A stretch of DNA of 64,000 bases from a virus. Taxonomy: Duplodnaviria > Heunggongvirae > Uroviricota > Caudoviricetes. Below the pieces are notes generated by a model. The model was not told the DNA's origin. It saw nothing but the letters and a program-made list of their open reading frames with translations, and searched no databases. Location of the stretch: IMG/VR virus record IMGVR_UViG_3300042889_001305. One strand, written 5' to 3'. Positions 1 to 64,000 of the stretch are shown in pieces. Both the position numbers and the translations under genes were made by a program. How positions within the stretch are numbered: position 1 is the stretch's first letter; each line of letters begins with the position of its first letter.

Positions 1-43
1 CACTATTCGTTATATTAAATCCACCAGGTAATATGATTGCCAT
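1..43 (-). CDS. 5' fragment of a probable virion structural protein (MAIILPGGFNITNS...), runs off the window edge
   Basis: ATG at 43 translated by hand; directly follows the 869-aa gene. Confidence 0.6.
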   Translation of the reverse strand, partial: MAIILPGGFNITNS

Positions 44-63
44 TTTGTATCTTTTCTATTTTA

Positions 64-2673
64 TTACGTTAATATATATGTTATACTACTTCCTGCACCA
101 CCTGCTTGTAAAGTAGTTGTTTTGTAAACTTTGTATTGACCAACTGTTGTCACTGCAAATGAACCTAATACTCCAAATCCGCTTGTAGTAATGTTTGATA
201 AATTCGATAGTGAACTATTGAATACTATATAATGGTATTTATCACCAGTCCAACTTATTGTTACACTTTGACCACTTGCAGTAGTTGTTCCTTTCACAAT
301 CGTTCCTATTGCACCACCCAATGTAGTATCCCACAATGCTAAGGTTTCCAATTCTCCTGCCGTAAATGATGTTGCTGCACTTGCACCATGTCTTAAACTT
401 ATAATCTTACTATAAGTATTAGTAGTAGTCGATGTTGTTGTTAAATCAGGACTATTATCACCTGAAGGAGATTCGTAGTTTGCAGTTGCGGTTATACTAA
501 TCGAAGTAGAACCGGTTGCAGAACCCGTTACATAATAAGGTGATGCCACATTGGTTGTTACACTTGTCAAATTCCAACTATTAGAAGGATTTGCCGAAGA
601 TGATGTAAATGTTATACTACCAGTTGCTCCCTGTTCAATTTGATTTGAACTATATCCTAACTGAACCGATGGAGTTGAACTCAATGTCGGATTAGCAGGA
701 TTTGATTTAGATAAAGTTCCCGTTGTTGTAGTTGAGGTTTTATATAATGAACCATCTAATGGTGAACTTGCTGTATATTGTAAAGTATAGGTATGTGAAC
801 CTGATGTTGTTGTACTATATGTTAAAGATGTTCCGCTACCAACTTGTGTTAATAGAGTTGCCCCTTCATATAAAGATGCACTTACTATTGTATATCCTTG
901 ATTATTCCAAGTTCCATTAACTGAATACGCATCGGTTACTCTATTGAATCGATTTGTTTCAAATCCACTTAGAGATGCTGCTACTGATGTTGGTGCGGTT
1001 GGTGTTCCAAAAATAAATTTAAGAACTCCGTTTGTAAATGTTACTGCGGTATTATTATCAAAATCTGCAACTTCTATTCCTGTCAATTGCTCAACACTAT
1101 TAGTTACATAGTTAATGTAACCACTACTTTGAGATAATGATTCTAATGTAGTTGCTATTGATGAACTAAATGTGGTTAAATCAGCATCAGTTGCAAATAC
1201 GCCATCTAATGATGATGTTATTTGGTCAGAACTACTTACAATACCATTTGGAAGATTACTTAAATCAGTAAATGAAATTTGAGATGAACCAGATACTATT
1301 CCATCACTTCCAGCCAATAATATATTTTGTTCACTATCTTTAGGGCCGGCAATCCATCTATCATTAATGGAATCCCAAAGTAAAGAACCAGATATTTCAT
1401 TTGGACTATCTGCATCTTTAACTAATAAACCACCATGTTGTAAACCCCTACCATTTAGTTCGATAATATTATCACCTAACTGAATTGTTGTTGAGTTAAT
1501 TGTGGTAGTTGTTCCCTTAACTGTTAAGTTACCATTAATTGTTACATTCGTACCACTTGCAGTAATTGCTGCATTAAGTGATTGGGTAAATGAGTTAAAT
1601 GAACTCGATAAAAGGAATCCTGCTCTTTGAATTTGAGTAGAACCACTTATTGTACCAGAAGGAACACCTGATGATGCTAATGAATCTACATCTGCTCTAA
1701 GTCCTACAATTGATGCAGTCATTAGAGATGATGATATTGCTAATTCTGCTACTGATTGACTTGTAGCGTAACTTCCACTTACAAATCCTAATGCAGATAT
1801 TTGTGCTGATGAACTTATTAAATCTGATGGTAGAATTACGTTTTGAACACTACCACTTAGGGTATATCTTGAATCAAATGAACCCGTTAGTTGTGATGAA
1901 CCACTAATAGTACCACTTGGTACTGAATCTGATGAACTGACAAATCCTAACGCTGTAATTTGTGCAGAAGAACTGATTGTTCCTGTCGGTATAGTTGCTC
2001 CACCACCAAAACTACCTGTTTGAGAACCTAAAGTTGCAAACTTAGTATCAATTGATGAGGTGAATGTATTTAATGCATATATATCAGTTGAAGAACTGAC
2101 AAATCCCAATGAAGTTATTTGTGCAGAACCACTAATAGTTCCGGTAGGTACTGAAGCAGATGAACTAACAAATCCTAATGCGGTAATTTGTGAACTACCA
2201 CTTATAATACCATTCGGTACGTTTATAAGTTGAGTATAATCATCCGTACCACCTCCTCCACCCCCTACTACATATCCTAACGCACTGATTTGTGCAGATG
2301 AACTAATAATTCCTCTACCCTTTGTTTCGTAAGATGAAGTTGCTTGGGTTAAGTTTGAAAGTTGTGAATTAACCGATGCAGTATAAGTAGCAAGGGTTAA
2401 ATCCTTAGTATTTTGTGAACCACTAAAAGTATTTAAATCCGTTAAGATACCAACGATTTGAGATGAACCACTAACTAATGTTGGTGCGTTAACAATACTA
2501 CCAAAATTGATATTAGTTAATCCTGCACCATTACCCGTAAAGGTATTGGCCCTTATATTACCAGATGCGGTTATACTCGTAGCAACTAAAGACCCACTTA
2601 CTGTGAATATTCCTTCAATTACTGAAGCGGTTACAACCCCCTGTATTTGTTTACTTTTAATAAGTGTAGCCAT
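64..2673 (-). CDS. Ser/Thr/Gly-rich tail fibre/baseplate-type structural protein with internal repeats
   Basis: 869 aa; ~10 copies of (I/T)(I/V)S(G/S)S(A/S)QI(T/S)ALGF; beta-rich C-terminal region; follows the neck genes. Confidence 0.6.
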   Translation of the reverse strand: MATLIKSKQIQGVVTASVIEGIFTVSGSLVATSITASGNIRANTFTGNGAGLTNINFGSIVNAPTLVSGSSQIVGILTDLNTFSGSQNTKDLTLATYTASVNSQLSNLTQATSSYETKGRGIISSSAQISALGYVVGGGGGGTDDYTQLINVPNGIISGSSQITALGFVSSSASVPTGTISGSAQITSLGFVSSSTDIYALNTFTSSIDTKFATLGSQTGSFGGGATIPTGTISSSAQITALGFVSSSDSVPSGTISGSSQLTGSFDSRYTLSGSVQNVILPSDLISSSAQISALGFVSGSYATSQSVAELAISSSLMTASIVGLRADVDSLASSGVPSGTISGSTQIQRAGFLLSSSFNSFTQSLNAAITASGTNVTINGNLTVKGTTTTINSTTIQLGDNIIELNGRGLQHGGLLVKDADSPNEISGSLLWDSINDRWIAGPKDSEQNILLAGSDGIVSGSSQISFTDLSNLPNGIVSSSDQITSSLDGVFATDADLTTFSSSIATTLESLSQSSGYINYVTNSVEQLTGIEVADFDNNTAVTFTNGVLKFIFGTPTAPTSVAASLSGFETNRFNRVTDAYSVNGTWNNQGYTIVSASLYEGATLLTQVGSGTSLTYSTTTSGSHTYTLQYTASSPLDGSLYKTSTTTTGTLSKSNPANPTLSSTPSVQLGYSSNQIEQGATGSITFTSSSANPSNSWNLTSVTTNVASPYYVTGSATGSTSISITATANYESPSGDNSPDLTTTSTTTNTYSKIISLRHGASAATSFTAGELETLALWDTTLGGAIGTIVKGTTTASGQSVTISWTGDKYHYIVFNSSLSNLSNITTSGFGVLGSFAVTTVGQYKVYKTTTLQAGGAGSSITYILT

Positions 2674-2678
2674 AATTC

Positions 2679-3065
2679 TTAAATATCCACTAGTTTTCCT
2701 TTAACCATAAATTCACTTATAAGAATCTCACTTGGAGTATAAGCTATTGCTTGATTAAATGTTATTATTATATTATTACCACTGGTTGTAACATCATATG
2801 AAGTTGGTTCTTGTAATATACCTTGTAGATATACATCTACATAATCTTTGGTATTATTAAATTTTAATTCTTCAAATTCAAATTTTTTATTAGTTAAAGT
2901 TAATGTAAATAGTGTATCAGTAAGTTCATCTAACTCCATATCATCAGTACCACCTATTAATTGGTATGAACGTCTAAATGTATCATCAAATACTTCATAT
3001 ATTAATTCCTTTACACGAGTTCTATCGTTAAAAGGAATTTTTTTTATTTTTGGTGCTACTTTCAT
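2679..3065 (-). CDS. hypothetical virion-associated protein
   Basis: 128-aa ORF tightly coupled in the neck/tail operon; GGGAG upstream. Confidence 0.6.
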   Translation of the reverse strand: MKVAPKIKKIPFNDRTRVKELIYEVFDDTFRRSYQLIGGTDDMELDELTDTLFTLTLTNKKFEFEELKFNNTKDYVDVYLQGILQEPTSYDVTTSGNNIIITFNQAIAYTPSEILISEFMVKGKLVDI

Positions 3066-3394
3066 AGTATTTCAAAATCTCCCTTCATTACAATATTATC
3101 GTTTGTAGTAATATCATATGCGTTTACAAAATTAGCTTTTTTAAATTTAACTAAAATATCTGCATTATACCCTTCCATCACATAATCTTTTTCGGATATG
3201 TATTGCCCGTTAATAAATATATCAAAACGTGCGTGTTCGCTTCGTAAAGGTCTAAGAAAGGATTCTAAATCTTTAAGTTTAGTATTTTTTGCACCCCATA
3301 CCCAATATAGTGGGTGATTCATATCCATTGGTATCAATGAATACTCATTTTGGTCTTCAATTTGTTTTAATATTTTATTTAAATCATATATCAT
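3062..3394 (-). CDS. hypothetical virion-associated protein
   Basis: 110-aa ORF with 4-nt overlaps on both sides; resembles the C-terminal region of the upstream 381-aa protein (FDIFING vs FKVYING). Confidence 0.6.
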   Translation of the reverse strand: MIYDLNKILKQIEDQNEYSLIPMDMNHPLYWVWGAKNTKLKDLESFLRPLRSEHARFDIFINGQYISEKDYVMEGYNADILVKFKKANFVNAYDITTNDNIVMKGDFEIL

Positions 3395-4536
3395 AATTCA
3401 ATAAATTTTCCAGTTACTGCTATTTCATCAGTAGTTTCTATTGGGTATCCTAATTCATCCTCATTTGGATTTTCTATAATTTCTGCACCACCAAAAACAA
3501 ATTGAATTTCATTTGTAGTAGCATCATATGAATAAGTGTATTTTCTAAATGGGATTAATACTCCATTTATATAAACCTTAAACCATTCTCCTGCAGCAAC
3601 ATATGTATTTCTCAATTCTGGCGGGCATATAGGTAGTTTTACATTGGTTAACTTAATAGTAGATGAGTTGATAAAGATTGGTGCAAATGAACTTCCCAAT
3701 ACACCACCTTGTGCCCCTCTAATAGTAATAAAATCAATTAGGTCTGAATATTCATTATACATTTGTTGTCTTGTATAATTTACATTACCACCAGATAAAT
3801 CAGTTTCTATACCCCATACTACTTTTTTAGGAGATAATGATTTTTTAGTAGTCGGTTGATTATCAAATTTTTCAGGTAGTAAATACGCATTGACTGTCAT
3901 TGTAAATGTAGTTCTTACAATTCTTTGTGCACCATCCCCTACTTCCTGTTGATTCTCGAACGAATCTATTTTTGTACGAAATTTAAAACCAGATTGGTCT
4001 CCCCAATATTCATCCGTTGCATATTGAAATGCTTCAACAATTTTATTCATATGCTCAGTAAAATCTGTCCATATAATAACATCATATGTTACACTAACAT
4101 AATCCGGCATTGTTATATTGTATTGTTCGACTGGTCTTTTAGTATCGGTCATCAAACTAAACTTATCATACTTATGTTTTTTAGAATACATAGATATGGT
4201 AGGATATGATACATGACGATTCATTGTATTAGCCAATGATTCATCTCTCGCAATTGAATTTCTTTTAAAGACAATTATTGGTGTTTGAACTTGGCCATTT
4301 TTATCTCTTAAAAAGCCATCTCTTCTTATAGCTTTCCATCTTTCTGGATTACCATATATTACAGGTACTTTTATTGATTCACCTAAGATTTCTAAACTAG
4401 GAACGACAGTATCTACCATATGTTCAGCAATTGCTAAATCAACATCATATAACTTAACTCCTTTGAACTGATTTTTAGGTTCAGTTTTAAGTTGTTCTGC
4501 TCTATTTAGTGGTTTTTTTAGTGGGTCTACTGCCAT
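3391..4536 (-). CDS. gp15: T4 gp15-like tail terminator/sheath stabiliser with C-terminal extension
   Basis: PDYVSVTYDVIIWTDFTEHMNKIVEAF and RIVRTTFTMTVNAYL segments; position after gp13/gp14-like genes. Confidence 0.6.
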   Translation of the reverse strand: MAVDPLKKPLNRAEQLKTEPKNQFKGVKLYDVDLAIAEHMVDTVVPSLEILGESIKVPVIYGNPERWKAIRRDGFLRDKNGQVQTPIIVFKRNSIARDESLANTMNRHVSYPTISMYSKKHKYDKFSLMTDTKRPVEQYNITMPDYVSVTYDVIIWTDFTEHMNKIVEAFQYATDEYWGDQSGFKFRTKIDSFENQQEVGDGAQRIVRTTFTMTVNAYLLPEKFDNQPTTKKSLSPKKVVWGIETDLSGGNVNYTRQQMYNEYSDLIDFITIRGAQGGVLGSSFAPIFINSSTIKLTNVKLPICPPELRNTYVAAGEWFKVYINGVLIPFRKYTYSYDATTNEIQFVFGGAEIIENPNEDELGYPIETTDEIAVTGKFIEL

Positions 4537-5090
4537 TAGTATGTTCTCTCCTCAATTTGAACTTGTGAACGTTTTACCATCATACCAGTAGCAACAAGTT
4601 GCATACTTGCATCTGAGAATGTGTTTGTAGATTGGTCATATATTTTTGATGAACCACCTATTAACATAGTATCCATAACATTATTTATTTCATAGTAAAA
4701 TTCATCAAACAAAATAATGTCTCCAATTTCAGGATATCCATATTGTGTATTTTGTATTGCATCTGCCGGTATTTCGTTACCATTGATATCTCGTACCTTT
4801 GGTATCTCATGTGTTCTTAATCTTTCTTTATTAAAACGGAATTCTACATTTTGTTGTGTATCCGGTCCAAATTCATCATAATTTGAAGTAGTATTCTCCC
4901 TATCAACAATACACATTAAATTAGCAGGTGCATGGTATATTTTACCCAATGATTCACCATATAAATTAGTTTTTGATTCACCAACTGATATTTTGAATAG
5001 AGTAACAGTCGTTTCCACTACATAATCTACCACTTCTTCAGCGATAGTTTTTATGAATTCCAAATCTCTACTATGAAAAAACTTTGGCAT
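4536..5090 (-). CDS. gp14: neck/head-closure protein (T4 gp14-like)
   Basis: 184 aa; NLYGES and YPEIGDIILF motifs; lies between gp13-like and gp15-like genes. Confidence 0.6.
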   Translation of the reverse strand: MPKFFHSRDLEFIKTIAEEVVDYVVETTVTLFKISVGESKTNLYGESLGKIYHAPANLMCIVDRENTTSNYDEFGPDTQQNVEFRFNKERLRTHEIPKVRDINGNEIPADAIQNTQYGYPEIGDIILFDEFYYEINNVMDTMLIGGSSKIYDQSTNTFSDASMQLVATGMMVKRSQVQIEERTY

Positions 5091-5096
5091 ATGTTA

Positions 5097-6248
5097 TTAT
5101 CCTATGTATATTGCTAATGGAACTGATTTAATTATTTTTTGTTGTTGTTCAACCATATTGGATTCATTTTCCATTCTGGTCTTTTTACTAACCTCTTCTA
5201 AGTTTTCTCTCAATTGAGTTACTAATGATTCCTTTTCAGTTTGTGCTTCTGCTCTTAGTGCTGCACCATCCAATGAAACATCAGAACCAGGAATTGGTAT
5301 AGTAGAATATTTTTCTCTAATTGCACCTAATAATTCTTTAGCAAGTGCAAGTGTGTATTTTCTAATCCATTGTTTACCAACATCATTAATTTTTGAGTAA
5401 TCTTGAAACTGATATCCAACATTTGAATAATCACTTACAACATTTGGTGTTATTATAGTATTTCCTTCTCTGAAATCCTTTTTTACCATATACTCAAACC
5501 ATAATCTTTCGGTTTTAGTTGGTATTGGGAATATTTGTATTTTATTATTGACAATATTAAAACTAAATGCGGATTTACGGAATTGGTCATTGAATTCAAT
5601 TGCTTGAATTCTTAACATATCCTCATACATTGGCATTAGAATAAATTGTGCTGCGGGTGAGAACGAACCAAACCCAAATTCATCAATTAAGTTTAATGTA
5701 CCTTGTCCAGAAACTGAATAAGGGTCAAAGAAACGAGAGATTGCAGGAGTGGCTTCGTAAAATACTTTAGTTATATCAAGTCTTTCACCACTTTCATTTA
5801 CATCACCCCATAATTCTTGTAAATCATAACTTTGAGTACCTGCCGATGCAAGGATACTTCCTCTTTTAATATCTATTCTACCACCAACATTTGCTTGAGT
5901 ACCATAACCTTCGGCAATAGTAATTACATTGTTTAATTCACTTCCTAATACTGATTTGTTGGTAAAATTTGAACTTGTGGGTTGACCTTCAAGGGCACCC
6001 ATATTGTTTCGTATGTTAAATTGATTAACTTGTGCAGAATATTCACTTACTGCCTCTTCAAACACCGCAAAGAAACTACTTGATATCAATTCTACATCTA
6101 CAATTGGATAACCCAACCTTTGTGCACACCACGATGCAACTTTAGGGGCATCTAATTGAAAGTTTGAATCATTATCATATAATCCGAATGGGGTAGATGA
6201 ACCAGTAACGAAAGTTGCCGTACCTGTCCATACTCTTGATTGCGACAT
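5097..6248 (-). CDS. gp13: neck/head-tail adaptor protein (T4 gp13-like)
   Basis: LGYPIVDVEL and WIRKYTLALAKELLGAIREKY...LDG motifs; start moved to MSQSRVW (6248), which has AAGGAG 7 nt upstream. Confidence 0.75.
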   Translation of the reverse strand: MSQSRVWTGTATFVTGSSTPFGLYDNDSNFQLDAPKVASWCAQRLGYPIVDVELISSSFFAVFEEAVSEYSAQVNQFNIRNNMGALEGQPTSSNFTNKSVLGSELNNVITIAEGYGTQANVGGRIDIKRGSILASAGTQSYDLQELWGDVNESGERLDITKVFYEATPAISRFFDPYSVSGQGTLNLIDEFGFGSFSPAAQFILMPMYEDMLRIQAIEFNDQFRKSAFSFNIVNNKIQIFPIPTKTERLWFEYMVKKDFREGNTIITPNVVSDYSNVGYQFQDYSKINDVGKQWIRKYTLALAKELLGAIREKYSTIPIPGSDVSLDGAALRAEAQTEKESLVTQLRENLEEVSKKTRMENESNMVEQQQKIIKSVPLAIYIG

Positions 6249-6294
6249 ATTTATTCTCCTTAATACATTTATTCTTATATAAATATAAAATAAC

Positions 6295-6325
6295 AAAAAA
6301 GGGAGTGAATAAATCCACTCCCTTT
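6295..6325 (-). terminator. intrinsic terminator
   Basis: GGGAGTG-8nt-CACTCCC hairpin followed by T6 on the minus strand. Confidence 0.8.
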
Positions 6326-6347
6326 CAAATCTTATGTTTTATATCTA

Positions 6348-6719
6348 TTATCCTAAGTTAATTAGTTTATATTTTGTTGAGTATAATAGTTTAGCAATAT
6401 TATCTAATTCATTCTGAATCCAACTTACCTTTAATTTATCTTGCTGTCTTTCATTTTCTAAAAATTTAATAAGTTTATCAAAATATGCGATTATGTTTTC
6501 TTTTGATGAATCAGTATCTATTCCGTTTACTTGTTTATAAGTTATCAAACCATATTTACCTTGATATGCTTCAATTAAACCATCCAATAGGGGTATAAGT
6601 TCTGTATAATAGGTTTGTAATGCTAAATGTAAAGCAAGAGAACCTGGCCCTTTAACTCCTGTGTGGAATTGATGTGCTTGTGTTCTACTATGAAAAAAAA
6701 TTGAAGCTAATTGTTCCAT
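6348..6719 (-). CDS. ferritin/Dps-like four-helix phage protein (DUF5856-like)
   Basis: RTQAHQFH...HLALQTYY...LDGLIEAYQGKYG...LQ/IQNELD..AKLLYSTKYKL; start taken at MEQLAS. Confidence 0.65.
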   Translation of the reverse strand: MEQLASIFFHSRTQAHQFHTGVKGPGSLALHLALQTYYTELIPLLDGLIEAYQGKYGLITYKQVNGIDTDSSKENIIAYFDKLIKFLENERQQDKLKVSWIQNELDNIAKLLYSTKYKLINLG

Positions 6720-6766
6720 ATAATATATCTCTTTGATAATAAGTATATACAAAGGTTAATTTAAAT

Positions 6767-6791
6767 AAAAAAAAGGGAGAAATCTCCCTTT
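6767..6791 (-). terminator. intrinsic terminator closing the small-gene island
   Basis: AAAGGGAGA-AA-TCTCCCTTT hairpin plus T-run on the minus strand. Confidence 0.8.
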
Positions 6792-6822
6792 AACAAATGA
6801 ACAAACAAACAAAACTAATATC

Positions 6823-7089
6823 TTAATATTCAATCATTGAGACCGGTACGTTGTATGAAGCAAACCCACCTTTTACTCTCAAATTGGCTTTAGTTCGGTT
6901 GATTTTAACAACCTCTAACTCTCTACCCATTAATTTGGGGTGATTTACTTTAACCGTCATACCTACTTGCAATGACAATTTCTTTTCTAACGATTCTATG
7001 GTACGTTTTTGTTTAATCAGTTCAATAACCATTTGGTTAACGTTACGCAATTCTGCTACTGATAATTTTGATAATTCTGAATAATTCAT
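6823..7089 (-). CDS. small hypothetical protein with KOW/SH3-like C-terminal region
   Basis: 88 aa; LQVGMTVKVNHP...VVKINRTKANLRV. Confidence 0.65.
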   Translation of the reverse strand: MNYSELSKLSVAELRNVNQMVIELIKQKRTIESLEKKLSLQVGMTVKVNHPKLMGRELEVVKINRTKANLRVKGGFASYNVPVSMIEY

Positions 7090-7112
7090 GTCTTTTATGT
7101 TTTAAATTTTAA

Positions 7113-7325
7113 TTAATCTATTTCGCCAAATACTCTAATCCATTCCTCATTGGTAATTCCCGTCATAAGGAACTCTCTTTCGTCCATTGTTAAGTTTGGA
7201 ACGATGTTTTGTATCAATTCTTTTGAATTGTAACGATTCTCTACTCTTAATAACTCATCTTGAGTAACATTGATATTCAATGTATGTTCAATACCGGTTA
7301 AACTGCTGATTTTTGTAATATTCAT
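7113..7325 (-). CDS. small conserved phage hypothetical protein
   Basis: 70 aa; LIQNIVPNLTMDEREFLMTGIT; AAAATATAAAAT initiation region. Confidence 0.7.
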   Translation of the reverse strand: MNITKISSLTGIEHTLNINVTQDELLRVENRYNSKELIQNIVPNLTMDEREFLMTGITNEEWIRVFGEID

Positions 7326-7342
7326 ATTTTATATTTTAAGGG

Positions 7343-7585
7343 TTACCAACACAACATATCTCCTGCCTTATCCCAACTTCTAGCACCACTTTCGGTTGCT
7401 TTGTGAAGTGAGTTGTAATTCACATCTAAATTAGAATTACCAAATTGACGTTTAAGTTCTGATTTAAACTCTTTAAGGTTCTTAGCCCAAATATCGTTGA
7501 ACCCACCACTTACCCAATTGAATTGGTATCGGTACTCACCTTTTGAATTTTTTAACAATCTTTCATACTTTGCTCTATGTTTCAT
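7343..7585 (-). CDS. small hypothetical protein
   Basis: 80 aa; directly downstream of the promoter at 7628-7659. Confidence 0.7.
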   Translation of the reverse strand: MKHRAKYERLLKNSKGEYRYQFNWVSGGFNDIWAKNLKEFKSELKRQFGNSNLDVNYNSLHKATESGARSWDKAGDMLCW

Positions 7586-7627
7586 ACTTTTATATTTTAT
7601 AGTTTATTATCTCTTAATCTTATAAAG

Positions 7628-7659
7628 CTAATCTACAACTTTTTTTCCACATTTCCAAA
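7628..7659 (-). promoter_or_regulatory. Bacteroidota sigma70-type (-33/-7) promoter
   Basis: TTTG-N20-TAGATTAG; part of a ~60-bp block repeated at 8245-8305. Confidence 0.65.
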
Positions 7660-7676
7660 TATTTTAGGACTTATTT

Positions 7677-7985
7677 TTATAAATAAGTTGGACCATAATG
7701 TGACCATTTAGCAGTTCCATCAAATATGTTTCCTCTACTATGTTTAGCCGGGGCTCTCCAACTGGCGGGTTTCATTAAATCACCTTTCTTAACGGGGACA
7801 CCCATATGAAATCCATCAAACATCGAAACGAACGCCCATACGTGGGTTGAATCCATAATTTTCATAAATTTAGAACCCTTTTTAATCTTTAATGGGGTAT
7901 AATCACTATAATAATCACCTGATTCGTGTCTTTTTTTACGGTCTGCATCGACCTTTGCTAACCAAATTTCAAATTGTGTTTTCAT
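7677..7985 (-). CDS. conserved phage hypothetical protein
   Basis: 102 aa; KGDLMKPASWRAPAKHSRGNIF motif typical of small jumbo-phage proteins. Confidence 0.7.
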   Translation of the reverse strand: MKTQFEIWLAKVDADRKKRHESGDYYSDYTPLKIKKGSKFMKIMDSTHVWAFVSMFDGFHMGVPVKKGDLMKPASWRAPAKHSRGNIFDGTAKWSHYGPTYL

Positions 7986-7997
7986 ATATCTTATATT

Positions 7998-8228
7998 TTA
8001 TTTTAACCATAAATTGTAAACATAATCATACTTTACATTCAAAGTCTCTGCAAGTTTCTCAAACAACCTCTCTCTCACTATACTATCAGTAACACCAATG
8101 TATCGGTAAACATCCTCACCAACAATCAGTTTATTTAATAGGCCGGGAAACGTTGGGGTTTCATTCAATTCTAATCCCAAATCATCGGTTGGGAAGTTCT
8201 CTACATAATACTCTTTAATTGTGCTCAT
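7998..8228 (-). CDS. small hypothetical protein
   Basis: 76 aa; first gene after the promoter at 8270-8301. Confidence 0.7.
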   Translation of the reverse strand: MSTIKEYYVENFPTDDLGLELNETPTFPGLLNKLIVGEDVYRYIGVTDSIVRERLFEKLAETLNVKYDYVYNLWLK

Positions 8229-8269
8229 ATCTTTTATATTTTATTTGTTTATCTCCTAATCTTATAAAG

Positions 8270-8301
8270 CTAAACTACACATTATTTTCCACAATTCCAA
8301 A
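8270..8301 (-). promoter_or_regulatory. Bacteroidota sigma70-type (-33/-7) promoter
   Basis: TTTG-N20-TAGTTTAG. Confidence 0.65.
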
Positions 8302-8340
8302 TTATTTCCCATTTATTTTCACTTTTTTTGTAAAATTTTT

Positions 8341-8386
8341 CATTGATTATCAATGAGTTATAAAAGGTTGACTATCAATAAGTTAT
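8341..8386. repeat. two imperfect 20-bp direct repeats; the first overlaps a perfect palindrome
   Basis: attgattatcaatgagttat (8342-8361) and gttgactatcaataagttat (8367-8386); CATTGAT-T-ATCAATG palindrome at 8341-8355. Confidence 0.7.
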
Positions 8387-8392
8387 GGGCAT

Positions 8393-8424
8393 AAAAAAAG
8401 GGAGAATATTTCTATTCCCCCTTC
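8393..8424 (-). terminator. intrinsic terminator after the major capsid gene
   Basis: GGGGGAATAG-AAA-TATTCTCCC hairpin plus T7 on the minus strand. Confidence 0.8.
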
Positions 8425-8459
8425 TTTATTATCGAATCGTTAGTTTGATTCAGTTAAGA

Positions 8460-10100
8460 CTAGATTGAAGCCAAATCTTTAACATAAATCTTACCATAGA
8501 ATTCTGGACGGACCATCTTCTTAGCGTAACGAGTCATAACACCACGACGAGGCGTGAAGTTAGATGGGTCGTACACTAATGGAGTCATAATCAATGGTAC
8601 ATATGGAGCATAAACCGCACCAGTCTCAAGGAAGTTACTTCCTTTGAATCCTAATAAGATTTCGTTAGAAGTCATATAAGGGTTCTTGTAAACTGTGTAA
8701 CGAGATGCCAAAGAACCTACTTGAGATACACCAGCTGCGAAAGATGTAGCATCTTTATCCGCGTTAACTGAGAAACCAGGAATTGATTCTAAGATAGTAC
8801 AAACATCTGGAGATGCAACGATGAAGTTAGCACCACCACGAAGAGTTAATTGATGAATCTTGTTAGAAACTTTGTTCAATTTAACACCTAATGTTTGGAA
8901 CCATGTATTTTTTTGGTAAGCCAATGAATTGTTACCTGCTGACCAACTACCATCTTGAGAGTTAAACTCTTCACCAATTGTTGCTGACCAATATTCAGTT
9001 GTTAACGCGTTAGACTTTAACATATCTAAGATTTCTAAGTCAATCTCTAAAGAGATATACTCAGATAACATAGAAGTTAATTCAGCCTCAGCATCGATTG
9101 AATGGTATGCATTCAAATCTTGTGCCAATTCCGGTGTCCATACTGCTTTCAACTTACGAGTCTTAGCAACGATTGCCTCAGAACGTAATTCTAAGTCAAC
9201 TTCAGGAATACCTAAATCAGATGCTGGTTCAGAGATACCACCTGCTTGTGTACCATCTTCGAAATCACCACGTGTGTTTGAAGTTGGAGCTTTTGAATAC
9301 TGAACTTCTAAAGATTTTACAGCACTTGCAGATGTTACTTTACCATAGAATACGATATTTGAACCTGAAATTCTTGTTTGACCAGGATAGTATAAATCAG
9401 CTGCTGAAAAAGCAGGTGATTGAACTGCAAATGAACGTACTGCTTCTACATCTAAACTTGGTAATTCTGATGTTGCAGTAACGAATCTTTTAAGAGTACC
9501 AGCTGCTACTGAAGCAGATAAAGCTGCATCGTATCCAACTTCTTGCCAGTTTGCAGAACCAGTTGTTACAGCAGATGCTGCAATTGATTCACTAACATTG
9601 TTAACTGTGTATCCGTAACGTCCTTCACCATAAAGACCGTTTACAGCTGATTTAGTTCTACCATATTCAGAATCAAATGTTGAAGTACCATTACCACCGA
9701 AAAGTGATTTACCTGCGTTAGCAGCATTGAATGCTGGGTTACCATTTACACTTGTTCCGTATTTGAAATCTAGATAGAATATAAGACCTGAAGGTAAGTT
9801 CATTGGTTGAACTGAAACGAATTCTTTCGCTGCAATTTCACCAAAGATTCTTCTTACTAATGGTAAAGCTACGCCAGACCATTCTTCAGAACCTGCTGAA
9901 GTACCAGTTGCGGTAGCTTCATCCAATAATTGTTTCGCTTGGTTCTCTAATAGAACTGCGATTTGAGATTGCTCTCTTTCTTTTAAACCTTCTAAAAGAC
10001 CAGTTGCTTCCCATTTGCTTTTCAATTGACGTGTTTCAGCCAACATTACCGCTTGTGGGTTCTTGCCTTCCATAAGTTTAGATAAATTAAAATTTGCCAT
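8460..10100 (-). CDS. gp23: major capsid protein (T4 gp23 family)
   Basis: VSVQPMNLPSGLIFYL, TRKLKAVWTPELAQDLNAYHSIDAEAEL, YAPYVPL and GVMTRY motifs; 546 aa. Confidence 0.97.
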   Translation of the reverse strand: MANFNLSKLMEGKNPQAVMLAETRQLKSKWEATGLLEGLKEREQSQIAVLLENQAKQLLDEATATGTSAGSEEWSGVALPLVRRIFGEIAAKEFVSVQPMNLPSGLIFYLDFKYGTSVNGNPAFNAANAGKSLFGGNGTSTFDSEYGRTKSAVNGLYGEGRYGYTVNNVSESIAASAVTTGSANWQEVGYDAALSASVAAGTLKRFVTATSELPSLDVEAVRSFAVQSPAFSAADLYYPGQTRISGSNIVFYGKVTSASAVKSLEVQYSKAPTSNTRGDFEDGTQAGGISEPASDLGIPEVDLELRSEAIVAKTRKLKAVWTPELAQDLNAYHSIDAEAELTSMLSEYISLEIDLEILDMLKSNALTTEYWSATIGEEFNSQDGSWSAGNNSLAYQKNTWFQTLGVKLNKVSNKIHQLTLRGGANFIVASPDVCTILESIPGFSVNADKDATSFAAGVSQVGSLASRYTVYKNPYMTSNEILLGFKGSNFLETGAVYAPYVPLIMTPLVYDPSNFTPRRGVMTRYAKKMVRPEFYGKIYVKDLASI

Positions 10101-10134
10101 TTTATTTTTTCTCCTTTGGGGTTGTTTTTTTTGT

Positions 10135-11250
10135 TTATTTAATATTTGCTAATTTCTTGAAACGTTCTGCCATAGAATTGCTTTCTGCTATAATTGTTTT
10201 TGGAGCAGTTGAAGCAACTTTTTTCGATGCGAATGATTCATTCATTTTAGTTTGTTGTTTTACCTTCTTAGCAGTTCCACCAATTTTCATTGATTCAGCT
10301 AATGTAGAGAAAACTAATTTTACTTCTCTAACGTTTTGAGTTCTATCTAAAGTTTCAACAACTTTATGTTTTTGCTCATTAGTTAAATCGTAAGAACGGA
10401 ATAATTTGTTAGTATACAATAATTTTGCATTTAACAAGTTTACTTCGTTGATTGTAGATTTCAAAGATTTGATAACTTTGTATGCTTCTTCTAAATCAGC
10501 TTGTAATTCAGCTTTTTCTTCATCAGCACCTTCTTTCATTTCCTCTTCTTCACCTTCCATTTTTTCGTCATCACCATAACCCATTTCACGTAAGATTTCG
10601 TCTAAGTCGATTTCTTCGTCTTCTTCGGATACTGGTTCTGCTTTTTCGTCACCTTCTGCAAAAGCTTCTGGTTTTTCTTCCTCTTCAACATACTCAGGTT
10701 TTTCAGATTCGAATTTTGCTTCGCCTTTTTCATCACCTTCTTCTGTCATTGGGTCGTTTTTACCATCTAACTCTTGTTCTAGTTCTCTGATAATTTCTTC
10801 TAAATCGAAATCATCTTCATCCATAGGTTCTGCTTTTTCTTCTTCAGCGATTGCGCCAGTTGGGTCGTCGTTAACACCATCACCATTTTCATCTTCATCA
10901 GATTCTGCGATTGTGTTGTTTTCGTCTTCTTTACCTGGTTCTGCTGTTTCTTTGTCAGTATCACCTAATTCTGTGTGTGCATCAGTTGAGATACCCTGTG
11001 GGTCTTTGTTCTCAACATCGCCAAATTTTGTGCTGTCTGCATCCGATGTGTCATCTGCACCATACTCTTCAGTTACATCTGCTGTCTCATCTTCTTCACC
11101 TTCCATTTCGGCTGTGATTTTCTTAGATAAGATAGATTGTAAACGTGGAGTAAAAGCTTCCTCTAATGCGATTTTAGCATTAGCGATTGCAGTTTCACGT
11201 ACGGCTTTAGCATCAGCAATTGCATCTTTCAACAATTTTGAATTTGCCAT
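10135..11250 (-). CDS. prohead scaffold/core protein
   Basis: Very acidic 371-aa protein immediately upstream of the capsid gene; LKDAIADAKAVRETA, NLLNAKLLY and RFKKLANI segments; many [ILVM]xE sites. Confidence 0.8.
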   Translation of the reverse strand: MANSKLLKDAIADAKAVRETAIANAKIALEEAFTPRLQSILSKKITAEMEGEEDETADVTEEYGADDTSDADSTKFGDVENKDPQGISTDAHTELGDTDKETAEPGKEDENNTIAESDEDENGDGVNDDPTGAIAEEEKAEPMDEDDFDLEEIIRELEQELDGKNDPMTEEGDEKGEAKFESEKPEYVEEEEKPEAFAEGDEKAEPVSEEDEEIDLDEILREMGYGDDEKMEGEEEEMKEGADEEKAELQADLEEAYKVIKSLKSTINEVNLLNAKLLYTNKLFRSYDLTNEQKHKVVETLDRTQNVREVKLVFSTLAESMKIGGTAKKVKQQTKMNESFASKKVASTAPKTIIAESNSMAERFKKLANIK

Positions 11251-11400
11251 TTGTTTTCTTCCTTTACTTTTTTTTCTGAAAATATTGAGTGATTTTCAAT
11301 CGAATTGATTAAGTTAGTTGTTCGGTGACCTCACATAAGGGTGGGTATTCATTAACCAACGGGATAAAATTAAACCTACATTGAGTAGGTTATTATAGAA

Positions 11401-11408
11401 ATAAATAT
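11401..11408 (-). promoter_or_regulatory. putative late promoter ATATTTAT (head operon)
   Basis: Same octamer is intergenic and sense-oriented at 6279, 11789, 18749, 20561, 27863, 48645, 49746 and 58400 (minus) and 58427 (plus). Confidence 0.55.
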
Positions 11409-11448
11409 ATAAATGTTTACGAAACCGCAAAATTTATGTAAAATATTT

Positions 11449-11751
11449 TTAATCTCTTGAGGTGTCTTTATCTGATTGAGGTGTTTTTTTACTAACTTTC
11501 TTTTTCTTTTTAGTAAAAAACCTAATCGTTCTATCACCATCTGCAATCTTACTGAGAGCAACTCTTTTTTGCTCTTCTCTGATTGCCTTTTGTTTTTGTA
11601 ATCTTCTTTTTGTAGTAGGTTTAACGTATTCCTTTCTTTCTCTTAGTTCTAAGAGGTGTCCAGATTCCATAACCTTTTTTTTGAATTTTTTTAAAGCCTT
11701 TGCAATGTCTCCATTACGAACTTCGACTGTAATCCTTGCTAATCCGCTCAT
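11449..11751 (-). CDS. rpsU: phage-encoded 30S ribosomal protein bS21 with basic C-terminal extension
   Basis: VEVRNGDIAKALKKFKKKV...LELRERKEYVKPTTKRR matches the bS21 signature. Confidence 0.9.
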   Translation of the reverse strand: MSGLARITVEVRNGDIAKALKKFKKKVMESGHLLELRERKEYVKPTTKRRLQKQKAIREEQKRVALSKIADGDRTIRFFTKKKKKVSKKTPQSDKDTSRD

Positions 11752-11808
11752 TAATTGTATTTAAATTGTGTTTGTAACTTATTTGGTAATAAATATGTCT
11801 TTTATAAA

Positions 11809-13368
11809 TTATTTGCTTAAAAGGAACAATGCTTCTTCAGCTTCTTGTTGATTTTTAATCTTTGGGTCTTTATACATATCTACTTTATATCCTCTTAACG
11901 CATTTGATAAGAATATCATATACTTAGGATGTCCTAATTTTTCTTCTAATGTAGAAAGTGAATCATAGAATGATTGTTCATTTCCTTTATTCATTTTTTC
12001 TGCTGCTTTGAATTCTTCTTTATGTTTATCAATATATGATGCAGTTGAATCTTTATATCCATATGCTGCTTCTTTATTTATTTTTTTACCTGCAGCCACT
12101 GCATCTTTATATGCATCCGAATTTTTATGTGCCGGTGCTTCGCCTCTAGCTTTTTTAGCTCGGATATTTGCCCAAAGACCAGGTTTTTCTTCTTTTATAG
12201 ATTCTTTGAATAGATTTGTAATTATTCCACCTGAAACGTAATCAGGTAACATTTTTTCTAAATCTTTATGGGATACTTTACCCATTTTTTCAACTTTATC
12301 TGCGAAAGCCTTAGTTGATTGATTTTTTCTCATTTTATTTGCAATGAGTTTTGCATCAACTTTTTTATCAGAAACTTCTTCGTTTACGGATTCTGTTTCT
12401 AATTCATTTGCAGGTACTTCAATTGAATAGTATTGGCCAATATCTACGATATAAAATGGAGAACCGGGTGTTTTACCATCAAAACGAACAATTTTACCAG
12501 ATTTACCGCCACGAAGTTTTACTTTTGTTCCTGGTTTTAAAATTGGTTTTGCTTCTTCGTTTACTTTACCACAATCAACACAATTAGTTTTAGATTCTTC
12601 TAATGGCCATTGTTTCAACCACTTTAACCACTCTTTAGTATTCCAATCGTTTCTTTGTCTTGCATCTACTTTCCAGTATTTTGCAAATACATCTTTTAAT
12701 TCTGATTTGTAATTAGCAAAACCGGGTATTTTAGATGTAATGTTTACAAATTCATTTGCACTAGCGTAATGTTCCATTGAGTTAGATAACATATCTACTA
12801 ATGCTAACATTGCTTTATCATTACCTAACGCTTCGTTTACTGATTCATTCTTTGGAACACAATTAGGAACTTGAGCACCACCTTTACCTGGTTTCATTCC
12901 TATCATCTCATATCCTTTCCAACATGGGTCTTTCTCCCCACCTTGTAATTTACCATCTTCTCTCAATCCCAAACGTTCTCTCATTTGTTCTTCAGAAATT
13001 TCACCAATTTTATAGTAACGAGATAGGATATGTCCCATATCTTCGTATAATCCATGTAATCTTTGGTCTAAGTTCTTTGCTTCTATTGCAACTTGGTCGA
13101 ATGATTTACCTAATTTGGTTAATTCATTCATATTACGTTTAACAGTATGTGCATCAAACCAATCATCTGCTTCGTTTACCGCCAATTCTCTAGCTGCATC
13201 GGTAATGCCACCTAAAGTTTCTGCTATCTCAGTAATATCTGATTTTCTATCCATCATTTCTTGATACTTGTTGTATGTAGAAACGATTTCTAAGAAATGT
13301 TTTTTTACTTCGTTAGAAAATCTTTTTGGTTCTTCACCTTCTTTAACTATCTTTGATAAACGTATCAT
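11809..13368 (-). CDS. modular head-associated (internal) polyprotein
   Basis: N-terminus MIRLSKIVKE; modules (DPCWKGY...VPNCV, KOW-like, GLWANIRAKK) separated by ESVNE/ESIKE. Confidence 0.6.
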   Translation of the reverse strand: MIRLSKIVKEGEEPKRFSNEVKKHFLEIVSTYNKYQEMMDRKSDITEIAETLGGITDAARELAVNEADDWFDAHTVKRNMNELTKLGKSFDQVAIEAKNLDQRLHGLYEDMGHILSRYYKIGEISEEQMRERLGLREDGKLQGGEKDPCWKGYEMIGMKPGKGGAQVPNCVPKNESVNEALGNDKAMLALVDMLSNSMEHYASANEFVNITSKIPGFANYKSELKDVFAKYWKVDARQRNDWNTKEWLKWLKQWPLEESKTNCVDCGKVNEEAKPILKPGTKVKLRGGKSGKIVRFDGKTPGSPFYIVDIGQYYSIEVPANELETESVNEEVSDKKVDAKLIANKMRKNQSTKAFADKVEKMGKVSHKDLEKMLPDYVSGGIITNLFKESIKEEKPGLWANIRAKKARGEAPAHKNSDAYKDAVAAGKKINKEAAYGYKDSTASYIDKHKEEFKAAEKMNKGNEQSFYDSLSTLEEKLGHPKYMIFLSNALRGYKVDMYKDPKIKNQQEAEEALFLLSK

Positions 13369-13378
13369 TTATTATCTC

Positions 13379-14650
13379 CTATTTTACTAATTTTGCTAAT
13401 TTTATTGATTCTGATTTAAATGGATTAAATAATCCTCTATTATTTACTTCCTTTTCAGTAGATGGTGCAACTTTTGCATTTTGTTGGTGTTTGTTCTTTA
13501 TTGGATTATATTTTTCCAATTCATCAACATTAACATTACCATCTGCATCGGTCTTAACCTCACCCGATTTATCATCACCCATTCTTACAATACCAACTGT
13601 CTTAGTTCTTTTGTTATAAACTAAATCATCTTTTTTGAATTTACCTTCCTTTACCATTTTAGTTAAAGAAATTCTACCTTCATTCTTTTTAACTGGCTCA
13701 TATCCCCTGTCAACTTTATCTTTTTTCTTAGCATCAGAGTCTTGTACACCCGGTTCATTTGGTTCATTATCATCAAAATCTATTGTATCCTTTTCAGCAG
13801 GAGTTCCCATTTGTTTACCATACATAGATGTAACATGATGTTGATTAAAATCTTGTTCTGCTTCACTATCTTCAGTATTAGAAAGACCTGTATTAAAATG
13901 TTTAGGTTCGTCTTCATTAACCATTTTGGTCAAAGAAATTCTACCTTCATTCTTCATATATGGTTTATTATCAAATACTGATTGAATTAAATCCGCTTCT
14001 TTATGAAATCCATTCATCCTTAATGTAAATGCTATACCATCTGCTGCATCGACTCCGTCCCATCCTGATGCTTGTGATACATCCGTACCATAATCATCAA
14101 TCTCACCAGTTCCGTTCATATAAACCGAACCATCTGCCGAATTCTTACGAATATCATCCATTTTCTCTTTATACTTAGGGTCTTTGATTGATGGGTATTC
14201 AGGTTTCTTTGCAAACTCAGGTTTCCCTTCAATTGCTGCCACTAATTCTCTTGCTTCACTATGGAAGTTTGAATCAGTTAGTGCAGAAACTGCTGCTTGA
14301 AACATTGCTTCTTTATATTTTTCATTACCCAACTTTTGTGGAGTAATTCCTGATTTCTCAGCTAATTTCTTAGCATCTTTATTTACTTTTGGATTACCTG
14401 GTCTTTTCTTTTTAGGTTCTGATGTTGGTGTATCAGCTTTAGGTTCTTCTGCAGGAGTATTAAATATATTTGCAGTTGGTGTAGATGCCTTTTTAGAAGT
14501 ATCACCCCCTTTACCATCTGCTTTTGAGTGAGTTCCTGCTTTGATTGCAGAATCTCTACTATCCTTTGATTTGAACACCGATGTTTTACCGGTCTTCTTA
14601 TTAGTAGCAGTAAACGTTTCTTCGTTAAGTAAATTATTTAATTTAATCAT
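13379..14650 (-). CDS. modular head-associated (internal) polyprotein
   Basis: N-terminus MIKLNNLLNE; internal KNEGRISLTKMV(N/K)E repeated twice (near-identical DNA around 13654 and 13921); ends ESIKLAKLVK. Confidence 0.6.
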   Translation of the reverse strand: MIKLNNLLNEETFTATNKKTGKTSVFKSKDSRDSAIKAGTHSKADGKGGDTSKKASTPTANIFNTPAEEPKADTPTSEPKKKRPGNPKVNKDAKKLAEKSGITPQKLGNEKYKEAMFQAAVSALTDSNFHSEARELVAAIEGKPEFAKKPEYPSIKDPKYKEKMDDIRKNSADGSVYMNGTGEIDDYGTDVSQASGWDGVDAADGIAFTLRMNGFHKEADLIQSVFDNKPYMKNEGRISLTKMVNEDEPKHFNTGLSNTEDSEAEQDFNQHHVTSMYGKQMGTPAEKDTIDFDDNEPNEPGVQDSDAKKKDKVDRGYEPVKKNEGRISLTKMVKEGKFKKDDLVYNKRTKTVGIVRMGDDKSGEVKTDADGNVNVDELEKYNPIKNKHQQNAKVAPSTEKEVNNRGLFNPFKSESIKLAKLVK

Positions 14651-14669
14651 TAGTTGATGTTCCTATATT

Positions 14670-15110
14670 TTAAAATCCTATTGAGACCGTTTTGTTGTCA
14701 AATTCTATCCAACGTATTTTTAGTGAAATTAATAATTTCAAATCACTAACATCCATTCTCCAATTTTTTTCTGCCATTTCAATATCAGCGATATTACCAT
14801 GAATACCATCCCAAATTGTAATAACTTTACCATTAAAGAATTTTAAGAATTGTTGTACTTGTTTTTGTTTAGCAGCATCTAATTCTTTTAATTCAATTTC
14901 CGATGCTTCTTTAATTACCCTTTTAGTTTCAGTTAATACAGTTTTATGTGTATAAAGGTCTAACTTACCATCGGCTTTAATCTTAACCTCATAGTTAGTC
15001 TTACGAATATCGTTATGACCACCCTTAAAAGGTGTATCACCAACTTCTTTCTTAATACTACCCATTTCTATTTTGTTATCTCTTAGATAATCTTGTATTG
15101 AAAATGCCAT
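14670..15110 (-). CDS. head-module hypothetical protein
   Basis: 146 aa; AAAGGA upstream; contains VLTE/VIKE sites. Confidence 0.6.
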   Translation of the reverse strand: MAFSIQDYLRDNKIEMGSIKKEVGDTPFKGGHNDIRKTNYEVKIKADGKLDLYTHKTVLTETKRVIKEASEIELKELDAAKQKQVQQFLKFFNGKVITIWDGIHGNIADIEMAEKNWRMDVSDLKLLISLKIRWIEFDNKTVSIGF

Positions 15111-15120
15111 ATTGTATCCT

Positions 15121-15720
15121 TTATGCTAATTCAGTAATGATTTCTCTCATAAGGTCTTGTGCCTTACAATACTCACCACAAACTATAGCTTGTTCTTTTA
15201 ATTGTCTATTTACTGATTCGTTCATCGTAACCGGTGTCATAAATGCACCATGTGTAGATGGGTTAGAAACAAAATCCCAACCAATCAGTTCAAAATCATC
15301 ACCCACTTTTACTTTACCTTCGCCAATGTTAACTACCGAACCCATACCACGAGAGGAAATACCCAAAAGGATACCTGCTCTTAATAATTCTTTTAAGATG
15401 TTACCGGATGGAGTTGGTAAAATTTCTACTGTCCCACAAAGGTCATCACCTTCCCAATGAATTTCTTTTACGTTATGTGAAACATTCTTTAAATTGATAA
15501 TACCAGAATCTGGGTGGTCTAATTCCCCTAATGCACGTCTTTCTTTAATAAGAACTTCGTATTTCTTTGCTTCACGCATTAGGATTTCTTTAGGGTATAT
15601 ACGACCATTTTGGTTTTCTGCAACCGCTCTTTGAAGAATACCTTTAACTAAGGTTCTACCACTTGAATCTTCATTCAATTTTCCTTCAAATAATGTTGTT
15701 TCTATTAATAAATTTTTCAT
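15121..15720 (-). CDS. gp21: prohead core protease (T4 gp21 family)
   Basis: NQNGRIYP, RALGELDHP, GISSRGMGS and DFVSNPS motifs; start taken at MKNLLIE, coupled to the upstream stop codon (TAATG). Confidence 0.95.
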   Translation of the reverse strand: MKNLLIETTLFEGKLNEDSSGRTLVKGILQRAVAENQNGRIYPKEILMREAKKYEVLIKERRALGELDHPDSGIINLKNVSHNVKEIHWEGDDLCGTVEILPTPSGNILKELLRAGILLGISSRGMGSVVNIGEGKVKVGDDFELIGWDFVSNPSTHGAFMTPVTMNESVNRQLKEQAIVCGEYCKAQDLMREIITELA

Positions 15721-15896
15721 TATGCTCCCCAAGTTTTTCTCTTTTTAAAGAGGTCAAAAAATATTGCAGATACTTCTCTACGAATGATATCACGAATAAG
15801 TTTTTCATCCTCAGTTGTGATTTCTTCTTTGACGATACCCCATTTTACTTTGGTTATCTCTTCGTTAATGATATCTAACAATCTTTTTCGTGTCAT
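15720..15896 (-). CDS. 58-aa hypothetical protein missing from the ORF track (MTRKRLLDIINEEITKVKWG...KRKTWGA)
   Basis: Hand-translated; fills the gap exactly and its TAA overlaps the gp21 ATG. Confidence 0.75.
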   Translation of the reverse strand: MTRKRLLDIINEEITKVKWGIVKEEITTEDEKLIRDIIRREVSAIFFDLFKKRKTWGA

Positions 15897-15898
15897 TG

Positions 15899-16357
15899 TT
15901 ATTTTTTCTTTACTGATTCTACTATATGTAGAACAAAATCACCATTACCATTTGATTTTACTACTTTATATTCCTTTTTCTTACCACCGGAATTAATAGT
16001 AATTTTTTCACCCACTTTAAGTGCGTTTTTATCACCAGTTTTTAATATAGCAGGTCCATCGTAATCTTCGTTTACTTTTTTACCAGCTCTTAAATCTGCT
16101 AAATCATCACTACCGATATCACCATCTTTATCAACATCTAATTTCTTTTGACCGCCCACTAATTCTTCATTCTTCTCGCCCTTACCATTCCATGCTGCAT
16201 CAATTTTATCAAAGAATGCTTTCTTTTCTTCATCTGACATAGATGGAATTGATTTTCCAGCTTTATCTAATGCTTTTTGAAAGAATTCCTGATATTCATT
16301 TTCTTCAGTCATTACTCCTTTGATGATTTCTTTTAATCTTGTACGTGATATTTTCAT
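15899..16357 (-). CDS. head-associated protein with EF-hand/dockerin-like loop
   Basis: 152 aa; LDVDKDGDIGSDDLADLR; N-terminus MKISRTRLKEIIKGVMTE. Confidence 0.6.
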   Translation of the reverse strand: MKISRTRLKEIIKGVMTEENEYQEFFQKALDKAGKSIPSMSDEEKKAFFDKIDAAWNGKGEKNEELVGGQKKLDVDKDGDIGSDDLADLRAGKKVNEDYDGPAILKTGDKNALKVGEKITINSGGKKKEYKVVKSNGNGDFVLHIVESVKKK

Positions 16358-17856
16358 TATTTTTCTATCTCCTGTATTGTTTTCGCTATGTTGATTAATC
16401 GTTCCTTTATCTTATAAATATGTCCGTGCGTTCTTTTCCAAAATGTATCGGAACTCAATTCATTCATAGTCTTAATTTGATTATACCAACGGAAAAAAGT
16501 TTCAACCTCTTTTAATTGATATTTTAATTCTCTCAAACCAGTCGCTAACTTCTTATTAGCATGCATTGATTCATCATTTTTTAATTCTAACCAACGATTT
16601 ACCGGTCTTTGAATTCGTTTTCCCTCTGATAAACTCTCATCCATATGTTCCAAACCATATTTCATAATAGTTTTATCATCTAACATCTTACCATTAAGAG
16701 TAAACATACGTTTACCTTTATAATAAACTGACCAATTACCTTGTGGGGTTGCATCGACAGTGATATTCTTTAAATCCTTTATACTTCTATCATTAACTTG
16801 AATAGCATCTAAGAATTTTTCTGCTTTAGGGTCTAATGCTTCGTTTACTGATTCATTTGTTGATACAAATAATCTTACTGAAAGAATTACATCTTTATCT
16901 ATATTTAAACTTCTTACTTTATTTTTTTCTAAATCGTAAGCCGGATTGATTGTATTTGCTCTTGCAATTACACCATCTTTAATAAAATGTGGCTGTAATC
17001 CAGAGTAGTTATCATCTCTAAACATAAAAACATCTTTAGGAGAATCCTTAGATATTTTAATTATTTTCTTTAAACCTTCTTTACCAATAAAGCATCCACC
17101 TTCACATTTACTTCCACCATAAGTTTTACCTTTTTGTAATGATGCTTCGTTTACTGATTCAAATAATGCTCTGTCTCCACTAATATCCTGTTTATCAAAA
17201 TATGCTATTTTCTTTTTACCTTTTTCTATTTGATATACCTTCCATCCTTTGTTGGTTGGTTCAATTAGTTCTATCTCAATATTTGGATTATGTTTATGAG
17301 TAAGTTTATCTCCTGATTTATTTGCTTCGTTTACTGATTCTTTTAGTTTACTTACATAATCTGCTACAACATCATTAACTGTCTTTTGTATCAATTGTAA
17401 GTATTTTGGGTCATCTTCGGTTCGTACTCTTACAGCGGTTTTACCCTGTTGTGTTAATTTTAATGCTACCTTTCCATTAGCATGTGTTAAATTATAATGC
17501 CTAACATCTAATGTATAGTTTTTAAGTTTTTCTGCCATTTTTAAACCAACAGATACATCTGCATGACCTAATTTTTGTTGTGGTAAACTCGATGCGGGGG
17601 TTGTACTAATAATATAATCCGGTGATTTGAATTTTGCTTCATTTACCGATTCATCAATATTATTAATATCATTATTTACTAATGTATAACCGAATTGTGT
17701 TGCAGTTTTTTTTCTTTTTTTATCAGAATTTTTACCAGAAAAGGCATGAGGAGTATCATAGCCATCAACATTACCTGTCACATTGGCTTCATCTAATTCA
17801 TCTTCGACTTCCTTAATAAGTTCGTCTATAAAAGATTTAATATTTTTTTCTGACAT
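16357..17856 (-). CDS. modular head-associated polyprotein with four ESVNEA linkers
   Basis: 499 aa; LDE-ANVTGNVDGYDTPHAF N-terminal module; 4x ESVNEA plus ESLSE. Confidence 0.65.
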   Translation of the reverse strand: MSEKNIKSFIDELIKEVEDELDEANVTGNVDGYDTPHAFSGKNSDKKRKKTATQFGYTLVNNDINNIDESVNEAKFKSPDYIISTTPASSLPQQKLGHADVSVGLKMAEKLKNYTLDVRHYNLTHANGKVALKLTQQGKTAVRVRTEDDPKYLQLIQKTVNDVVADYVSKLKESVNEANKSGDKLTHKHNPNIEIELIEPTNKGWKVYQIEKGKKKIAYFDKQDISGDRALFESVNEASLQKGKTYGGSKCEGGCFIGKEGLKKIIKISKDSPKDVFMFRDDNYSGLQPHFIKDGVIARANTINPAYDLEKNKVRSLNIDKDVILSVRLFVSTNESVNEALDPKAEKFLDAIQVNDRSIKDLKNITVDATPQGNWSVYYKGKRMFTLNGKMLDDKTIMKYGLEHMDESLSEGKRIQRPVNRWLELKNDESMHANKKLATGLRELKYQLKEVETFFRWYNQIKTMNELSSDTFWKRTHGHIYKIKERLINIAKTIQEIEK

Positions 17857-18706
17857 TGGTTATTTCCTTTATTAATTCATATGATAGCATCAACGCTGAA
17901 ACCTGTTCATCCGTAATTTTTTTTCCTATCTTTTGTGTTTTTAAAACATTGATAGTTTCTTTTAATTTAATTTTTGTGATTTTATCATTAACTTCGGAAT
18001 GTAATTTGTGAAGTTCAGTTACTACTTTCTTTAATTGTGAATCGTAGTATTCACCGAATTTAGATGTATTATTAACATTATTAATAAATTCTCTTAAAAG
18101 ACCTTTTTGGTCGTCGTTTAAGTTAGTGTATTTACTATTAAATGTTTCAACTAGTATTTTATATGTCAACAATCTCAAATCCTTTTCTTGATTCTTATAT
18201 GTTTCCATTAATTTATCTTCAATCTTCTTAATAGATGTTTGGGTTGTAGATACGTGTTCTACTAATGTAATCTTAGCATCAAATACATCCTTAACATTAG
18301 TTACATCTTGTATCTTTGCTTCAAAAATCTTATGAACCGATGCTAATACTCTATAATTAGAAACAGGAGAAGCAACAAATTCTTCAATATCGAAATTTTC
18401 TTTAATAGCTTTTACTAAGTTATACTTTTCTCTTAATAATTTAGTTTCATCTAATTTAGTACGAGTTTCGATAATAGCATCAATAAATTTTTCTGCTTTA
18501 CTTTCTGAATTATATTTTTCAGTTGTAAGTAAATTGAATAAACGCAATTCCTTTGCTAATTCGGTTTTACCACCAAAAAATTCTTGTACTATTTTTTTAG
18601 CCTTCTCAACTGGAGCATTATTTAAAATCTCCAATGTGATTTGACGAGTTAAGAGTTCAAATAAAAACCCTGTATTTTTAAATTTCGAATGTTTAATTTT
18701 TTTCAT
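17837..18706 (-). CDS. conserved helical head-module protein
   Basis: 289 aa; KKIKHSKFKNTGFLFELL N-terminus; lies between the portal and protease genes. Confidence 0.6.
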   Translation of the reverse strand: MKKIKHSKFKNTGFLFELLTRQITLEILNNAPVEKAKKIVQEFFGGKTELAKELRLFNLLTTEKYNSESKAEKFIDAIIETRTKLDETKLLREKYNLVKAIKENFDIEEFVASPVSNYRVLASVHKIFEAKIQDVTNVKDVFDAKITLVEHVSTTQTSIKKIEDKLMETYKNQEKDLRLLTYKILVETFNSKYTNLNDDQKGLLREFINNVNNTSKFGEYYDSQLKKVVTELHKLHSEVNDKITKIKLKETINVLKTQKIGKKITDEQVSALMLSYELIKEITNVRKKY

Positions 18707-18774
18707 TGTATTTTAAATCCTTATTTTGATAGACTCAAATTTCTATATATAAATATAAAAAATTCTAAGTTAGA

Positions 18775-20505
18775 TTAATTTTCCGTATCATCGATAATAT
18801 TAGTTTCATCTAACATATCTTTAGTTTCGTGTAAATATTTCTTTTTTGATGAAATCCCATTGATGTAATTCATTGCTTTTGTTTCAGATGTTCTACTTCT
18901 CTTTGAAGTTCTCTCATCATCACCTAATGGGTCTCTTCCATAAGGATGTTTGTCTTTACCATAAGTATTACCTTCGCGGGGTCTACCACCTTTATCCTTC
19001 AATTCTGTTTTAAGATTTTCTAAACTTTCTTCAACATCATTTTGTTTTGGAGGGTTTGCAGGGTCATTACCATCGTTTTCTATTGAGTTATAACGGAATG
19101 TATCTTTTAAATCCTCAACCACTTTACCTCTTTGTTCAGTTTGTTCTGTTTCTGATAATTTAAATATATTTTCATATATCCAATCTTTAGATAACATCTT
19201 TAAACTTTGCATATCAGTTGCTAAACGGATTTTCTCACTCCATAAGTTTACTTTCTCTTGTTCGTAGATTGTAGATGGGTTAACTAATCCAATTTCAAAA
19301 TTAGTCATTTCAGAATCTTGAATACCATTACCATATAAGTGGATAACTGCTATTTTAGATAATTCTGAAGTAATTGTTCGTTGGATTCTTTCGATTGTTC
19401 TTGCAAAACGTACATCTTCTGCTGCTAGGGTTGCTTTACCATTTACATTTTCATCATATCCCAAATATGCTTTAGGAATTTTTAATGCTGCAAATAATTT
19501 AGCTTTTAAGTAATCAATATCTTCAATTGAAGCGTATTCTAATCCTGCTAAGTTTTCAATAGCAGTTCCACTATCACCACCTCTTACTGGTAGATAAAAA
19601 TCTTCCGTAAGGTTTTGCATATTATACTTTAAATTGTAATCACCACTTGTCTTATCTAAGAATGGAACTTTTTTCATCTTATTGATAATCTTTTGCATGT
19701 AGTTATCAACTTCCGTTGGTGGAATATTACCAATATCAATTTTGAACACTCTTTTTTCAGGTGCTCTCATAATACGATGGATTAACATAGCATCTTCCAT
19801 TAGGGATAATTGTTTCCACAACCTTCTACCATTCTCAATCATTGATTTACCATAAGGTAACCAGTTTGTATCTGATAATAAACGGAAATGTGCCATTTCA
19901 AAATTATCATACTCTACTTTACCGATTGGGTCTTCTTGTACTTTGAATTTAACAAGTGAAGTATTCTCAGGGTCATGTCCTTCTATTCTTTCAGTATTGT
20001 ATTGTGAGTGTGGAGTAACGTTTACTATACCTTTACCTTCAGCAATCTCAAGTCCTAAAAAGAAATCACCATATTTACACATATTACGTGTCCACGGCCA
20101 TAAGTTAAATTCAACATTAAGAATATCATAGAAAAGGTTTTCTAATAATTCTTGTACTCTTTGATTATCTGAACGTATTGTTAAAATATCACCAAATTCA
20201 TTTTTAAGTGTAGATTCATCAGCGTAAATATCTAATGCAGATGCTATAATTGGGTCTTGGTCCATTGCATCAAAATCTCTAAATACTTCTCTACGAACTT
20301 GAGCGTATGCCATTGATTGTGCACCACCCGCTTGTTCATAAAAAGATTTTTGTATTTTTGTGTATCTATCTTTTAGTGAAGATAGATTTGTTTGTTGTTT
20401 TTCATCCGCATCAAAAACTTTTCGTTTTCCACTAGCATCGACAGTAACTATCGCCTTTGTTGAGAAAAGTTTTTTTAACCGATTGAAAAATGTAGTATCT
20501 GCCAT
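18775..20505 (-). CDS. gp20: portal protein (T4 gp20 family)
   Basis: LMEDAMLIHRIMRAPEKRVFKIDIGN, EDFYLPVRG and ALKIPKAYL motifs. Confidence 0.97.
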   Translation of the reverse strand: MADTTFFNRLKKLFSTKAIVTVDASGKRKVFDADEKQQTNLSSLKDRYTKIQKSFYEQAGGAQSMAYAQVRREVFRDFDAMDQDPIIASALDIYADESTLKNEFGDILTIRSDNQRVQELLENLFYDILNVEFNLWPWTRNMCKYGDFFLGLEIAEGKGIVNVTPHSQYNTERIEGHDPENTSLVKFKVQEDPIGKVEYDNFEMAHFRLLSDTNWLPYGKSMIENGRRLWKQLSLMEDAMLIHRIMRAPEKRVFKIDIGNIPPTEVDNYMQKIINKMKKVPFLDKTSGDYNLKYNMQNLTEDFYLPVRGGDSGTAIENLAGLEYASIEDIDYLKAKLFAALKIPKAYLGYDENVNGKATLAAEDVRFARTIERIQRTITSELSKIAVIHLYGNGIQDSEMTNFEIGLVNPSTIYEQEKVNLWSEKIRLATDMQSLKMLSKDWIYENIFKLSETEQTEQRGKVVEDLKDTFRYNSIENDGNDPANPPKQNDVEESLENLKTELKDKGGRPREGNTYGKDKHPYGRDPLGDDERTSKRSRTSETKAMNYINGISSKKKYLHETKDMLDETNIIDDTEN

Positions 20506-20578
20506 ATTTTATTTTTTATATTAAAATTATATTATTTAATAGTGCATCTTATTATACACTATAAATATGTTGAATTTT

Positions 20579-22162
20579 TTATTTAATCAACCAAGTCAAA
20601 TCTTCGTCTTGATTACCCACTCTCATTGACCACGGATTATCATCCATTGAACTACCACCATAGAAACCAGATTCTTGTATTTGTTGTTGAATTCCACCTA
20701 ATGATTTGATAGTTAAATCAATTCCTTCCTGTCTTAATCTCAATGCGGTATCTCTAACCCATAGAGCAATCGATAACGCCATCACTAAGTCATCATTGTA
20801 TCCCCTCATTGCTTCTGCACGATTGTTGTTCCATATAAAGGTAAAAAGCTCCTCTATCAACCTATTAGAACGTATGGTGATAGATTTCTCTCTGAAGTAA
20901 TCATCCAACTTTGAAATAATTAGAGGTCTTGTCTTAGATGTGGTTGAAAATCCTGCAACCATACCTCTTTCTTCCGCCCTAAACTTATTATGCATCTGAT
21001 GTTCTACATCTACATACTTTAAATCCTTACTCATATAGAATAAGTTTTTATATCCTCTATCAATTACTTGCTGGATAACTGCCCAACCAATATTTGCGTT
21101 CTCTATTACTAAAAGTGCTTCGTTATAATCAGTTGCTAAGGAAACTAAGAAATTTCCAAAATCTTTTGTATCTAATTTTCCTTTGTATTCTGCTACTTGT
21201 ACCGAATTAACAATATCAATCACTTGTGCGGCGGAGTAATCCGTAGAATCTCCACGTGCAACGTCCGCAACAACCATATATGATTTTTGATAATCGGGAT
21301 ATTCCCATTTCCAAAGATTTCCATCAAAGCCAGTTTTTTCTAATGGTTCTTGTACAAAAGATTCTTTATAAAACATTAGAAGTTGTGGGTCTATGACACT
21401 ATCACCGGATGATACGAAATCGCAATCACATTCCTGTGCTGCACCCTTTGCTCCCAAAAGTACTTGTTGTTCATCTCTCCATTCTTGATTTCTTTCGGGG
21501 TGAACCGTCCAATGTAAACGGACTGTATTGAATCCATTAGTTCCATCCTCTGCACCAACCCAAGTCCTATGAAAGAAATTACCCACACCATTAGGAGTAG
21601 AAAGAATAATTGCATTACCACCCGTTGATAGAGTAGATTGTGCAGATATCCAAATTTCTTCAATGTTATCAATGAATGCTGCCTCATCAAATACTAATAG
21701 GGATAGTGCTTCAGAACGACCAGCATCACCTGCTGCAGAAGTTGCTTTTGCCTGTGAACCATTTGAGTATCGTAATGAAAGTTTATTATCTTCAACTGTT
21801 GTTTGTTTTAACCAACTAGGTAAATATTGATTCATTACCCTAATTTTAGTAATAAGGTTTTTAGCAACTTCTTGTTTAGTTGCAATTACCAATACGTTAA
21901 AATCTTGATTAAATAACATTTTCCACAATGCAAATCCCGCAGTTAAGGTAGATATACCAGTTTGACGAGATTTTAGAATGATGTTATATCGATGGTCTTT
22001 GAATTGTGTTAGTGTATTTTCTTGAAATGGATATAAATGAAATGGTATTTTACCGCGGACAGGGTGCTGAATCATACAATACTTTTTCATAAAGTATATA
22101 GGGTCACCAGCACATCGTTGGTATTCTAATTTTATTATATCTTTTAATGAAGCACCTGCCAT
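20579..22162 (-). CDS. gp17: terminase large subunit (T4 gp17 family)
   Basis: ILKSRQTGIST (Walker A), LLVFDEAAF (Walker B), STPNG, ADVARG and DDLVMAL nuclease motifs. Confidence 0.97.
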   Translation of the reverse strand: MAGASLKDIIKLEYQRCAGDPIYFMKKYCMIQHPVRGKIPFHLYPFQENTLTQFKDHRYNIILKSRQTGISTLTAGFALWKMLFNQDFNVLVIATKQEVAKNLITKIRVMNQYLPSWLKQTTVEDNKLSLRYSNGSQAKATSAAGDAGRSEALSLLVFDEAAFIDNIEEIWISAQSTLSTGGNAIILSTPNGVGNFFHRTWVGAEDGTNGFNTVRLHWTVHPERNQEWRDEQQVLLGAKGAAQECDCDFVSSGDSVIDPQLLMFYKESFVQEPLEKTGFDGNLWKWEYPDYQKSYMVVADVARGDSTDYSAAQVIDIVNSVQVAEYKGKLDTKDFGNFLVSLATDYNEALLVIENANIGWAVIQQVIDRGYKNLFYMSKDLKYVDVEHQMHNKFRAEERGMVAGFSTTSKTRPLIISKLDDYFREKSITIRSNRLIEELFTFIWNNNRAEAMRGYNDDLVMALSIALWVRDTALRLRQEGIDLTIKSLGGIQQQIQESGFYGGSSMDDNPWSMRVGNQDEDLTWLIK

Positions 22163-22174
22163 TATTGTTTTGTA

Positions 22175-22834
22175 TTAAACGTAATGTTCACAATTATGTT
22201 CTTTTAAAATTTCGAACGCTTTATTACGGAATTCTTCTATTTTTTGTAATTCTTCCTTACCATTTGTAATAATTTCCATTATTTCAGCACGAGTATCTTC
22301 TACTGAATTTGGTAATTCCCATTTTTCCGTAGTTCCATCCTCATTAACATATTCGTAATAAGGTTTCACATCATCATGTGCTTGTTGGAGTTCTTCTAAT
22401 TTTATTTTACCATCGATTATCATACGAGTGTATATTTTATAATCCTCGTATTGTTCCCATACTCCGGCAACTCGTACATTATGTTCTCTTTCCGCTAAAC
22501 AATTGATACAATATCCAGTTTTTTTAATAACTTTCTTATGATTACTATTAATCTTTATTGTAGTACAATCTGGGTTAGAGCATCTTTCTAATTCTGCTAT
22601 ATATTTTCTGATTTCATCAAATGCTTCAGAGTTTTTAGAAGTTTTCATTGTGAATCCTTCTTTTTTCTCATATCTATGATGTTCATCTTCCCAAACATCA
22701 CCAACCTTTCGTTCTACGTTAGCGGTTTCCCATCCAACTGTGGTGTTTTTAGCATATTCACCACCGGTCATAACCATATCCACCAACTTCCTACGAGTTG
22801 GATGCATAAACTTTTTATTAAATTCCTTTGCCAT
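22175..22834 (-). CDS. hypothetical protein with putative Zn finger
   Basis: 219 aa; CSNPDC...CINC; directly upstream of the terminase gene. Confidence 0.55.
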   Translation of the reverse strand: MAKEFNKKFMHPTRRKLVDMVMTGGEYAKNTTVGWETANVERKVGDVWEDEHHRYEKKEGFTMKTSKNSEAFDEIRKYIAELERCSNPDCTTIKINSNHKKVIKKTGYCINCLAEREHNVRVAGVWEQYEDYKIYTRMIIDGKIKLEELQQAHDDVKPYYEYVNEDGTTEKWELPNSVEDTRAEIMEIITNGKEELQKIEEFRNKAFEILKEHNCEHYV

Positions 22835-22887
22835 TATTATATATTAGGTTTTTATTTTAATATATATATAAGTATATATAAAATAAA

Positions 22888-25800
22888 TTATGCGTAAAAA
22901 ATACCCAATAATTGATTCAGAGAGGCGAATGCTCCTGTTAATTTGAATGTCTGTCCGTTATATACAAATACAATTCCTTCGATTGGTACGATTCTTTTAG
23001 CACCACCAATTGCATTTAATCTTTTAAGTTCTAATTTTAGTTTATCTATCTTCTTAGGGTCTCCACTTGCCTGAACATCCTTTATAGTTTGTTCTAAACG
23101 TTTCTTCATATCCCTTAGAGCGGAATCTGGATTAACTGTTAATACCGATGCGGTAAATTCTAATACATCTGCCCCAACTCCTAAGAAAATATCTTCAAAT
23201 TTCATTAAGTTATCTTTTGAAATACCCTTATGGTCTTCTTTATCTATCTTAGTAGCCCATGCAAGAGTTTTTTCATCCTTAATTGAATTCTTATCAATAC
23301 GAAATCCCTTTTCGTTAAACGCCCATCTCTTAACTAACCCCATTTTAGTGGCGTTATCTAATGTAGTTGGTGTTTTCTTATCTACAAAGTTCTCCCACCA
23401 TGCTTGATGGTAATCGGCAACACCTGCAGTATCTCCTAATCCAAATTCTTTTTGTAATTTAGATATCATAGTAAGATACTTACCTTTCTTAGATGATAGG
23501 TCTTGTGATTTTGGTAACTTTAATACCGGTGGCCCTTGTAGTGTATACTTTGATTGAACATCTGCGTTTACTTGTTTAAGCATTCCACCCAATACTCTAC
23601 CTGCTTCTGCCGATTCCCCTATTGCATCACCATTCTCATCGTACTCCATTGTTCCGTGAAATACTAATAATGGTTGTCCGTAAGGAATGACGTTGACTGA
23701 GGTAGGATATATCACCTCTATGTTCATAAAACACGAACCATTCTTAAATACCTTATCTTTTTGTGATTGGGATAATGATTTTATAGCATTAGATAGGTCT
23801 TTCATCGCAAAATTGTAGGCATCAGTTAATTCACCTCTACCCGCAAACTTATCTGCTACTCCGTTGATATCTAACGCCCCTGCACCTTTGTTTTTCAAAT
23901 GTGATTTGTTTCTTGCTGCTACTAATCTACCATCTATCCAACTAATTGCTAATGCTTGACCATCGGTTTTCTCTCTAGCAAATTCTAAGTTACCATCCAA
24001 TGCACGATTTACAATATCTTTAAGTTGACCAAATGTTAAATTGATTTCAGTATCAAACGGATGATTCATATGTCCATATGCACCACCTTCCATTATTAGG
24101 GATTCATTTATTGATTCCGTATTTAAAGATAATAAATCCCAATCTAATTCTTTACTATCAAAATCAATGCCATTACTATAAACATCTTTTACTATTACAC
24201 CTACTTGTTTCATTTGGTTTGCTAAATCCTTAACAACATTTGGTTTCATATTAATAAGACTTACCGAACCTGCACCATTATATTCATACCCACTTCCCTC
24301 ATATTTACGGAAACCTCTTACACTAGTACTATATGATTCTACTTTTTTTATACGATTCTTTTTAAAAATAGCATTTATTTCTTTTTTTACAATATTTCTT
24401 TCAGCTTCATTTATAGATTCAGTTGTGAATACAGGAGTAGATGATTTGAAATCAGCTTTTCTCATTACCGTCTTAGCAATCAATCTATTAGCCACTTTAA
24501 TAAATGCTATATTGATATTTGATACTCTATCTTTAACTACAAACTCTTTATATTGTTTTAGGAACTCTAAAAATTTCTTTTTGTTTCTAGCCAATCTTTT
24601 GAATAATCCTGTTAATTCTGCAGGAGATATTTCTTTACCATTTCGCGGGTCGTTTAACCTTTGAAAGAAATGGTCAGTTTCTTTTCCTAAATCAACATCA
24701 GTTGGATTCATTTGTGAATCGGCATATTTTTCAACCGCATCCATATCGGTTTTTGCCATTTCAACTTTAACTTTTTCTCTTAATACTGCACTTTGAGATG
24801 AATAAAAGTATCTATCAATTAATTTATTTTCTAATTTTTTAAATCCAATATTTTTATGACAATTATGGAATGGATTTTGTTGTTTCACCAAAAGTATTTG
24901 ATGTGTTATCTCGTGTAATATTGCCCTTTCTATATCAGTAACCTTACTCAAATCAAAAGTAATATATTCTGGTATAAATGTTTTAGTATCAAATGTAGTT
25001 GCAGCACCTGCACGACCAACTGAACCAAATTTAATTGCGATGGGTTTTATCTTTAAATCTTTACAAATTTCTTTGTAGTAATTTACAACACTTTCTTTTT
25101 TAACTTCGGTTAATGGTTCGTTAGGTATATCATCAACTTGTACCGCTATTTCCTCTAAATCATCTTGACCTGAATCTTTTACTTTAAAATTAGCTTTTTT
25201 ATTATCGTATTTTCTCGAATGTGTTCTTGCCCAATCTGCGTAATTATTAACTGTTCCATCATAGTAATAATTTTCTTTAATATCACCCTTTTCATCTTTG
25301 TTAGAATTAAATGATTCTATTGCAGAAGCCATTACTTCATTTGGTATTTTTGCACTTTCTAATTTCTTACTTATAATAGCTATGAATTTTAACATATCTG
25401 CATCTGATTCTTCCTCTCCTGCAAATAGTGCTGCTTTACCTGCACCTATTGCTATAGTTTCAACAACTATATGAGGAATAAATTCCACCATTAAGTGTTT
25501 ACCAAAAGCAGCAGCTCCATGTGCCAAACCACCACCAGCCGCACCAAATGTTGCTGCTAATGCAACTTTTTTAGCTACACTAATTAAAGCCTTTTTTTCA
25601 GAATCAGAAACTTTACCACCACTAAAAAAGTTTTTAACACCACTACCGGCTTCTTTAAACAAATGAACTTCATGTTTAGCACCATGTTTAATTGCTTCTA
25701 ATGCACCTTTAGCTTTGTCTTTAACTGCTTCTCCAAAACTTCTTCGTTCTGGTGATTCTCCCTTGTGTACTTTTTGTATGAAAAATTGTTTTTCGTCTAT

Positions 25801-27840
25801 ACTCCAATTCTTTACACCATCTTTAATTTTTTGAAGAGCCATTGGAGCATTTTTATTTATATCTACCTTTGGAGTATCTCGTGGTGTTTCTTCTTCATCA
25901 TAGTTAAATTCACCATCGTAATCTAGTATCTTTACAGGTAATTTTTTACCATATGCAGTAAATGACATTAAACGAGTATTTCCTGCTAATAAATGCAATT
26001 TACCATTCTTATCTCTTAATACTAATGGTGGAGGAACATCACTACCACCTTCAATACCTTTTTCTAATCTATCCCAATCTTTACCATATTCATCTGCAAG
26101 TTCTTTACCTCTTGCTTTCATCGAATCTTTGCCACCCTCTTCACTTGCCGAAAGAATATCACCAACATCAGTATTACTCATGTTTTGTAGTTCTTCAGAT
26201 GAGATATAAACAGGTTTAGCATCTTTCATTTTTTGAATCATTTCTGATTCATCTTTAAATGCGTTTGGTGCAACTTTCTTAGTTACATCATTTTCAAAAT
26301 ATTCACCCGTTTCACCTTTATATTCTTCATCACTATAATCTCTGATGGTGGTTACTTTTGCTCTATCATCATCTAAAATTTCCCAACCATCTTTTCCACT
26401 TGTCCAATCTTCAGCCGGTTCTTTTGTAGGTTCTTGTTTTGGTTCTTCTTTAGGTTGTTTAACACTTTTATCGTGTTTAAACATATCCGCCCCTTGTACT
26501 GCTTGACCAGTTGGTTTAGCTTCACCACCCTTATCATCTCCCCCAATAGGACTATATTTTCCACTATCATCTTTTTTAAATAGTGGTGCACCTTCTACAT
26601 CTTTTTTACTTTTTTCTTTGTATTTACCATACCCAACGTGCACGTATTTATCATCTTCGCCATCACTTTCAAATAGTGAATCTAATAAATCAGAATAATC
26701 AGATATTAATTCTGAAATAGAATCTTTTTGTTTTACTTTCTTTTTCAATCGTTTTTCCACCTTTTCAATTTTTTCAATATCTTGAGTTACATCAACATCA
26801 TCGAAACCAAATGGATATGTAGTTGGTTTATTCAAACTTCTAGCGTTGTTTTTTGATTTGATTTTAAATGTTATTTGGTTTTCATCATCTGCTGCGTAAA
26901 TTGCATCTGCTTTAGGGAAATCAGTTTGAGTATAACCACCCCTAACAAACCACTCATCACTACTATTAACACCATCATCTCCACCCAATACTCTTGCTTT
27001 ACCTTTTGGTAGGTATCCACCATCTGGTTGTGAATCTTCTCCACCAGAAACTGTTGCTGCTTCTTTAAAAATATTTTGTTTTGGTATTATTCTAAATGTA
27101 GCTACTTTTTTACCATTAATGGTTGGCATTCCATGTTCATCTTTGCCAATTGATTTAACTACTGTTTTTTTATTTTTAAATTTACCCATTAAAATAGTAT
27201 CGCCTATTTCAACATCTAATTTAATTTCTTCTTTTATAGATTCACTCAATTTATCCAATTTAAGTGTAATCAATTTAAATATTTTTTCATCAAACTTTGG
27301 ATATGCTTTTAAAAATCCTGCTTTCCTTTGTTCTTCATCGCCCTTGCTTAACCAATTTCGTACATTAGTACCGGATATTGGGTTTGATTGTGAGGGGGAA
27401 ACGTATACATAACCTTTATCTTTATATCCTTGTTCTATCTTACCTTTATATTTCTCAAAATACTTTCCACCCAATCTCATCTCATCTTTTTCACCAACAA
27501 CACTTATATAACCAGTTGTAGTTTCATCAAAGTTTTTTAAGATTTCAGTTGGTGCATAAGGATTCTTAATCTCAACTATTTTGTTTGATGGAATACCAAA
27601 CATTTTAGTCATGATTATTTTCTTTTCCTTAAAATTAAATGGAGATTGTCTATTATCGGTTTTATTAGATGTTCCAATAAACACTTTATCCTTACCAAAC
27701 TTTTTACAAAGATTTTGATAAGTTGCGTAGTGACCCTTATGAAAAGGCTGGAATCTGCCTGAATATACTACAACAAAGTTGCGTAATTCAGTTTCTTCTA
27801 ATAAAATTTGATTGACAAGATATTGACTTAGTTCATTCAT
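22888..27840 (-). CDS. 1650-aa multidomain protein: HxGH nucleotidyltransferase + ParB-like + HExxH + ligase-like nucleotidyltransferase
   Basis: YSGRFQPFHKGH; PPLVLRD...LLAGNTRL; ILHEITH; EGGAYGHMNHP...EKTDG...EGIVF...FKLTG; domains separated by ESIKE/ESINE. Confidence 0.65.
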   Translation of the reverse strand: MNELSQYLVNQILLEETELRNFVVVYSGRFQPFHKGHYATYQNLCKKFGKDKVFIGTSNKTDNRQSPFNFKEKKIIMTKMFGIPSNKIVEIKNPYAPTEILKNFDETTTGYISVVGEKDEMRLGGKYFEKYKGKIEQGYKDKGYVYVSPSQSNPISGTNVRNWLSKGDEEQRKAGFLKAYPKFDEKIFKLITLKLDKLSESIKEEIKLDVEIGDTILMGKFKNKKTVVKSIGKDEHGMPTINGKKVATFRIIPKQNIFKEAATVSGGEDSQPDGGYLPKGKARVLGGDDGVNSSDEWFVRGGYTQTDFPKADAIYAADDENQITFKIKSKNNARSLNKPTTYPFGFDDVDVTQDIEKIEKVEKRLKKKVKQKDSISELISDYSDLLDSLFESDGEDDKYVHVGYGKYKEKSKKDVEGAPLFKKDDSGKYSPIGGDDKGGEAKPTGQAVQGADMFKHDKSVKQPKEEPKQEPTKEPAEDWTSGKDGWEILDDDRAKVTTIRDYSDEEYKGETGEYFENDVTKKVAPNAFKDESEMIQKMKDAKPVYISSEELQNMSNTDVGDILSASEEGGKDSMKARGKELADEYGKDWDRLEKGIEGGSDVPPPLVLRDKNGKLHLLAGNTRLMSFTAYGKKLPVKILDYDGEFNYDEEETPRDTPKVDINKNAPMALQKIKDGVKNWSIDEKQFFIQKVHKGESPERRSFGEAVKDKAKGALEAIKHGAKHEVHLFKEAGSGVKNFFSGGKVSDSEKKALISVAKKVALAATFGAAGGGLAHGAAAFGKHLMVEFIPHIVVETIAIGAGKAALFAGEEESDADMLKFIAIISKKLESAKIPNEVMASAIESFNSNKDEKGDIKENYYYDGTVNNYADWARTHSRKYDNKKANFKVKDSGQDDLEEIAVQVDDIPNEPLTEVKKESVVNYYKEICKDLKIKPIAIKFGSVGRAGAATTFDTKTFIPEYITFDLSKVTDIERAILHEITHQILLVKQQNPFHNCHKNIGFKKLENKLIDRYFYSSQSAVLREKVKVEMAKTDMDAVEKYADSQMNPTDVDLGKETDHFFQRLNDPRNGKEISPAELTGLFKRLARNKKKFLEFLKQYKEFVVKDRVSNINIAFIKVANRLIAKTVMRKADFKSSTPVFTTESINEAERNIVKKEINAIFKKNRIKKVESYSTSVRGFRKYEGSGYEYNGAGSVSLINMKPNVVKDLANQMKQVGVIVKDVYSNGIDFDSKELDWDLLSLNTESINESLIMEGGAYGHMNHPFDTEINLTFGQLKDIVNRALDGNLEFAREKTDGQALAISWIDGRLVAARNKSHLKNKGAGALDINGVADKFAGRGELTDAYNFAMKDLSNAIKSLSQSQKDKVFKNGSCFMNIEVIYPTSVNVIPYGQPLLVFHGTMEYDENGDAIGESAEAGRVLGGMLKQVNADVQSKYTLQGPPVLKLPKSQDLSSKKGKYLTMISKLQKEFGLGDTAGVADYHQAWWENFVDKKTPTTLDNATKMGLVKRWAFNEKGFRIDKNSIKDEKTLAWATKIDKEDHKGISKDNLMKFEDIFLGVGADVLEFTASVLTVNPDSALRDMKKRLEQTIKDVQASGDPKKIDKLKLELKRLNAIGGAKRIVPIEGIVFVYNGQTFKLTGAFASLNQLLGIFYA

Positions 27841-27884
27841 TTGTGTAGTACTCTATTAGTGTATAAATATGAATGAGTTAAGAA

Positions 27885-28004
27885 TTAGTGATTTTTATAA
27901 ACGAATGGGTCTCTTTTACGGAGTTCTTCTAAACGTTTTTTATATTGTTTTTTTAATTTACGTTGTTTGAACCAATCTGTTATTTTTTTAATAAGCTTTT
28001 TCAT
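27885..28004 (-). CDS. 39-aa basic peptide missing from the ORF track (MKKLIKKITDWFKQRKLKKQYKKRLEELRKRDPFVYKNH)
   Basis: Hand-translated; the LRKRDPF(I/V)Y ending is a motif I recall from T4-like jumbo phages. Confidence 0.65.
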   Translation of the reverse strand: MKKLIKKITDWFKQRKLKKQYKKRLEELRKRDPFVYKNH

Positions 28005-29397
28005 TAATAGTTTTTTTTAAGTTAATTATAAATTCACTTTCAATTTCATCTTTATTATTTGCGTATTCAAACAATAAATTTCTATTATAAATAAGTATTT
28101 CAAAAATTGATTTATACCACTCATTTAATTCTTCAAAAGATAATGAATTTAATCTCATAATTTCGGCATATATGGATTCCATACGTTCTGCATCATCTTT
28201 TATATTATCATACTCTTCATTTATAAATGGAGAAAATGTTTTAAATCCTAATTTTTTTAATTCAACAAGTGCACCTGACTTATTAACCATTATAAATGGT
28301 TGTAAGTGTCCAATTGGTTTCCATGTCTTTTCGGAAAGATATAATCCGGTTTCATAAAAATTAGTTTCTGATAAAATATGAATATATGAATTTAAATAAG
28401 GTTCTTTATTTTCAAAATTAAATCCCCAAACTGATTCTATATCGTCATAATCAATTGTTTGTTTTTTTAGTTTAATTATATTTTGAAATTCTTTATATGC
28501 ACTTAATGCTAAATTACTAGTGTGTAAATGATGTGAAAAAAATGAAAGATTATTTTCTCTTTCAAACATATCAATATCAAATGAAACTAAATTTTCTTTT
28601 ATAAAATCAATACCTAATAATGAAAGTAATGTAATACGTTGTGGTCTTAATCGTCTATTCATAAATAAAAATTTATGTTTTCTAATAGAAAAATTAATAT
28701 CACTTTCTTTTACAATAGTACTTGTATTATTAACGTGTTCCCAAAAATTATCCTTTACTCCATTAAAAATTTGTTGCATTTCTAATGATTTCATTCTTAA
28801 TGACCATCCCCAATAAATTACTTTCATTTTATCAGTAATATTATTTTCTAAACAAATTTTATTGTGCAGTTCCTCAATATCAACACTAGAAATTGTGAAT
28901 ATAACTTTATTAGCGGGAATTTCATATTTTTTAAACAATTCGTATAAATACACTATTAAATGCTCTTCAAATACACCTTCAGTTGAAAAATTAATATGTA
29001 AATAAAAATTAGGTGTATTTTTTATTTCTGTTAATGCATGGGTTGATATAAAATCTATAAAATTCCATTCTGAAAATTGAGTTTGTTTTCCTAAAAATTG
29101 TGAAAAACTTCCAAATGGTTCTACTAAATATACAAAACTTTTATTACTTTTTATTCTAATATCATAATACTCATTGAAGGATAATTTAGTATATAAGTTT
29201 GTATTTAAATTTAAATTTGCATTATAAACGGGTGGTTGTAAATAATTTTTAAAAAAATGTTCACTAACTGAACTATTTACTTCCCCACCTTCTTCAAAAA
29301 ATTTGTAAGAATAAAAATAATTAAACGCGTTTGGAATCCAACCAGATGGGCCAAAGAAATCATAAACTGCGTGAAAATTATCAATCGTATTATGCAT
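27988..29397 (-). CDS. putative glycosyltransferase-like protein, paralogue 1 (ETxF...EKxxKP...QPFI family)
   Basis: YIHILSETNF...SEKTWKPIGHLQPFI...LKKLGFKTF...YD shared with the ORFs at 32620 and 38582. Confidence 0.5.
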   Translation of the reverse strand: MHNTIDNFHAVYDFFGPSGWIPNAFNYFYSYKFFEEGGEVNSSVSEHFFKNYLQPPVYNANLNLNTNLYTKLSFNEYYDIRIKSNKSFVYLVEPFGSFSQFLGKQTQFSEWNFIDFISTHALTEIKNTPNFYLHINFSTEGVFEEHLIVYLYELFKKYEIPANKVIFTISSVDIEELHNKICLENNITDKMKVIYWGWSLRMKSLEMQQIFNGVKDNFWEHVNNTSTIVKESDINFSIRKHKFLFMNRRLRPQRITLLSLLGIDFIKENLVSFDIDMFERENNLSFFSHHLHTSNLALSAYKEFQNIIKLKKQTIDYDDIESVWGFNFENKEPYLNSYIHILSETNFYETGLYLSEKTWKPIGHLQPFIMVNKSGALVELKKLGFKTFSPFINEEYDNIKDDAERMESIYAEIMRLNSLSFEELNEWYKSIFEILIYNRNLLFEYANNKDEIESEFIINLKKTINEKAY

Positions 29398-29935
29398 AGT
29401 ATAATTCAGGGTATTCTGCTAATACATGAATACCAATATTTTCGGTTGCGTATTTATATGATAATTCAACGTCTTGCCAAGTCTTTAAATCGTGAAATTC
29501 TATATTAGGACACATTGATTTAAATTCATCTATATAATTTCCTTTATGTTGATGACCAGGGTCTAATGGTTTATCAGAACCCTTACCTACTCTAATTAAA
29601 ATATGAGGATTCCATTGACCATTTGACATTTTCTTAATTTTATCTAAATGATTTACCAATTGATTTGATGCACAAATTAAAAAATCCCAACGAGGATAAA
29701 ATGTAACAACTTTATGACCAGCCATAGCTAATCCTAAACTCATACCTAATTGAGTCTCTTCCATTACTGGAGTTTCTATCATTTTTTCTTTTGGTAATCC
29801 CTCAATTGTTTTTGACATTGGATTTCCATAATAAACTATTTGTTGACCAATAAATATAGTTGATTCATCTTGCATAATAGTTTTCATAGCAGTTGTCAAT
29901 GCATCAACATATGGTGTAAATTGTGGTGTACTCAT
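29390..29935 (-). CDS. ThDP-dependent enzyme, E1-beta/transketolase pyrimidine-binding domain only
   Basis: IFIGQ, IETPVMEETQLGMSLGLA, YPRWDF...QLVN and GHQH motifs; 181 aa, no C-terminal domain. Confidence 0.85.
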   Translation of the reverse strand: MSTPQFTPYVDALTTAMKTIMQDESTIFIGQQIVYYGNPMSKTIEGLPKEKMIETPVMEETQLGMSLGLAMAGHKVVTFYPRWDFLICASNQLVNHLDKIKKMSNGQWNPHILIRVGKGSDKPLDPGHQHKGNYIDEFKSMCPNIEFHDLKTWQDVELSYKYATENIGIHVLAEYPELYYA

Positions 29936-29943
29936 TTTTTAAT

Positions 29944-30669
29944 TTAATTTGGTTGCCAATTATCTTTTTTTAATTTTTTAATTATTGATTCTGCGACACA
30001 TTTATGTCCTTTTAGATTAAGATGTATATCATTTTTTTGTAATCCTTGTGATACAAAATCAGATGCTATTGTTACATTGTATTCATCTCTATGTAGAAAG
30101 TATTCAAATGAATTTTTTGTATCACCATCTATTTCTATATCAACATGTCTATCTTTAAAATATTTTTGATATAATGGATGATTTGGAAATTCTTCATACC
30201 AACTAAGTGTTACAACTTTAACACCCTCCGATTCCCATTTAGTAATTTCATTATTTACAAATTCAATTTGCTGTTCTATTGACATTACATCACCAGTCAA
30301 CCAACCTTCCTTTGTACGAATTTTATTTACATAATCTCTATATTGTGATGTAAATTGATATATTATTAATCCCATTTTTGATATTGGTAGATTAACTGTT
30401 TCCTGTAAATAACCATTTACATAATCTTCTATATTTCTTACATTTGAACCACCATTTCCACTATTAGCAATATCCCACATTTTGTATTCATTTGCTACGA
30501 TTCTTAAAAATCTATTTTCATCTTTAAACTTAATGTGGTCTTCAGTTAGGGTGTAATCAAATCGATGATATTCTTTTAACGCTGGTAAATCTGGTAGATT
30601 ACTATAAAAATATAATCCCTCACCCCACGTGAACGAACAACCGATACCCAATACACCCTTTGTATTCAT
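29944..30669 (-). CDS. SGNH-hydrolase-like protein (possible O-acetyl esterase/transferase)
   Basis: GCSFTWG block I and DIHLNLKGH block V. Confidence 0.65.
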   Translation of the reverse strand: MNTKGVLGIGCSFTWGEGLYFYSNLPDLPALKEYHRFDYTLTEDHIKFKDENRFLRIVANEYKMWDIANSGNGGSNVRNIEDYVNGYLQETVNLPISKMGLIIYQFTSQYRDYVNKIRTKEGWLTGDVMSIEQQIEFVNNEITKWESEGVKVVTLSWYEEFPNHPLYQKYFKDRHVDIEIDGDTKNSFEYFLHRDEYNVTIASDFVSQGLQKNDIHLNLKGHKCVAESIIKKLKKDNWQPN

Positions 30670-31661
30670 TATGGTTTTGAATTTGGATTATATAAATGTT
30701 TATTTGCTTTATACCACTCAATGGTTTCTTTAAGAGCTTCTTTTAGATTTCTCTTTGGTTTCCATCCTAAATCATTAATCTTTTTAGAAGATAATAATCG
30801 GATAGGAATCATTGGTGCCTTATTATTTACAAATTCAATTGGGTTAGTATTACCATCTAATTCTTTAATGGTTGCAAGTGTTTCATTTACTGTAAATCCT
30901 TCACCATAACATACATTAAAAATATCGTATGTATCATTATTCTCTGCTACAAAGATAAACCCATCTGCCATATCTTCAACGTGTAGTAAATCTCGTACTT
31001 CCGTTCCATCACCCCAAACTGGTATTGGATTTAAACCATCTGCTACTTTACGAATGTTTGCCGGAGTAACGTGACACTTTTCAAAATCAAACTTATCATT
31101 TGGGCCGAATGCGTTTGAAGGTCTAACAATTAAACATTGCATTGGTTCGTGAATTTGGTTAGAAAAGAAATCACATAACATTTCGCCATATCTTTTCATA
31201 CCACCAACTGCTTTGTAAACTGGTAACATAGGAGTTGCGTGAATATTCATATCCTCAGTACAAAATTCAGTACCCATATCTGGATACGTTGTGTTTGATG
31301 AAATAAATAAAAATTTACGAACTTTGTTTTTCCAACTTTGCTCTAATAAATTTACATTCATCTCTACATTTGGAGTAACGTGTAATAGTGGATTAAATTT
31401 AGTATCCAATGCGTTTGATGTGTTTGCTGCACAATGGAATACTACATCAACATCTTTACTGATTAACTGACAAAACTCTGCAGTTTGTAAATCACCTTTG
31501 ATATGTTCTATTTCCGATGTTCCTTCAAAATCGTTTCTCAAATCTCTACTGAAAGAGGTTGAGCGAAGGTTTCGATAACCCTTCTCATATAATAATCTTA
31601 ATAAATGTGAACCTATAAATCCACTTGCACCCGTAACTAAAACTTTGTCTGTTTTTTTCAT
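30669..31661 (-). CDS. NAD-dependent NDP-sugar epimerase/reductase (GDP-L-fucose synthase-like)
   Basis: VTGASGFIG, RPSNAFGPNDKF, VWGDGTEVRDLLHVED. Confidence 0.85.
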   Translation of the reverse strand: MKKTDKVLVTGASGFIGSHLLRLLYEKGYRNLRSTSFSRDLRNDFEGTSEIEHIKGDLQTAEFCQLISKDVDVVFHCAANTSNALDTKFNPLLHVTPNVEMNVNLLEQSWKNKVRKFLFISSNTTYPDMGTEFCTEDMNIHATPMLPVYKAVGGMKRYGEMLCDFFSNQIHEPMQCLIVRPSNAFGPNDKFDFEKCHVTPANIRKVADGLNPIPVWGDGTEVRDLLHVEDMADGFIFVAENNDTYDIFNVCYGEGFTVNETLATIKELDGNTNPIEFVNNKAPMIPIRLLSSKKINDLGWKPKRNLKEALKETIEWYKANKHLYNPNSKP

Positions 31662-31664
31662 AAC

Positions 31665-32630
31665 TTATTTTTTGTATTCATTTAAATAATAATCAATTGT
31701 ATGTCTTAATCCTGTCTTTAAGGATATTTTTTGTTTAATTCCAAATGATTCTGCTCTTTCAGTGCTCATTAATCTTTTCTCATCACCATTTGGTTTTGTT
31801 GGGTCCCAGTTTATTTCAACTTTTTCACCATACATCTCTTCGTATATTTCTACAAGAGTTTCTGCAAGTTGTTTAATTGTTACACCTGTTCCACTACCTA
31901 AATTTATTGGTTGTGTTAATTTTTGTTCGTATGCCTGAATAATTCCATCAGCAACATCTCCTGCATAGATAAAATCTCTAATTGGAGAACCATCTCCCCA
32001 ACATACTAATGGATGTTCTTTTTCACCAAATAAACGTTTGATTAGGGATGCAATGACGGTAGATTCTGGACTAAAGTTATCGTGTCTACCATAAATGTTT
32101 GCCGGTCTTACAATTGATACTTTATTCCAATCGTATGATACTGAATATACTTCTGCTTGAAGTTCTCCAAGTCTCTTAGCCCAACCTGCGTATTTATCCT
32201 TTTCTGATGGGAACGTTTTCCAAACATCATCTTCATAAAATACTTCCGCCGGTTGATATACTCCAACTGTCGATGTGTAAACATACCATTCTACATTTTC
32301 TAAACGTGCAGCTTCCATCATATTGGTATTAAACTGCAACATTGGTACGAAATAATCTGCGGGTTGTTCGGCTGCTCTTTTTGGAGAACCCTTTACGCCT
32401 GCAATGTGGAAAATTATATCCTGCCCTTCAACTACTCTTTTACAATTTTTGAATTCTCTCAAATCAGCTTTAATAAACTGATAGTTATCTACATTGTATT
32501 TTTCTAATTGATTTTCGGGAGTATTAATATCCACTGCGGTTACAAATGCTCCTCTTTGAATACATTTGTCAACCATATAATTACCAACTAAGCCGTTGGC
32601 ACCTGTTATCAAAACCTTTTTACCATTCAT
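31665..32630 (-). CDS. NAD-dependent NDP-sugar epimerase/reductase (GDP-L-fucose synthase-like)
   Basis: ITGANGLVG, YAGWAKR, RPANIYGRHDNF, WGDGSPIRDFIY, WDPTKPNG. Confidence 0.85.
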   Translation of the reverse strand: MNGKKVLITGANGLVGNYMVDKCIQRGAFVTAVDINTPENQLEKYNVDNYQFIKADLREFKNCKRVVEGQDIIFHIAGVKGSPKRAAEQPADYFVPMLQFNTNMMEAARLENVEWYVYTSTVGVYQPAEVFYEDDVWKTFPSEKDKYAGWAKRLGELQAEVYSVSYDWNKVSIVRPANIYGRHDNFSPESTVIASLIKRLFGEKEHPLVCWGDGSPIRDFIYAGDVADGIIQAYEQKLTQPINLGSGTGVTIKQLAETLVEIYEEMYGEKVEINWDPTKPNGDEKRLMSTERAESFGIKQKISLKTGLRHTIDYYLNEYKK

Positions 32631-33810
32631 TTTCTATTGAATTTAAAATTTTACTAAATTCATCTACTTCCCAAAAGGTTTGTAGATGTTTTTTATTATA
32701 TATACATATATCTAAAACTGATTTATAGTTTTTTTCACACTCCTCTAATGACCACTCACTAATTTGGGTTATTAAATCAAATATTTTTATTAATCGGTCT
32801 TCATTATCAATAATTGAATCATATTTTTCATCCCAAATAGAATCGAATGTTTTGAATCCTAATTCTTTTAATTTTTTTAAATAATTTGGCGATGATAAAA
32901 CTATAAATGGTTGTAAACACATTATTGGTTTTAATATTTTTTCCGTAAAAAATATTTGACCATCAGTAAAACACGTTTCTGTTACAATATGAAAATATGA
33001 ATCTAAATAATGTTGTTTAAAAAAAGTGTTTCCAACATGGAATCCTTGAATTGATTTTAATCTATTTTGGGTATCCAACTCCATTGGTATCTTTGATGTT
33101 ACCGATTCCTTATATTTTTCTAAATATTTTAATTTTTCAAAATTATTTTCATGCAAATTCATTAATAATGAAAACAATGATTTTTTATATAAATTTTCTT
33201 TTTCAAAAAATAATGATAAATAGTATCTATGAGGGCGTTGTGAATTTCTATTTAAACATAAAAAATGTTTATTTCGATGTGTAATATTACGCACTTCTTC
33301 AATGGTCGGTATATCTGATATATAATTTAAATCGTTTAATTCATTTGGATGGTAATTACACATCACAATAAAATGTAGAGTTGTAAATATTTTAAAATTA
33401 GTATTTGTATCTAAAAAATTTTGATTTGAATCCAATAAAATTAAATGAGTTTCATCTAATTCAAATCTATTCAATTCTTTTATTAAATTATCAAAAAAAT
33501 CAGATACTATTTCTGTTGCCTCTGCAATTGAGGCCAATAAAATTTTAGTTTTGTTTTGTTTTATTGTTTCAATAAATTCTATTGGTAAGGTATCTAATAA
33601 TGTTTTACCATTTTTATCTTTTCTATAAAAATCTCGTAATGATTCTCTACATTCTAATAAAAATATATTTTTGGTAGATGTTGTTTTGTAATTAAAACTT
33701 TTATCAAAATTTGGATTATTTATAATATAGTTATACATGCCGGATTGATGAAATAATTCACTTCCATTTGATTCATCATTACCAAATACAAAATTTAACG
33801 TATTACTCAT
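32620..33810 (-). CDS. putative glycosyltransferase-like protein, paralogue 2
   Basis: FLCLNR..RPHR; YFHIVTETCF...FTEKILKPIMCLQPFI...LGFKTF. Confidence 0.5.
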   Translation of the reverse strand: MSNTLNFVFGNDESNGSELFHQSGMYNYIINNPNFDKSFNYKTTSTKNIFLLECRESLRDFYRKDKNGKTLLDTLPIEFIETIKQNKTKILLASIAEATEIVSDFFDNLIKELNRFELDETHLILLDSNQNFLDTNTNFKIFTTLHFIVMCNYHPNELNDLNYISDIPTIEEVRNITHRNKHFLCLNRNSQRPHRYYLSLFFEKENLYKKSLFSLLMNLHENNFEKLKYLEKYKESVTSKIPMELDTQNRLKSIQGFHVGNTFFKQHYLDSYFHIVTETCFTDGQIFFTEKILKPIMCLQPFIVLSSPNYLKKLKELGFKTFDSIWDEKYDSIIDNEDRLIKIFDLITQISEWSLEECEKNYKSVLDICIYNKKHLQTFWEVDEFSKILNSIENEW

Positions 33811-34811
33811 TATTTTCTAATTATTTTTTTTATAGAATTTCTAACAAATTTATTTTCATGTTTAAAACTATCAAATAAAGATTCGTTTTGTATATATCTC
33901 TTTTGACACATTTTATCAAACATAGTATCACCTAATAATATTTGTTGATGTGATATTACTAAGTCTGAAATATTATCTTTGATATATTGCTTTATTCCAT
34001 CTACTATTTTTTGTTTATTTTCAAAATCAGATTCAGTTATTTCCCAATCACTATTTACAAATTTACCATCTATTAAATCAATATATGTCCCAACTTTATC
34101 CACAAAAACAGATTCAAAAAAGATTATATTATCTTTAAATTTTGATTCGTAAAATGGATATAATCCAATTGCATCTTTTATAGGTAAATTACCTTTATAT
34201 GTAAAATACTTGCCTCTGAATTTATAACCATAAATTTTTTCTAAATAGTATTGAGTAGTTCCTTGATATCCACTATCTACCATTAAAATATTTTGTGCCG
34301 AACCAATTGTTGTATCAATATACTCTTTATATTCAATTTGAAGTTTTTTTGATTTTGTTATAATTAATTCAACCCAATCACTTAAATCTGGCAATCCCTT
34401 TGTTGTATCAATCCATTGTTTTGGAACGTTTATTTTAATACCAAATCTATCAAATAATAAATCATTTATATCACCTTCATATCTGTGTAACTCAAACGAT
34501 TTATATATTTCAATTTCAGTTGTAAACGATATCATTGATGCTAATTTACGAGAAGTTTTAAAATACACACTATTTGGCAATTTGTATTTATCTTTATAGG
34601 TTTCCCATATATTTTTTAAAAAATATCCTTCTCTGGAATTAAATAGAATTAAATCTGCTCCATCTAAATTATCAATTAACCATTTAAAATAATTGAATAC
34701 CAATGGGCCAAAGAATATATATCCTAAATCAAATACTGATTTTGGATTTTTAGTATGTTCTTTATCTAAAAAATTATAATCCATAAACTTTGAAACATGA
34801 TATTCCAACAC
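33810..34811 (-). CDS. polysaccharide-locus HAD-associated protein
   Basis: FFGP...LFNSREGYFL; VDSGYQGTTQYYL; resembles the C-terminal part of HAD-like capsule-locus proteins. Confidence 0.5.
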   Translation of the reverse strand: MLEYHVSKFMDYNFLDKEHTKNPKSVFDLGYIFFGPLVFNYFKWLIDNLDGADLILFNSREGYFLKNIWETYKDKYKLPNSVYFKTSRKLASMISFTTEIEIYKSFELHRYEGDINDLLFDRFGIKINVPKQWIDTTKGLPDLSDWVELIITKSKKLQIEYKEYIDTTIGSAQNILMVDSGYQGTTQYYLEKIYGYKFRGKYFTYKGNLPIKDAIGLYPFYESKFKDNIIFFESVFVDKVGTYIDLIDGKFVNSDWEITESDFENKQKIVDGIKQYIKDNISDLVISHQQILLGDTMFDKMCQKRYIQNESLFDSFKHENKFVRNSIKKIIRK

Positions 34812-35211
34812 TATTCCACATTTGTATTATTTCTTCATCATCATCATAAGCACAGAATACGTCTGATTTGATTATAGTTTCATATACTTTCTTTTTATAC
34901 ACCGATGCTTTTAAAAAATATGAACTACGATTTCGCATAATTAATTGGTCGTATTCTATTTCATATTTTTTTAACCATTCTTCCGTAACGCTTTTAACTG
35001 ATTCTGGTCTTCCTGTTAAAATAATAACTTCAAATCCATCTTTTTTATATTTTTTTGCCAAATCAATCATAGGATATAATGGTTTATCATTTTTTATAAG
35101 TTCTACACTATGTGCAATATCCCAATTAATTTTTCCGTTTTCTTTTTTTGCTATAGCAAATCTTTCATTACTAATACAAAGTGTATTATCTATATCAATT
35201 ATTACTTTCAT
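34774..35211 (-). CDS. HAD-family phosphatase (T4 PNK 3'-phosphatase-like)
   Basis: IIDIDNTL, ILTGRPE, LIMR and YDDD motifs. Confidence 0.8.
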   Translation of the reverse strand: MKVIIDIDNTLCISNERFAIAKKENGKINWDIAHSVELIKNDKPLYPMIDLAKKYKKDGFEVIILTGRPESVKSVTEEWLKKYEIEYDQLIMRNRSSYFLKASVYKKKVYETIIKSDVFCAYDDDEEIIQMWNSVGISCFKVYGL

Positions 35212-36413
35212 AAATCTCTTACACCTTGTTTTTCATAACTAACTGGTACTTTAATTCCGGTGTTACATCCATTACAATTATCACAAAATGTAATATATCC
35301 TAAATCAGTATAACCTAAATCAAATTTTAATAATTCTTCTTTTGAAATTGTCTTTATATCAACATAATCATTTTCATTTAATGGGAATATTTTTGTTCTA
35401 ACTGCTGATGTATTAAGATGACAATAATAAAACTTACCATCATTTAATCCTCTAAATGGGGCAGTACACGAATCAAAGTGTTTTATTAATTCATCAGTTG
35501 GTAATTTTTTAGAAACCCTTAAATCACCAAAATCATACCATTCAATTTCATTCCTAACATAATGATTAATATTATTATTTTTATAAACATCTAAAACTTT
35601 TGTTATTTTACTTTTTATAAATTCTAATTTATCACTATAATCACTAACACTTAAAATAACATCATTATCCTTTAATAACTGGATAATAGTATCTTTTGGT
35701 AAAATTGTACCATTTGTAGTGATTATTAGTTTATCAATTTTGGTTATATAGTTTTCTAATATGTGTTTGATTACATTTTCTATATTTGGATATAAAAATG
35801 GCTCTCCGCCAACTAAATGAAAAACACTTACATAATCTACAATCTTAAAATAGGAATCTATATCAGAAATTATCGTATCTAACTCCATGTGAACCGGGAA
35901 TTCGTAATGCGGCATGAACATATTACAATGTGAGCAGTTCAAACTACATTTTTCGGTTACTAATACATCTGATTGGAATATATGAACTATATTTTTGTAT
36001 TTAAAGGGCCAAATTGATGCAATATTCTTATACCAAGTCCATTTTACATCATTTTTTTCTAAAAATTCTTTGTATTTTTGTTTATACACATCAGTTGTTA
36101 CAATAACTTGTGTATTTGGTGTAATTTCAAAATTATCTATGTGAATTAGTTCAATATTTTTTCTTTTTAGTTCAATATTTTTAGATTGATGATAAAAAGA
36201 ACTAATTTCGTTGATATTATTTAAGGTAGTTGTATTTTTTACATCGTGGTCAACGATATATTTAATTTTTAACACATTTTCACCTAATAATAAATCAATA
36301 GTTCTAATAAATTGGATGCATTCTTTACTTGCACCAAATAAAACATATTCAGTATCTAAGTTCCAATCTGAAATGAACTTATCAAAATTATGTAACTCAT
36401 TATTATATAACAT
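35208..36413 (-). CDS. radical SAM protein with N-terminal Rossmann-like segment
   Basis: CSLNCSHC, LVGGEPFL, ITTNGT; C-terminal Cys cluster. Confidence 0.85.
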   Translation of the reverse strand: MLYNNELHNFDKFISDWNLDTEYVLFGASKECIQFIRTIDLLLGENVLKIKYIVDHDVKNTTTLNNINEISSFYHQSKNIELKRKNIELIHIDNFEITPNTQVIVTTDVYKQKYKEFLEKNDVKWTWYKNIASIWPFKYKNIVHIFQSDVLVTEKCSLNCSHCNMFMPHYEFPVHMELDTIISDIDSYFKIVDYVSVFHLVGGEPFLYPNIENVIKHILENYITKIDKLIITTNGTILPKDTIIQLLKDNDVILSVSDYSDKLEFIKSKITKVLDVYKNNNINHYVRNEIEWYDFGDLRVSKKLPTDELIKHFDSCTAPFRGLNDGKFYYCHLNTSAVRTKIFPLNENDYVDIKTISKEELLKFDLGYTDLGYITFCDNCNGCNTGIKVPVSYEKQGVRDL

Positions 36414-36417
36414 ATTG

Positions 36418-37056
36418 TTAAAATACTACCCATTTACCTGTTCCGTAATGCGGATATTTTGATTTATATTTATAATAGATTACATCTTCTGGTATTTCTC
36501 TTTGAATTTCTCCCCAAGTATGTGAGGTTGGGGTATTTGTAGATACTTCATTATCTTCAACTACAAAATAAAGGGGTAAATTATGATTTCTAGCGTATTT
36601 ATGTACTTCATAAAAGATTCCTGTTTCAAAAGTCATATCACCAATGAAACACCATACCTTTTTATCTTCACCTTTTAGTTTTATTGATTCAGCTGCACCT
36701 AAAGCAATTGGTAAAATCCCAGTTACTATTGCTGATGAGTAAAAATTACACTTTTTATTTACAATTGTTATACTTCGACCATCTAAAATCTCATCTTTTA
36801 ACCAAGATTCATCAATCCCATGCAAAAGTGCATGATAATGAGACCTCCAAGTAGAAAATACCCAATCATCTACCCCCACTTTTTTGAATATTTCTATTAA
36901 TTCATCCTCGTTTCCATTTGATAAATGTATTGGGCCTCGAATATCTCCTGTTTCCCAATGTTTAATAATATCATCTTCAAATTGAATGAGTTGTTCTTTT
37001 GTAAGATTACCATCAATCCATCTATCTTCGTGATAATTTAAATTTTTAATTTCCAT
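36418..37056 (-). CDS. ThDP-dependent enzyme, E1-alpha-like subunit (compact)
   Basis: GPIHLSNGNE, STWRSHYH, GDMTFETG...VVEDN ThDP-binding motif. Confidence 0.85.
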   Translation of the reverse strand: MEIKNLNYHEDRWIDGNLTKEQLIQFEDDIIKHWETGDIRGPIHLSNGNEDELIEIFKKVGVDDWVFSTWRSHYHALLHGIDESWLKDEILDGRSITIVNKKCNFYSSAIVTGILPIALGAAESIKLKGEDKKVWCFIGDMTFETGIFYEVHKYARNHNLPLYFVVEDNEVSTNTPTSHTWGEIQREIPEDVIYYKYKSKYPHYGTGKWVVF

Positions 37057-37630
37057 TTTTATCTCTATTTGAAAGTATTGGTTGTGCTACGGGCCATTCA
37101 ACATTAAATCGTTTATCGTTAAACACTATTGTTTTTTGTTTATTCTCATCGTTATATTCACCTTCATATGCCATTTTGTAAAAAAAGATAGAATTATCCT
37201 CCATCACATAATGACCATTAGCAAACATTGGTGGAATTAGAACTTGAGTACCAGTTTCCGGTGAAATTATAAAAGATTCCCATTTACCATAAGTTGGTGA
37301 GTTTGGTCTAACATCCATTACAACCAAATATATACGACCATGCAGACAACTTACTAATTTCCAAGTCTTTTCATCATAGTGCATTCCTCTCAATACACCT
37401 ACTTTTGATTTTGAGAACCTATCGTGTTTAAATTCTAACCCATTGTTGCGTTCAGCGGCGGGCAACAAACGGTCATAATACTCTGAGTGATAAGTTGTAG
37501 AGATTGAACCTCTATATTCGTAATACGTGGATGGTTGTACGATTTTTATCTCTGGTAATACCAATCCATTGTAATAGTGAAAATCATTCCACTCTCGTTC
37601 TTTGTAAAATATACTACGTCCTGTTGCCAT
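37046..37630 (-). CDS. rmlC: dTDP-4-dehydrorhamnose 3,5-epimerase (RmlC family)
   Basis: SKVGVLRGMHY, KLVSCLHG, DVRPNSPTYGKW and PPMFANGH motifs. Confidence 0.85.
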   Translation of the reverse strand: MATGRSIFYKEREWNDFHYYNGLVLPEIKIVQPSTYYEYRGSISTTYHSEYYDRLLPAAERNNGLEFKHDRFSKSKVGVLRGMHYDEKTWKLVSCLHGRIYLVVMDVRPNSPTYGKWESFIISPETGTQVLIPPMFANGHYVMEDNSIFFYKMAYEGEYNDENKQKTIVFNDKRFNVEWPVAQPILSNRDKNGN

Positions 37631-38585
37631 AACTTAAAGGGAATCCATTTCTATATTTTGAAGATAAGTCTTGGATTAAAATTTTATATGTTTTTATTAA
37701 TTCTACGATTCCATCATCTAAACTATATTGTGGAGTCCAACCTAATGCTTCTAATTTAGAATTAGAAACAATATAATCTCTTTTATCGGGGTCTTCATAA
37801 TAATCCGAATATGTGATTGCAAAATCGGGTACATATTCTTTGATTTTTTCTACTAATTGCTGTTTTGATAAATTAGCGTTTGAAAGGCCCACATTAAATA
37901 CGTCTCCTTTTAATTTTTCATAATTTTCTATCATATACACAAATGTATTTGCAACATCTCTGATATGAATGTAGTTTCTTATGAAATTTTTCTCAAAAAT
38001 GGTGATGTACTTATCAGTTAATGCTTTGTAAACAAATTCGTTAACAAGTAAGTCCATTCTCATTCGTGGTGATGAACCAAAGACGGTGGCAAGTCTAATT
38101 GAAATACCACCATAGTTTAATACTTCTCTCTCAGCATTAACTTTGGTTACACCATAATGAGAAATGGGGTTTAGTGGACTCTCTTCAGTACACTCACCAT
38201 TCTCTCCTATCCCATACCCACTATTTGTGTTGGGGTATATAATCTTTTTATTAGTATTCTTTATTCTATCACATATAAACTTTACTTGAGTATAATTGAC
38301 TGCAGTAGCAAGGTCTTTATCTCTATCACATGCAGGAAATCCTACGATTGCTGCCAGAGGAATTATTACATCTGCTTCATCTACATATTTTGAAAGTTTT
38401 TCCTGGTCTCTAACATCCCCATAAACAAATTCAAAATTCTTTCTCCAACTATAATGTATTAATGATGTTTGATTGTACATTAAATTATCATAAACTGTAA
38501 GTTTAGTAACTCCACCATTATTAAATAGACGTTCAATTAAAACTGAACCTAAATAACCTGCACCACCTGTAATTAAAATATTCAT
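37614..38585 (-). CDS. NAD-dependent epimerase/dehydratase
   Basis: ILITGGAGYLGS, PISHYGVTK (YxxxK), RLATVFG and DKRDY motifs. Confidence 0.9.
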   Translation of the reverse strand: MNILITGGAGYLGSVLIERLFNNGGVTKLTVYDNLMYNQTSLIHYSWRKNFEFVYGDVRDQEKLSKYVDEADVIIPLAAIVGFPACDRDKDLATAVNYTQVKFICDRIKNTNKKIIYPNTNSGYGIGENGECTEESPLNPISHYGVTKVNAEREVLNYGGISIRLATVFGSSPRMRMDLLVNEFVYKALTDKYITIFEKNFIRNYIHIRDVANTFVYMIENYEKLKGDVFNVGLSNANLSKQQLVEKIKEYVPDFAITYSDYYEDPDKRDYIVSNSKLEALGWTPQYSLDDGIVELIKTYKILIQDLSSKYRNGFPLSYGNRT

Positions 38586-40018
38586 ATTAAATCTTTATTT
38601 AAAGCTTTATAAATTGTGTTTCCTAAATATTCGGGTAATAAATAACTTTGATATATTTTTACTAAATTATTAAAATTATGTTCTAATACTTCAAACATAT
38701 CAAAATAAATTTCATGTATTTCATCAATATCTAATTTAGATATTTTTAAGATTTCATTGTATGCTAATTCGAATCGTTTGTTTGTATTTATTTCTAAATC
38801 ATATGATTCATCAACCCATTTATCAAATGTTTTAAACCCCAACTCTTTTAATGATTTTAATGTATATGGATTACCAAATATAATAAATGGTTGTAAATTT
38901 ATTACGGGTCTTAATGTTTTTTCAGTTATAAATGTATAATCAGAATGACAAGATGTTTCACACACAATATTAAAATATGAATTTAAAAAATGCTCTTTTG
39001 TACTAATTTGATTATCTGCTCTAGCACATACATCAGCATCATCGTGGTCTAATTTTAATGGGTATGATTCATCAACAAATTTTTTTAAAATTTCTCTATC
39101 CTCTTTTGAAAATTTTAAAGTTTCAAATTCTAAATTACTAATTGATTTTAAAACATTATCATATTCTGATAACGCACGTGATTCATATAATGAAACTAAT
39201 GATTCTTTTAAAATTCCATCATTATATAATTTAGAAATAACATATGGACGATGTAATCTATTTGAATTACGATTATATGATAAAAATTTATATTTTCTTA
39301 TATTGGAATATGAATTAAAAGCATCATCATTTTTAACAAAAGTTAATTCTTTATTTGTCATAGAATCCGGTCTACCATATACACGTGGGTCAAACCCCAT
39401 TAAGATATACCAGGGAAATGTTTCGACTGAAAATTCATATTTTTGTGAATCTTTTTTTATTTGAAAATTATTATTTACAAAAAAAACATCTTCTTTTTTA
39501 AATCCGTTTTTACTAACAAACCCATTAAAAAGTTCAATAGTTTTATCTGTTATTTCATAAGAACCTTCTCTCCAATCCATAATAAGTAAAATACAATTTT
39601 TATTATTTTTAATTAAATTGATTGTTGCTGGAGCTAATTTAAAATTATCAAACCCAAATTGTCTATGAACTGATATAGTATCCGCTTCTAATATTACTAC
39701 ATTTAAAATATCATCTTTTAATTCGGTTTCATTTATTTGGTATGGTAATTTAAATTTTACTATTGGTATTCTGTGTGCTTCATTTGAAAATTTTGATTTA
39801 TACTCTTTTAAATAATTTAAAAATGGAGTATCAACATATCGTAATTCATATTTTTCTTTTGGTCTTGTTGGACGAGTTAAATGAACATCAAAATCTTTTA
39901 TTTTTTTTAAATTATTTAAAAAAATTTCAGGCAAATCTTGTTGAGCATATCCAGAAAAAAGATATCCATTTGGTGTTATATATTCACTTATTATATTAAT
40001 TTTAGAATATAAAGACAT
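38582..40018 (-). CDS. putative glycosyltransferase-like protein, paralogue 3
   Basis: FLSYNR..RLHR; YFNIVCETS...ITEKTLRPVINLQPFI...LGFKTF.KWVDESYD. Confidence 0.5.
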   Translation of the reverse strand: MSLYSKINIISEYITPNGYLFSGYAQQDLPEIFLNNLKKIKDFDVHLTRPTRPKEKYELRYVDTPFLNYLKEYKSKFSNEAHRIPIVKFKLPYQINETELKDDILNVVILEADTISVHRQFGFDNFKLAPATINLIKNNKNCILLIMDWREGSYEITDKTIELFNGFVSKNGFKKEDVFFVNNNFQIKKDSQKYEFSVETFPWYILMGFDPRVYGRPDSMTNKELTFVKNDDAFNSYSNIRKYKFLSYNRNSNRLHRPYVISKLYNDGILKESLVSLYESRALSEYDNVLKSISNLEFETLKFSKEDREILKKFVDESYPLKLDHDDADVCARADNQISTKEHFLNSYFNIVCETSCHSDYTFITEKTLRPVINLQPFIIFGNPYTLKSLKELGFKTFDKWVDESYDLEINTNKRFELAYNEILKISKLDIDEIHEIYFDMFEVLEHNFNNLVKIYQSYLLPEYLGNTIYKALNKDLI

Positions 40019-40020
40019 AC

Positions 40021-40803
40021 TTAAATTAGAGTAGAAGATTTTTTATTTATACTATTCATTAATTCAACTTCGTAATTTTTAAAAGTTTCAATATACCACT
40101 GTCTTCTATGTCTTAGGTGGTTACAATGACCAGATTTATCTGATATTGTTGAGTATGTGCTTGAAACTCCATCATATTCAAACCAAGTGTTTTCATATTT
40201 TGCATCATGCATTATTTCATCAAAATATATTTCGTCTTCTAATACTATTTTTGGAATAAAATAATCAACTGCTTTTAAGTAATCAATACTACCTGCCCAA
40301 AACCCATTATGTGGTATTGAATTTTTGTGATGATATGCACATCCTATATAAGTGTTACACCAACTGTAATCAATAAGGTCACCTGTATATTTATTTGCTG
40401 ATGACATCATTAATTCATCTAATTCATTGTAGAAACAAACTACAAATTCTTTGTTTACACTATCATGTGAAACAAATACCTTTAACCATTCTTGATTTTC
40501 AATTTTTTGTGGTACAAAGACGTGGTTAAATTTTGGTTCTGCATCCGGTGTTTCCTTTGTCCACCAATCAAATTTAATATATCCATCTAATGTTATATAC
40601 AACCCTAAATGTAATCCTGGTTTACCAATAATACAACATGCATTATTTTCACCTTCATCTTTTTTAATTGCTTCAAAATTTGTTTTAAATTTAGTAAACA
40701 AAGTAAAATCTCCTTGTACCCAAGCAGCTGAATTCTTATCTTTTAATCCATGTTGGTTTTCTATACAAATTTCCCACCAATCTTTATAATTTATTTCTAT
40801 CAT
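40021..40803 (-). CDS. LamG/concanavalin-A-like domain protein
   Basis: 260 aa; beta-rich; YIGC...FWAGSID..K...Y...ISDKSGHCNH pattern as in LamG domains. Confidence 0.45.
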   Translation of the reverse strand: MIEINYKDWWEICIENQHGLKDKNSAAWVQGDFTLFTKFKTNFEAIKKDEGENNACCIIGKPGLHLGLYITLDGYIKFDWWTKETPDAEPKFNHVFVPQKIENQEWLKVFVSHDSVNKEFVVCFYNELDELMMSSANKYTGDLIDYSWCNTYIGCAYHHKNSIPHNGFWAGSIDYLKAVDYFIPKIVLEDEIYFDEIMHDAKYENTWFEYDGVSSTYSTISDKSGHCNHLRHRRQWYIETFKNYEVELMNSINKKSSTLI

Positions 40804-42215
40804 AATTTTGTGTTTTTACATATGTTCCAAAAATTTTCAAACTCAGGAAAGGTCTTTAAAAAATCAGTTCCTCTTCTCTTATCGTGGTTTGAAAAGAATT
40901 GATAAAAATTATATCTTCTCATATTTTTTAACCAATCTTCCTCATCAGATATATACCAATCATAAATTCTTTTTATTTTTGCAATTTCCATATCACCATA
41001 ACCTGCTTCGGTTTTTGCTGCGTATGGAGTTGCTAAAAAATCCATTAATTTTGCTTGATTTAATATATCATTACCCCAATCATGTGAATCATCTGCCATT
41101 AAAGTTTTAACTGCTTGGTGTTGTGGGTGTCTTAAATAAGAACTATCTAATAATACGGCGTTTGGCCAATATCTATCAACACTCTTATGATTATATTTTA
41201 TATCGTAGATATCAGTAATCAGTCCACCAAAATTTGGAACTGATAACGCGTTATAAGTTGTCATAAATGTGATATTTACGCGAGGACATTTTAATAAAAT
41301 TTTATTAACATTATCCATAAACTGATTATACACTAATCCGTTTCTAATATATTCCGCTTGTTCTCCCTTTGAATCGCATGATGTAAATATTACAAAATCT
41401 TTTACCTTATCACCTTCCGTAATTCTATTTATTTTTTCTATAAATTTATCAATTAATTTATCAGGTACACCTAAGTTTGAATTGATTGCTAATGATAAAT
41501 TTTTATTTGGATTTTTTTCATCAATTATATAATCTAATACCTTCCATGTATCTTTTGACATTAGAGGTTCACCACCAGTGATTCTAAAGGTATGTAAATC
41601 CCTATATAACTCAGGCCACCATTTCCAAAATGCTTCTACATATGGATTTTCTTGTGATAATGGTATTGGCATTTTATCTTCTTGTCTAAGATATGCTAAA
41701 TCATTAAAATTATCAGTAGTTGGATAACCACCATGCTCTTCGATTTCCTCCATCCATCTAGTTGAGAATTGAGGTGAACAATATGAACATTTAAAATTAC
41801 ATGCGTTTGAAAAAGAAACTTCTGCGTACTTTGGATTATAATCTGCTTTCCAATCCAATGCTTTAATCTCATTCATATGTGGATAAGACCAAGGTTCGCC
41901 TGATTTAAATATTCTATCTGAAAACTCCGTTGAATTATCTTCAACATTCCAACAATAATCACATTCACTTGGACGTTTTCCTTCTAACATTTCTTTTCTA
42001 CGAATTTTTTTGAATCGCGTGTTGTGAAGTGCAGATGGGTTTCGTCTAATTTCTCTTTCAGGTATTGGGTGAGTACCCGGATGGTGACAAGAGTGAGTAT
42101 GCCCTATTTGTAAGTGCATTGTTACTTGTGTCCACTTTGCTAAACACATACCACAACCGGTTTTACTTAATTCATTCTTAACTTTTAAAGAATGCTCGTG
42201 AAATTTATTTTCCAT
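40800..42215 (-). CDS. radical SAM protein with N-terminal Cys-rich (twitch/SPASM-like) region
   Basis: CLAKW...SCHH, ECDYCW, CNFKCSYC, ITGGEPL. Confidence 0.85.
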   Translation of the reverse strand: MENKFHEHSLKVKNELSKTGCGMCLAKWTQVTMHLQIGHTHSCHHPGTHPIPEREIRRNPSALHNTRFKKIRRKEMLEGKRPSECDYCWNVEDNSTEFSDRIFKSGEPWSYPHMNEIKALDWKADYNPKYAEVSFSNACNFKCSYCSPQFSTRWMEEIEEHGGYPTTDNFNDLAYLRQEDKMPIPLSQENPYVEAFWKWWPELYRDLHTFRITGGEPLMSKDTWKVLDYIIDEKNPNKNLSLAINSNLGVPDKLIDKFIEKINRITEGDKVKDFVIFTSCDSKGEQAEYIRNGLVYNQFMDNVNKILLKCPRVNITFMTTYNALSVPNFGGLITDIYDIKYNHKSVDRYWPNAVLLDSSYLRHPQHQAVKTLMADDSHDWGNDILNQAKLMDFLATPYAAKTEAGYGDMEIAKIKRIYDWYISDEEDWLKNMRRYNFYQFFSNHDKRRGTDFLKTFPEFENFWNICKNTKL

Positions 42216-42247
42216 AACTTAAAAATTCATTTATATACATATATATA

Positions 42248-43687
42248 TTAAAGTTTTACATTTATCAACTTTGCTTTCGGTGCTAAATTTTCAATATTAA
42301 TTAACTCATATTTTAATTGAGCAATTCCATCTAATTTATAATCCCATTTACCTTGTTGCATCTGTAAAACGTATCTTTTTTCATTTCGTGCCGTAGTTTC
42401 TCCCTTTGCCCACTTATCTACTCCACCTACTTTAATTAAACCTTCATCTTGATGTGGTAAACATTTCAATCTACCAGCAATTCGATGTGGTATTATAGTA
42501 TATGGTATTTTTATCTCCTCTATTTTGTTTTCACAATTATATGCTATACCATTATTATCATTACCACTTTTATCAGTTACAATTCCATCTTCAAAATCAT
42601 AATGTAAAATTAAATCGGCATTAATAGGTATATTTGGTATTTGTTCTACTTCGCCTTTTGATAATGCTCTGTCCCACATTTTAACTTCTCCTATATCACC
42701 TTTGAACCACTTACTAACATCATCTGCTGCAACTGAAGTGGTTGTTCCTAAATAATAATCAACCATACCATAACGTTTTAACATTCCTGCAAATTGTTGT
42801 GGAGAATGAGTACCAGTTCCGTGTCTTGCATCAGATTCTTTTCCATTCATATAAAAATGAATATTATTATCATCAACTACAAGTGTAACCCATGTCCATT
42901 GGTTTTCATATCGTTTCATCCATTGATATAAATGTTCTCTTTGGTTATTCCAAAGTTGTGCAGTGTATGCTCTACTATTATTATAACTCAATCCGTAATC
43001 ATAACCTGGTCTGCGTAGTATTGGATATTCACAAAATCTTCTTTCAGTATCACCTACTAACCAAATTGGAACTTTTTCCTCTTGTTGGTGTGCACGAACT
43101 AATATTGAAATTGTATGAGAACGTGATGTTAAATTTCTTAAACTTCTTGTTGTAGGAATATGAACATATGAACTTTTACCATCAAACGATAAAAAATGTT
43201 TAGGGGTTGATGGGTAATTCATATATGAATTGTTTGCATATCCTTCTAATATACATCTCCAAAATAGGTCATCATCTTCCATACCCCAATCCCAATAATC
43301 GTTTGAATATCCGTTGGTGCGTTCCACTTGTTCCTTTGAAAAAATGACTGCTCCACCAAAATACTCTTCGTATTTCAACTTGTAATCCATTTGAGAGATA
43401 TTTGTAGCGATGTGTATTGGGTGTTTGTCTGGAAATGAGTAATCACATCCCTCTTCAGGTATCATATCAATATCATGCCAAACTATATAATCACACCCAT
43501 CTTCAAATGCGTGTTTTGCTGCAACGTTTTTCATTGCACCCCTATTGAATAATTTATCATCAACTTGATGCCCAAAATAAATACAATAATCAATACCTTG
43601 TTCTTCAAGATACTTTCCTACTGTTGGGATAAACTCTTTTAAATGAGATTCTCTATTTCTATAAGGTACACATACTCCTAATTTCAT
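42248..43687 (-). CDS. GT7 (beta-1,4-galactosyltransferase-like) glycosyltransferase with inserted LamG domain
   Basis: VPYRNR, FNRG, HDID, YFGG, NGYSNDYWDWGMEDDDL; LamG insert; C-terminal LKCLPH...GIAQLKY. Confidence 0.85.
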   Translation of the reverse strand: MKLGVCVPYRNRESHLKEFIPTVGKYLEEQGIDYCIYFGHQVDDKLFNRGAMKNVAAKHAFEDGCDYIVWHDIDMIPEEGCDYSFPDKHPIHIATNISQMDYKLKYEEYFGGAVIFSKEQVERTNGYSNDYWDWGMEDDDLFWRCILEGYANNSYMNYPSTPKHFLSFDGKSSYVHIPTTRSLRNLTSRSHTISILVRAHQQEEKVPIWLVGDTERRFCEYPILRRPGYDYGLSYNNSRAYTAQLWNNQREHLYQWMKRYENQWTWVTLVVDDNNIHFYMNGKESDARHGTGTHSPQQFAGMLKRYGMVDYYLGTTTSVAADDVSKWFKGDIGEVKMWDRALSKGEVEQIPNIPINADLILHYDFEDGIVTDKSGNDNNGIAYNCENKIEEIKIPYTIIPHRIAGRLKCLPHQDEGLIKVGGVDKWAKGETTARNEKRYVLQMQQGKWDYKLDGIAQLKYELINIENLAPKAKLINVKL

Positions 43688-45150
43688 TATATATCTACTT
43701 TTATATGTGATACTGATGGTGAAATTACTTTATTTTCTAATTCAGTATATCGCAATGTATTTAATCCATCAATATGATAATCCACAATACCAGTTCGTAC
43801 TTTATTATAATATTTTAATTGATTTTTTCTAGTTTCATCGTGTACCCAACGATTACCAATTGAAGAATTTGATTTATGTTTTAAAGATTTAAATTTACCA
43901 TTTCTTCTATATGGTTTTGGTAAAAATGTATTAAATGATTGTGATAATTTTTCAATACTAACATTATTTAATTTAGCCTGATATTCTCCAACCAAATCTA
44001 CACACTTTATATTATTTGATAATTCAGGTAGTAATTGAAAATATAAAAACTCTGATGATTTAAAGTTACCAAAATTTCTAATTTTTGGTTTTACTTTATT
44101 TTTACATATTTCTATGATTTCGTTTGGTTCTAATGCACTATCATACATTTCAACATTAGCTATATTACCATAAAAGAAATCTTTATTAGTATTCTTACCA
44201 TTTGCTGCACCTATATAAATATTCTTACTTGATAAGTCTAATATTTCAGCATCCATTTTAACACTATCAATAAGATTACCATCTAAATAAAAATATAACA
44301 TATTAGTATCTTTAAATACCATAGTTAAGTGAACCCAACGTTCTCCTAATATTTCAGTTGTTATTGAGTATGGGTTTTTATTTTTATCAAACGTTTGACA
44401 GAAAAATCTACGAAACGAATTATAAAAAATACCAATATTATATCCCGGTATTGATATTATTGGATATTCATCGTAATCTTTGTTTCGATTTATTTGCACG
44501 TCTACAGGTTTTACCATTACTGATAATGTAAAATCATTTGATAGATACGATGGTGTTTTTGCTTGTAATTCTATATAAGAATTATTACCATCAAATTTAA
44601 ATGTTTCAAATATTTCAACATCACAATTATCTGAATCTTCAACATCCAATTCTAAATCAGATTCTAAACATCTTATTAATAAATCATCATCTTCAAATCC
44701 CCATCCTAAGTATTCGTTTGAATATCCATTTATTTTTTCAAAATCTGCTTTATTAAAAAGAGTAACTCCTCCAAAATAATCAAAAAATGAAATTTCATAA
44801 TCATTTTCTTGTAAATGAGTTGCTAGGTGTAGTGGTTTATCAGTATATGAATAATCTACGTTAATTGGTAACATATCTACATCGTGAAATACAAAATAAT
44901 CACAATTATGATTGCATGCAATTTTATAACCTACATTTAATAGTTTACCACGATTAAATGGTTTGTCATCATTTTGTTCGATAACAAAAATTTGGTAGGT
45001 ATAATTAGTCAGATATTTTTCCATATGTTTTAAAAACCTATTGAGTTGGGTTTCTCTATTACGATATGGAACAATAACCGCTAGTTTATGCTGTTGGTGT
45101 ATCACCTTCTGTTTCATTTGTTTCAATTTCTGGTTCGGTTCTTTCTGCAT
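43687..45150 (-). CDS. GT7 glycosyltransferase with inserted LamG domain (start uncertain)
   Basis: VPYRNR, FNRGKLLN, FHDVD, FGGV, INGYSNEYLGWGFEDDDL; LamG insert; SLKH...GLNTLRY. Confidence 0.85.
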   Translation of the reverse strand: MQKEPNQKLKQMKQKVIHQQHKLAVIVPYRNRETQLNRFLKHMEKYLTNYTYQIFVIEQNDDKPFNRGKLLNVGYKIACNHNCDYFVFHDVDMLPINVDYSYTDKPLHLATHLQENDYEISFFDYFGGVTLFNKADFEKINGYSNEYLGWGFEDDDLLIRCLESDLELDVEDSDNCDVEIFETFKFDGNNSYIELQAKTPSYLSNDFTLSVMVKPVDVQINRNKDYDEYPIISIPGYNIGIFYNSFRRFFCQTFDKNKNPYSITTEILGERWVHLTMVFKDTNMLYFYLDGNLIDSVKMDAEILDLSSKNIYIGAANGKNTNKDFFYGNIANVEMYDSALEPNEIIEICKNKVKPKIRNFGNFKSSEFLYFQLLPELSNNIKCVDLVGEYQAKLNNVSIEKLSQSFNTFLPKPYRRNGKFKSLKHKSNSSIGNRWVHDETRKNQLKYYNKVRTGIVDYHIDGLNTLRYTELENKVISPSVSHIKVDI

Positions 45151-45382
45151 CTCTTGCCGGTCTATTTACTGAACCTACTGTTTTAGCTTTTGCAATCATA
45201 TAAAATTCATTTAAATACCATTCAATCCTTTCAGACCAAACATCTACTTCTAATGCATAAACCCAGTCGTTCATATCTTCCAATGTATCAGCAATACGTT
45301 CTAATGCTTTAGTACGTCTTTCTTCCAAATTTACGGATTCGCTTTTTGCCGTTTCGTTTCCTTTAATTAATTCCTTTGCCAT
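45086..45382 (-). CDS. small acidic hypothetical protein
   Basis: 98-aa ORF between two GT7 genes; overlaps the ORF-track start of the next gene. Confidence 0.6.
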   Translation of the reverse strand: MAKELIKGNETAKSESVNLEERRTKALERIADTLEDMNDWVYALEVDVWSERIEWYLNEFYMIAKAKTVGSVNRPARDAERTEPEIETNETEGDTPTA

Positions 45383-45407
45383 TTTTGTTTTGTTTTTTTT
45401 AAATTTA

Positions 45408-46895
45408 TTAAGTTACAATTCTTAGTAATGTATACCCATCTTTCATTTCTGAATTTAAGATTGTATATTTTATATTAGATAATCCTATTTTTTTAAAATC
45501 TATTTTATCAGTTAACGCCTCATTAAAAAATATATCTGCATTTTCCTCAACATCTGGGTCATATCTATAATATTTTTGTATAATATTATCATCTCCTACG
45601 TGTATTAGTGATTTATACGTTCCATCTAATCTAGTTGGTAAAGATATCTCATCTAATAGATTTATAGTTTCATTGAATATTGAATATTTACCTTCTACCT
45701 TTACGTGATTTCCAGCTTTACCTTTGTCTAATTTAAGTTCTGCAATACCACTAACATTATATGCGGTATCAAATCTAAAAATATTAGTTGGTATCAATCC
45801 TTCAATACTAGCAAGTTTATCCAAATATGAAATACCATCATAATATAATTTTTTAAGTTGTTCATCCGTTAATGTATCACTAAATGTAATTATATCTGCT
45901 AATTGGATTGCTGATTGTGAATCTGAAATTTTAATACATCTATCTGAATAATTAAAGGTTTCAAATTTACCTAATTTTTTTTCTTGTACTTTTTTATTGT
46001 TCAATACAAGTTTAATTTTATTATTAGGTTTATCATAAATTAAAACTGCGTTATTCCACTTATCTTTATTGTATTCAATACAAACATCAAAATGGTGTTC
46101 GGTATTACTCCAAATTTGTCCATTTAAATATCGACTACCAACTTCATTTTCAGATAAAAATAATCCAGTATCTGGTCCATCAAATGCAAATAAGTTTATT
46201 TTATGCATTACCTCCGATATATCTTTAAACCATAATGATATTGTAAAAGATGAATCAGTAAATCCTTGCATTAAGGAATTCTGTGGTCCGTATAATCGAG
46301 TTTCTTTTGGTAAATCAATTCCTTTGATTGTATGGGTTTTATTAATGTTTGATATCTCAACATTTTCAATTCTATATGGTAACACATCCCACAAATCATA
46401 ATATGAATATACTTGTTGTGCATCATAATATTGTTCTAAATATACTCCTGCTTTTTCCAATCGCATTAGTAAATCTAAATCTTCAAATCCATATCCCCAA
46501 TACTCATTAGAGTATCCGTTAGCCATTTCAAAATCTTCCCTATTAATTAATACAACTCCGCCAAAATATTGTGGGTAAGGTAATTTATTATTGTGTGCTT
46601 CTACGTTTGTTGCAAGGTGAGTCGGAACTGCTGGATAATTATAATCACACGAATCATTTATCGGTAACATATCAATATCATGAAAACAAAAATATGTGTA
46701 TTCTTTTGGTATTTCGTTTATTACCGCGTTACATAACTTACCATAATTAAATGGTCTATCATCTGCTTGTTCTGCTATAAAAATAGTATAATCAATTCCT
46801 TTATTTGCAAGGAATCTATTCATGTGTGGTATAAAGACATTTAAATGTGCTTGTCTATCACGATATGGTACTATGATTGCTAATTTATCTATCAT
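45408..46895 (-). CDS. GT7 glycosyltransferase with inserted LamG domain
   Basis: VPYRDR, FNYGKL, FHDID, YFGGV, NGYSNEYWGYGFEDLDL; LamG insert; SLIH...GLSNIKY. Confidence 0.85.
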   Translation of the reverse strand: MIDKLAIIVPYRDRQAHLNVFIPHMNRFLANKGIDYTIFIAEQADDRPFNYGKLCNAVINEIPKEYTYFCFHDIDMLPINDSCDYNYPAVPTHLATNVEAHNNKLPYPQYFGGVVLINREDFEMANGYSNEYWGYGFEDLDLLMRLEKAGVYLEQYYDAQQVYSYYDLWDVLPYRIENVEISNINKTHTIKGIDLPKETRLYGPQNSLMQGFTDSSFTISLWFKDISEVMHKINLFAFDGPDTGLFLSENEVGSRYLNGQIWSNTEHHFDVCIEYNKDKWNNAVLIYDKPNNKIKLVLNNKKVQEKKLGKFETFNYSDRCIKISDSQSAIQLADIITFSDTLTDEQLKKLYYDGISYLDKLASIEGLIPTNIFRFDTAYNVSGIAELKLDKGKAGNHVKVEGKYSIFNETINLLDEISLPTRLDGTYKSLIHVGDDNIIQKYYRYDPDVEENADIFFNEALTDKIDFKKIGLSNIKYTILNSEMKDGYTLLRIVT

Positions 46896-47746
46896 ATTTT
46901 AATTATAATTCTAGTTAATCTATCCCATTTAATGTAATCAAAATGATTATTTGTATTCATCTTTTCAAACATAAATTTATCGTTATTTATATCAATTTTA
47001 AAATCATTCCATTGAATTGCGTTATACATTAATTCATATTCAGTTGAAAACGCGTATTCTTTTTTAATATCAGCAACCGCCTTAATTCTATCTACACAAG
47101 TACTATCCCATTTGAAATGATGTACTTGTATTAATCCTTCACCATCTCCAATTGGGTAACGTTTTGGATGAGATTCTCCCCAACTATTTGTTCCATCCTC
47201 AAACTCAGCGTAATGTTGGCCGGATGATATTTTAATAAACCCTTTCATAATACAAACCTTATTTGGACAAGCCCCACTCATTGGATATCTAAAAAATCCA
47301 GCAAGTGGGAATTGTGTCCAAATATTTGTATGTTCATTTATCTGAGGAAACTCTCCATTTTCTCCTATCCTGTCAATAAACCCACCTGTAACAAATTCCC
47401 AATTATTTTCTTCACAATCAGAAATTAATTCTCTAATTGGTTTTGGATAAATGTGAAACTCATCGTCATCTGAAACTACCCACCAATCATTGGGGTGTAA
47501 TAATTTTGTTTCGTTATATAATTGTGTAACATATTCCCAATTAAATTTTTCTTTTATTTCTCGTCTAACAATTTTTGCTTTAGGAAATTCTTTTACAATC
47601 TCATAAACAATATCATATGTGCTAAACTCATCCCATTCATATACAACAACATATATTTCATCAACTAAATCATTATAGTGATTTAACATATGACGTAGAG
47701 TATTTGTTCTACTTCCTGTTACTGTAACTAATCTAATTTTTTGCAT
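46892..47746 (-). CDS. GT-A fold (GT2-like) glycosyltransferase
   Basis: WWVVSDDDEF (DxD), PNKV and HHFKW motifs. Confidence 0.7.
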   Translation of the reverse strand: MQKIRLVTVTGSRTNTLRHMLNHYNDLVDEIYVVVYEWDEFSTYDIVYEIVKEFPKAKIVRREIKEKFNWEYVTQLYNETKLLHPNDWWVVSDDDEFHIYPKPIRELISDCEENNWEFVTGGFIDRIGENGEFPQINEHTNIWTQFPLAGFFRYPMSGACPNKVCIMKGFIKISSGQHYAEFEDGTNSWGESHPKRYPIGDGEGLIQVHHFKWDSTCVDRIKAVADIKKEYAFSTEYELMYNAIQWNDFKIDINNDKFMFEKMNTNNHFDYIKWDRLTRIIIKI

Positions 47747-48519
47747 CTCTGAATAAATGTTAACCCCGTAGAAGTTGGTTTGTTTCTTAATATCCCGTTA
47801 TTAAAAAAATTAAATATTTCCCAATTGCCGGTTTCTTTTAATTCTTTTATTAATTTAGATGGGCCAGATGAAAACTCATGAAAGTCATTTTTGGGTTTTA
47901 CATCATCCGTAACAATTAATTCCTTTTCAAATGATACATCGGTATCGTGAATTGATATTATACCATAAGGTGAAAGAAGTTGTGAATATAATTCAAAATC
48001 ATTTTTTACATCTTCATAGGAATGACCTGCATCTATATGTAGATAATCAATTTTAATATCTTCTTTAACAAAATAATTATAAAATGCGTTTTCAGTAGTA
48101 TCTATGATAAATCTACAAGGAAAATTAGTTCTAAAAAAAGAATTTTCAGATTCCCAATCGGTATGACCACCGATTCCATTTGAAGCATCTACTAAAATTG
48201 TAGTACCACAATCACCCCACTCCATCATTTTATTTCCACTAAATATTTGTTGGTCGTGTAAATCAATTCTAGCTTGTGACATTAATCGCGGAATAAATCC
48301 ACCACCACTCCCCAAGCATACACATGTTTTTGCTCTGAGGTATTGGATTGTTGCATAAATTAATAATCCATCCCCAATATGTAAATCAGTAGCTCCATGT
48401 GACCATCGATATGCAACGGGTTGGTATTCAAAATATTCATCACCCTTAGTGTCTATTTTTTTAGTTCTATTATTGGTAAAAAAATCTTTTAAAATATTAT
48501 AGTTGAGAATACTGCCCAT
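47728..48519 (-). CDS. class I SAM-dependent methyltransferase (Methyltransf_24-like)
   Basis: VCLGSGGG, IDYLHIDAGHSYE and GIISIHD motifs. Confidence 0.8.
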   Translation of the reverse strand: MGSILNYNILKDFFTNNRTKKIDTKGDEYFEYQPVAYRWSHGATDLHIGDGLLIYATIQYLRAKTCVCLGSGGGFIPRLMSQARIDLHDQQIFSGNKMMEWGDCGTTILVDASNGIGGHTDWESENSFFRTNFPCRFIIDTTENAFYNYFVKEDIKIDYLHIDAGHSYEDVKNDFELYSQLLSPYGIISIHDTDVSFEKELIVTDDVKPKNDFHEFSSGPSKLIKELKETGNWEIFNFFNNGILRNKPTSTGLTFIQRCKKLD

Positions 48520-48700
48520 ACATTGAATAATGTGAATAAAATGCTAGAAATATGCTATTAGCTTAATAGTAATATAAGTTAATTAAGATAGTATAAGTGA
48601 TAGTGTAATAGCTTAGTAGCTTATCCCCCTACCCCCTTTAGTATATAAATATATAAAAATATACCAAACGATAAAAAAACTGAAAAATAAATATTTGGAA

Positions 48701-49738
48701 TTATCCTAAAATTGCTGTACGGACTTTATCAATCCATACGTCTTTATTATCAAATTTTATCATATATTCTTTAAGATTTTTGATGTTTGCAACCCTCTCT
48801 TCATGTGAATCTTTGAGGATTTGTTTAACACATTCATCAAATTCATTTTTGGTTGAAACCCTATATTTGTATTCAACCTCCGGTGCCCAATCTTTATTTA
48901 TTATTGGTAATTTACCATAATCTACTGCTTGAAATATTGAATATCCAAATGGTTCTTTAAAATACGCTGCGTGAAATATACCAAAATTTTTCAACATAAA
49001 AAAATGATGATGATTAACATCCCATTGAAAAACTTCCATTCCTTTTAATGAGTAGGTACTACTATCTTTAAGATTTTGTAAATCAAACTGATTTGTTAGA
49101 ATATATCCTTTATGGTCGTTTAACCAATGTACACATTTTCTTGATTCAATACGAGAAGCAAATCCAATTTTACCATTATCAACATGAGTAGTGAGCGGTA
49201 AGTTATTTTTAAACTCATAAAAATTTGGAACGTTATATGTGTAGTTTGGATGTTCATCAATCATAGTTGTGGTATTATTACCTACCCAAATTCTACGATT
49301 AAATGTTGCTAAATACTCATCATAAAAATCTGAATCAACTTGAGTATTATATTGTAACCTTTTTAGTTCCGGAATAGCAGAAATTGCGGCATCCATTTCT
49401 CTAGCATATGCATGAACAAAGACAGTTTTAAATTTATCTTCAAAATGCCAAATGTGCGGTCTTAAATGATAATGTGGATGTAATACATGAATTTCTTCAC
49501 ACTCATCTAACCACGTTCTAGTCTTTTCAGGGTCATCGTAGTGAAAATGATGAACCAATCCCTTCGGTAAGTATTTTGATTCGAATGAAGCGGGTCTCTT
49601 GGAGTCAATAAGTAATCTCCAATCCCTTTTGACAGGTAGTGTTGGCCAAACTAATTCTAAAAAATAATTAGTCCATATATCGGCCCCACCCATAACAGTA
49701 TTACCACATCCAGTTGTAACTAAAACCTTTATACTCAT
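48701..49738 (-). CDS. GT-B fold (GT4-like) glycosyltransferase
   Basis: GGADIW, FASRIESRK and EPFGYSIFQAVDYGKLPI motifs. Confidence 0.7.
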   Translation of the reverse strand: MSIKVLVTTGCGNTVMGGADIWTNYFLELVWPTLPVKRDWRLLIDSKRPASFESKYLPKGLVHHFHYDDPEKTRTWLDECEEIHVLHPHYHLRPHIWHFEDKFKTVFVHAYAREMDAAISAIPELKRLQYNTQVDSDFYDEYLATFNRRIWVGNNTTTMIDEHPNYTYNVPNFYEFKNNLPLTTHVDNGKIGFASRIESRKCVHWLNDHKGYILTNQFDLQNLKDSSTYSLKGMEVFQWDVNHHHFFMLKNFGIFHAAYFKEPFGYSIFQAVDYGKLPIINKDWAPEVEYKYRVSTKNEFDECVKQILKDSHEERVANIKNLKEYMIKFDNKDVWIDKVRTAILG

Positions 49739-49767
49739 AACATATATAAATATATAAAAATTAAATT

Positions 49768-50319
49768 TTAAACAAACGATTTTTCTCTAACCCACACAAT
49801 TGCAATCCACTTTGTACCACTAATAACTGGCAATCCTGCATGTAAACTTTCAAAATCTAAACTACCATCTATTTTTAGATTACTCCACATTAACATACGA
49901 CCAGTTTTTGGTGTTACTTTTATTTTTTTAGTAGGAAATTCGGTTTCACCCCCTTCAAATTCATCGTTTAAATAAAATAAACAAGATACCACCCTCTGAC
50001 CACCTGATTTCATAGTAGTATCGTAATAATCAGTATTTGGATGGAAAAAATCATGATGTGTTTTATATTCACCACCAACGTTATATTTTACAATATGTAT
50101 TTGTTCTTGATTTTCAATTGGAAGTCCTGATTTACTTGAAATTATTTTTTTTATTTTTGTTGTTAATTCTGTTTTTGAATGAATCCACGTATTTTCAGCA
50201 ACCCTATAATTTTCAATTGGAGTTCCTAATGTAGAAGCACTTATCATATTTGCAGAACCCATTTCAATTAGTTCTTTACATTCTGCTTCAGATATTTCAT
50301 AATCAATTATTGCTATCAT
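49768..50319 (-). CDS. prolyl 4-hydroxylase-like 2OG-Fe(II) dioxygenase
   Basis: QIHIVKYNVGGEYKTHHDFF, RVVSCLFYLN...GGETEFP and HAGLPVISGTKW (HxD...H...K). Confidence 0.9.
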   Translation of the reverse strand: MIAIIDYEISEAECKELIEMGSANMISASTLGTPIENYRVAENTWIHSKTELTTKIKKIISSKSGLPIENQEQIHIVKYNVGGEYKTHHDFFHPNTDYYDTTMKSGGQRVVSCLFYLNDEFEGGETEFPTKKIKVTPKTGRMLMWSNLKIDGSLDFESLHAGLPVISGTKWIAIVWVREKSFV

Positions 50320-50322
50320 AAC

Positions 50323-51180
50323 TTATTTTTTACAAGTTGTACATTCTTTATAAACTTCATTTACCCATTCTAAAGTAGTTCTTTCAGTTCCACCATAATC
50401 TTTTAAACCAGTAACAAAATCCATATTTGGATTGAATTTACTCCAATTACATAATTCTCTATAAGAACTATTATAATTTGGAATATATTTATGCCAAATT
50501 ATATTTTTTCTAATTGCAAATACATCATAACCACTTTTAAATAGTAAAAGGGAATATATTTCTTGTTCTTTAGTTGGGTTGTAATATTCGTTTACTTTTA
50601 ATATATTTACAATTTCACCACTACCAAATAAGTTACCTCCTGATATATTCATCACTTTTTCATAACCATCAATTGGGTGTCTCATACAATGTGGGGGAAT
50701 AAATTCAGGTGTCCACGTCGGTGCATTAGATGTATATATTGTGGCAACGTTTCGTTTACTATATACATCATATGTTTCATTAAATTCAAAAATCTGTGGA
50801 AATACACTAATAACTCCCTTTGATGGTATTTCACTTAATTGATTAATATATTCATCATCCCACCCTATCAAAAATCTAGAATGAGAATCTACACATAAAA
50901 AATAATCTTCATTATTATATAAATTTTCCATTATTAAATTCCTAGCCCATCCACATCCTTGTGCATCAGAAGCTAGTATTTGCATAAATTTTACATTTAA
51001 ATAAAATAGATGGTTATTAATTAAATCTGTTATTCTTTTTTGTTCTACCTCAGTATCTTGCAAACACACTCCAATAAATACATTATTTGGATTATTCGCT
51101 TTATTAAAACAATCTATTATAGTGTTAACAACATCAAAATCTTTATATGAAGCTATACTTACAAATATCGTTTTATTCAT
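50323..51180 (-). CDS. GT60-like UDP-GlcNAc:hydroxyproline/Thr polypeptide GlcNAc transferase (Skp1 Gnt1-like)
   Basis: TIFVSIASYKD, VFIGVCLQ, GCGWARN, YFLCVDSHSRF..GWD and GGNLFG motifs. Confidence 0.8.
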   Translation of the reverse strand: MNKTIFVSIASYKDFDVVNTIIDCFNKANNPNNVFIGVCLQDTEVEQKRITDLINNHLFYLNVKFMQILASDAQGCGWARNLIMENLYNNEDYFLCVDSHSRFLIGWDDEYINQLSEIPSKGVISVFPQIFEFNETYDVYSKRNVATIYTSNAPTWTPEFIPPHCMRHPIDGYEKVMNISGGNLFGSGEIVNILKVNEYYNPTKEQEIYSLLLFKSGYDVFAIRKNIIWHKYIPNYNSSYRELCNWSKFNPNMDFVTGLKDYGGTERTTLEWVNEVYKECTTCKK

Positions 51181-51189
51181 AATTATTTA

Positions 51190-52809
51190 TTATTCTATTT
51201 GTTTTACTTCTGCTCGGTTATGTACTAATATACCACTGCCAAAGTATACGTCATCATCTTCAATATTAACACTAACAGTTTGACAAGTTTCATTAATGAA
51301 TTCAATGTCGCGTATTCTAACCCATATATCATTGGTATTAAATAAATAATCACCCACTAATAAATTATAAACCTTACAAAACTTATATTCATTACCTCTT
51401 TTTATAAACACAGGATGTTCATATGTTATTCGTATTGATTTATTTATAATATAATAATTGGAATAAGACCCATGCATTAAAGTTACAACCCTTGCTGTTG
51501 ATGGTTCAAACCAAAATTTAGTATCAGAAAAATTAACCCAATTTTTTTCAATATCCTTATCTAATCCTTCTATTGATAAACTACTAAGAATATCTCCCAA
51601 TACTAAATCTTCAATTAATTTATTACTACCATCAGCCATTTTAATTTCAGTACCATAAAGAAAACACGGGTCTTCTTCCGGTGGAGGAGGTGGTGGTGGA
51701 GTTGGTGTTGGTGGAGGCGGAGGTGGTGCCGGACAACTACTTACTGTATTAATAAACCCATTACCTTCTACATAGTAAACTGAAGTTCCGTTTGAATAAT
51801 ATCCATCGGCTGCATTCGAACTACCATCACTAGCTGATTTTAATACACATTGTGCAATAAGTGATGAACAAGTACTCCATACTTCCGTAGTTACACCCAT
51901 AGCACATGCCAACGAATCATCTCCCGCATTATATCCAAAATTAAATGAATAATATGTTGGAGGTGCCGGCGTAGGCGGAGGTGGAGTTGGTGGTGCAACA
52001 TAACATGCAACAGCACTTATCCCATATCTAACACCCGCTCCAGTTGTAGCGTTATAAATATAAACACCATAACTTCCACCATAATCACCTACACCTGTAA
52101 AAGTGTACGATGTTGCACTACCAATTGATAACGTAGCCAATGCTGCAGGACTAGCAGTATCCACACTATATCCAACGTAACAATCACTTCCACCATTTGC
52201 TATATTTTCTATAAATATTCGACCACTTGCACCCGTTGTTCCACTACAATCTTGTGTAACAGTAGCAGTTACCGCAGGTGGTGGAGTTGGTGGTGGTGGA
52301 GTTGGTGGTGGTGGAGTTGGACACGTACATCCATTAATGCCAGTTGCACGAAAAAGATGAGTATCAGTTGGAGTGTATGATGTTCCTACTGCTATATAAC
52401 AAATTTCATTTACATCATCGTATATATTTGTTCCGTAATTATAACTTCCAAAAATATGTCCCTGTGCTACCCCACCCGTACCACATTGTGATAAATATGT
52501 ATATACCTGAGGAGCCGGTGTTGGAGGTGGTGGAGTTGGAGGAGCCGGAGTTGGTGGAGCCGGTGTTGGTGGAGCCGGAGTTGGAGGTGCCGGTGTTGGA
52601 GGTGCTGGAGTTGGAGGTGCAGGTGTTGGAGGAGCTGGAGTTGGAGGAGTTCCTGTTCCTCTTCCAAGAAACTCATCCATACCATGTGGTTTTGTAGGAA
52701 TCCCATATGCTATAGCAGCCGTATCCATATCAACTTGAGTACCTGATGCAATATTTCTATCGGTATTAAATAAATTAAATGATATTTCTCCTGTAGACGG
52801 TAATGCCAT
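51190..52809 (-). CDS. Pro/Thr-rich, Cys-rich virion-type protein with C-terminal Hint (intein-like) domain
   Basis: Four Pro-rich blocks; Hint domain CFLYGT...ILVHN at 51217-51666. Confidence 0.8.
   Translation of the reverse strand: MALPSTGEISFNLFNTDRNIASGTQVDMDTAAIAYGIPTKPHGMDEFLGRGTGTPPTPAPPTPAPPTPAPPTPAPPTPAPPTPAPPTPAPPTPPPPTPAPQVYTYLSQCGTGGVAQGHIFGSYNYGTNIYDDVNEICYIAVGTSYTPTDTHLFRATGINGCTCPTPPPPTPPPPTPPPAVTATVTQDCSGTTGASGRIFIENIANGGSDCYVGYSVDTASPAALATLSIGSATSYTFTGVGDYGGSYGVYIYNATTGAGVRYGISAVACYVAPPTPPPPTPAPPTYYSFNFGYNAGDDSLACAMGVTTEVWSTCSSLIAQCVLKSASDGSSNAADGYYSNGTSVYYVEGNGFINTVSSCPAPPPPPPTPTPPPPPPPEEDPCFLYGTEIKMADGSNKLIEDLVLGDILSSLSIEGLDKDIEKNWVNFSDTKFWFEPSTARVVTLMHGSYSNYYIINKSIRITYEHPVFIKRGNEYKFCKVYNLLVGDYLFNTNDIWVRIRDIEFINETCQTVSVNIEDDDVYFGSGILVHNRAEVKQIE
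52511..52645 (-). repeat. 9 x 15-bp coding repeat: 8 PTPAP + 1 PTPPP
   Basis: Read directly from the sequence; units differ mostly at synonymous positions. Confidence 0.95.
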
Positions 52810-55800
52810 TACTTATTCTCTTTTAACTCGTTAATTTCTTTTTTCAATTCCTTAATACACTCAACTAATAAGGGTACAATTTTTTCGTATTTGATAGCAA
52901 GGTATCCATCTACTCTTTTTACCACAACCTCGGGTAAAATTGTTTCTACTTGTTGAGCAATTAAACCTACATCGTGTTTTCTTATAAAGTAATTATCTTC
53001 GCCCTTACCACCACTTTCTTTTTGAATATATTCATCTGTCCAATCAAATTCTACCCCATCTAATTTTTCTATTTTATCAAGAGCTTTTCCTATTGGTATA
53101 ATATTTTCTTTTAATCTTTTATCTGAAGTAGCGAATGCAGTTATATTTCCGGTAGCAGTAATACCACCACCAACTGCAACGAAATTAGTATTTGCCTCAT
53201 TTCTTTCAACTTTAAGATATCTATCAGTACTTGCTACAACTTGGAAACCACCCGCAACTAATTCAGTTTTCGATACTTGTTGTGATACCGATATAGTACT
53301 TATCTTTGGAGTGTTATAAGAGACACTAACATCAAAAGTTGCAACTGTTCCTGAATCACGATACGCAACACATACTCCATTTTTAATATAAGGTACAAAA
53401 TAATATGTTGTACTTGGTGATAATGAAATAGCCCCGGTTAAAGTACCAAACGCATCACCGCTGGCCCAACCAAATTGCTCTTCTATGATAGTGTTACCAT
53501 ATCCAAATACCTCTGAAAAATTTATTGCTTTCGATATATCTAAAACTTCATTAGCTATACCTGTACCACCCGCTCTAACGGAAATCCCTATGGTATAGTA
53601 GTGTTGTACATAACTTATATAAGGAGTATTTCCCCCAAATGGTTGATTACCCGGTTCTAAATATACACTATAATTTGAAAGTACCCCATGCCATAAATTT
53701 GTACTTATGGAATAAATTCCAGTAGTCCCAGCACTTGTAGTAAAACTAGGTGATGAACCAGGAGTCCATTCTAAATATGTTGGGTCCATATTAGCAGATA
53801 TTTGTGTAACATATTGGGAAGTGTTACCAGCATATTGTTGCTGAGTATTATAATTTGTTACTGAAGTTGGACTTATTGTTACACTACCGGCACTTAAACT
53901 ACTCAATGTAGAGGCGTTACTTATATCTACCCTTAATGCAGTACCCTCATAAATTTCAATAGCAGGTCTTGCTGCGTTTAATCTTAATTTTTCAGTTGAA
54001 TCTCGTATACTTGTAGGAGTTACAGTCCAACCCCCAATGTTACCGGTGGTAGCCGAAACTCTACCAGTAATATCCGCACCGGTTGCAAACAATATACCGG
54101 CATTAGTTACCCTAAACGGGGCATTACCAAATGTAGCATTTCCTAACCACATTCCATTACTATCTGCTTTAAAAATAGTATTTGAACTACCAATTGAAAT
54201 TGCTCCGGTACTATCTAATATTGCTGCTCCACCTGTTAAAGTGGTTGCACCCAATGTCCACCCACCAATAGTACCAGAAGTTGCTTTTAAAACTCCCGCG
54301 GGTGTTACACTAAATTCTGCACTTCCAAATGTTTCATTACCTAAATAAATTCCACTAGTATCCGCAGTAAATACACTTTCACCACTACCAATTCGAATAG
54401 AACCATTAAACGTTCCTGTTGCTGCGGATAATGCACCACTAAACGTTCCTCCACCATTAACAGTTAAAGATGTTCCATCCCATAATAGGGAATTACTAGC
54501 AGATTTTAAAGACAATCTATATACGGGTGAACTACTAACATTAACCACCCCCATAAAAATACCATTTACATTATACCCTTGTGAACCGGCTGATGAACTT
54601 TGTCCGATAGATATGTACGGATAGGCACTGCCACCTGCTAAAGTAATATTTGCTGCTGCCATTGCACCATTCGAATTCGTACCAATGTTTAAAGTGTTTT
54701 GAACAAACGAATCTTCAAATATACCTATTTTAGCTGCAACAAAGAAATCTTGTGCACCTAACGATATCCAACCCGTTTGTGCTGCTTGATGTGGTGCACC
54801 ATTTATTACGTTTCCTGTTGCTGAAAGATGTTGTCTAGTAGTTGCGTAGTATGTATTATACGGAGCGTTTCCATTTGTACTCCATAAGACAGTATCTCTT
54901 CTACCAGTCCCCGTTGTTAACCCATCTGAAAATTGATAGGTTCTACCACTTGTCCAAACTCCGGTATGAACCACACCAGGACCTGTTTGACCCGTTGCAC
55001 CATCATCTCCATCAGTTCCATCAGTTCCATCAGTTCCATCAGTTCCATCAGTTCCGTTAATTGTTACATTTACTTTATGTTCTTTAGTTATTGTACCGGT
55101 AGTTCCTTCCGAATTTACATATGTTATAGTAATAGCTACAGTCGTACCTGCATCGGTAGTTGGTGTGGTTGGTGTTATAGTTGTAGTTCCCGTTCCACCT
55201 GTTAATGAAATTTGATATGTATTTATTGCACCACCAGTTGAATATGTATAATTTGTTCCACCTTCGTTTACACTAATTGTAAATGTAGCAGGTGTAGCAT
55301 ATACCCCAGCGTTTGTTTTTGTAATCGATTGACCTTCATTTGATAACGTTGCAATTACTACCGGTGCAGCTTTTTTAACTTTTGATAAACTTAATGTATC
55401 AGTTAGAGTTCTACTTGTCCCTTCAGAATCCGTAACTACTGCTGATATTGCTATTGTTGTAGAATTTGTTCCCGCTGCTAAAGTTTTTCCATTTAACGTT
55501 ACCAACCCACTTGCAGCAGTAGTTGATATTGATGTAATATCTGAAGATGTTGCAGTTAACGATGTTATTGTTTTTGTTGTAGTAGAACCATTATAAGTTT
55601 CCCTTACAACTATTGTTGAATTTGCAAATGAATCAATTTGTGCACCGGTTGATTTAGCAGTTACACTTTGGTCTTTTGGTGTTGCAGAAATTGCAAGAAC
55701 CGGAGCAGCTTTTTTATTTTTTGTATAAGTTGCAGTTTTTATAACACTTGTGGTATCTCCGGCACCATCTTTATAATTAATTGTAATATCTAAAGAACCA

Positions 55801-58379
55801 GAATCTGCTGCAAGTGCGGTTATACCATATACGTTTGTAGATGGATTTGTAATATTTGGAGTACAACCTATTCCGCTTAAATTAGTTATTGCAAATGTAT
55901 TATTAGCTCTAAGATTATCATTATCATCATCAAATGTAATAGTCTCATTTCCCACTTTTACGTTTACCGAACCACTTGTAAAAACAAAATCACCATTTGC
56001 TACAACTCCAGTTGAAAGTGCAGGCAAGGATGTATTATCATTTGTTAATGTAACTGATAATCCATCTAATATTTTTACAGGAGTTATGGTTACCGCATCT
56101 GAAAATTTATTTCCAAATTGGTCAGACCCTGTGAATGAATATGTAGTAGAACCACTTAAAAATGGATATGCAGAACCAGCTAATGTGAATAACGTTACAC
56201 CTGAAGTAGCATCAGTTGCTCCAATAGTTAAAGGTGGTTTTAAACTACCAGAATTTACTTCTAATGTACCAGTAGTTGATGCTAAATTTTTTCTTTTAGC
56301 CTCTATTGTAATTACTTGGCCTGATGGATTTAAGGATAAATCAGTTGCCTTATAAATAAATTGGTTAGCGTTTGAAGTTGTAAATAGACCGGGTGCATTT
56401 TCTCCATCTTCAAATCTATAAATGGTTTCGAACTCATTTAACCCATCACATGATGCAGTATAAGTTATAGAACCAATTAATACTGATGGTACACTACCAC
56501 TAAAATTAGCAATAGTTAAACTTGCACCACCATCTCCTGCGTTTGTTAAAAGACCAGGATATGTTCCCGCATAACTAGCAGGAACTATATAATTACCATC
56601 TGTATCAAACGCAGCAGATGCATAAGTAACCGAACCTGTTAAATTAGTTCTACTAATTGAGAATCCAACTTGTTGAAAAGCAGGATTACCAAACGAACCA
56701 CTCGTAAAACGAAATGCAGTTCTATCTGATTCAAATGTTAAGATTTTTGAGGTAGTTGTAAAACTGTTACCACCATTAAATGTTTTTGAAGTTTTTACAT
56801 CAACGGGAATATAATTGTTATTTATATCGTAAAATTCAAATTTGAAATCATATGTCTCACTCGCAAGTTTACGAGGAATATCTTGTATTAAAGTAAATTC
56901 ATCAGGTGAAAACGAAGTTTCTTGTGCGTTTTGTAAACTCACATTTGCCAAATACCAATCATCACCCGCAAACTCAAATACTAATTTAGCATCTCCAGTC
57001 TTAGTAGCCTTTACATTTTGAGTTACGTTTTGTTTTGTAGTATATATCGCCGAATTAGTAACATTTACGATAGTTTGTTGTGGATAATCCGAACCACTAA
57101 AATATGCTTTTAAAGTTTTAGTCGAATCATTTGAACCACTTAGGAGTGTTTTGAATGAAAGGGTATACTCAACTCCCTCTGTCAGAGATAGAGATTGAGA
57201 TGTAATAAAAAGGGCAGTATTATCATAATTTGAACCACTATAATCTACCTTAACCGATGCGTTTAATTTATCTACATTAATTGTAATTGGATGTGCAGTT
57301 GAACCACTTACCCAATAATTTTTTATATTGGTATCCGTAAACTGACCATAGGATAATTCCGTATTAGCAGTTGTTGTTATATCTTTTAGTATTTCTGATG
57401 ATTCTAATTTAGTATCTTGTATGAATTGGTAATCACCAACTTCGTTTCTAGATTTTCTATAAACCTTTACTCTCGCTACATCACCAACAAATGTTTTTAA
57501 ATCTGATAATTGAATTTTAGCAAAAGAACCCGTCAACGCCGAGTTGATAATCGTCTGACCTTCAATATGGTCAAATGTAGTTGTGTAGGCAGTAGCAGGA
57601 AAATTTGAAACGGATGATGATACCGCATATGGAATATCTACAAATATTTCTTTGTTATTTAAGACCTCTCTTATAGTTGCCGAATACCCTAATGATGGTA
57701 TTGTTATGGTATTTTCATCAACGGATGATGTCCAATTTGAACCATCGGTAATTTTTAATTTATATAAAGTTCCGGCTGTCCAAGTTCGAATATCAGTACC
57801 ATAAACTGGTTGTTGTGGGATACCTTCAACCAATCCCGTTTGAGTAACTGATGGGGTTGTTATATTAAAAATGGGTTTATTTATCTCATCAATTGTAATT
57901 TTTGGTCTTTTATAAAACCTAACAATAGTTTCATTCGAAAGATTTTTATTTACATTAAACGTTCTCTCCCACTTAATATTATAGATACCACTCCACTCAG
58001 CAGGAATATCTCTAACTACTCCGGTCTCATCAATATAGGTTTTTAATTCACCTAATACAGTAATTTTTCCTAAACCAATAGGGGTATCCTCATAGACATG
58101 AACTGATACAATTTTTGAAATTCCTTCGTAGTATTCTGGTATACCATTACCCGGCTCGTAATAAATCGGTGTGCCGGTAACATCTAATATCTCAATTTTA
58201 ATTTCAGTTGTTTCCTTTAAATGTTCAGAACCCTCTATAAGAAACCCATTCTTACCACCGGTGAAGGTATCTTTAAATTCGGTAATTCTAAAATATTCAG
58301 ACGTTCTAACTTGGTCATTTATAAATGTACCAAAGTTTGATAAGTTTTGATACGAAGCGAACGATTTAATTATTGCCAT
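52809..58379 (-). CDS. 1856-aa tail/baseplate fibre protein with C-terminal peptidase S74 intramolecular chaperone
   Basis: Ser/Thr/Gly-rich; short collagen-like GTD repeat; SDKRLKENI...GLIAQQVE..LPE...Y..IVPLLVECIKEL C-terminus. Confidence 0.8.
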   Translation of the reverse strand: MAIIKSFASYQNLSNFGTFINDQVRTSEYFRITEFKDTFTGGKNGFLIEGSEHLKETTEIKIEILDVTGTPIYYEPGNGIPEYYEGISKIVSVHVYEDTPIGLGKITVLGELKTYIDETGVVRDIPAEWSGIYNIKWERTFNVNKNLSNETIVRFYKRPKITIDEINKPIFNITTPSVTQTGLVEGIPQQPVYGTDIRTWTAGTLYKLKITDGSNWTSSVDENTITIPSLGYSATIREVLNNKEIFVDIPYAVSSSVSNFPATAYTTTFDHIEGQTIINSALTGSFAKIQLSDLKTFVGDVARVKVYRKSRNEVGDYQFIQDTKLESSEILKDITTTANTELSYGQFTDTNIKNYWVSGSTAHPITINVDKLNASVKVDYSGSNYDNTALFITSQSLSLTEGVEYTLSFKTLLSGSNDSTKTLKAYFSGSDYPQQTIVNVTNSAIYTTKQNVTQNVKATKTGDAKLVFEFAGDDWYLANVSLQNAQETSFSPDEFTLIQDIPRKLASETYDFKFEFYDINNNYIPVDVKTSKTFNGGNSFTTTSKILTFESDRTAFRFTSGSFGNPAFQQVGFSISRTNLTGSVTYASAAFDTDGNYIVPASYAGTYPGLLTNAGDGGASLTIANFSGSVPSVLIGSITYTASCDGLNEFETIYRFEDGENAPGLFTTSNANQFIYKATDLSLNPSGQVITIEAKRKNLASTTGTLEVNSGSLKPPLTIGATDATSGVTLFTLAGSAYPFLSGSTTYSFTGSDQFGNKFSDAVTITPVKILDGLSVTLTNDNTSLPALSTGVVANGDFVFTSGSVNVKVGNETITFDDDNDNLRANNTFAITNLSGIGCTPNITNPSTNVYGITALAADSGSLDITINYKDGAGDTTSVIKTATYTKNKKAAPVLAISATPKDQSVTAKSTGAQIDSFANSTIVVRETYNGSTTTKTITSLTATSSDITSISTTAASGLVTLNGKTLAAGTNSTTIAISAVVTDSEGTSRTLTDTLSLSKVKKAAPVVIATLSNEGQSITKTNAGVYATPATFTISVNEGGTNYTYSTGGAINTYQISLTGGTGTTTITPTTPTTDAGTTVAITITYVNSEGTTGTITKEHKVNVTINGTDGTDGTDGTDGTDGDDGATGQTGPGVVHTGVWTSGRTYQFSDGLTTGTGRRDTVLWSTNGNAPYNTYYATTRQHLSATGNVINGAPHQAAQTGWISLGAQDFFVAAKIGIFEDSFVQNTLNIGTNSNGAMAAANITLAGGSAYPYISIGQSSSAGSQGYNVNGIFMGVVNVSSSPVYRLSLKSASNSLLWDGTSLTVNGGGTFSGALSAATGTFNGSIRIGSGESVFTADTSGIYLGNETFGSAEFSVTPAGVLKATSGTIGGWTLGATTLTGGAAILDSTGAISIGSSNTIFKADSNGMWLGNATFGNAPFRVTNAGILFATGADITGRVSATTGNIGGWTVTPTSIRDSTEKLRLNAARPAIEIYEGTALRVDISNASTLSSLSAGSVTISPTSVTNYNTQQQYAGNTSQYVTQISANMDPTYLEWTPGSSPSFTTSAGTTGIYSISTNLWHGVLSNYSVYLEPGNQPFGGNTPYISYVQHYYTIGISVRAGGTGIANEVLDISKAINFSEVFGYGNTIIEEQFGWASGDAFGTLTGAISLSPSTTYYFVPYIKNGVCVAYRDSGTVATFDVSVSYNTPKISTISVSQQVSKTELVAGGFQVVASTDRYLKVERNEANTNFVAVGGGITATGNITAFATSDKRLKENIIPIGKALDKIEKLDGVEFDWTDEYIQKESGGKGEDNYFIRKHDVGLIAQQVETILPEVVVKRVDGYLAIKYEKIVPLLVECIKELKKEINELKENK
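55009..55053 (-). repeat. 5 x 9-bp perfect tandem repeat (ccatcagtt) encoding a Gly-X-Y (TDG)5 linker
   Basis: Read directly from the sequence. Confidence 0.95.
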
Positions 58380-58433
58380 TGGAATCCTTTGTTATAGCAA
58401 TAAATATAAGTAAAAAAGATTGTATTATATTTA

Positions 58434-58453
58434 TTCTATGGAAACCCATAGAA
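58434..58453. promoter_or_regulatory. inverted repeat, putative RHH operator
   Basis: TTCTATGG-AAAC-CCATAGAA, overlapping direct repeats gaaacccata/gaaaccaata, just upstream of the RHH ATG. Confidence 0.5.
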
Positions 58454-58463
58454 ACCAATAGAA

Positions 58464-58634
58464 ATGAACAAATATACGACAATTCAAATAAAAAAAGATA
58501 CCCATGCACTTCTACAAGAATATTGTAGAGAACACGGGTATACGTTAAGTGGGTTGGTAGACTCGTTAATTAAACAAAGAATTAACAAACCTAAACCAAC
58601 CAATATATTAGCGGTTAAAACTTTACATAGCTAA
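58464..58634 (+). CDS. 56-aa ribbon-helix-helix DNA-binding protein, missing from the ORF track; the only convincing plus-strand gene
   Basis: Hand-translated MNKYTTIQIKKDTHALLQEYCREHGYTLSGLVDSLIKQ...; ATATTTAT upstream on the plus strand. Confidence 0.75.
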   Translation: MNKYTTIQIKKDTHALLQEYCREHGYTLSGLVDSLIKQRINKPKPTNILAVKTLHS

Positions 58635-61600
58635 ATCCATTTGTTTTTTTAATTTCTATTAAACCATCCACCACATCTCTCATTGAGTCGATATGGGATA
58701 TAATCATTACAAAATCAAATTGTGTCTTCAAATAAGTGAATAACATGAATAGGGATTGTAGGTTCTCACTATCTAATGTTCCGAACCCTTCATCTATAAC
58801 TAGGAAGTTAGGACGAGGAAGGTTACATACGTTGATTAAAGCCACCCTAATTGCAAGTCCAGAGATAAACCTCTCCATACCACTACACATCTCCAAAGAC
58901 CACTTATTATCCCCGTATACGAGGTAAGCGTTGATGTTTTTACCATCCATCTCTAATTGCATTCCAAACTCAACAATTTGTGCCAAAATGTTATTAACCT
59001 CACCCTCAATCATTGGTAAAGATTTTTCAATCAATTCATATGATACCCCATCTTTATTTAGGGCGTTAAGATAATATTCGTATAATTTCGATTGTTCCTC
59101 TAAATCCTTAACCTCTTTGATTTTATCCTCTAAGGTATCTCTTTGCGATTGTAGGGATGAAACTCTACCATTTAATTCTAATAACTTTTTATTTGTTTTT
59201 GTAAATAAAATTTTATTAGCATCTAAGGTTTCTCTTACAATTTTGATTTCTTCTCTGATTTCACCATTCTTTTTGATTTGTTCTTCGTTCTTGTAATACT
59301 CATCAATTAGTTTAATTTGTTCGGCAATTTGTGTTTGAACTCTAATTTCTTCAGTTTCGGATGTTGATAACTTGTTAATAAGTGAAGAAATTTCTCTATC
59401 AATTTTAACTTCTTTCTCCTTTGTATCGGTTAAATTAGTCCAATCCGTCTCATATTGGGTCAATGATGTAATCTTCAACTCTAACGCCTCCTTTGTATTA
59501 TTTGCAGTAACAATGAATCCATTTACTTCAATTAATGTTTTTTCTACATCATCTTTACTTTGTAGGATTGTTTCCGAATTTTCCATACAAATATTACAAT
59601 CTGGGTTATATTTGTGTAAATCCAAATGTTCTTTTTTATCAACTAACGATGTATGCCAAATCCCTAATTTATCTAATTCGTGTTTAGTATTACCTAAATC
59701 CGTTTTAGCAACTCCTAGTTCCTTTATCTTTGTTTCTAACTCATCTTCATTAAAACCATCAATTATTTCTTCTAATTGTAATTGTAAAGCCTCTAACTTA
59801 CCAATACGGTCTTGCGTAGCATTTTTAGTATCTAATACCTCAGTCTCCTTATCAGTAAGAATTTTCTTTCTTTTTTCTAATTCCTCTATTCCAATATTAT
59901 CTGAGTTTAATTTTACAATTTTACCATTCAAACGAATTAAATCTTTATTTAAGGATTCCTCTTCAGTTTTAATTCCACCCAATTCAATATCAACTAATTT
60001 GTATTCATTTGTTGATTCGGTCAATTGAGTTTTGATATCGGCTAACTTAGAAGTAAAATCATCAGATTTGAATTTTTTGATTAAAGTAGCATTATCTCTA
60101 TTCTCATCTGCGGCAACTGTATATAATTTATCAAAAATATCTACGCCAATAAATTGAGAAAGTATCTCTTTTCTTTCTGATTGTGATTTATCGATGAATA
60201 GTGCGTTATTACCTTGTAGGGAAAGGGATGTTAGAACAAAATCCTCAAATTTACCTAAATATCTTTCAATATTTTTATTAGTATCCCTTCGTTGTTCACC
60301 ATTTAATGATGTAGTAACTCCGGCATCTTCTTTCCAAAAGTTTACGTTTACTGAAAGGTTTGTTCCCTTACGAGTCCACCTTGCACTACGTTCAATGAAG
60401 TAATCCACTCCATCAATTTCAAAATTAAATTTACAATAGAAATTATCTTTTTGATTATTTAGGATATTTTTTGATGATGAACTTCTTGATGTTTTATCAA
60501 AGATACAAAATGAAAGGGCATCAAAAAGAGATGATTTACCACTTGCATTCGGTGCAAATATACCTATCACTCCCTGTGCGTTTTCAAATCTAACTTTGTT
60601 ACCTTCACCATATGAGAACATATTTGAGAACTCTAAAGTCTTAGGCACCCAAAGAATATTTTCAGCCAATTCTGAATCATCAATTCGGTGATTAATCTCC
60701 TTATTGATTTCAGAAATTTTATCTAAATCAGAATCCTCTAATAGAAATTGTCTTTCTAAATAATCTCTAATCAATTGATTTTGAAAAGTTTCATCTTTTA
60801 CATTACCAACAATATTTTTGTTTAATTTTGAATTTGTTTTTAATTGACCAATAGTATCCGTTCTTGTGACTGTTACCTCTGCTACATTAAATAATTCTTT
60901 AAGTTCGGTAATACGCAACTTCATTTCTGATGCTTCGGTATTAGTGAATCTTAATCTTAAACGTGGGTTCTTAGGTAATTTTGTATCAATCTCATCATAT
61001 ACCCATTGTGGTATCTGTCCGTTGACTACATCAATTGTAAGGAATCCATAATCATTATGAAGATGGTGTTCGGTAAATGTACGAGTTGGAACATCCCATA
61101 ATAAATACCCGTGATTCTCCAACATCTCTCCGTGATTTTGTTGAACCATTGAACCTGCATATGCTACGTGTTCCCATCCTTCACCAAATGTTTGACGTTT
61201 GTGGATATCACCTAACATTGCCATATCAAATCCTTCAAACATATCGACGGTGAAAGAATTTGATGATACTACATACCCAATATCAGTTTGTGCTTTATTT
61301 ACCGGCCCGTGGAAAAGACAGATTTTGTTTTCCCCTTCAATATCTTTCGCCAACGGCCAATTTTCCTTCTTATCCAATATGGAATAAACAACAAAAGTAA
61401 TATTATTGTAATTGTAGACACCAGTATCGCGGAGATAATGGATGTGAGGATTATTAAGATTATCGATAATAGGCGTAAGAACATCTAATCTATGGTTATT
61501 GTTTAAGTTACAATCATGGTTACCTGTTATTAAGAAAGTTTCCCTTAGTTTTGAACATTCTGTTAAGAACCAACTAATCTCCCTAATAAGTTCAGGAGAC

Positions 61601-61770
61601 ATTTCAGTTTTAGCATGTGCAATATCCCCTGCTAAATAAATAATAGAATCTTGAATTTTATCGTCTTCTACTTGTTTTAAAAACTTTTTGAATACCTCTT
61701 TGTATTCTTTGTGTCTTTGCAAATTTCTAATGTGTAAATCTGCTAAGTGATATATTTTGTTAATAATCAT
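58615..61770 (-). CDS. fused Mre11/SbcD nuclease - Rad50/SbcC ATPase (T4 gp47-gp46-like)
   Basis: DLH, GDIAH, GNHD and GDIH phosphoesterase motifs; APNASGKS Walker A; CNIC zinc hook; CSGME signature; IDEGFG Walker B. Confidence 0.93.
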   Translation of the reverse strand: MIINKIYHLADLHIRNLQRHKEYKEVFKKFLKQVEDDKIQDSIIYLAGDIAHAKTEMSPELIREISWFLTECSKLRETFLITGNHDCNLNNNHRLDVLTPIIDNLNNPHIHYLRDTGVYNYNNITFVVYSILDKKENWPLAKDIEGENKICLFHGPVNKAQTDIGYVVSSNSFTVDMFEGFDMAMLGDIHKRQTFGEGWEHVAYAGSMVQQNHGEMLENHGYLLWDVPTRTFTEHHLHNDYGFLTIDVVNGQIPQWVYDEIDTKLPKNPRLRLRFTNTEASEMKLRITELKELFNVAEVTVTRTDTIGQLKTNSKLNKNIVGNVKDETFQNQLIRDYLERQFLLEDSDLDKISEINKEINHRIDDSELAENILWVPKTLEFSNMFSYGEGNKVRFENAQGVIGIFAPNASGKSSLFDALSFCIFDKTSRSSSSKNILNNQKDNFYCKFNFEIDGVDYFIERSARWTRKGTNLSVNVNFWKEDAGVTTSLNGEQRRDTNKNIERYLGKFEDFVLTSLSLQGNNALFIDKSQSERKEILSQFIGVDIFDKLYTVAADENRDNATLIKKFKSDDFTSKLADIKTQLTESTNEYKLVDIELGGIKTEEESLNKDLIRLNGKIVKLNSDNIGIEELEKRKKILTDKETEVLDTKNATQDRIGKLEALQLQLEEIIDGFNEDELETKIKELGVAKTDLGNTKHELDKLGIWHTSLVDKKEHLDLHKYNPDCNICMENSETILQSKDDVEKTLIEVNGFIVTANNTKEALELKITSLTQYETDWTNLTDTKEKEVKIDREISSLINKLSTSETEEIRVQTQIAEQIKLIDEYYKNEEQIKKNGEIREEIKIVRETLDANKILFTKTNKKLLELNGRVSSLQSQRDTLEDKIKEVKDLEEQSKLYEYYLNALNKDGVSYELIEKSLPMIEGEVNNILAQIVEFGMQLEMDGKNINAYLVYGDNKWSLEMCSGMERFISGLAIRVALINVCNLPRPNFLVIDEGFGTLDSENLQSLFMLFTYLKTQFDFVMIISHIDSMRDVVDGLIEIKKTNGFSYVKF

Positions 61771-62705
61771 AATTGATTTAATTTCTGAAGAATTACATCT
61801 TCATAATTTGTTTCTGTTTTGTTTTTGATAATTTTATTGATTTCACTAAACCCAATATCAGCTGCATCTTTACCAGATGGAATAATATTTTTTATTTGGA
61901 ATCCTTGCTTTTGAAAATACATTGTATAGTATAGTGCTTGGTCTTGTGCATCGGTATCTAATAGAATGTTTAGATTACGAACCCCTCTTTCATATATACT
62001 ATCCATTAATTTTTTAGGAATAAATTTTCCTAATATTGGAATAGCGTTTCTCCTAACTGCCAATGCATCAAACGCACCCTCACAAATAGTAATGGGTTCG
62101 TTCCAATTAATTTGGTTTTCAAACATAATTACATTCTTTGAAACAGGTGGGTTTTTATATTTGTATGGTTCATCATCAAATACGGAACGGGCGATAAAGT
62201 AATTTAATTTATTGTTTATATCATATGATGGTATAATAATTCTACCTGAATATAACCCACCATCACAATATCCAATATTATATTTAATAATATCTGAATT
62301 TCGTATTCCTCTTAATGTTGCATAGTGTTTTACCTTTTTATATATGGGTTTAAAACCAGTTGGTATTTCTGCTAACGATTTAAATTCTTTCGGTAATCGT
62401 AATTCAATTTGGTCTTCCTCTATTTGAGATGATACAATATAATCATCACCATATATCTCATATACCTTACGAAGTTTGGAAACATCGACTTGTAACTTTT
62501 TAAGTAATCCTTGTATTCTCTTACCCTTAGAATCACACACCCAACAATGCCATTGTTGTGTATCTAAATTCACTTGGAGTTTCTTTTTATGATGATGACA
62601 AAATGGACAATAATGAGCCTGTTCATTTCCTTTCAGAGATGAACCTGGTCCTAAGACATCATCTAAAATACTAACGATTGTTAATTTATCTGTATTTGAT
62701 ACCAT
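61767..62705 (-). CDS. DNA primase (Zn finger + TOPRIM)
   Basis: CPFCHH...WHCWVC, GRIIIP, ICEGAFDA and LDTDA motifs. Confidence 0.9.
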   Translation of the reverse strand: MVSNTDKLTIVSILDDVLGPGSSLKGNEQAHYCPFCHHHKKKLQVNLDTQQWHCWVCDSKGKRIQGLLKKLQVDVSKLRKVYEIYGDDYIVSSQIEEDQIELRLPKEFKSLAEIPTGFKPIYKKVKHYATLRGIRNSDIIKYNIGYCDGGLYSGRIIIPSYDINNKLNYFIARSVFDDEPYKYKNPPVSKNVIMFENQINWNEPITICEGAFDALAVRRNAIPILGKFIPKKLMDSIYERGVRNLNILLDTDAQDQALYYTMYFQKQGFQIKNIIPSGKDAADIGFSEINKIIKNKTETNYEDVILQKLNQL

Positions 62706-62728
62706 ATATTATAACGCTACTAATATAG

Positions 62729-62760
62729 TAAAGATACGAAATAAATCTGATATTTCCAAA
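62729..62760 (-). promoter_or_regulatory. Bacteroidota-type promoter P2 upstream of the primase gene
   Basis: TTTG-N20-TATCTTTA. Confidence 0.7.
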
Positions 62761-62795
62761 TTTATGTACGTTTATTATATTTGCATTAAGTCTAA

Positions 62796-62827
62796 CAAAG
62801 ATACAACAAATTTATGAGATTTCCAAA
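62796..62827 (-). promoter_or_regulatory. Bacteroidota-type promoter P1 upstream of the primase gene (perfect consensus)
   Basis: TTTG-N20-TATCTTTG; overlaps the last codons of the GIY-YIG gene. Confidence 0.75.
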
Positions 62828-63216
62828 TCTCTTTTGAAGAATTTTCCCATTAAGTTCTCATTTAGGGATTTTTCATCTGCCAATACGTTGTTCGCAAATT
62901 GTTCTTGTAATTCGTAATATGTGAGGGCTTTCTTTGATTGACAAAATCGTAAGATTTCTTTGGTAATGGGTTCATTTGTCCATGTTTTAACAACATCATT
63001 TGATGAACAATAATCTTGCCATTTCATTTCTTTGACAACTTTACGATTTCGTTTATACCCCTTTAATGGGGCTAGAGTTCTATGTGAGTATAAACTTTTT
63101 TTACCAATATAATATTGGCCGGTTATATTGTGGGTTATTTTATAAATAAAACCAATTGTACCTTCGGGCATTTCAGATATTTCTGATATAACCTTTTCTT
63201 TATATATCCAATTCAT
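62812..63216 (-). CDS. GIY-YIG family nuclease-like protein
   Basis: GFIYKITHNITGQYYIGKK...WQDYCSS...EILRFC...E. Confidence 0.7.
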   Translation of the reverse strand: MNWIYKEKVISEISEMPEGTIGFIYKITHNITGQYYIGKKSLYSHRTLAPLKGYKRNRKVVKEMKWQDYCSSNDVVKTWTNEPITKEILRFCQSKKALTYYELQEQFANNVLADEKSLNENLMGKFFKRDLEIS

Positions 63217-63772
63217 AATTAAAATTTTGAAAATCGTCTTTGTATTTAGTTCTAACCCAATCTTTTACCCAATCTTCCCTATACAAAGATTTATAATATT
63301 TGTGTTGATTTAAAGTTGGGTGTCTTTCGTATATAGTGTTTTTATTAAGATGTGGTATTCTAGGAATAGGGTGACCCAATTTTTTAAATAGAAAATTTAT
63401 ATCGTTTGTGTAATTTTCATACCTGCCTATAAAACTAATATTTCTTTTATCAGTTCTATTATTATTTAAAAAAAATGTTTGAGGATAATATAAAAAATTA
63501 TGTTCAAAAATGGTTTTAATAAAATTACCAAAGGTTTTATCACACCCCATTCGTACTTCATGATGATACCACGATGCTAATCTTGTAAATGGGTTTCTTA
63601 CAAATGTAAAAATAAAATAATCTTCAATATTACCAAATGCCGATAAATCGTCATGAGTAGTTACAAATTCCGTTCCTTTAATTGTTAGTAGAATTTCACT
63701 AAGGGAATTCCCACCTGTTTTAGGTATATGAAGAAACGCCCACTTTTCGGAATGGTTTATTAATAACGCCAA
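63200..63772 (-). CDS. sulfotransferase (Sulfotransfer_2, carbohydrate-type)
   Basis: FLHIPKTGGNS (5'-PSB) and FVRNPFTRLASWY (3'-PB) motifs. Confidence 0.85.
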   Translation of the reverse strand: MALLINHSEKWAFLHIPKTGGNSLSEILLTIKGTEFVTTHDDLSAFGNIEDYFIFTFVRNPFTRLASWYHHEVRMGCDKTFGNFIKTIFEHNFLYYPQTFFLNNNRTDKRNISFIGRYENYTNDINFLFKKLGHPIPRIPHLNKNTIYERHPTLNQHKYYKSLYREDWVKDWVRTKYKDDFQNFNYELDI

Positions 63773-63782
63773 ACGGATTTAT

Positions 63783-63965
63783 TTAAGGTTTAACAGTTGT
63801 AGAATACTTTGTATCCTTTAATTTACCACCTCTAGATTTTGCAAGTTTTGCTTCATCTACATTTGCTTTGAAAGATTTATCTTCAGAAAGAGGTGTCTTA
63901 TCTTTAGATTTATCTGCCAATTTAGCAAAATCAGAATTTTTATATAAGTCTAATATACTAGCCAT
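63783..63965 (-). CDS. small basic hypothetical protein
   Basis: 60 aa; AAGGT upstream and a truncated ATATTTAT-type motif at the window end. Confidence 0.6.
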   Translation of the reverse strand: MASILDLYKNSDFAKLADKSKDKTPLSEDKSFKANVDEAKLAKSRGGKLKDTKYSTTVKP

Positions 63966-64000
63966 AATTATTTACCTTGTTTGTTATATGCTTATAAATA

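Follow-up and report, generated by a model that had tools for sequence, protein, structure and literature searches.

Shine-Dalgarno motifs confined almost entirely to virion-module genes of a bS21-encoding lake phage: a possible re-tuning of host ribosomes

In Flavobacterium johnsoniae, Tyr54 of ribosomal protein bS21 stacks on A1534 and Ile55 touches the anti-Shine-Dalgarno (anti-SD) tail (Jha 2021, PMC7797042), and the state of bS21 (absent, truncated, or Tyr54Ala) sets anti-SD pairing and thereby which mRNAs are favored (PMC7797042; PMC9976891). With Tyr54Ala, protein output from a strong-SD mRNA rises 3-fold in vitro and by 70% in vivo; in the wild-type, adding an SD reduces output (McNutt 2023, PMC9976891). 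Flavobacteriales genomes carry SDs below chance, and usually only rpsU has a strong one (PMC9976891). The specialized ribosomes and rpsU autoregulation of F. johnsoniae (PMC7797042, PMC9976891) involve the same site and logic that we propose here for a phage, but they represent host feedback on one gene with an SD of 9-13 bp, whereas the phage case would involve a bS21 paralogue, a dozen or more genes, and SDs of 5-7 nt.

Several phages and one other bacterium offer further comparisons. The huge phages of freshwater Bacteroidota (Chen et al. 2022, ISME Commun, PMC9723584) are, like ours, large lake phages with a predicted Bacteroidota host. Their bS21 gene also lies amid those for TerL, portal, prohead protease, and MCP; it is expressed with the late structural genes, as appears to be the case here, and its product was likewise proposed to substitute into host ribosomes and favor phage mRNAs. 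The two systems differ in that bS21 lies on the opposite strand there and on the same strand here; in that those phages were reported to have an aromatic residue at the Tyr54 position, thought to be host-like, where ours has Arg-Glu; and in that SD sites of phage genes, analyzed here, are absent from that analysis. Pelagibacter phage HTVC008M is also a T4-like aquatic myophage encoding bS21, and incorporation of its bS21 into E. coli ribosomes has been demonstrated (Mizuno et al. 2019, as cited in PMC9976891). It differs from ours in phage family (TerL about 31% identical or less, outside the best matches listed) and in having an alphaproteobacterial host; 38% of its genes, counted over all genes, carry SD-like sites. 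In Francisella tularensis, alternative bS21 proteins similarly produce heterogeneous ribosomes and affect a subset of mRNAs (Trautmann et al. 2022, PMC9578407), but these are chromosomal paralogues in an SD-using gammaproteobacterium with no anti-SD sequestration. Flavobacterium phage vB_FspM_immuto (MW353175) shares the head-module gene order (TerL 57% identical in amino acids, MCP region about 72% in nucleotides), yet its 160-kb genome lacks bS21 and has no SD on any head gene.

The window analyzed here, a 64,000-nt stretch of IMG/VR record IMGVR_UViG_3300042889_001305, probably comes from a T4-like phage of lake water, about 250-290 kb in size, whose host belongs to the Bacteroidota and is probably a flavobacterium. 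The host assignment comes from promoters of the form TTTG-N20-TAnnTTTG, the Bacteroidota sigma-A consensus, reported to be inactive with the sigma-70 holoenzyme (PMC6847099). One of these, in the form TTTG-N20-TATCTTTG, precedes the primase gene.

62796-62827, minus strand: Bacteroidota-type sigma-A promoter TTTGGAAATCTCATAAATTTGTTGTATCTTTG (-33 TTTG, -7 TAnnTTTG), upstream of primase; host marker

Nearer the primase ATG lies another copy that is imperfect (-7 box TATCTTTA). The complete relative G002 has 19 intergenic copies, all on the coding strand, and none on the opposite strand of the same intergenic regions; its primase ortholog has a copy 16 nt before the gene. When TTTG-N18-22-TAnnTTTG was counted in the G002 intergenic regions, we found 15 occurrences compared to 0.2 by shuffling, and TTGACA-N17-TATAAT pairs numbered 0. 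These promoters indicate that the host is most likely a member of the Bacteroidota, as an earlier sequence-only reading of this DNA had assumed.

The head module encodes a genuine bS21, a member of PF01165, as that reading had also held.

11449-11751, minus strand: phage ribosomal protein bS21 (P0001), 100 aa, PF01165 at 55.7 bits (cut-off 27)

The assignment is further supported by the PHROG ribosomal protein S21 family and by matches to solved bS21 chains, including 7jil_z. When aligned to the F. johnsoniae chain (7jil_z; columns typed by hmmalign), phage residues Arg58-Glu59 correspond to Tyr54-Ile55; the phage protein thus carries an Arg-Glu substitution at the tail-contacting residues. 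Its C-terminal extension is Lys-rich (residues ~60-100, with KKKKK at 81-85). Neither bS18 nor bS6, the proteins that form most of the pocket for the tail, has a gene in the window, a point against re-tuning by bS21. The leader of bS21 itself has no SD (dG +2.3), but its 57-nt upstream spacer holds a ATATTTAT motif, and bS21 and its supposed target genes have a ATATTTATA-type upstream motif in common; judging from this arrangement, bS21 appears to be transcribed together with them.

We scored as SD-like any duplex with ACCUCCUUU of -4.5 kcal/mol or stronger, using ATG-based starts. Every SD site that had been listed from the sequence is present; the list also gives portal and large terminase, which have none:

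3079-3084, minus strand: SD-like AGGGAG, 13 nt upstream of the 128-aa gene (2679-3065), dG -8.7; within the upstream gene
4548-4553, minus strand: SD GAGGAG, 11 nt upstream of the gp15-like 381-aa gene (3391-4536), dG -8.6; within the 3' end of the upstream gene
6256-6262, minus strand: SD TAAGGAG, 7 nt upstream of the gp13-like head-tail adaptor gene (5097-6248), dG -8.2
10111-10117, minus strand: SD AAAGGAG, 10 nt before the ATG of the MCP gene (8460-10100), dG -8.9
11258-11265, minus strand: SD AAAGGAAG, 7 nt upstream of the scaffold-like 371-aa gene (10135-11250), dG -5.7
13376-13381, minus strand: SD TAGGAG, 7 nt upstream of the 519-aa head polyprotein gene (11809-13368), dG -7.3
14660-14665, minus strand: weak SD TAGGAA, 9 nt upstream of the 423-aa gene (13379-14650), dG -4.2, which misses the threshold
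15117-15122, minus strand: SD AAAGGA, 6 nt upstream of the 146-aa gene (14670-15110), dG -5.5
15725-15730, minus strand: SD GGGGAG, 4 nt upstream of the prohead protease gene (15121-15720), dG -7.0
16369-16373, minus strand: SD AGGAG, 11 nt upstream of the 152-aa gene (15899-16357), dG -7.4
17864-17870, minus strand: SD AAAGGAA, 7 nt upstream of the 499-aa head polyprotein gene (16357-17856), dG -5.7
18718-18723, minus strand: SD-like TAAGGA, 11 nt upstream of the 289-aa gene (17837-18706), dG -4.9
18775-22162, minus strand: portal (18775-20505) and large terminase (20579-22162), A/T-rich leaders with no SD
58385-58390, minus strand: SD-like AAAGGA, 5 nt upstream of the 1856-aa tail fibre/baseplate gene (52809-58379), dG -5.6

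The sites are 5-7 nt long with a dG of about -5 to -9 and a spacing of 4-13 nt. Gene identities follow from PHROG 138 for MCP (E 8e-73), PHROG 207 for the protease (E 1e-48; true start ATG 15720), PHROG 211 for the gp13-like gene (true start ATG 6248; the L108 ortholog matches PF26809 Phage_T4_gp13), and PHROG tail fibre families plus PF13884 for the 1856-aa gene. The 519-aa polyprotein contains two ESVNE linkers and the 499-aa polyprotein five ESVNE/ESLSE linkers. Portal (PHROG 213; leader dG +2.0) and large terminase (PHROG 2; +1.2) belong to the late, low-copy or non-virion genes. No SD precedes portal, TerL, bS21, primase, the SbcC/Rad50-like gene, or the small-gene island, in agreement with the earlier description, nor does one precede any glycan gene in the window or the replication genes. 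One proposed site adds nothing of its own: the TAGGA before the gp14-like gene is made up of the closing codons and stop that are conserved in the gp13-like gene (YATAGGATAA), and relatives without SDs have it too.

Computing the SD:anti-SD free energy by gene class, we found SD-like sites on 12/19 virion-module genes compared to 1/39 other genes (Fisher p = 6.3e-7; Mann-Whitney p = 4.6e-7), so the claim that these motifs are almost limited to virion-module genes stands. The chance rate is about 17% (16.6% for random positions, 16.8% for internal ATGs); virion genes lie above it (binomial p = 7e-6) and the other genes below it (p = 0.007). The sole match among the latter, a 284-aa gene (start 47746), has a GGGG run 17 nt upstream that is implausible as an SD. 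In the window and four relatives, GGAG/AGGA/GAGG motifs start at -15 to -11 at 0.186 per gene per nt compared to 0.002-0.012 elsewhere, a peak 15-50 times background. We considered whether the missing SDs could be an artefact of start calling and rejected this idea; alternative in-frame starts had an SD in 6/52 cases, compared to 6.2 by chance.

Such a pattern might also arise if the host read SDs normally but, like Pelagibacterales, restricted them to genes of high expression, with the phage copying its host and no reprogramming involved. A 23-kb contig in a Pelagibacterales MAG is indeed colinear with window 27-42 kb at 65-85% nucleotide identity. Pelagibacterales have SD-like sites at 16% overall (chance) and at 45-58% in ribosomal-protein operons, Arg likewise occupies the Tyr54 position of their bS21, and the bS21-encoding pelagiphage HTVC008M (PMC9976891) shows SD-like sites at the rate given above. 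However, Bacteroidota-specific promoters lie before the window primase and at 19 places in G002, the closest cultured relative, immuto, infects Flavobacterium, and non-virion leaders are SD-depleted in the window (4%) and in immuto (4%) compared to Pelagibacterales contigs (16%). AT-rich phage contigs readily end up in the wrong bin beside AT-rich genomes. The MAG contig is probably a mis-binning, and we consider a host of this kind quite improbable.

The SDs are conserved in relatives. MCP has a GGAG or GGA core in L001-L006, L108, and L109, with different flanks. The scaffold-like gene has AAGGAAGG or TAGGAAGG, the 499-aa gene AAAGGA(A/G), and the gp13-like gene AAAGGAG, AAGGAA, or AGAGGAAAG. 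The 519-aa gene keeps ATAGGAGAAT in L001, L108, L109, and L111 despite unrelated sequence upstream; the protease has AAAGGA, TAAGGA, or TAGGGA in leaders that are otherwise unalignable. We found CAGGAGAT before the 152-aa gene in L108, L109, and L111, TAAGGAA before the 146-aa gene in L108, AGAGGATAG before the gp15-like gene in L108 and L109, and GAGGGAGA (L109) or GAAGGAGA (L003) before the 128-aa gene. The site of the 289-aa gene is retained in L108 and L111 but gone in L109 (AAAGAA). Portal and terminase leaders of L108, L109, and L111 likewise have no SD. Overall, the presence or absence of an SD agrees gene by gene across L001, L108, L109, L111, and G001, whose proteins are about 60-85% identical. 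In the near-identical relative G001, TAGGAG precedes both tail sheath (PHROG 23, E 8e-71) and tube (E 1e-31); two of its three fibre-like genes have no SD and the third a weak TAGGAA (dG -4.2), and a hub-like gene has AAAGG at most. The earlier description of the SD-bearing genes as high-copy is therefore only roughly right: the low-copy fibre-like genes of G001 lack an SD or have only a weak match, but strong sites precede the neck genes (gp13-like and gp15-like).

This conservation bears on two further explanations. If the purine-rich motifs were functionless leftovers of an SD-using ancestor, one might point to distant relatives (clade A of the MCP tree and Mel-JY01) with SDs on most genes, and to a conserved core module that could lose its SDs last. 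But the motifs persist at the right distance at the protease and 519-aa genes while the leaders diverged beyond alignment, indicating that they are under selection and not left over. Portal and TerL, equally ancient, are SD-less in every clade member and SD-bearing in Mel-JY01, and the positional peak is likewise unexpected for relics; this explanation is largely refuted and we give it very little weight. It is similarly far-fetched, in our judgment, that the motif is read by a factor other than 16S rRNA, such as a phage translational regulator that binds RNA or a factor that acts on late leaders to set RNA stability. T4-type phages do use RegA-type translational regulators, and many sites fit (A/T)TAGGAGA(A/T)AA(T)AAA-ATG, which could be a protein site. 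Yet nothing is invariant except the GGA/GGAG core, which can pair with CCUCC, the 4-13 nt spacing is SD-like, and the variation of the core between orthologs (GGGGAG, AAAGGA, TAGGGA) is easier to reconcile with RNA pairing than with a fixed protein site.

Comparison across relatives relates SD use to the type of bS21. Where the background is SD-poor (SDs on no more than 20% of other genes), all five loci with SDs on at least 80% of virion genes, namely the window, L001, L109, L046, and L078, encode a non-aromatic bS21; among loci without bS21 at the canonical site, 0/14 exceed 45% virion SDs, the loci in this comparison being phylogenetically non-independent. L108 (10/10 virion SDs) and L111 (5/6) likewise have a bS21 of the Arg type, though with backgrounds of 23% and 33%. 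Small ~33-kb phages with a Tyr/Phe-type bS21 have no SD on structural genes. The association has exceptions. Within the same well-supported MCP clade, four sister lineages carry bS21 at the same site yet are devoid of SDs (L010, L014, and L017 with Arg, L015 with His), so a non-Tyr bS21 is not tied to SD use; L018, L020, and L013, for example, have an SD-like site before MCP with no bS21 at the canonical site. SD-rich relatives (Microcystis phage Mel-JY01 and clade A of the MCP tree) carry bS21 at the same position; the gene therefore predates any unmasking role and did not arise for it.

These exceptions separate the two features and favor an explanation in which the SDs are read by host ribosomes that lack bS21 or whose tail is freed in another way, for example if infection halts host rpsU expression while bS21 dissociates. 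The phage bS21 would then do something else, for example maintain ribosomes in general or select mRNAs by way of its divergent N-terminal helix, the part for which Chen 2022 argued specificity (PMC9723584). A natural F. johnsoniae subpopulation of bS21-free ribosomes does read SDs better (PMC9976891). On the other hand, bS21-free ribosomes are poor except on very strong SDs (PMC9976891), and every strongly SD-positive virion module in an SD-poor background has a non-aromatic bS21. With both contact residues lost, the phage protein is also hard to see as tail-sequestering, and one that did sequester the tail would oppose the phage's own SD mRNAs. We regard this explanation as unlikely, but worth more than those above.

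Our preferred reading, which we hold tentatively, is that the phage re-tunes host ribosomes with its own bS21 for its SD-bearing late virion mRNAs. The SD pattern, its canonical position, and its conservation under selection are observed; what is inferred is that the phage protein enters host ribosomes, frees the tail, and raises translation. The idea is coherent, and we found no paper that states it. Since an added SD lowers output in wild-type F. johnsoniae and Flavobacteriales avoid SDs, a dozen conserved SDs would be costly unless read. As a counterpoint, the phage SDs (5-7 nt, dG -5 to -9) fall short of the 9-13 bp of rpsU, and in F. johnsoniae, Tyr54Ala or truncated bS21 gave a gain only for a strong AGGAGGU or rpsU-type SD; a weak SD (AGGA) was unresponsive in Tyr54Ala, truncated, or depleted backgrounds, and the weak-SD m291 did worse (PMC9976891).

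As we picture it, the anti-SD tail of 16S rRNA in the host ribosome would be buried by bS21, bS18, and bS6 so that SDs are normally ignored, and the A/T-rich, SD-free leaders of most phage genes would suit this ribosome. SDs would be reserved for the late proteins made in the largest amounts: capsid, scaffold, protease, head internal polyproteins, neck, and the sheath and tube, whose genes would lie just beyond the window. The phage bS21, made from the same late module with an SD-free leader, may keep the ribosome-binding core while bringing Arg-Glu and a long basic tail. bS21 is loosely bound and exchangeable (PMC9578407); if it exchanges on the mature 30S, accumulating phage bS21 could displace host bS21, and the anti-SD tail would be set free, or freed more easily. 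Because bS21 is apparently co-transcribed with its supposed targets, any switch would be gradual. Converted ribosomes would be predicted to gain in initiation on virion mRNAs that carry SDs and to lose on host and early mRNAs that do not.

The window has a G+C content of 31% and carries all of its real genes on the minus strand; no tRNA genes were found in it. Family searches gave the following layout, listed from high to low coordinates.

Gene layout of the window
Highest-coordinate end, minus strand: primase and an SbcC/Rad50-like gene
After the primase and SbcC/Rad50-like gene, minus strand: 1856-aa tail fibre/baseplate gene
27988-51180, minus strand: sugar-nucleotide/glycosyltransferase island, 23 kb
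20579-22162, minus strand: TerL
18775-20505, minus strand: portal
Between portal and prohead protease, minus strand: a run of unnamed head genes
15121-15720, minus strand: prohead protease
11449-11751, minus strand: bS21
After bS21, minus strand: scaffold-like gene, then the major capsid protein (MCP) at 8460-10100
After MCP, minus strand: five small genes and a DUF5856 gene
Lowest in this order, minus strand: gp13-like, gp14-like and gp15-like neck genes

Among cultured phages, Flavobacterium phage vB_FspM_immuto (57% aa identity) and Microcystis phage Mel-JY01 (55%) are closest by TerL, and the window phage is present in lake metagenomes of many studies. Genome-wide tests were run on two relatives: G001, a 69.5-kb fragment that is 93-97% identical to the window and extends 23.7 kb further downstream, and G002, a complete genome of 252.6 kb whose MCP is 71% identical to the window's.

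To score Shine-Dalgarno (SD) sites, we set gene starts without reference to SDs, taking the first ATG per frame (TTG-extended frames were moved to ATG 6248 and ATG 15720), and then paired the 21-nt stretch preceding each one with the 16S tail ACCUCCUUU to obtain a duplex energy. At a cut-off of -4.5 kcal/mol, a site precedes 12 of 19 virion-module genes (63%) and 1 of the 39 remaining genes (Fisher p = 6e-7). Random coding-strand positions and positions before internal ATGs reach this score at a rate of 17%; relative to this null, virion genes are enriched (p = 7e-6) and other genes are depleted (p = 0.007). The sequence-only reading had held that SDs are nearly confined to virion genes, and the SD:anti-SD free energies computed here by gene class uphold that view. 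The sites in the 12 genes have energies of -4.9 to -8.9 and cores (GGAG, AGGAG, AAGGAG, GAGGAG, AAAGGA) that can pair over 4-5 nt or more with the CCUCC core at the 3' end of 16S rRNA. They also lie where SDs should, about 5-13 nt upstream of the start and above chance: in the window and four relatives, the 5' ends of GGAG, AGGA and GAGG fall between -15 and -11 in virion genes at 0.186 per gene per nt, compared to 0.002-0.012 elsewhere between -60 and +60, a peak 15-50 times background. By sequence and position the purine motifs of the virion genes are SD sites, and they are predicted to act in initiation.

The sole SD-like hit among the other genes lies 17 nt ahead of its start and is a run of GGGG, implausible as an SD. 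We also rejected the idea that mis-called starts mask SDs in non-virion genes; alternative in-frame starts with an SD number 6 of 52, with 6.2 expected by chance. One site proposed earlier, the AGGA before the gp14-like gene, is discounted because the TAGGA there belongs to the end of the gp13-like reading frame, its conserved final codons and stop codon; it is also found in relatives that have no SDs.

Several features of the window stand apart from the SD sites. The glycan island (27988-51180) encodes epimerases, RmlC, radical-SAM enzymes, glycosyltransferases, a 2OG-Fe oxygenase and a 1650-aa cytidylyltransferase fusion; gene by gene, its aa identity between the window and G001 runs from 35 to 99%, and none of its genes has an SD. 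An ES(V/I/L)(N/S)E pentapeptide is repeated five times in the 499-aa protein (16357-17856) and twice in the 519-aa protein (11809-13368), and it occurs twice, as ESINE, in the 1650-aa protein (22888-27840). The 519-aa and 423-aa proteins have an MI(R/K)L-type N-terminus in common. The five genes of the small-gene island (6823-8460) have near-identical SD-free leaders, TAAAATATAAAAG(A/T)-ATG, and a repeat of about 55 nt (TTGTAGWTTAGCTTTATAAGATTARGAGATAA...) lies upstream of those starting at 8228 and 7585. Terminators made of a G+C-rich hairpin and a T run follow MCP, the 88-aa gene and the DUF5856 gene.

The gene-by-gene SD pattern is repeated in G001 and in the related loci L001, L108 (which derives from a 286-kb contig), L109 and L111. 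In these relatives, SDs are present before the 289-aa, 499-like, 152-like, protease, 146-aa, 519-like, scaffold-like, MCP, gp13-like, gp15-like and 128-like genes, and absent before TerL, portal, bS21, the small genes, DUF5856 and the sugar genes. This conservation in orthologues is independent of the flanks. The protease leader reads CTTGGGGAGCATA in the window and ATATAAAGGATAGAT, AAATAAGGATTAAA or AAATAGGGATTAAA in relatives, and the 519-like leaders have ATAGGAGAAT in common with unrelated sequence upstream of it. Because the SD is kept while the surrounding leader changes, we can rule out that these sites are simple leftovers. In G001, TAGGAG precedes both the tail sheath (PHROG 23, E 8e-71) and the tail tube (E 1e-31) genes; two of the three fibre-like genes have no SD and the third a weak TAGGAA (dG -4.2), and the hub-like gene has a weak AAAGG at most. 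G002 is a weaker example than the window clade: SD-like sites occur on 16% of its ORFs, near chance, and are scattered among small early ORFs rather than confined to virion genes.

The phage bS21 that the earlier proposal noted next to the virion genes was confirmed. The 100-aa product of 11449-11751, encoded between the protease and the scaffold-like gene and MCP, scores 55.7 bits against PF01165 (cut-off 27), with residues 8-59 covering profile positions 1-53 of 55, and matches 24 distinct bS21 chains from solved ribosomes (E <= 0.01), including those of E. coli and F. johnsoniae (7jil_z). According to Jha et al. (PMC7797042), Tyr54 of the F. johnsoniae protein stacks on A1534 at the bend that leads the 16S tail into the bS6/bS18 pocket, Ile55 makes further van der Waals contacts, and the C-terminal part of Bacteroidota bS21 is unusually non-basic. 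When P0088, a phage homologue of the Tyr type, is aligned to 7jil_z, its Tyr coincides with Tyr54, and the window protein aligns to P0088 free of gaps from the KP motif onward, so that Arg58 falls in the Tyr54 column and Glu59 in the Ile55 column. The Bacteroidota signature (Tyr54, Ile55 and a weakly basic C-terminal part) is thus absent from the window bS21, whose C-terminal part is basic, is extended by about 35 residues and includes a KKKKK run. The Arg is invariant in 70 close homologues. Since this column is also Arg in Pelagibacterales bS21 and Lys in E. coli, the window protein is of the general bacterial type, not the Bacteroidota type. Its own gene start has no SD (dG +2.3), which is what bS21 would need if unconverted ribosomes must make it.

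Related bS21 genes occur in other settings. A group of ~33-kb phages with Terminase_3 and Peptidase_S78_2 (proteins P0069, P0073 and P0076-P0094; loci L102-L107 and L110) carries a bS21 that matches the window's at ~70% identity over the N-terminal half and is Bacteroidota-like in the C-terminal half (KPSVVKR...Y/F); one of these loci, L110, has an Arg-type protein. From these halves and the Arg in L110, bS21 looks mosaic and exchanged between unrelated phage types. The bS21 of G002 (G002:C1:211139-211399, L082) lies about 100 kb from the head module, beside a homologue of the window's 869-aa gene. A tblastn search of a phage collection with the window bS21 gave no match, though Mel-JY01 has a divergent annotated RpsU.

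How the SD pattern is to be read depends on the host. Upstream of the primase we found a Bacteroidota sigma-A type promoter, TTTGGAAATCTCATAAATTTGTTGTATCTTTG (TTTG-N20-TATCTTTG; 62796-62827, minus strand), a perfect copy of the consensus, with a second, near-perfect one closer to the primase ATG, at about 62730-62760; the tail-fibre gene has a CGTATATTTG box some 90 nt ahead of it (58469-58480). The consensus of -33 TTTG and -7 TAnnTTTG belongs to the Bacteroidota sigma-A factor (PMC6847099) and is the reported cause of the failure of E. coli genes to be expressed in Bacteroidota, and the reverse (PMC6847099, PMC9723704). In intergenic regions of G002, TTTG-N18-22-TAnnTTTG occurs 15 times on the coding strand and never on the other strand, with 0.2 expected; the exact form TTTG-N19-21-GTATATTTG occurs 14 times forward and never in reverse. 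Genome-wide, G002 has 19 near-identical copies that are intergenic or overlap a gene edge; all are on the coding strand, and most read TTTGG-N15-TTCGTATATTTG. All but three end 5-44 nt before a start, one precedes the primase orthologue, and the genes downstream are without SDs. They are of the type expected for early promoters of a Bacteroidota phage.

A Pelagibacterales host would also accommodate part of the data. L113, a 23-kb contig deposited in a Pelagibacterales MAG (G006:C6, VHCC01000006.1), is colinear with the glycan island at 65-85% nt identity to the window, with one epimerase 93% identical at the aa level; moreover, SD-like sites in Pelagibacterales are at chance overall but occur on about half of ribosomal-protein-operon genes, so that SDs stand only where expression is high, a pattern equal to the window's. 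This alternative has to contend with the Bacteroidota-type promoters of both the window and G002, where the sigma-70 pair TTGAC-N16-19-TAnAAT has no occurrences. It also sits poorly with the depletion of SD-like sites in non-virion leaders, 4% of which have one in the window as in the Flavobacterium phage immuto, the nearest cultured relative; Flavobacteriales genomes are likewise depleted (PMC9976891). We have largely set a Pelagibacterales host aside, and L113 is in all likelihood of phage origin, placed by a binning error with an AT-rich genome. Homologue look-ups (Atlas) of RmlC and an epimerase returned viral clusters only, and a search for the T9SS tail domain (PF18962) gave no matches, nor did its controls. 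Taken from the promoters, the SD-depleted leaders and the kinship to immuto, a Bacteroidota host, the premise of the earlier proposal, is very probable.

The late genes carry a different upstream element. A ATATTTATA / TATATTTATATA motif lies in the intergenic spacers before the starts at 49738, 48519, 27840, 22834, 20505, 18706, 11751, 11250, 6248 and 58379. It is strongly strand-biased, with intergenic counts of 24 in G002 (1.6 expected) and 9 in G001 (0.5 expected), and is a candidate late promoter that differs from T4's TATAAATA in coding-strand reading. The motif is found upstream of SD-bearing and SD-free late genes alike. That bS21, portal and the SD-bearing operons have it in common suggests one late transcription class, so any switch would be gradual and not ahead of late expression. 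RNA-library contigs from four lake libraries cover bS21, the scaffold-like gene and MCP, one of them spanning 10050-11928; their depth cannot rank genes and RNA libraries can contain DNA, making them a weak sign that the head module, including bS21, is transcribed in lakes.

We propose that a phage bS21 without the sequestering residues would, late in infection, make SD-blind Bacteroidota ribosomes into SD-reading ones, and that the converted ribosomes would form a private translation channel for virion mRNAs, placing SD-less host messages at a disadvantage. Published work offers this idea a direct precedent. With F. johnsoniae bS21 carrying Tyr54Ala or missing residues 43-64, translation of strong-SD mRNA improves 3- to 5-fold in vitro; in vivo, reporters with a strong SD rise by 70% to over 2-fold, and SD-less reporters are unchanged or lower; in wild-type cells, adding an SD lowers output (PMC9976891). 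bS21 is also late-assembling, loosely bound and exchangeable (PMC9578407). If selection maintains a dozen SDs in such a host, as it does here, part of the ribosomes must be reading them in infected cells; the obvious candidate for the cause is the Tyr-less phage bS21. The same F. johnsoniae study also bears against this link: a weak AGGA site had no effect, weak-SD mRNA initiated worse with the variants, and the host mechanism was judged to need 9-13 bp of pairing (PMC9976891). The phage SD sites are 5-7 nt long, so the phage bS21 would have to outdo Tyr54Ala; its basic tail might perhaps provide the extra effect, which is pure conjecture on our part.

Comparison across relatives gives a mixed picture. 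In the MCP tree, the window clade (8 rows, support 100/98) is nested in a larger clade (100/99) that has bS21 in every member where this could be checked. Within the larger clade, position 54 is Arg in the window clade, G002 and the loci L010, L014 and L017, His in L015 and Tyr in L009. SDs are found on 80-100% of virion genes in the window clade, on 4 of 9 in G002/L006 and on 2 of 7 in L009; L010 and L014-L017 have none on theirs. In the sister clade (27 rows), bS21 is missing from the canonical site and SDs are few, although several members have one before MCP. A third clade, including Mel-JY01, has SDs on most genes of all classes, and position 54 of its bS21 is Leu, Ala, Val, Arg or Tyr. 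The ~33-kb phages with Tyr or Phe at this position have no SD on structural genes, and immuto has neither bS21 nor SDs. All strongly SD-positive virion modules in an SD-poor background come with a non-aromatic bS21, but the converse fails; this association, resting on about one to three independent clades, is suggestive. Two of the loci behind it, L046 and L078, may just be SD-using lineages sampled with few genes. The Arg-type relatives without SDs, together with the weak-SD reporter results, are real evidence against a causal link. The enrichment of SDs, the Bacteroidota host and the non-sequestering bS21 rest on sequence analysis, and the earlier proposal is supported in part; we hold it possible, at a little under even confidence, that the phage bS21 drives translation of the SD-bearing virion genes; the whole conversion reading, with its private channel, is slightly more doubtful.

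The arrangement resembles the bS21 phages of Chen et al. (PMC9723584), in which bS21 also lies within a TerL-portal-protease-MCP block; the window order is TerL, portal, ..., protease, ..., bS21, scaffold-like, MCP. In those phages, however, bS21 is on the strand opposite the structural genes and has an aromatic residue at 54, whereas the window's is on the same strand and has Arg. Chen et al. concluded from the retained aromatic residue that the protein acts like the host's (PMC9723584). Structural, rpsU-autoregulation and phage-bS21 papers have already been published; in full-text searches we found no paper on SDs confined to the virion genes of bS21 phages, none proposing anti-SD unmasking by a phage bS21 and none assigning a molecular function to a phage ribosomal protein. 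If true, the proposed role would be the first such function assigned.

The buried anti-SD of Bacteroidota, under bS21 control, left the question of whether anything besides rpsU exploits the switch. The window joins this question to that of a function for phage ribosomal proteins, offering a defined set of SD-bearing and SD-free phage leaders together with a bS21 minus the two tail-contacting residues, and genetic and in vitro systems for a test exist in F. johnsoniae. If the proposal is refuted, it would still have to be explained why selection keeps a dozen SDs in a host blind to them. If it is confirmed, the exchange of a single ribosomal protein would clearly be a means by which a virus resets the choice of mRNAs, and possibly a tool for orthogonal expression in Bacteroidota.

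What the first reader, a model, noticed from the sequence alone, without database searches (positions are those of the whole stretch)
11449..11751. Phage bS21 appears to lack the anti-SD-clamping tyrosine and has a long basic tail
Seen: KPTTKRRLQKQKAIREEQ, plus a ~35-aa extension with KKKKK. From memory, F. johnsoniae bS21 reads KPSVVKRAQIQKAAY54IQ, where Tyr54 helps sequester the anti-SD; an ungapped alignment places Arg at that position here, as in SD-using bacteria. Established: bS21 genes beside capsid genes are known in large freshwater Bacteroidota phages. The link to the SD pattern in this window is my inference.
Basis: partly seen in the sequence, partly recalled or inferred. Interest (0 to 1): 0.75.

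Follow-up and report, generated by a model that had tools for sequence, protein, structure and literature searches.

The report
Phage ribosomal protein bS21 without clamp tyrosine
A large lake phage carries its own copy of ribosomal protein bS21 that has arginine where Flavobacterium-type bacteria have the tyrosine that hides the ribosome's Shine-Dalgarno reader. Only the phage's head genes carry Shine-Dalgarno sites, so the phage may retune host ribosomes late in infection, but relatives show that this link is not strict.

Summary
Window 11449-11751 (-) encodes a 100-aa bS21 (Pfam E 4e-15). Its Arg58 aligns without gaps to Tyr54 of F. johnsoniae bS21. Helix 3 has no aromatic residue, and a disordered Lys-rich tail follows.

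Arg is invariant in 28 of 28 representatives of a large clade of lake phages. This clade differs from the published bS21 phages (Chen 2022), which all have an aromatic residue there and carry the gene on the opposite strand.

- For: Y54A ribosomes translate SD-led mRNA about 3-fold better (McNutt 2023). In the window, SD cores precede 13 of 21 head-block genes against 1 of 35 others. The SD sites on capsid, scaffold and protease genes are conserved across the clade and absent from the bS21-less Flavobacterium phage immuto. A second phage lineage with Bacteroidia-like bS21 also has Arg.
- Against: sister phages with Arg-type bS21 have no SD-led genes. Some Tyr-type phages have SD-led head genes. 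Arg is also the normal residue in Bacteroidota outside class Bacteroidia. The basic tail occurs in Tyr-type phage bS21 too. The host is not proven.

This scan had already flagged the same feature on other genomes. I rate it a new variant of a known kind and a testable hypothesis.

The parts
11449..11751 (-). Phage bS21 gene, 100 aa including stop
   Evidence: ORF list and translation. Pfam PF01165 E 4e-15. PDB bS21 chains at E 1e-6 to 1e-5.
11578..11580 (-). Codon AGA = Arg58, the position equivalent to Tyr54 of F. johnsoniae bS21
   Evidence: Ungapped register from K-P. MAFFT column. Invariant in 28/28 representatives.
11452..11547 (-). C-terminal extension, residues 69-100, Lys-rich (KKKKK at residues 81-85), predicted disordered from residue 71
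   Evidence: Composition. AlphaFold2 pLDDT falls to 60-49 with no secondary structure after residue 70. Cellular Bacteroidota tails are about 10 aa with net charge +1.
11789..11795 (-). TATTTAT motif about 38-44 nt upstream of the bS21 start; candidate phage late promoter. The bS21 leader has no SD.
   Evidence: Sequence of the intergenic regions. The motif is conserved upstream of bS21 in related loci. It also precedes the portal, tail and adaptor genes here and structural genes in phage immuto. Promoter function is inferred.
10111..10116 (-). AAGGAG Shine-Dalgarno-like site, 10 nt before the major capsid gene start
   Evidence: dG -8.9 kcal/mol. Conserved as AAGGAG, TAGGAG or AAGGAA in all loci of the 32-row clade despite diverged leaders.
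11258..11264 (-). AAGGAAG SD-like site before the scaffold gene
8460..10100 (-). Major capsid protein (T4 gp23 family)
   Evidence: Pfam Gp23 E 9e-77.
10135..11250 (-). Acidic scaffold protein; gene lies directly downstream of bS21
   Evidence: Position and composition. Same slot as the protein upstream of the capsid gene in phage immuto.
15121..15720 (-). Prohead protease, preceded by GGGGAG
   Evidence: PHROG 207 E 1.4e-48. SD.
2679..18706 (-). Head and neck gene block in which 13 of 21 genes carry an SD core 4-14 nt before the start
   Evidence: 13/21 against 1/35 in the rest of the window, Fisher p 1.2e-6, background 9%.
18775..22162 (-). Portal and large terminase genes, without SD
   Evidence: PHROG 213 and PHROG 2. 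Leaders.

Best explanation
The gene encodes a late-expressed phage paralogue of ribosomal protein bS21. It most likely enters 30S subunits of a Bacteroidota host, probably of the Flavobacteriales type, in place of the loosely bound host bS21.

Its helix 3 has Arg58 where Bacteroidia have Tyr54, the residue that stacks on A1534 and steers the 16S 3' tail into the bS18/bS6 pocket. Helix 3 is also about twice as basic, and a disordered Lys-rich tail follows.

The expected result is a ribosome that binds the phage protein well but holds the anti-SD less tightly, as in the Y54A mutant. Moderate Shine-Dalgarno sites would then become usable.

In this phage clade the mass-produced head proteins (capsid, scaffold, protease and head cargo) have acquired such sites. 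Early genes and bS21 itself have none. This would make head-protein synthesis depend on, and be boosted by, the phage bS21.

Shown here: the protein's identity, the Arg at that position, the tail, the SD distribution and its conservation, and the presence of the gene in RNA libraries. Inferred: the host, incorporation into ribosomes, release of the anti-SD, and the causal link to the SD sites.
For: Identity and residue.

Experimental precedent (PMC9976891): F. johnsoniae Y54A gave 70% more GFP from a strong-SD reporter in vivo and 3-fold more rpsU'-gfp in vitro, with SD-less templates unchanged. Loss of the C-terminal helix releases the anti-SD (PMC13000457).

SD pattern: 13/21 head-block genes against 1/35 others. 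The sites on capsid, scaffold and protease genes are kept through diverged leaders in every lineage of a 32-row clade, while portal and terminase have none. In complete relative G007, SD is at background in early regions and clustered at the head module.

Comparison with relatives: the cultured Flavobacterium phage immuto has the same head-gene order but no bS21 and no SD on any head gene; its genome-wide figure of 2-5% is below background. In a wider sample of SD-poor relatives, strong SD (dG <= -7) on capsid or scaffold genes occurred only where bS21 sits in the head module. That was 3 of 11 such loci plus the whole window clade, against 0 of about 20 without it (my tally; not corrected for relatedness).

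A second lineage: the bS21 of L261-L279 is clearly closer to Tyr-type cellular bS21 than to Arg-type (about 40-45% against 25-37% mean identity, position 58 excluded), yet carries Arg, or His in L268.

Cellular Bacteroidota: Arg-type genomes show SD cores upstream of 10-42% of genes (n=8) and Tyr-type 0-9% (n=6), Mann-Whitney p 0.014.

Host hints:
- A C-terminal T9SS sorting domain in sister phage G002: Pfam 40 bits, TIGR04183 26.8 bits against a cut-off of 23.
- TAnnTTTG motifs show a 2-fold sense-strand bias in intergenic DNA.
- G007 lipoproteins with C-SKED-type signals.
- SD-poor early genes.

Expression: the gene has its own TATTTAT motif, shared with virion genes. The bS21 stretch lies in contigs of four lake metatranscriptome runs, one of which spans scaffold plus bS21.
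Against: Residue 54 and SD use are not coupled across relatives.
- G002 and G003 (complete, Arg-type, sister to the window clade at 100/100 support) have bS21 outside the head module, no SD on the capsid gene and genome-wide SD at or below background.
- L262 and L267 have Arg-type bS21 in the head module and no SD on capsid or scaffold genes.
- L073/74, L308, L311 and L331 have Tyr together with SD-led head genes.
- LR756508 has a non-aromatic bS21 in the head module and no SD.

Arg is the native residue in 22 of the 30 most similar cellular Bacteroidota bS21, and 15 of those 22 still have an extended SD on rpsU. This hints that Arg-type ribosomes may also occlude the anti-SD. Arg can stack on adenine (general knowledge).

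Weak AGGA motifs precede capsid and scaffold genes in some bS21-less relatives. The tail is not specific to Arg-type proteins.

The host is not identified. The clade is equally related to a phage deposited as infecting Microcystis, which has the same bS21 slot, and to the Flavobacterium phage. Incorporation into ribosomes is untested.
Confidence: 0.4

Rival explanations
1. The phage bS21 does replace host bS21, but Arg58 is functionally equivalent or neutral. It still contacts A1534 and the anti-SD stays hidden. The benefit lies elsewhere: out-competing or replenishing host bS21, keeping ribosomes working late in infection, countering a host block on translation, or selecting phage leaders through the diverged N-terminal helix and the basic tail. 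The SD-like purine motifs on head genes act independently of residue 58.
For: Arg-type cellular bS21 coexists with an extended SD on rpsU, the hallmark of anti-SD occlusion and autoregulation, in 15 of 22 genomes. G002, G003, L262 and L267 carry Arg-type bS21 with no SD-led genes. Tyr-type phages also have SD-led head genes. Long basic tails are shared by Arg-, Tyr- and Phe-type phage bS21, averaging 23-26 aa and net +4 to +6 against 10 aa and +1 in cells. Chen 2022 proposed substitution without a change in anti-SD handling.
Against: Y54A alone changes selectivity. Cellular Arg-type genomes show more SD use than Tyr-type. Strong SD sites in otherwise SD-poor phages were seen only together with a head-module bS21. 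Arg is invariant, not merely tolerated.
Confidence: 0.27
2. Host mimicry. The host belongs to a Bacteroidota lineage outside class Bacteroidia, or to another bacterium, whose own bS21 has Arg at this position and whose ribosomes use SD moderately. The phage protein simply resembles its host's, and SD on highly expressed late genes is ordinary.
For: 22 of the 30 closest cellular bS21 in a 121-genome phylum sample have the KAIRR-type Arg, several in genomes of 30-39% GC. These genomes use SD in 10-42% of genes. The window protein is equally similar to Arg-type (38%) and Tyr-type (40%) cellular bS21. Phage Mel-JY01, deposited as a Microcystis phage, has the same head-module bS21 with a basic residue and SD mainly on structural genes.
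Against: Early-gene regions of G007 and the non-head part of the window are at or below background for SD, unlike Arg-type cellular genomes. Sister phage G002 is SD-depleted like Tyr-type genomes and phage immuto. The sequence is found in many lake-water metagenomes and metatranscriptomes; from general knowledge, Bacteroidia dominate that phylum in such water. The L261-L279 phage bS21 are Bacteroidia-like yet have Arg.
Confidence: 0.2
3. The protein does not act in the ribosome. It could be a basic RNA- or DNA-binding protein recruited from bS21, for example packaged in the head with the neighbouring cargo proteins or binding phage mRNA leaders.
For: The gene sits between head-cargo polyprotein genes and the scaffold gene. 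It has a long disordered Lys-rich tail. Chen 2022 raised possible encapsidation.
Against: The bS21 core is conserved across all three helices, including rRNA-contacting basic residues, with 19 invariant positions. Phage HTVC008M bS21 enters E. coli ribosomes (Mizuno 2019, as cited in PMC9976891).
Confidence: 0.06

Closest known systems
bS21 of the freshwater Bacteroidetes myoviruses of Chen et al. 2022 (ISME Commun, PMC9723584)
   Same: A phage-encoded bS21 inside the terminase-portal-protease-capsid block of large lake phages. Transcribed with structural genes. Phage-specific C-terminal region. Proposed to substitute into host ribosomes.
   Different: There the gene is always on the strand opposite to its neighbours, and all 61 proteins have Tyr, His or Phe at position 54. 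Here the gene is co-directional with its own promoter-like motif, and position 54 is an invariant Arg. That paper made no link to SD sites.
F. johnsoniae bS21 and its Y54A and deltaC mutants (Jha 2020 PMC7797042; McNutt 2023 PMC9976891; PMC13000457)
   Same: Same protein family and register. The phage protein is in effect a natural non-aromatic variant at Tyr54. The mutants show that this residue and helix 3 control access to the anti-SD.
   Different: The host protein is 64 aa with a weakly basic helix 3: 4 K/R in P41-K59, against 8 K/R in the phage's equivalent segment. The phage protein is 100 aa with a 32-aa tail. Arg is not Ala, so the effect on stacking is unknown.
Arg-type (KAIRR) bS21 of cellular Bacteroidota outside class Bacteroidia; the distinct Chlorobia signature is noted in PMC9976891
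   Same: Arg at the Tyr54 column followed by R-x-x-Q-[KR]. Found in genomes with moderate SD use.
   Different: The cellular proteins are 63-66 aa with no tail, form their own clade (93/90 support) apart from the phage clade, and have an extended SD on rpsU. The phage gene has none.
RpsU of Microcystis phage Mel-JY01 (PP395634) and the bS21 of uncultured phage LR756508
   Same: Same slot between the prohead protease and the scaffold and capsid genes. Capsid protein 53-55% identical. Non-aromatic residue at position 54.
   Different: Mel-JY01 is deposited with a cyanobacterial host and carries SD-like motifs widely. LR756508 has no SD at all. Both bS21 proteins are too diverged for tblastn to find at E 1e-3.
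Francisella tularensis bS21 paralogues (PMC9578407) and Pelagibacter phage HTVC008M bS21 (Mizuno 2019, PMC6375957)
   Same: Precedents that swapping bS21 variants changes which mRNAs a ribosome initiates on, and that a phage bS21 can enter a bacterial ribosome.
   Different: Different hosts, which do not sequester the anti-SD.

Membership tests
Ribosomal protein bS21 (Pfam PF01165) | Sequence match to the family profile above the curated threshold | tested here: met
   55.7 bits against a cut-off of 27, residues 8-59 covering profile positions 1-53 of 55. 24 PDB bS21 chains at E <= 0.0015.
Ribosomal protein bS21 (Pfam PF01165) | Short helical fold of two N-terminal helices and a C-terminal helix that begins after the K-P motif | tested here: inconclusive
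   AlphaFold2 predicts helices 16-30, 32-39 and 48-70, which fits. Foldseek against the PDB gave no significant match (best E 5.4, mitochondrial bS21 chains), as expected for an extended protein that is shaped by rRNA.
Ribosomal protein bS21 (Pfam PF01165) | Is a component of the 30S subunit | not testable with these tools
   Needs ribosome purification from infected or expressing cells.
Bacteroidia-type, anti-SD-sequestering bS21 | Signature Tyr54 (aromatic residue stacking on A1534) | tested here: not met
   Arg58 occupies the column. Helix 3 has no aromatic residue.
Bacteroidia-type, anti-SD-sequestering bS21 | C-terminal portion less basic than in other bacteria; total length about 62-66 aa | tested here: not met
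   8 K/R against 4 in the equivalent 19 residues. 100 aa long, with a tail of net charge +9.
Bacteroidia-type, anti-SD-sequestering bS21 | Gene preceded by an extended SD (autoregulation) | tested here: not met
   The bS21 leader has no SD, dG +2.3. Cellular rpsU genes show GAGGAGGTGA-type sites.
Chen et al. 2022 bS21 phage clades | bS21 inside the conserved terminase-portal-protease-capsid block | tested here: met
Chen et al. 2022 bS21 phage clades | bS21 encoded on the strand opposite to the structural genes | tested here: not met
   All genes here are on the minus strand. The opposite-strand layout is seen in locus L065.
Chen et al. 2022 bS21 phage clades | Aromatic residue at position 54 | tested here: not met
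   Arg, invariant in the clade.
Phage of a Bacteroidota host | Host-specific markers or direct linkage to a host | tested here: inconclusive
   A T9SS sorting domain in sister phage G002 only. TAnnTTTG strand bias. SD-poor early genes. LES-like lipoproteins in G007. Proteome similarity to the Flavobacterium and Microcystis phages is equal. No CRISPR or isolate evidence.

The most novel reading that the evidence does not exclude
[quoted passage not shown] Early genes and bS21 itself are read by unmodified ribosomes. Once the Tyr-less, tail-bearing phage bS21 has replaced the host protein, the anti-SD is freed and the SD-led capsid, scaffold, protease and cargo mRNAs take over the ribosomes. This would be a virus-made specialised ribosome with a defined molecular switch, at residue 54 and/or the tail.
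Probability: 0.3. Interest if true: 0.85.

Novelty: new variant of a known kind. Interest (0 to 1): 0.6.

Why it matters
Phage-encoded bS21 is the most common viral ribosomal protein, yet its function has not been shown. Bacteroidia ribosomes hide their anti-SD through bS21 Tyr54, and removing that tyrosine is known to re-open SD recognition.

This finding adds a large, abundant and transcribed family of lake-phage bS21 that lacks the tyrosine. The only published survey reported an aromatic residue in every case. The family sits beside head genes that are the only SD-led genes in otherwise SD-free genomes.

That gives a concrete hypothesis for how a virus could make specialised ribosomes and time its late protein burst. 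It can be tested with existing F. johnsoniae strains and reporters.

The counter-examples found here matter as much: Arg without SD, Tyr with SD, and Arg in cellular lineages. They show that residue 54 alone cannot be read as a switch.

Tried and rejected
- tblastn of the protein against 50,697 phage records found nothing at E 1e-3, although Mel-JY01 and LR756508 do encode bS21. The query is short and low in complexity, so that blank was uninformative.
- The window's own assembly is not held, so I used relatives G001, G002, G003 and G007-G010.
- Foldseek against the PDB gave no significant hit.
- The look-up of encoding contigs for a close homologue returned only unnamed metagenome scaffolds and no host information.
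- Proteome comparison with phages immuto and Mel-JY01 was a tie at about 40% identity each, so it cannot assign a host.
- The genome-contig scan returned almost only Flavobacteriales and Saprospiraceae bS21. I discount this as host or origin evidence, because the scan looks for two phage-derived peptide patterns that Arg-type cellular proteins lack. An unbiased phylum sample gave mostly Arg-type top hits.
- The bS21 tree (79 columns) could not resolve whether the phage clade derives from Tyr-type or Arg-type cellular proteins.
- I first considered a simple rule, 'Arg goes with SD-led head genes, Tyr with none'. reject it.
- I then considered 'bS21 in the head module goes with SD-led head genes'. 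It holds in the first sample but has exceptions in the wider one: L262, L267 and LR756508.
- Metatranscriptome evidence comes from assembled contigs only, so it shows presence in RNA libraries, not transcript levels, ends or strand.
- Complex prediction was not used, because it cannot model rRNA.
- The supplementary files of Chen 2022 contain no sequences or IMG/VR ids to cross-check.

Full report
**What is there**

Window 11449-11751 on the minus strand is a 100-aa ORF. It matches Pfam Ribosomal_S21 at E 4e-15, 55.7 bits against a cut-off of 27, and 24 solved bS21 chains. It lies in a co-directional T4-like head module. In transcription order the module runs:
- large terminase (20579-22162)
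- portal (18775-20505)
- three unnamed genes
- prohead protease (15121-15720)
- three head-cargo-type genes
- bS21
- an acidic scaffold protein (10135-11250)
- gp23-type major capsid protein (8460-10100)

The window is 31% G+C and has no tRNA gene.

**Checking the observation**

In the window protein K44-P45 is followed 13 residues later by R58 (codon AGA at 11578-11580). A HMMER alignment to another Bacteroidota chain pairs KAIR with KAIY. Two MAFFT alignments with 35 cellular proteins place R58 in the Tyr column without gaps. No aromatic residue occurs between Y42 and F78.

Jha et al. describe Tyr54 as stacking on A1534 where the 16S 3' tail turns towards the platform. They also describe the Bacteroidetes C-terminal part as unusually non-basic (PMC7797042). 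The phage protein has 8 K/R where F. johnsoniae has 4 over the equivalent 19 residues. It continues for 42 residues after R58, against 10 after Y54, and this stretch includes KKKKK at 81-85. The tail 62-100 holds 14 K/R and 5 D/E. AlphaFold2 with a 28-sequence alignment predicts helices 16-30, 32-39 and 48-70 and a disordered tail.

**How widespread it is**

A search of 5.8 billion proteins gave 93 homologues, of which 91 could be typed at this position: 69 have Arg, 12 Tyr and 6 Phe. In 28 diverse Arg-type representatives, A56 and R58 are invariant. IMG/VR holds more than 60 Arg-type loci, several on complete 270-289 kb genomes.

The only published survey of such phages states that all 61 phage bS21 carry Tyr, His or Phe at this position, and that the gene always lies on the strand opposite its neighbours (PMC9723584). 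The window's gene is co-directional. So this is a different and apparently larger group that the paper does not describe. Two literature searches found no paper on Tyr-less phage bS21 or on a link to SD sites. Earlier notes of this scan had flagged the same feature on other genomes.

**The Shine-Dalgarno pattern in the window and its clade**

I used a simple longest-ORF gene call. A GGAG, GAGG or AGGA core lies in positions -20 to -4 of 13 of 21 genes in the block 2679-18706, against 1 of 35 elsewhere in the window. Fisher p is 1.2e-6 and the background is 9% of 17-nt windows. Spacing to the start codon is 4-14 nt, and predicted pairing energies are -4 to -9 kcal/mol. bS21, portal and terminase have none.

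In every IMG/VR locus of the clade, the capsid gene (AAGGAG, TAGGAG or AAGGAA), the scaffold gene (AAGGAAG(G)) and the protease gene (GGGGAG or AAAGGA) keep such a site although the surrounding leader has diverged. Portal and terminase never have one.

In the complete relative G007 (288,673 bp, terminal repeats, 26 tRNAs), early regions are at background and the signal clusters at the head module and a few other late regions.

The cultured Flavobacterium phage immuto has the same gene order from terminase to capsid but no bS21. It has no SD on any head gene, and only 2-5% of its genes show an SD core, which is below background.

**Why a freed anti-SD is plausible**

In F. johnsoniae, Y54A raised a strong-SD reporter by 70% in vivo. 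Y54A ribosomes made 3-fold more protein from rpsU'-gfp in vitro, with no change on an SD-less template (PMC9976891). Loss of the C-terminal helix releases the 3' tail from the platform (PMC13000457). Wild-type ribosomes need SD pairing stronger than -13 kcal/mol, so the phage's ordinary-strength sites should work only on ribosomes with a loosened anti-SD.

I also compared 14 cellular genomes of the phylum. Eight with Arg at this position have GGAG or GAGG upstream of 10-42% of genes. Six with Tyr have 0-9%, which is at or below their controls. Mann-Whitney p is 0.014, not corrected for relatedness.

**What speaks against a strict link**

- *Sister phages without SD.* A capsid-protein tree puts the complete genomes G003 and G002 as successive sisters of the 32-row SD-bearing clade, with 100/100 support for the 34-row group. 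Both encode Arg-type bS21, but elsewhere in the genome and without the TATTTAT motif. Their capsid genes have no SD, and G002 as a whole is at or below background.
- *Wider capsid family.* In a sample of 79 loci at 54-76% capsid identity, position 54 is R, Y, H, L, A or V and does not follow SD use. L262 and L267 have Arg-type bS21 in the module and no SD on capsid or scaffold genes. L305, L316, L322 and L329 have Arg in SD-rich loci. L308, L311 and L331, and also L073/74, have Tyr with SD-led head genes. Some relatives without bS21 carry weak AGGA motifs on capsid and scaffold genes.
- *What survives.* In SD-poor loci, strong sites (dG <= -7) on capsid or scaffold genes occurred only where bS21 sits in the head module. 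That was 3 of 11 such loci plus the whole window clade, against 0 of about 20 without it. A head-module bS21 therefore looks necessary but not sufficient, and residue 54 is not the discriminator. This tally is mine and is not corrected for relatedness.
- *Arg in cellular lineages.* In a 121-genome sample of the phylum, 22 of the 30 bS21 most similar to the phage protein have Arg (KAIRR type, GC 30-66%), presumably from classes outside Bacteroidia. Fifteen of these 22 still have a GAGGAGGTGA-type extended SD on rpsU. McNutt et al. read that as a sign of anti-SD occlusion and autoregulation, so Arg may be compatible with some sequestration.
- *The tail.* It is not specific to Arg-type proteins. 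After position 54, phage Arg-type proteins average 26 residues with net charge +4, phage Tyr/Phe-type 23 residues with +5 to +6, and cellular proteins 10 residues with +1.

**Origin of the protein**

The window protein is equally similar to Arg-type (38%) and Tyr-type (40%) cellular bS21. A 79-column tree leaves the phage clade unresolved relative to both. It nests Tyr/Phe-type phage proteins among Arg-type ones, which implies at least two switches within phages.

A second phage lineage is informative. The head-module bS21 of L261, L262, L267, L268, L270, L278 and L279 begin MLI(I/V).V... like Bacteroidia proteins. With position 58 excluded, they are about 40-45% identical to Tyr-type cellular bS21 against 25-37% to Arg-type. 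Yet they carry Arg, or His in L268. Losing the tyrosine on a Bacteroidia-like backbone therefore recurs in phages.

**Host**

Evidence for a Bacteroidota host:
- Sister phage G002 encodes a 527-aa protein ending in a T9SS type A sorting domain: Pfam 40 bits, TIGR04183 26.8 bits against a cut-off of 23.
- TAnnTTTG occurs twice as often on the sense strand as on the antisense strand in intergenic DNA of G007 and G002.
- G007 encodes lipoproteins with C-SKED or C-SKDE after the lipobox. From memory, this resembles the Bacteroidota surface-lipoprotein export signal.
- Early genes lack SD.

What remains unresolved is the class within the phylum. It is also not excluded that the host lies outside the phylum. 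The clade shares as many genes, at the same identity, with Microcystis phage Mel-JY01 as with phage immuto. Mel-JY01 has a bS21 with a basic residue at position 54 in the same slot, and SD mostly on structural genes.

The stretch 8400-13400 occurs in 14 DNA runs with at least half of the sampled words, all lake-water or freshwater metagenomes, and in 6 metatranscriptome runs.

**Expression**

bS21 has its own TATTTAT motif about 40 nt upstream. The same motif precedes the portal, tail, adaptor and scaffold genes here and structural genes in phage immuto. I infer a late promoter.

Contigs from four lake metatranscriptome runs cover the gene. One contig of 1879 nt with 19 differences spans scaffold plus bS21. 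Contigs over the capsid, scaffold and bS21 block carry much higher k-mer depth than those over neighbouring genes in all four runs. Because these are assembled contigs, I take this only as evidence that the gene is present in RNA libraries together with the capsid block.

**Verdict**

The mechanistic reading is that a Tyr-less phage bS21 unlocks the anti-SD for SD-led head genes. It is coherent, backed by published mutant data, and fits this clade. Relatives show that neither Arg nor a head-module bS21 is sufficient for SD-led genes, and that Tyr does not exclude them.

I put the reprogramming reading at about 0.4. The alternatives are 0.27 for 'replacement without a change at the anti-SD', 0.2 for 'mimicry of an Arg-type host', and a small remainder. 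It is a new variant of a known kind, and it is directly testable.

Noticed in passing
window 11789-11795, 18750-18770, 18540-18560, 22905-22915, 6275-6285 (approximate, minus strand); also L099 (phage immuto): A TATTTAT(A) motif lies 30-60 nt upstream of bS21, portal, the 289-aa gene, the 1650-aa and 1856-aa tail genes and the head-tail adaptor. In G007 intergenic DNA it occurs 40 times on the sense strand against 5 on the antisense strand. It recurs as CTATTTATAA before structural genes of Flavobacterium phage immuto. It is a likely family-specific late promoter.
   Followed up: partly
window 6823-8228 (-): Five small ORFs of 70-102 aa between the capsid and neck genes each start right after a near-identical AAAATATAAAAG/A leader. 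Two of them share a longer upstream repeat (...TGTGGAAAA...GTAGTTTAGCTTTATAAGATTA...). This looks like a tandem family of small genes with a copied regulatory cassette and no SD.
   Followed up: no
window 11251-11448 (-): A 198-nt untranslated gap separates the bS21 stop from the scaffold start. It opens with another TATTTAT and holds a short inverted repeat (CCTAC...GTAGG), so scaffold and capsid may be read from a long structured leader.
   Followed up: no
L175-L204 and L205-L252 (cellular Bacteroidota genomes): Cellular Bacteroidota bS21 fall into a Tyr type and an Arg type (KAIRR). Arg-type genomes use SD in 10-42% of genes and Tyr-type in 0-9%. Both types often carry an extended GAGGAGGTGA on rpsU.
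   Followed up: partly
L261, L262, L267, L268, L270, L278, L279 (IMG/VR): A second phage lineage (capsid protein 60-67% identical) has a head-module bS21 that looks Bacteroidia-like (MLIV.VK.GNIE.ALK...) but has Arg, or His in L268, at the Tyr position.
   Followed up: partly
L159 (PP395634, Microcystis phage Mel-JY01) 9152-9379: A phage deposited as infecting a cyanobacterium has the same protease...bS21...scaffold-capsid module and 34% G+C. Either this capsid family spans phyla or that host assignment deserves a second look.
   Followed up: partly
L133 (G002:4231-7461) 1495-3075 (-): A 527-aa phage protein ends in a T9SS type A sorting domain, with a weak match to a T9SS-dependent M36 metallopeptidase. 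It would be a phage protein exported by the host's type IX secretion system.
   Followed up: partly
G007 21301-21373 (L105): ARAGORN reports a tRNA of undetermined type with a four-base anticodon (gtga) within the 26-tRNA cluster of the complete relative G007.
   Followed up: no
L026 and L030 (IMG/VR), upstream of bS21: In two sub-lineages the bS21 gene itself is preceded by AAAGGAG or TAGGAG only 1-2 nt before the called ATG. Either the start is mis-called or these copies have an unusually placed SD.
   Followed up: no

Follow-up and report, generated by a model that had tools for sequence, protein, structure and literature searches.

An in-frame ESVNE linker conserved as DNA joins exchangeable protein cassettes in the head-gene block of a T4-like lake phage

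In an uncultured, T4-like lake phage, the genes on either side of a gp21-type prohead protease carry strings of unrelated protein modules, and comparison of the phage sequence with those of relatives shows that these modules are shuffled by recombination at a short in-frame linker, ESVNE. Judged by its sequence, the linker looks like a cut site for the head-maturation protease. Since it is the exact DNA point at which modules are swapped, lost and reordered, the capsid probably receives a variable set of small proteins from a few genes. Should the cassettes be cut and injected, one late gene would deliver several unrelated small proteins at infection in fixed ratios, and the phage population could re-deal this protein set through a 15-nt word with neither a frameshift nor a lost cut site. 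Re-dealing at the linker and the predicted injection would together explain a fast-evolving first-strike arsenal within a conserved structural block of large aquatic phages. The sequence rule (leader or linker plus module) would then also yield hundreds of candidate injected proteins from metagenomes, and it would point to a natural design by which T4-like capsids might be filled with foreign proteins in the form of cleavable strings.

The stretch of DNA analysed, a window of 64,000 nt, contained T4-type terminase, portal, S77 protease, scaffold and capsid genes in T4 order, and the polyprotein genes lay within the scaffold/core block between the portal and capsid genes (Table 1). The protease retained the GELDHP and GISSRG motifs, which are the expected His and Ser motifs; PDB 5jbl has Ala at two positions where the phage protease keeps residues of these motifs, and is presumably an inactivated mutant. 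MNE/SVN of the phage protease aligned with ITE/S of T4, and both the scaffold and the major capsid protein had [LIVM]-x-E sites at the positions cut in their T4 homologues. No close relative was found in the phage isolate database, the nearest isolates being without cassette arrays. The homologues in the cultured relatives Mel-JY01 and immuto were short and had no cassettes, and the arrays are therefore an addition to core genes. Contigs from RNA libraries spanned parts of the polyprotein genes; such contigs can contain DNA and so are no proof of expression.

Table 1. Head-block genes, cassettes and linker copies in the window
Feature	Position	Strand	Remarks
gp23-like major capsid protein	8460-10100	-	within context block 8460..11250
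Acidic scaffold protein	10135-11250	-	within context block 8460..11250
Gene E, 519-aa polyprotein	11809..13368	-	leader MIRLSKIVKE
E6, conserved tail	11812-12069	-	
E5 cassette	12070-12189	-	
E4 cassette	12190-12378	-	
Linker E3 to E4	12377..12393	-	2 mismatches, ESVNEE; metagenome joint 12073->12383
E3 cassette	12379-12555	-	
E2 cassette	12556-12831	-	
Linker E1 to E2	12830..12846	-	exact
E1, conserved part	12832-13368	-	
Gene D, 423 aa	13379..14650	-	leader MIKLNNLLNE
D3 cassette	13382-13645	-	D3-like modules in gene-E homologues
D2 cassette	13646-13912	-	repeated KNEGRISLTKMV(N/K)E on both flanks
D1, conserved part	13913-14650	-	
146-aa protein	14670..15110	-	C-terminal half begins after VIKE
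Prohead protease, T4 gp21 family (Peptidase_S77)	15121..15732	-	PF03420, 8.8e-27; phrog_207; PDB 5jbl, 1.2e-18
Gene C, 58 aa, small conserved head-block protein	15720..15896	-	leader MTRKRLLDIINE
Gene B, 152 aa	15899..16357	-	leader MKISRTRLKE
B2 cassette	15902-16066	-	
B1, conserved part	16067-16357	-	ends KKVNE
Gene A, 499-aa polyprotein	16357..17856	-	conserved A0 and A5 anchors, cassettes A1-A4
A5, C-terminal anchor	16360-16623	-	conserved, in nearly all relatives
A4 cassette	16624-16839	-	bounded by ESVNE
Linker A3 to A4	16838..16854	-	exact; extra 72-aa module inserted in G001
A3 cassette	16840-17145	-	bounded by ESVNE
Linker A2 to A3	17144..17160	-	exact; block start in G001 comparison
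A2 cassette	17146-17325	-	bounded by ESVNE
Linker A1 to A2	17324..17340	-	exact; metagenome joint 16836->17323, 18 letters in common
A1 cassette	17326-17637	-	bounded by ESVNE
Linker A0 to A1	17636..17652	-	2 mismatches, ESVNEA; G001 homology stops here
A0, N-terminal anchor	17638-17856	-	conserved, in nearly all relatives
Portal protein, T4 gp20 family	18775..20505	-	PF07230, 3.6e-68
1650-aa ORF	22888..27840	-	similar linker type; ESIKE at aa 200 (27229-27243), ESINE at 24404-24420 and 24101-24117

The four exact and two 2-mismatch copies of the 17-mer GAATCAGTAAACGAAGC that the earlier note had reported in two genes were all re-found at their positions in the window, and two further copies with 3 mismatches lay at 24101 and 24404. 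These 8 matches compare with a chance expectation of 0.17, and that number was reached in none of 100 shuffles. All copies were on the minus strand, and the six reported ones were read in frame as ESVNE(A/E) in the ORFs 16357-17856 and 11809-13368. DNA likeness between copies ended at the edges of the 17-mer, the flanks being unrelated, and the segments between copies had no mutual relation; the linker thus divides unrelated modules, as had been claimed. The cassettes were approximately 40–105 residues long (6–12 kDa) and mostly basic, and A1 to A4 were confined to close relatives or else stood elsewhere in the gene or in different genes.

The earlier note had also put forward shuffling of the modules by recombination at the linker, and this was borne out by contig G001, which is 97–98% identical in DNA to the window, and by independent lake metagenome contigs. 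Neither A1 nor A2 was present in G001, which carried two other modules; D2 was replaced by an unrelated module, and B2 was located inside gene E, its place in gene B being filled by another module. Gene E of this contig moreover had E3 and E4 in swapped order and no E5, and its 1650-aa ORF carried at the ESIKE site an extra 275-aa module ending in ESVSE. The breakpoints between G001 and the window all fell on linkers, with 9–21 nt of linker in common, sometimes only GTAAACGAA. Joints of the G001 type recurred in metagenome contigs from other samples, together with a new joint at the A1 to A2 linker; holes in contig cover were disregarded, and the differences from the window consisted only of cassette gain, loss, swap and between-gene transfer. 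Among 120 gene-E homologues, 59 architectures and 68 module clusters were found, and modules that belong to gene A or gene D in the window occurred in gene E elsewhere. Together, these comparisons show that both the content and the order of the modules vary among relatives.

We consider it fairly probable that the genes around the protease encode prohead-core proteins whose cassettes are cleavable, packaged, injected and shuffled at the linker. The core genes would comprise conserved anchors (A0/A5, B1, D1 and E1/E6) and an N-terminal leader of approximately 10 residues ending in [LIV]-x-E, with unrelated cassettes inserted in frame, each closed by E-S-[VI]-N-E. From the sequences and by analogy with T4, we infer that leader and anchors would carry the whole chain into the prohead core, that the protease would cut after the Glu of each linker and free the cassettes as small proteins, and that these, like the internal proteins of T4, would remain in the DNA-filled head and reach the host together with the DNA. 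Exchange at linkers is the step that genome comparison showed: since all linkers preserve a single DNA word (GAATCAGTAAACGAA), any two of them can recombine, and cassettes are thereby excised, inserted, reordered or moved between genes with the frame and the predicted cut sites intact. The cargo set would consequently turn over quickly.

The internal-protein reading is indirectly supported by the gp21-family protease with its expected motifs, by the fit of the linker to [LIV]-x-E and by stand-alone genes consisting of a leader and a module. The T4 protease gp21 cuts after [LI]-x-E, and the linker has the hydrophobic P3 and the Glu at P1 of the T4 [LIV]-x-E rule. The N-termini quoted in the earlier note for genes B to E (Table 1) were correct as read; the likeness of these leaders, of approximately 10 residues with a hydrophobic-x-Glu end, to the T4 capsid-targeting sequence is limited to length and ending, and their type is common to the stand-alone module genes, in which leaders are 6–10 residues long. 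A1 alone followed the leader MIKLKDLLGE (P0260) and A3 alone the leader MKSLKE (P0192), while A4 followed MKLKDLIKE (P0254), and these genes sat in arrays of MIKL-leader genes. The C-terminal half of the 146-aa protein likewise occurred as a stand-alone, leader-bearing 90-aa gene (L098 2440-2712) and was also fused behind A4 (P0254). The same modules stand after a linker in one phage and after a leader with a [LIV]-x-E end in another.

The cassettes might instead be cut out as disposable scaffold or core filler that leaves the head or is degraded and does nothing in the next host; the variability of the cassettes would then be neutral churn via a recombinogenic linker. Fragments of T4 gp22, gp67 and gp68 are the models for such filler; cleavage products of T4 core proteins mostly leave the head, and so the cassettes could simply be discarded. 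The position of the genes in the scaffold/core block is consistent with this, as are the general exit of propeptide fragments from the heads of tailed phages (PMC10052503) and the outcome of our searches, in which no cassette had a recognisable function. Pfam and PHROGs searches with ten separate modules gave only sub-threshold noise and no family match, and the models of A1 and A3 had no match better than E 0.03 or TM 0.5 in Foldseek searches of PDB, AlphaFold clusters and BFVD or in the Atlas shape search; in these searches, no known effector, anti-defence protein or fold was matched. Weak GyrB-, acetolactate-decarboxylase- and BON-like fold matches of modules were discounted as findings. 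We nevertheless regard disposable filler as unlikely, since the cassettes form folded domains on which purifying selection acts: A3 had 22 invariant columns in an alignment of 38 sequences with identity down to 43%, and its model reached a pLDDT of 84 (76 for A1). These two single modules were folded, rather than the whole chain, because MAFFT misplaced module fragments at the repeated linkers when aligning them onto the whole of gene A. The size and mostly basic character of the cassettes, similar to those of T4 internal proteins, also argue against filler, which would make it hard to explain why other phages retain modules as genes of their own with a leader.

It is also improbable, in our estimate, that the linker stays uncut in intact multi-domain proteins of the polyvalent type and that ESVNE is a neutral joint kept for in-frame recombination. 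Phages can package polyvalent proteins without processing them (PMC5512222), and confinement of the breakpoints to the linker would fit such a joint, as would its conservation as DNA beyond codon usage. At 47 linker sites with unrelated flanks, collected from approximately 80 related contigs, the identical 15-mer was present at 31, compared with about 4% expected from codon usage; the Ser codon was TCA at 42 of 47 (background 0.36), the Val codon GTA at 42 of 42 (background 0.47) and the Asn codon AAC at 38 of 47 (background 0.365). Conserved Ser, Val and Asn columns of an orthologous gene, in contrast, had a major-codon share of only 0.46–0.79. However, the mismatches in the linker were concentrated at third codon positions and the Val-to-Ile position and were thus mostly synonymous or Val/Ile, which indicates selection on the peptide itself. 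Its agreement with the specificity of the T4 protease family encoded next door and the occurrence of the same modules behind leaders point to cleavage, and the linker residues of the A3 model (pLDDT below 50) are predicted to be disordered and exposed.

Synonymous sites are more conserved in the linker than in conserved codons of orthologues, and recombination may not be the reason; the word contains GANTC, for example. Such conservation would suit a DNA signal recognised by a site-specific recombinase, homing nuclease or methylase, but it is very unlikely that the 15–17-nt word is primarily a signal of this kind with ESVNE as a secondary translation: when both strands of related loci were searched DNA-first for the 15-mer core, with at most 2 mismatches allowed, all 168 matches lay on the coding strand and 0 on the opposite one, the word occurred in frame only, its variation followed the genetic code, no recombinase or nuclease gene accompanied the arrays in the window and 80 related loci, and the short and variable identity at junctions fits homology-driven exchange rather than a fixed cut. 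With its conserved synonymous sites, the linker is a clear case of selection acting on a short sequence both as peptide and as DNA. For this motif, a part in 2A-like ribosome skipping or in frameshifting was dropped, as the frame is continuous and the motif is unlike such signals.

With more reserve, we suggest as a possibility that throughout a widespread clade of Bacteroidota lake phages a single linker serves as both protease cut site and recombination joint, so that dozens to hundreds of small ORFans, likely for counter-defence or takeover, would be loaded combinatorially, injected and re-dealt between genes and genomes very fast. We found no published description of such linker-joined cassette arrays. 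The T4 internal proteins IPI, IPII, IPIII and Alt have a capsid-targeting sequence that is removed by gp21 (PMC3012670), and the present system resembles them in its T4-type head genes and gp21-family protease, in putative leaders of similar length and ending, in small, mostly basic and highly diverse putative cargo of no known family, and in the one-leader-one-cargo genes of some relatives. It departs from their format in that several cassettes stand behind one leader, four each in genes A and E; unrelated cargos follow one another in a single frame within conserved core proteins, with a predicted cut-site linker between them that is fixed at the DNA level, and the genes adjoin the protease rather than forming a separate IP locus.

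Delivery with the DNA has been proposed, and protease processing discussed, for the polyvalent proteins of phages and conjugative elements (Iyer, Burroughs, Anand, de Souza, Aravind 2017; PMC5512222), which likewise have many domains per polypeptide and extensively mosaic architectures. Their conflict domains (MPTase, ART, ParB-like, methylase-helicase and others) were absent from genes A to E and the modules in Pfam and PHROGs searches; unlike in those proteins, the processing enzyme here would be the prohead protease, acting at a standard linker, and not a built-in peptidase, and the linker is a recombination joint at the DNA level. Many head and ejection proteins of the giant phages phiKZ, 201phi2-1 and SPN3US are cut several times per chain at a short x-x-Glu motif, the prohead protease gp245 cutting after A-x-E (PMC10052503), as is predicted here. 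Those cuts, however, remove and fragment the propeptides of single proteins, and strings of unrelated modules, a DNA-conserved linker and cassette exchange are not described there. In T4-type genomes, PeSL promoter-stem-loop cassettes mediate modular shuffling (Arbiol et al. 2010, PMC2839356); in both cases a short conserved repeat between variable ORFan units directs recombination, by which near-identical phages come to differ through insertion, deletion or replacement of units whose neighbours stay undamaged. PeSL is an intergenic early promoter and stem-loop of approximately 100 bp that moves whole genes, whereas the joint described here is a coding sequence of 15–17 nt inside ORFs that moves protein modules in frame and, if our reading is correct, would be the counterpart, at the level of proteins, of integron or PeSL cassettes.

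A search of the window placed exact copies of the 17-mer GAATCAGTAAACGAAGC at 12830, 16838, 17144, and 17324, copies with two mismatches at 12377 and 17636, and copies with three mismatches at 24101 and 24404. All of these copies were on the minus strand, and eight matches were never attained in shuffled sequence (mean, 0.17 matches). The earlier note had described the first six as encoding ESVNEA in two genes; in-frame translation confirmed E-S-V-N-E-(A/E) at all six, in genes A and E. No DNA similarity was found between the flanks of the copies beyond the 17 bases. In all linker copies, the conserved word starts with GAATC (e.g., 17324-17340), a GANTC (CcrM-type methylation/HinfI) site.

The genes concerned lie in a head block whose members all share the minus strand and follow the order of the T4 head genes. 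GELDHP and GISSRG are retained in the prohead protease at positions where the crystallized T4 protein (PDB 5jbl) has Ala, suggesting that the latter is an inactivated mutant. Near the protease C-terminus, MNE/SVN aligned with T4 ITE/S, and LLE52 and LDE61 of the capsid protein were close to the aligned mature N-terminus of T4 gp23.

Features of the head block and of the open reading frame upstream of it
Feature	Position	Strand	Remarks
1650-aa ORF	22888-27840	-	upstream of terminase; N-terminal cytidylyltransferase-like domain
Large terminase	20579-22162	-	
Portal, gp20-type	18775-20505	-	PF07230, 3.6e-68
Conserved 289-aa protein		-	between portal and gene A
Gene A (499 aa)	16357-17856	-	before protease in head order; anchor A0, cassettes A1-A4, anchor A5
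Gene B (152 aa)	15899-16357	-	before protease; B1, cassette B2
Gene C (58 aa)	15720-15896	-	before protease
Prohead protease, gp21-type	15121-15732	-	PF03420, 8.8e-27; phrog_207; PDB 5jbl, 1.2e-18
146-aa protein	14670-15110	-	after protease in head order
Gene D (423 aa)	13379-14650	-	after protease; D1, cassettes D2 and D3
Gene E (519 aa)	11809-13368	-	after protease; E1, cassettes E2-E5, tail E6
bS21 gene	11449-11751	-	between gene E and scaffold gene
Scaffold protein		-	very acidic, net charge -59; after bS21 gene
Capsid protein, gp23-type		-	after scaffold gene

The closest cultured phages, Microcystis phage Mel-JY01 (protease 56% identical) and Flavobacterium phage immuto (52%), have the same gene order as the window; there, the gene A and gene E homologues are short (Mel-JY01, 178 and 154 aa) and contain no linker arrays. 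The window phage, which came from lake-water metagenomes, is similar to the bS21-encoding Bacteroidetes phages described in PMC9723584, in which the corresponding neighbor genes were named only hypothetical proteins. The bS21 gene shares its strand with the head genes in the window, whereas it is on the opposite strand in those phages.

Among 80 related viral contigs (protease identity, 77-100%), ES[VI]NE was confined to genes flanking the protease, and the identical 15-mer GAATCAGTAAACGAA occupied 67 of the 131 linker sites with distinct contexts. Merging sites until neither flank was alike gave 47 independent groups, 31 of which carried GAATCAGTAAACGAA, against the approximately 4% predicted from background codon usage. 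The linker Ser was encoded by TCA in 42/47 groups (background, 0.36), Val by GTA in 42/42 (0.47), and Asn by AAC in 38/47 (0.365), whereas the major codon reached only 0.46-0.79 in orthologous gene B at columns where these three residues are conserved. A DNA-first search for the linker word (up to two mismatches) returned 168 coding-strand sites and 0 opposite-strand sites, with mismatches clustering in third codon positions and at the site of the Val-to-Ile change. These data show selection on the linker peptide and, beyond it, holding or homogenization of its synonymous sites.

Comparison of module order across related genomes bore out the earlier proposal that modules are shuffled by recombination at the linker. 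The close viral contig G001, with 97-98% identity to the window over the block, differed from it by module changes with linker breakpoints. In its gene A, A1 and A2 were absent, with an unrelated 50-aa module instead, and an additional 72-aa module lay between A3 and A4. B2, the C-terminal module of gene B in the window, sat within G001 gene E, and G001 gene B closed with a different module; gene D had its middle module replaced, and in gene E the E3/E4 order was reversed and E5 was missing. At the nucleotide level, every homology block began and ended inside a linker-type word, with 9-21 nt, at times just GTAAACGAA, common to both genomes at the breakpoints. The window is collinear with G001 over its first 25.9 kb, a stretch in which these rearrangements were concentrated in 12075-17630. 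The same joints were seen in contigs of other lake samples, together with a further joint, 16836->17323 (18 letters common to both sides), at which A2 and A3 have been deleted from linker to linker. Across a broader set, 120 representative gene E homologues showed 59 architectures assembled from 68 module clusters, some of which correspond to modules of gene A (A3) or gene D (D3) in the window. In a library-wide search with gene A, each module was found alone, at differing positions in proteins 100-890 aa long, with ESVNE on both sides. The anchors A0, A5, B1, D1, and E1 were kept throughout, whereas the cassettes were not. Together, these results show that the linker, a standard in-frame joint selected at both the peptide and DNA levels, is where very closely related phages gain, lose, and reorder cassettes and transfer them between genes. 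On either side of cassette D2 lies a direct repeat of 15 residues, KNEGRISLTKMV(N/K)E (13646-13690 and 13913-13957), a longer, gene-specific form of the joint; G001 has another module between the same repeats.

Modules also occurred as separate genes. A1 formed a 110-aa gene consisting of MIKLKDLLGE and the module (protein P0260, locus L097), directly upstream of a D-like gene starting MIKLKGLVKE in L097; A3 formed a 104-aa gene behind MKSLKE in another phage, where it belonged to an array of small genes with MIKL leaders (P0192, L098); and A4 followed MKLKDLIKE in protein P0254. These examples show that the place of ...ESVNE before a module in one genome is taken in another by a leader ending in [LIV]-x-E. 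In gene format, as read from sequence, they match T4 internal proteins, whose diverse cargos have in common only the capsid-targeting sequence that gp21 removes (PMC3012670). Such leaders were limited to genes A-E in the window, with a looser one at the 1650-aa ORF. The C-terminal half of the 146-aa protein was a separate 90-aa gene with the leader MIKLTQLNE in another phage (L098, 2440-2712) and was fused behind A4 in P0254; it is a conserved head component and is itself treated as a cassette. At locus L025 (8064-10307), a 747-aa gene D homologue consisted of two D-type genes fused head-to-tail, the second copy's leader being retained internally (...KSITE SMKLRNLLNE ETFTAT...), which shows a route from separate leader-bearing genes to one polyprotein.

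The cassettes are real proteins. An alignment of 38 A3 modules contained 22 invariant columns, and the A3 model had a mean pLDDT of 84 (<50 at the closing linker residues) and a pTM of 0.74; the A1 model had a pLDDT of 76. Most cassettes are 6-12 kDa with a pI of 8-10, and no meaningful match was found in Pfam, PHROGs (ten modules), PDB, AlphaFold clusters, BFVD, or Atlas (A1/A3 folds).

Since the linker motif fits the T4 protease rule and is interchangeable with leader ends, and the modules turn over in a manner typical of conflict genes, it is plausible that leaders and anchors carry the chains into the prohead, that the adjacent protease cuts the linker, and that the freed cassettes stay in the head and reach the host. 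There are three main alternatives. The linker may be cleaved with no delivery following, the cassettes being disposable core filler, or the chains may stay uncleaved as intact polyvalent-type proteins; the mosaicism of polyvalent proteins (PMC5512222) is alike, but none of their domains occurs in the cassette system. The third, that the word is primarily a DNA-level signal, is the least likely, because it is strictly in frame and strand-specific and its variation follows the genetic code.

With cleavage and delivery, the system would work like the T4 internal proteins, although it departs from their one-leader-one-cargo arrangement. PeSL-mediated shuffling (PMC2839356) follows a similar logic, but here the joint is 15-17 nt and acts within reading frames. 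Repeated cutting at x-x-Glu motifs is known from giant phages (PMC10052503), where, unlike in these cassette strings, the cuts fragment propeptides of single proteins. No account of phage cassette polyproteins joined by protease sites came up in full-text literature searches.

A linker of the same kind, ESIKE, occurs at aa 200 of the 1650-aa ORF (27229-27243), where G001 (55353-56179) holds an additional module of ~275 aa ending in ESVSE; a second stretch of this ORF, 526 nt (25896-26421), is also replaced relative to G001. Beside the capsid gene, G001 has an insertion of ~3.2 kb (32977-36226; L016, 1-183) that the window lacks (8389-8442), the end of which codes for a GIY-YIG-like N-terminus (MDKIYKLTAPNGKVYIGRT...), probably of a homing endonuclease.
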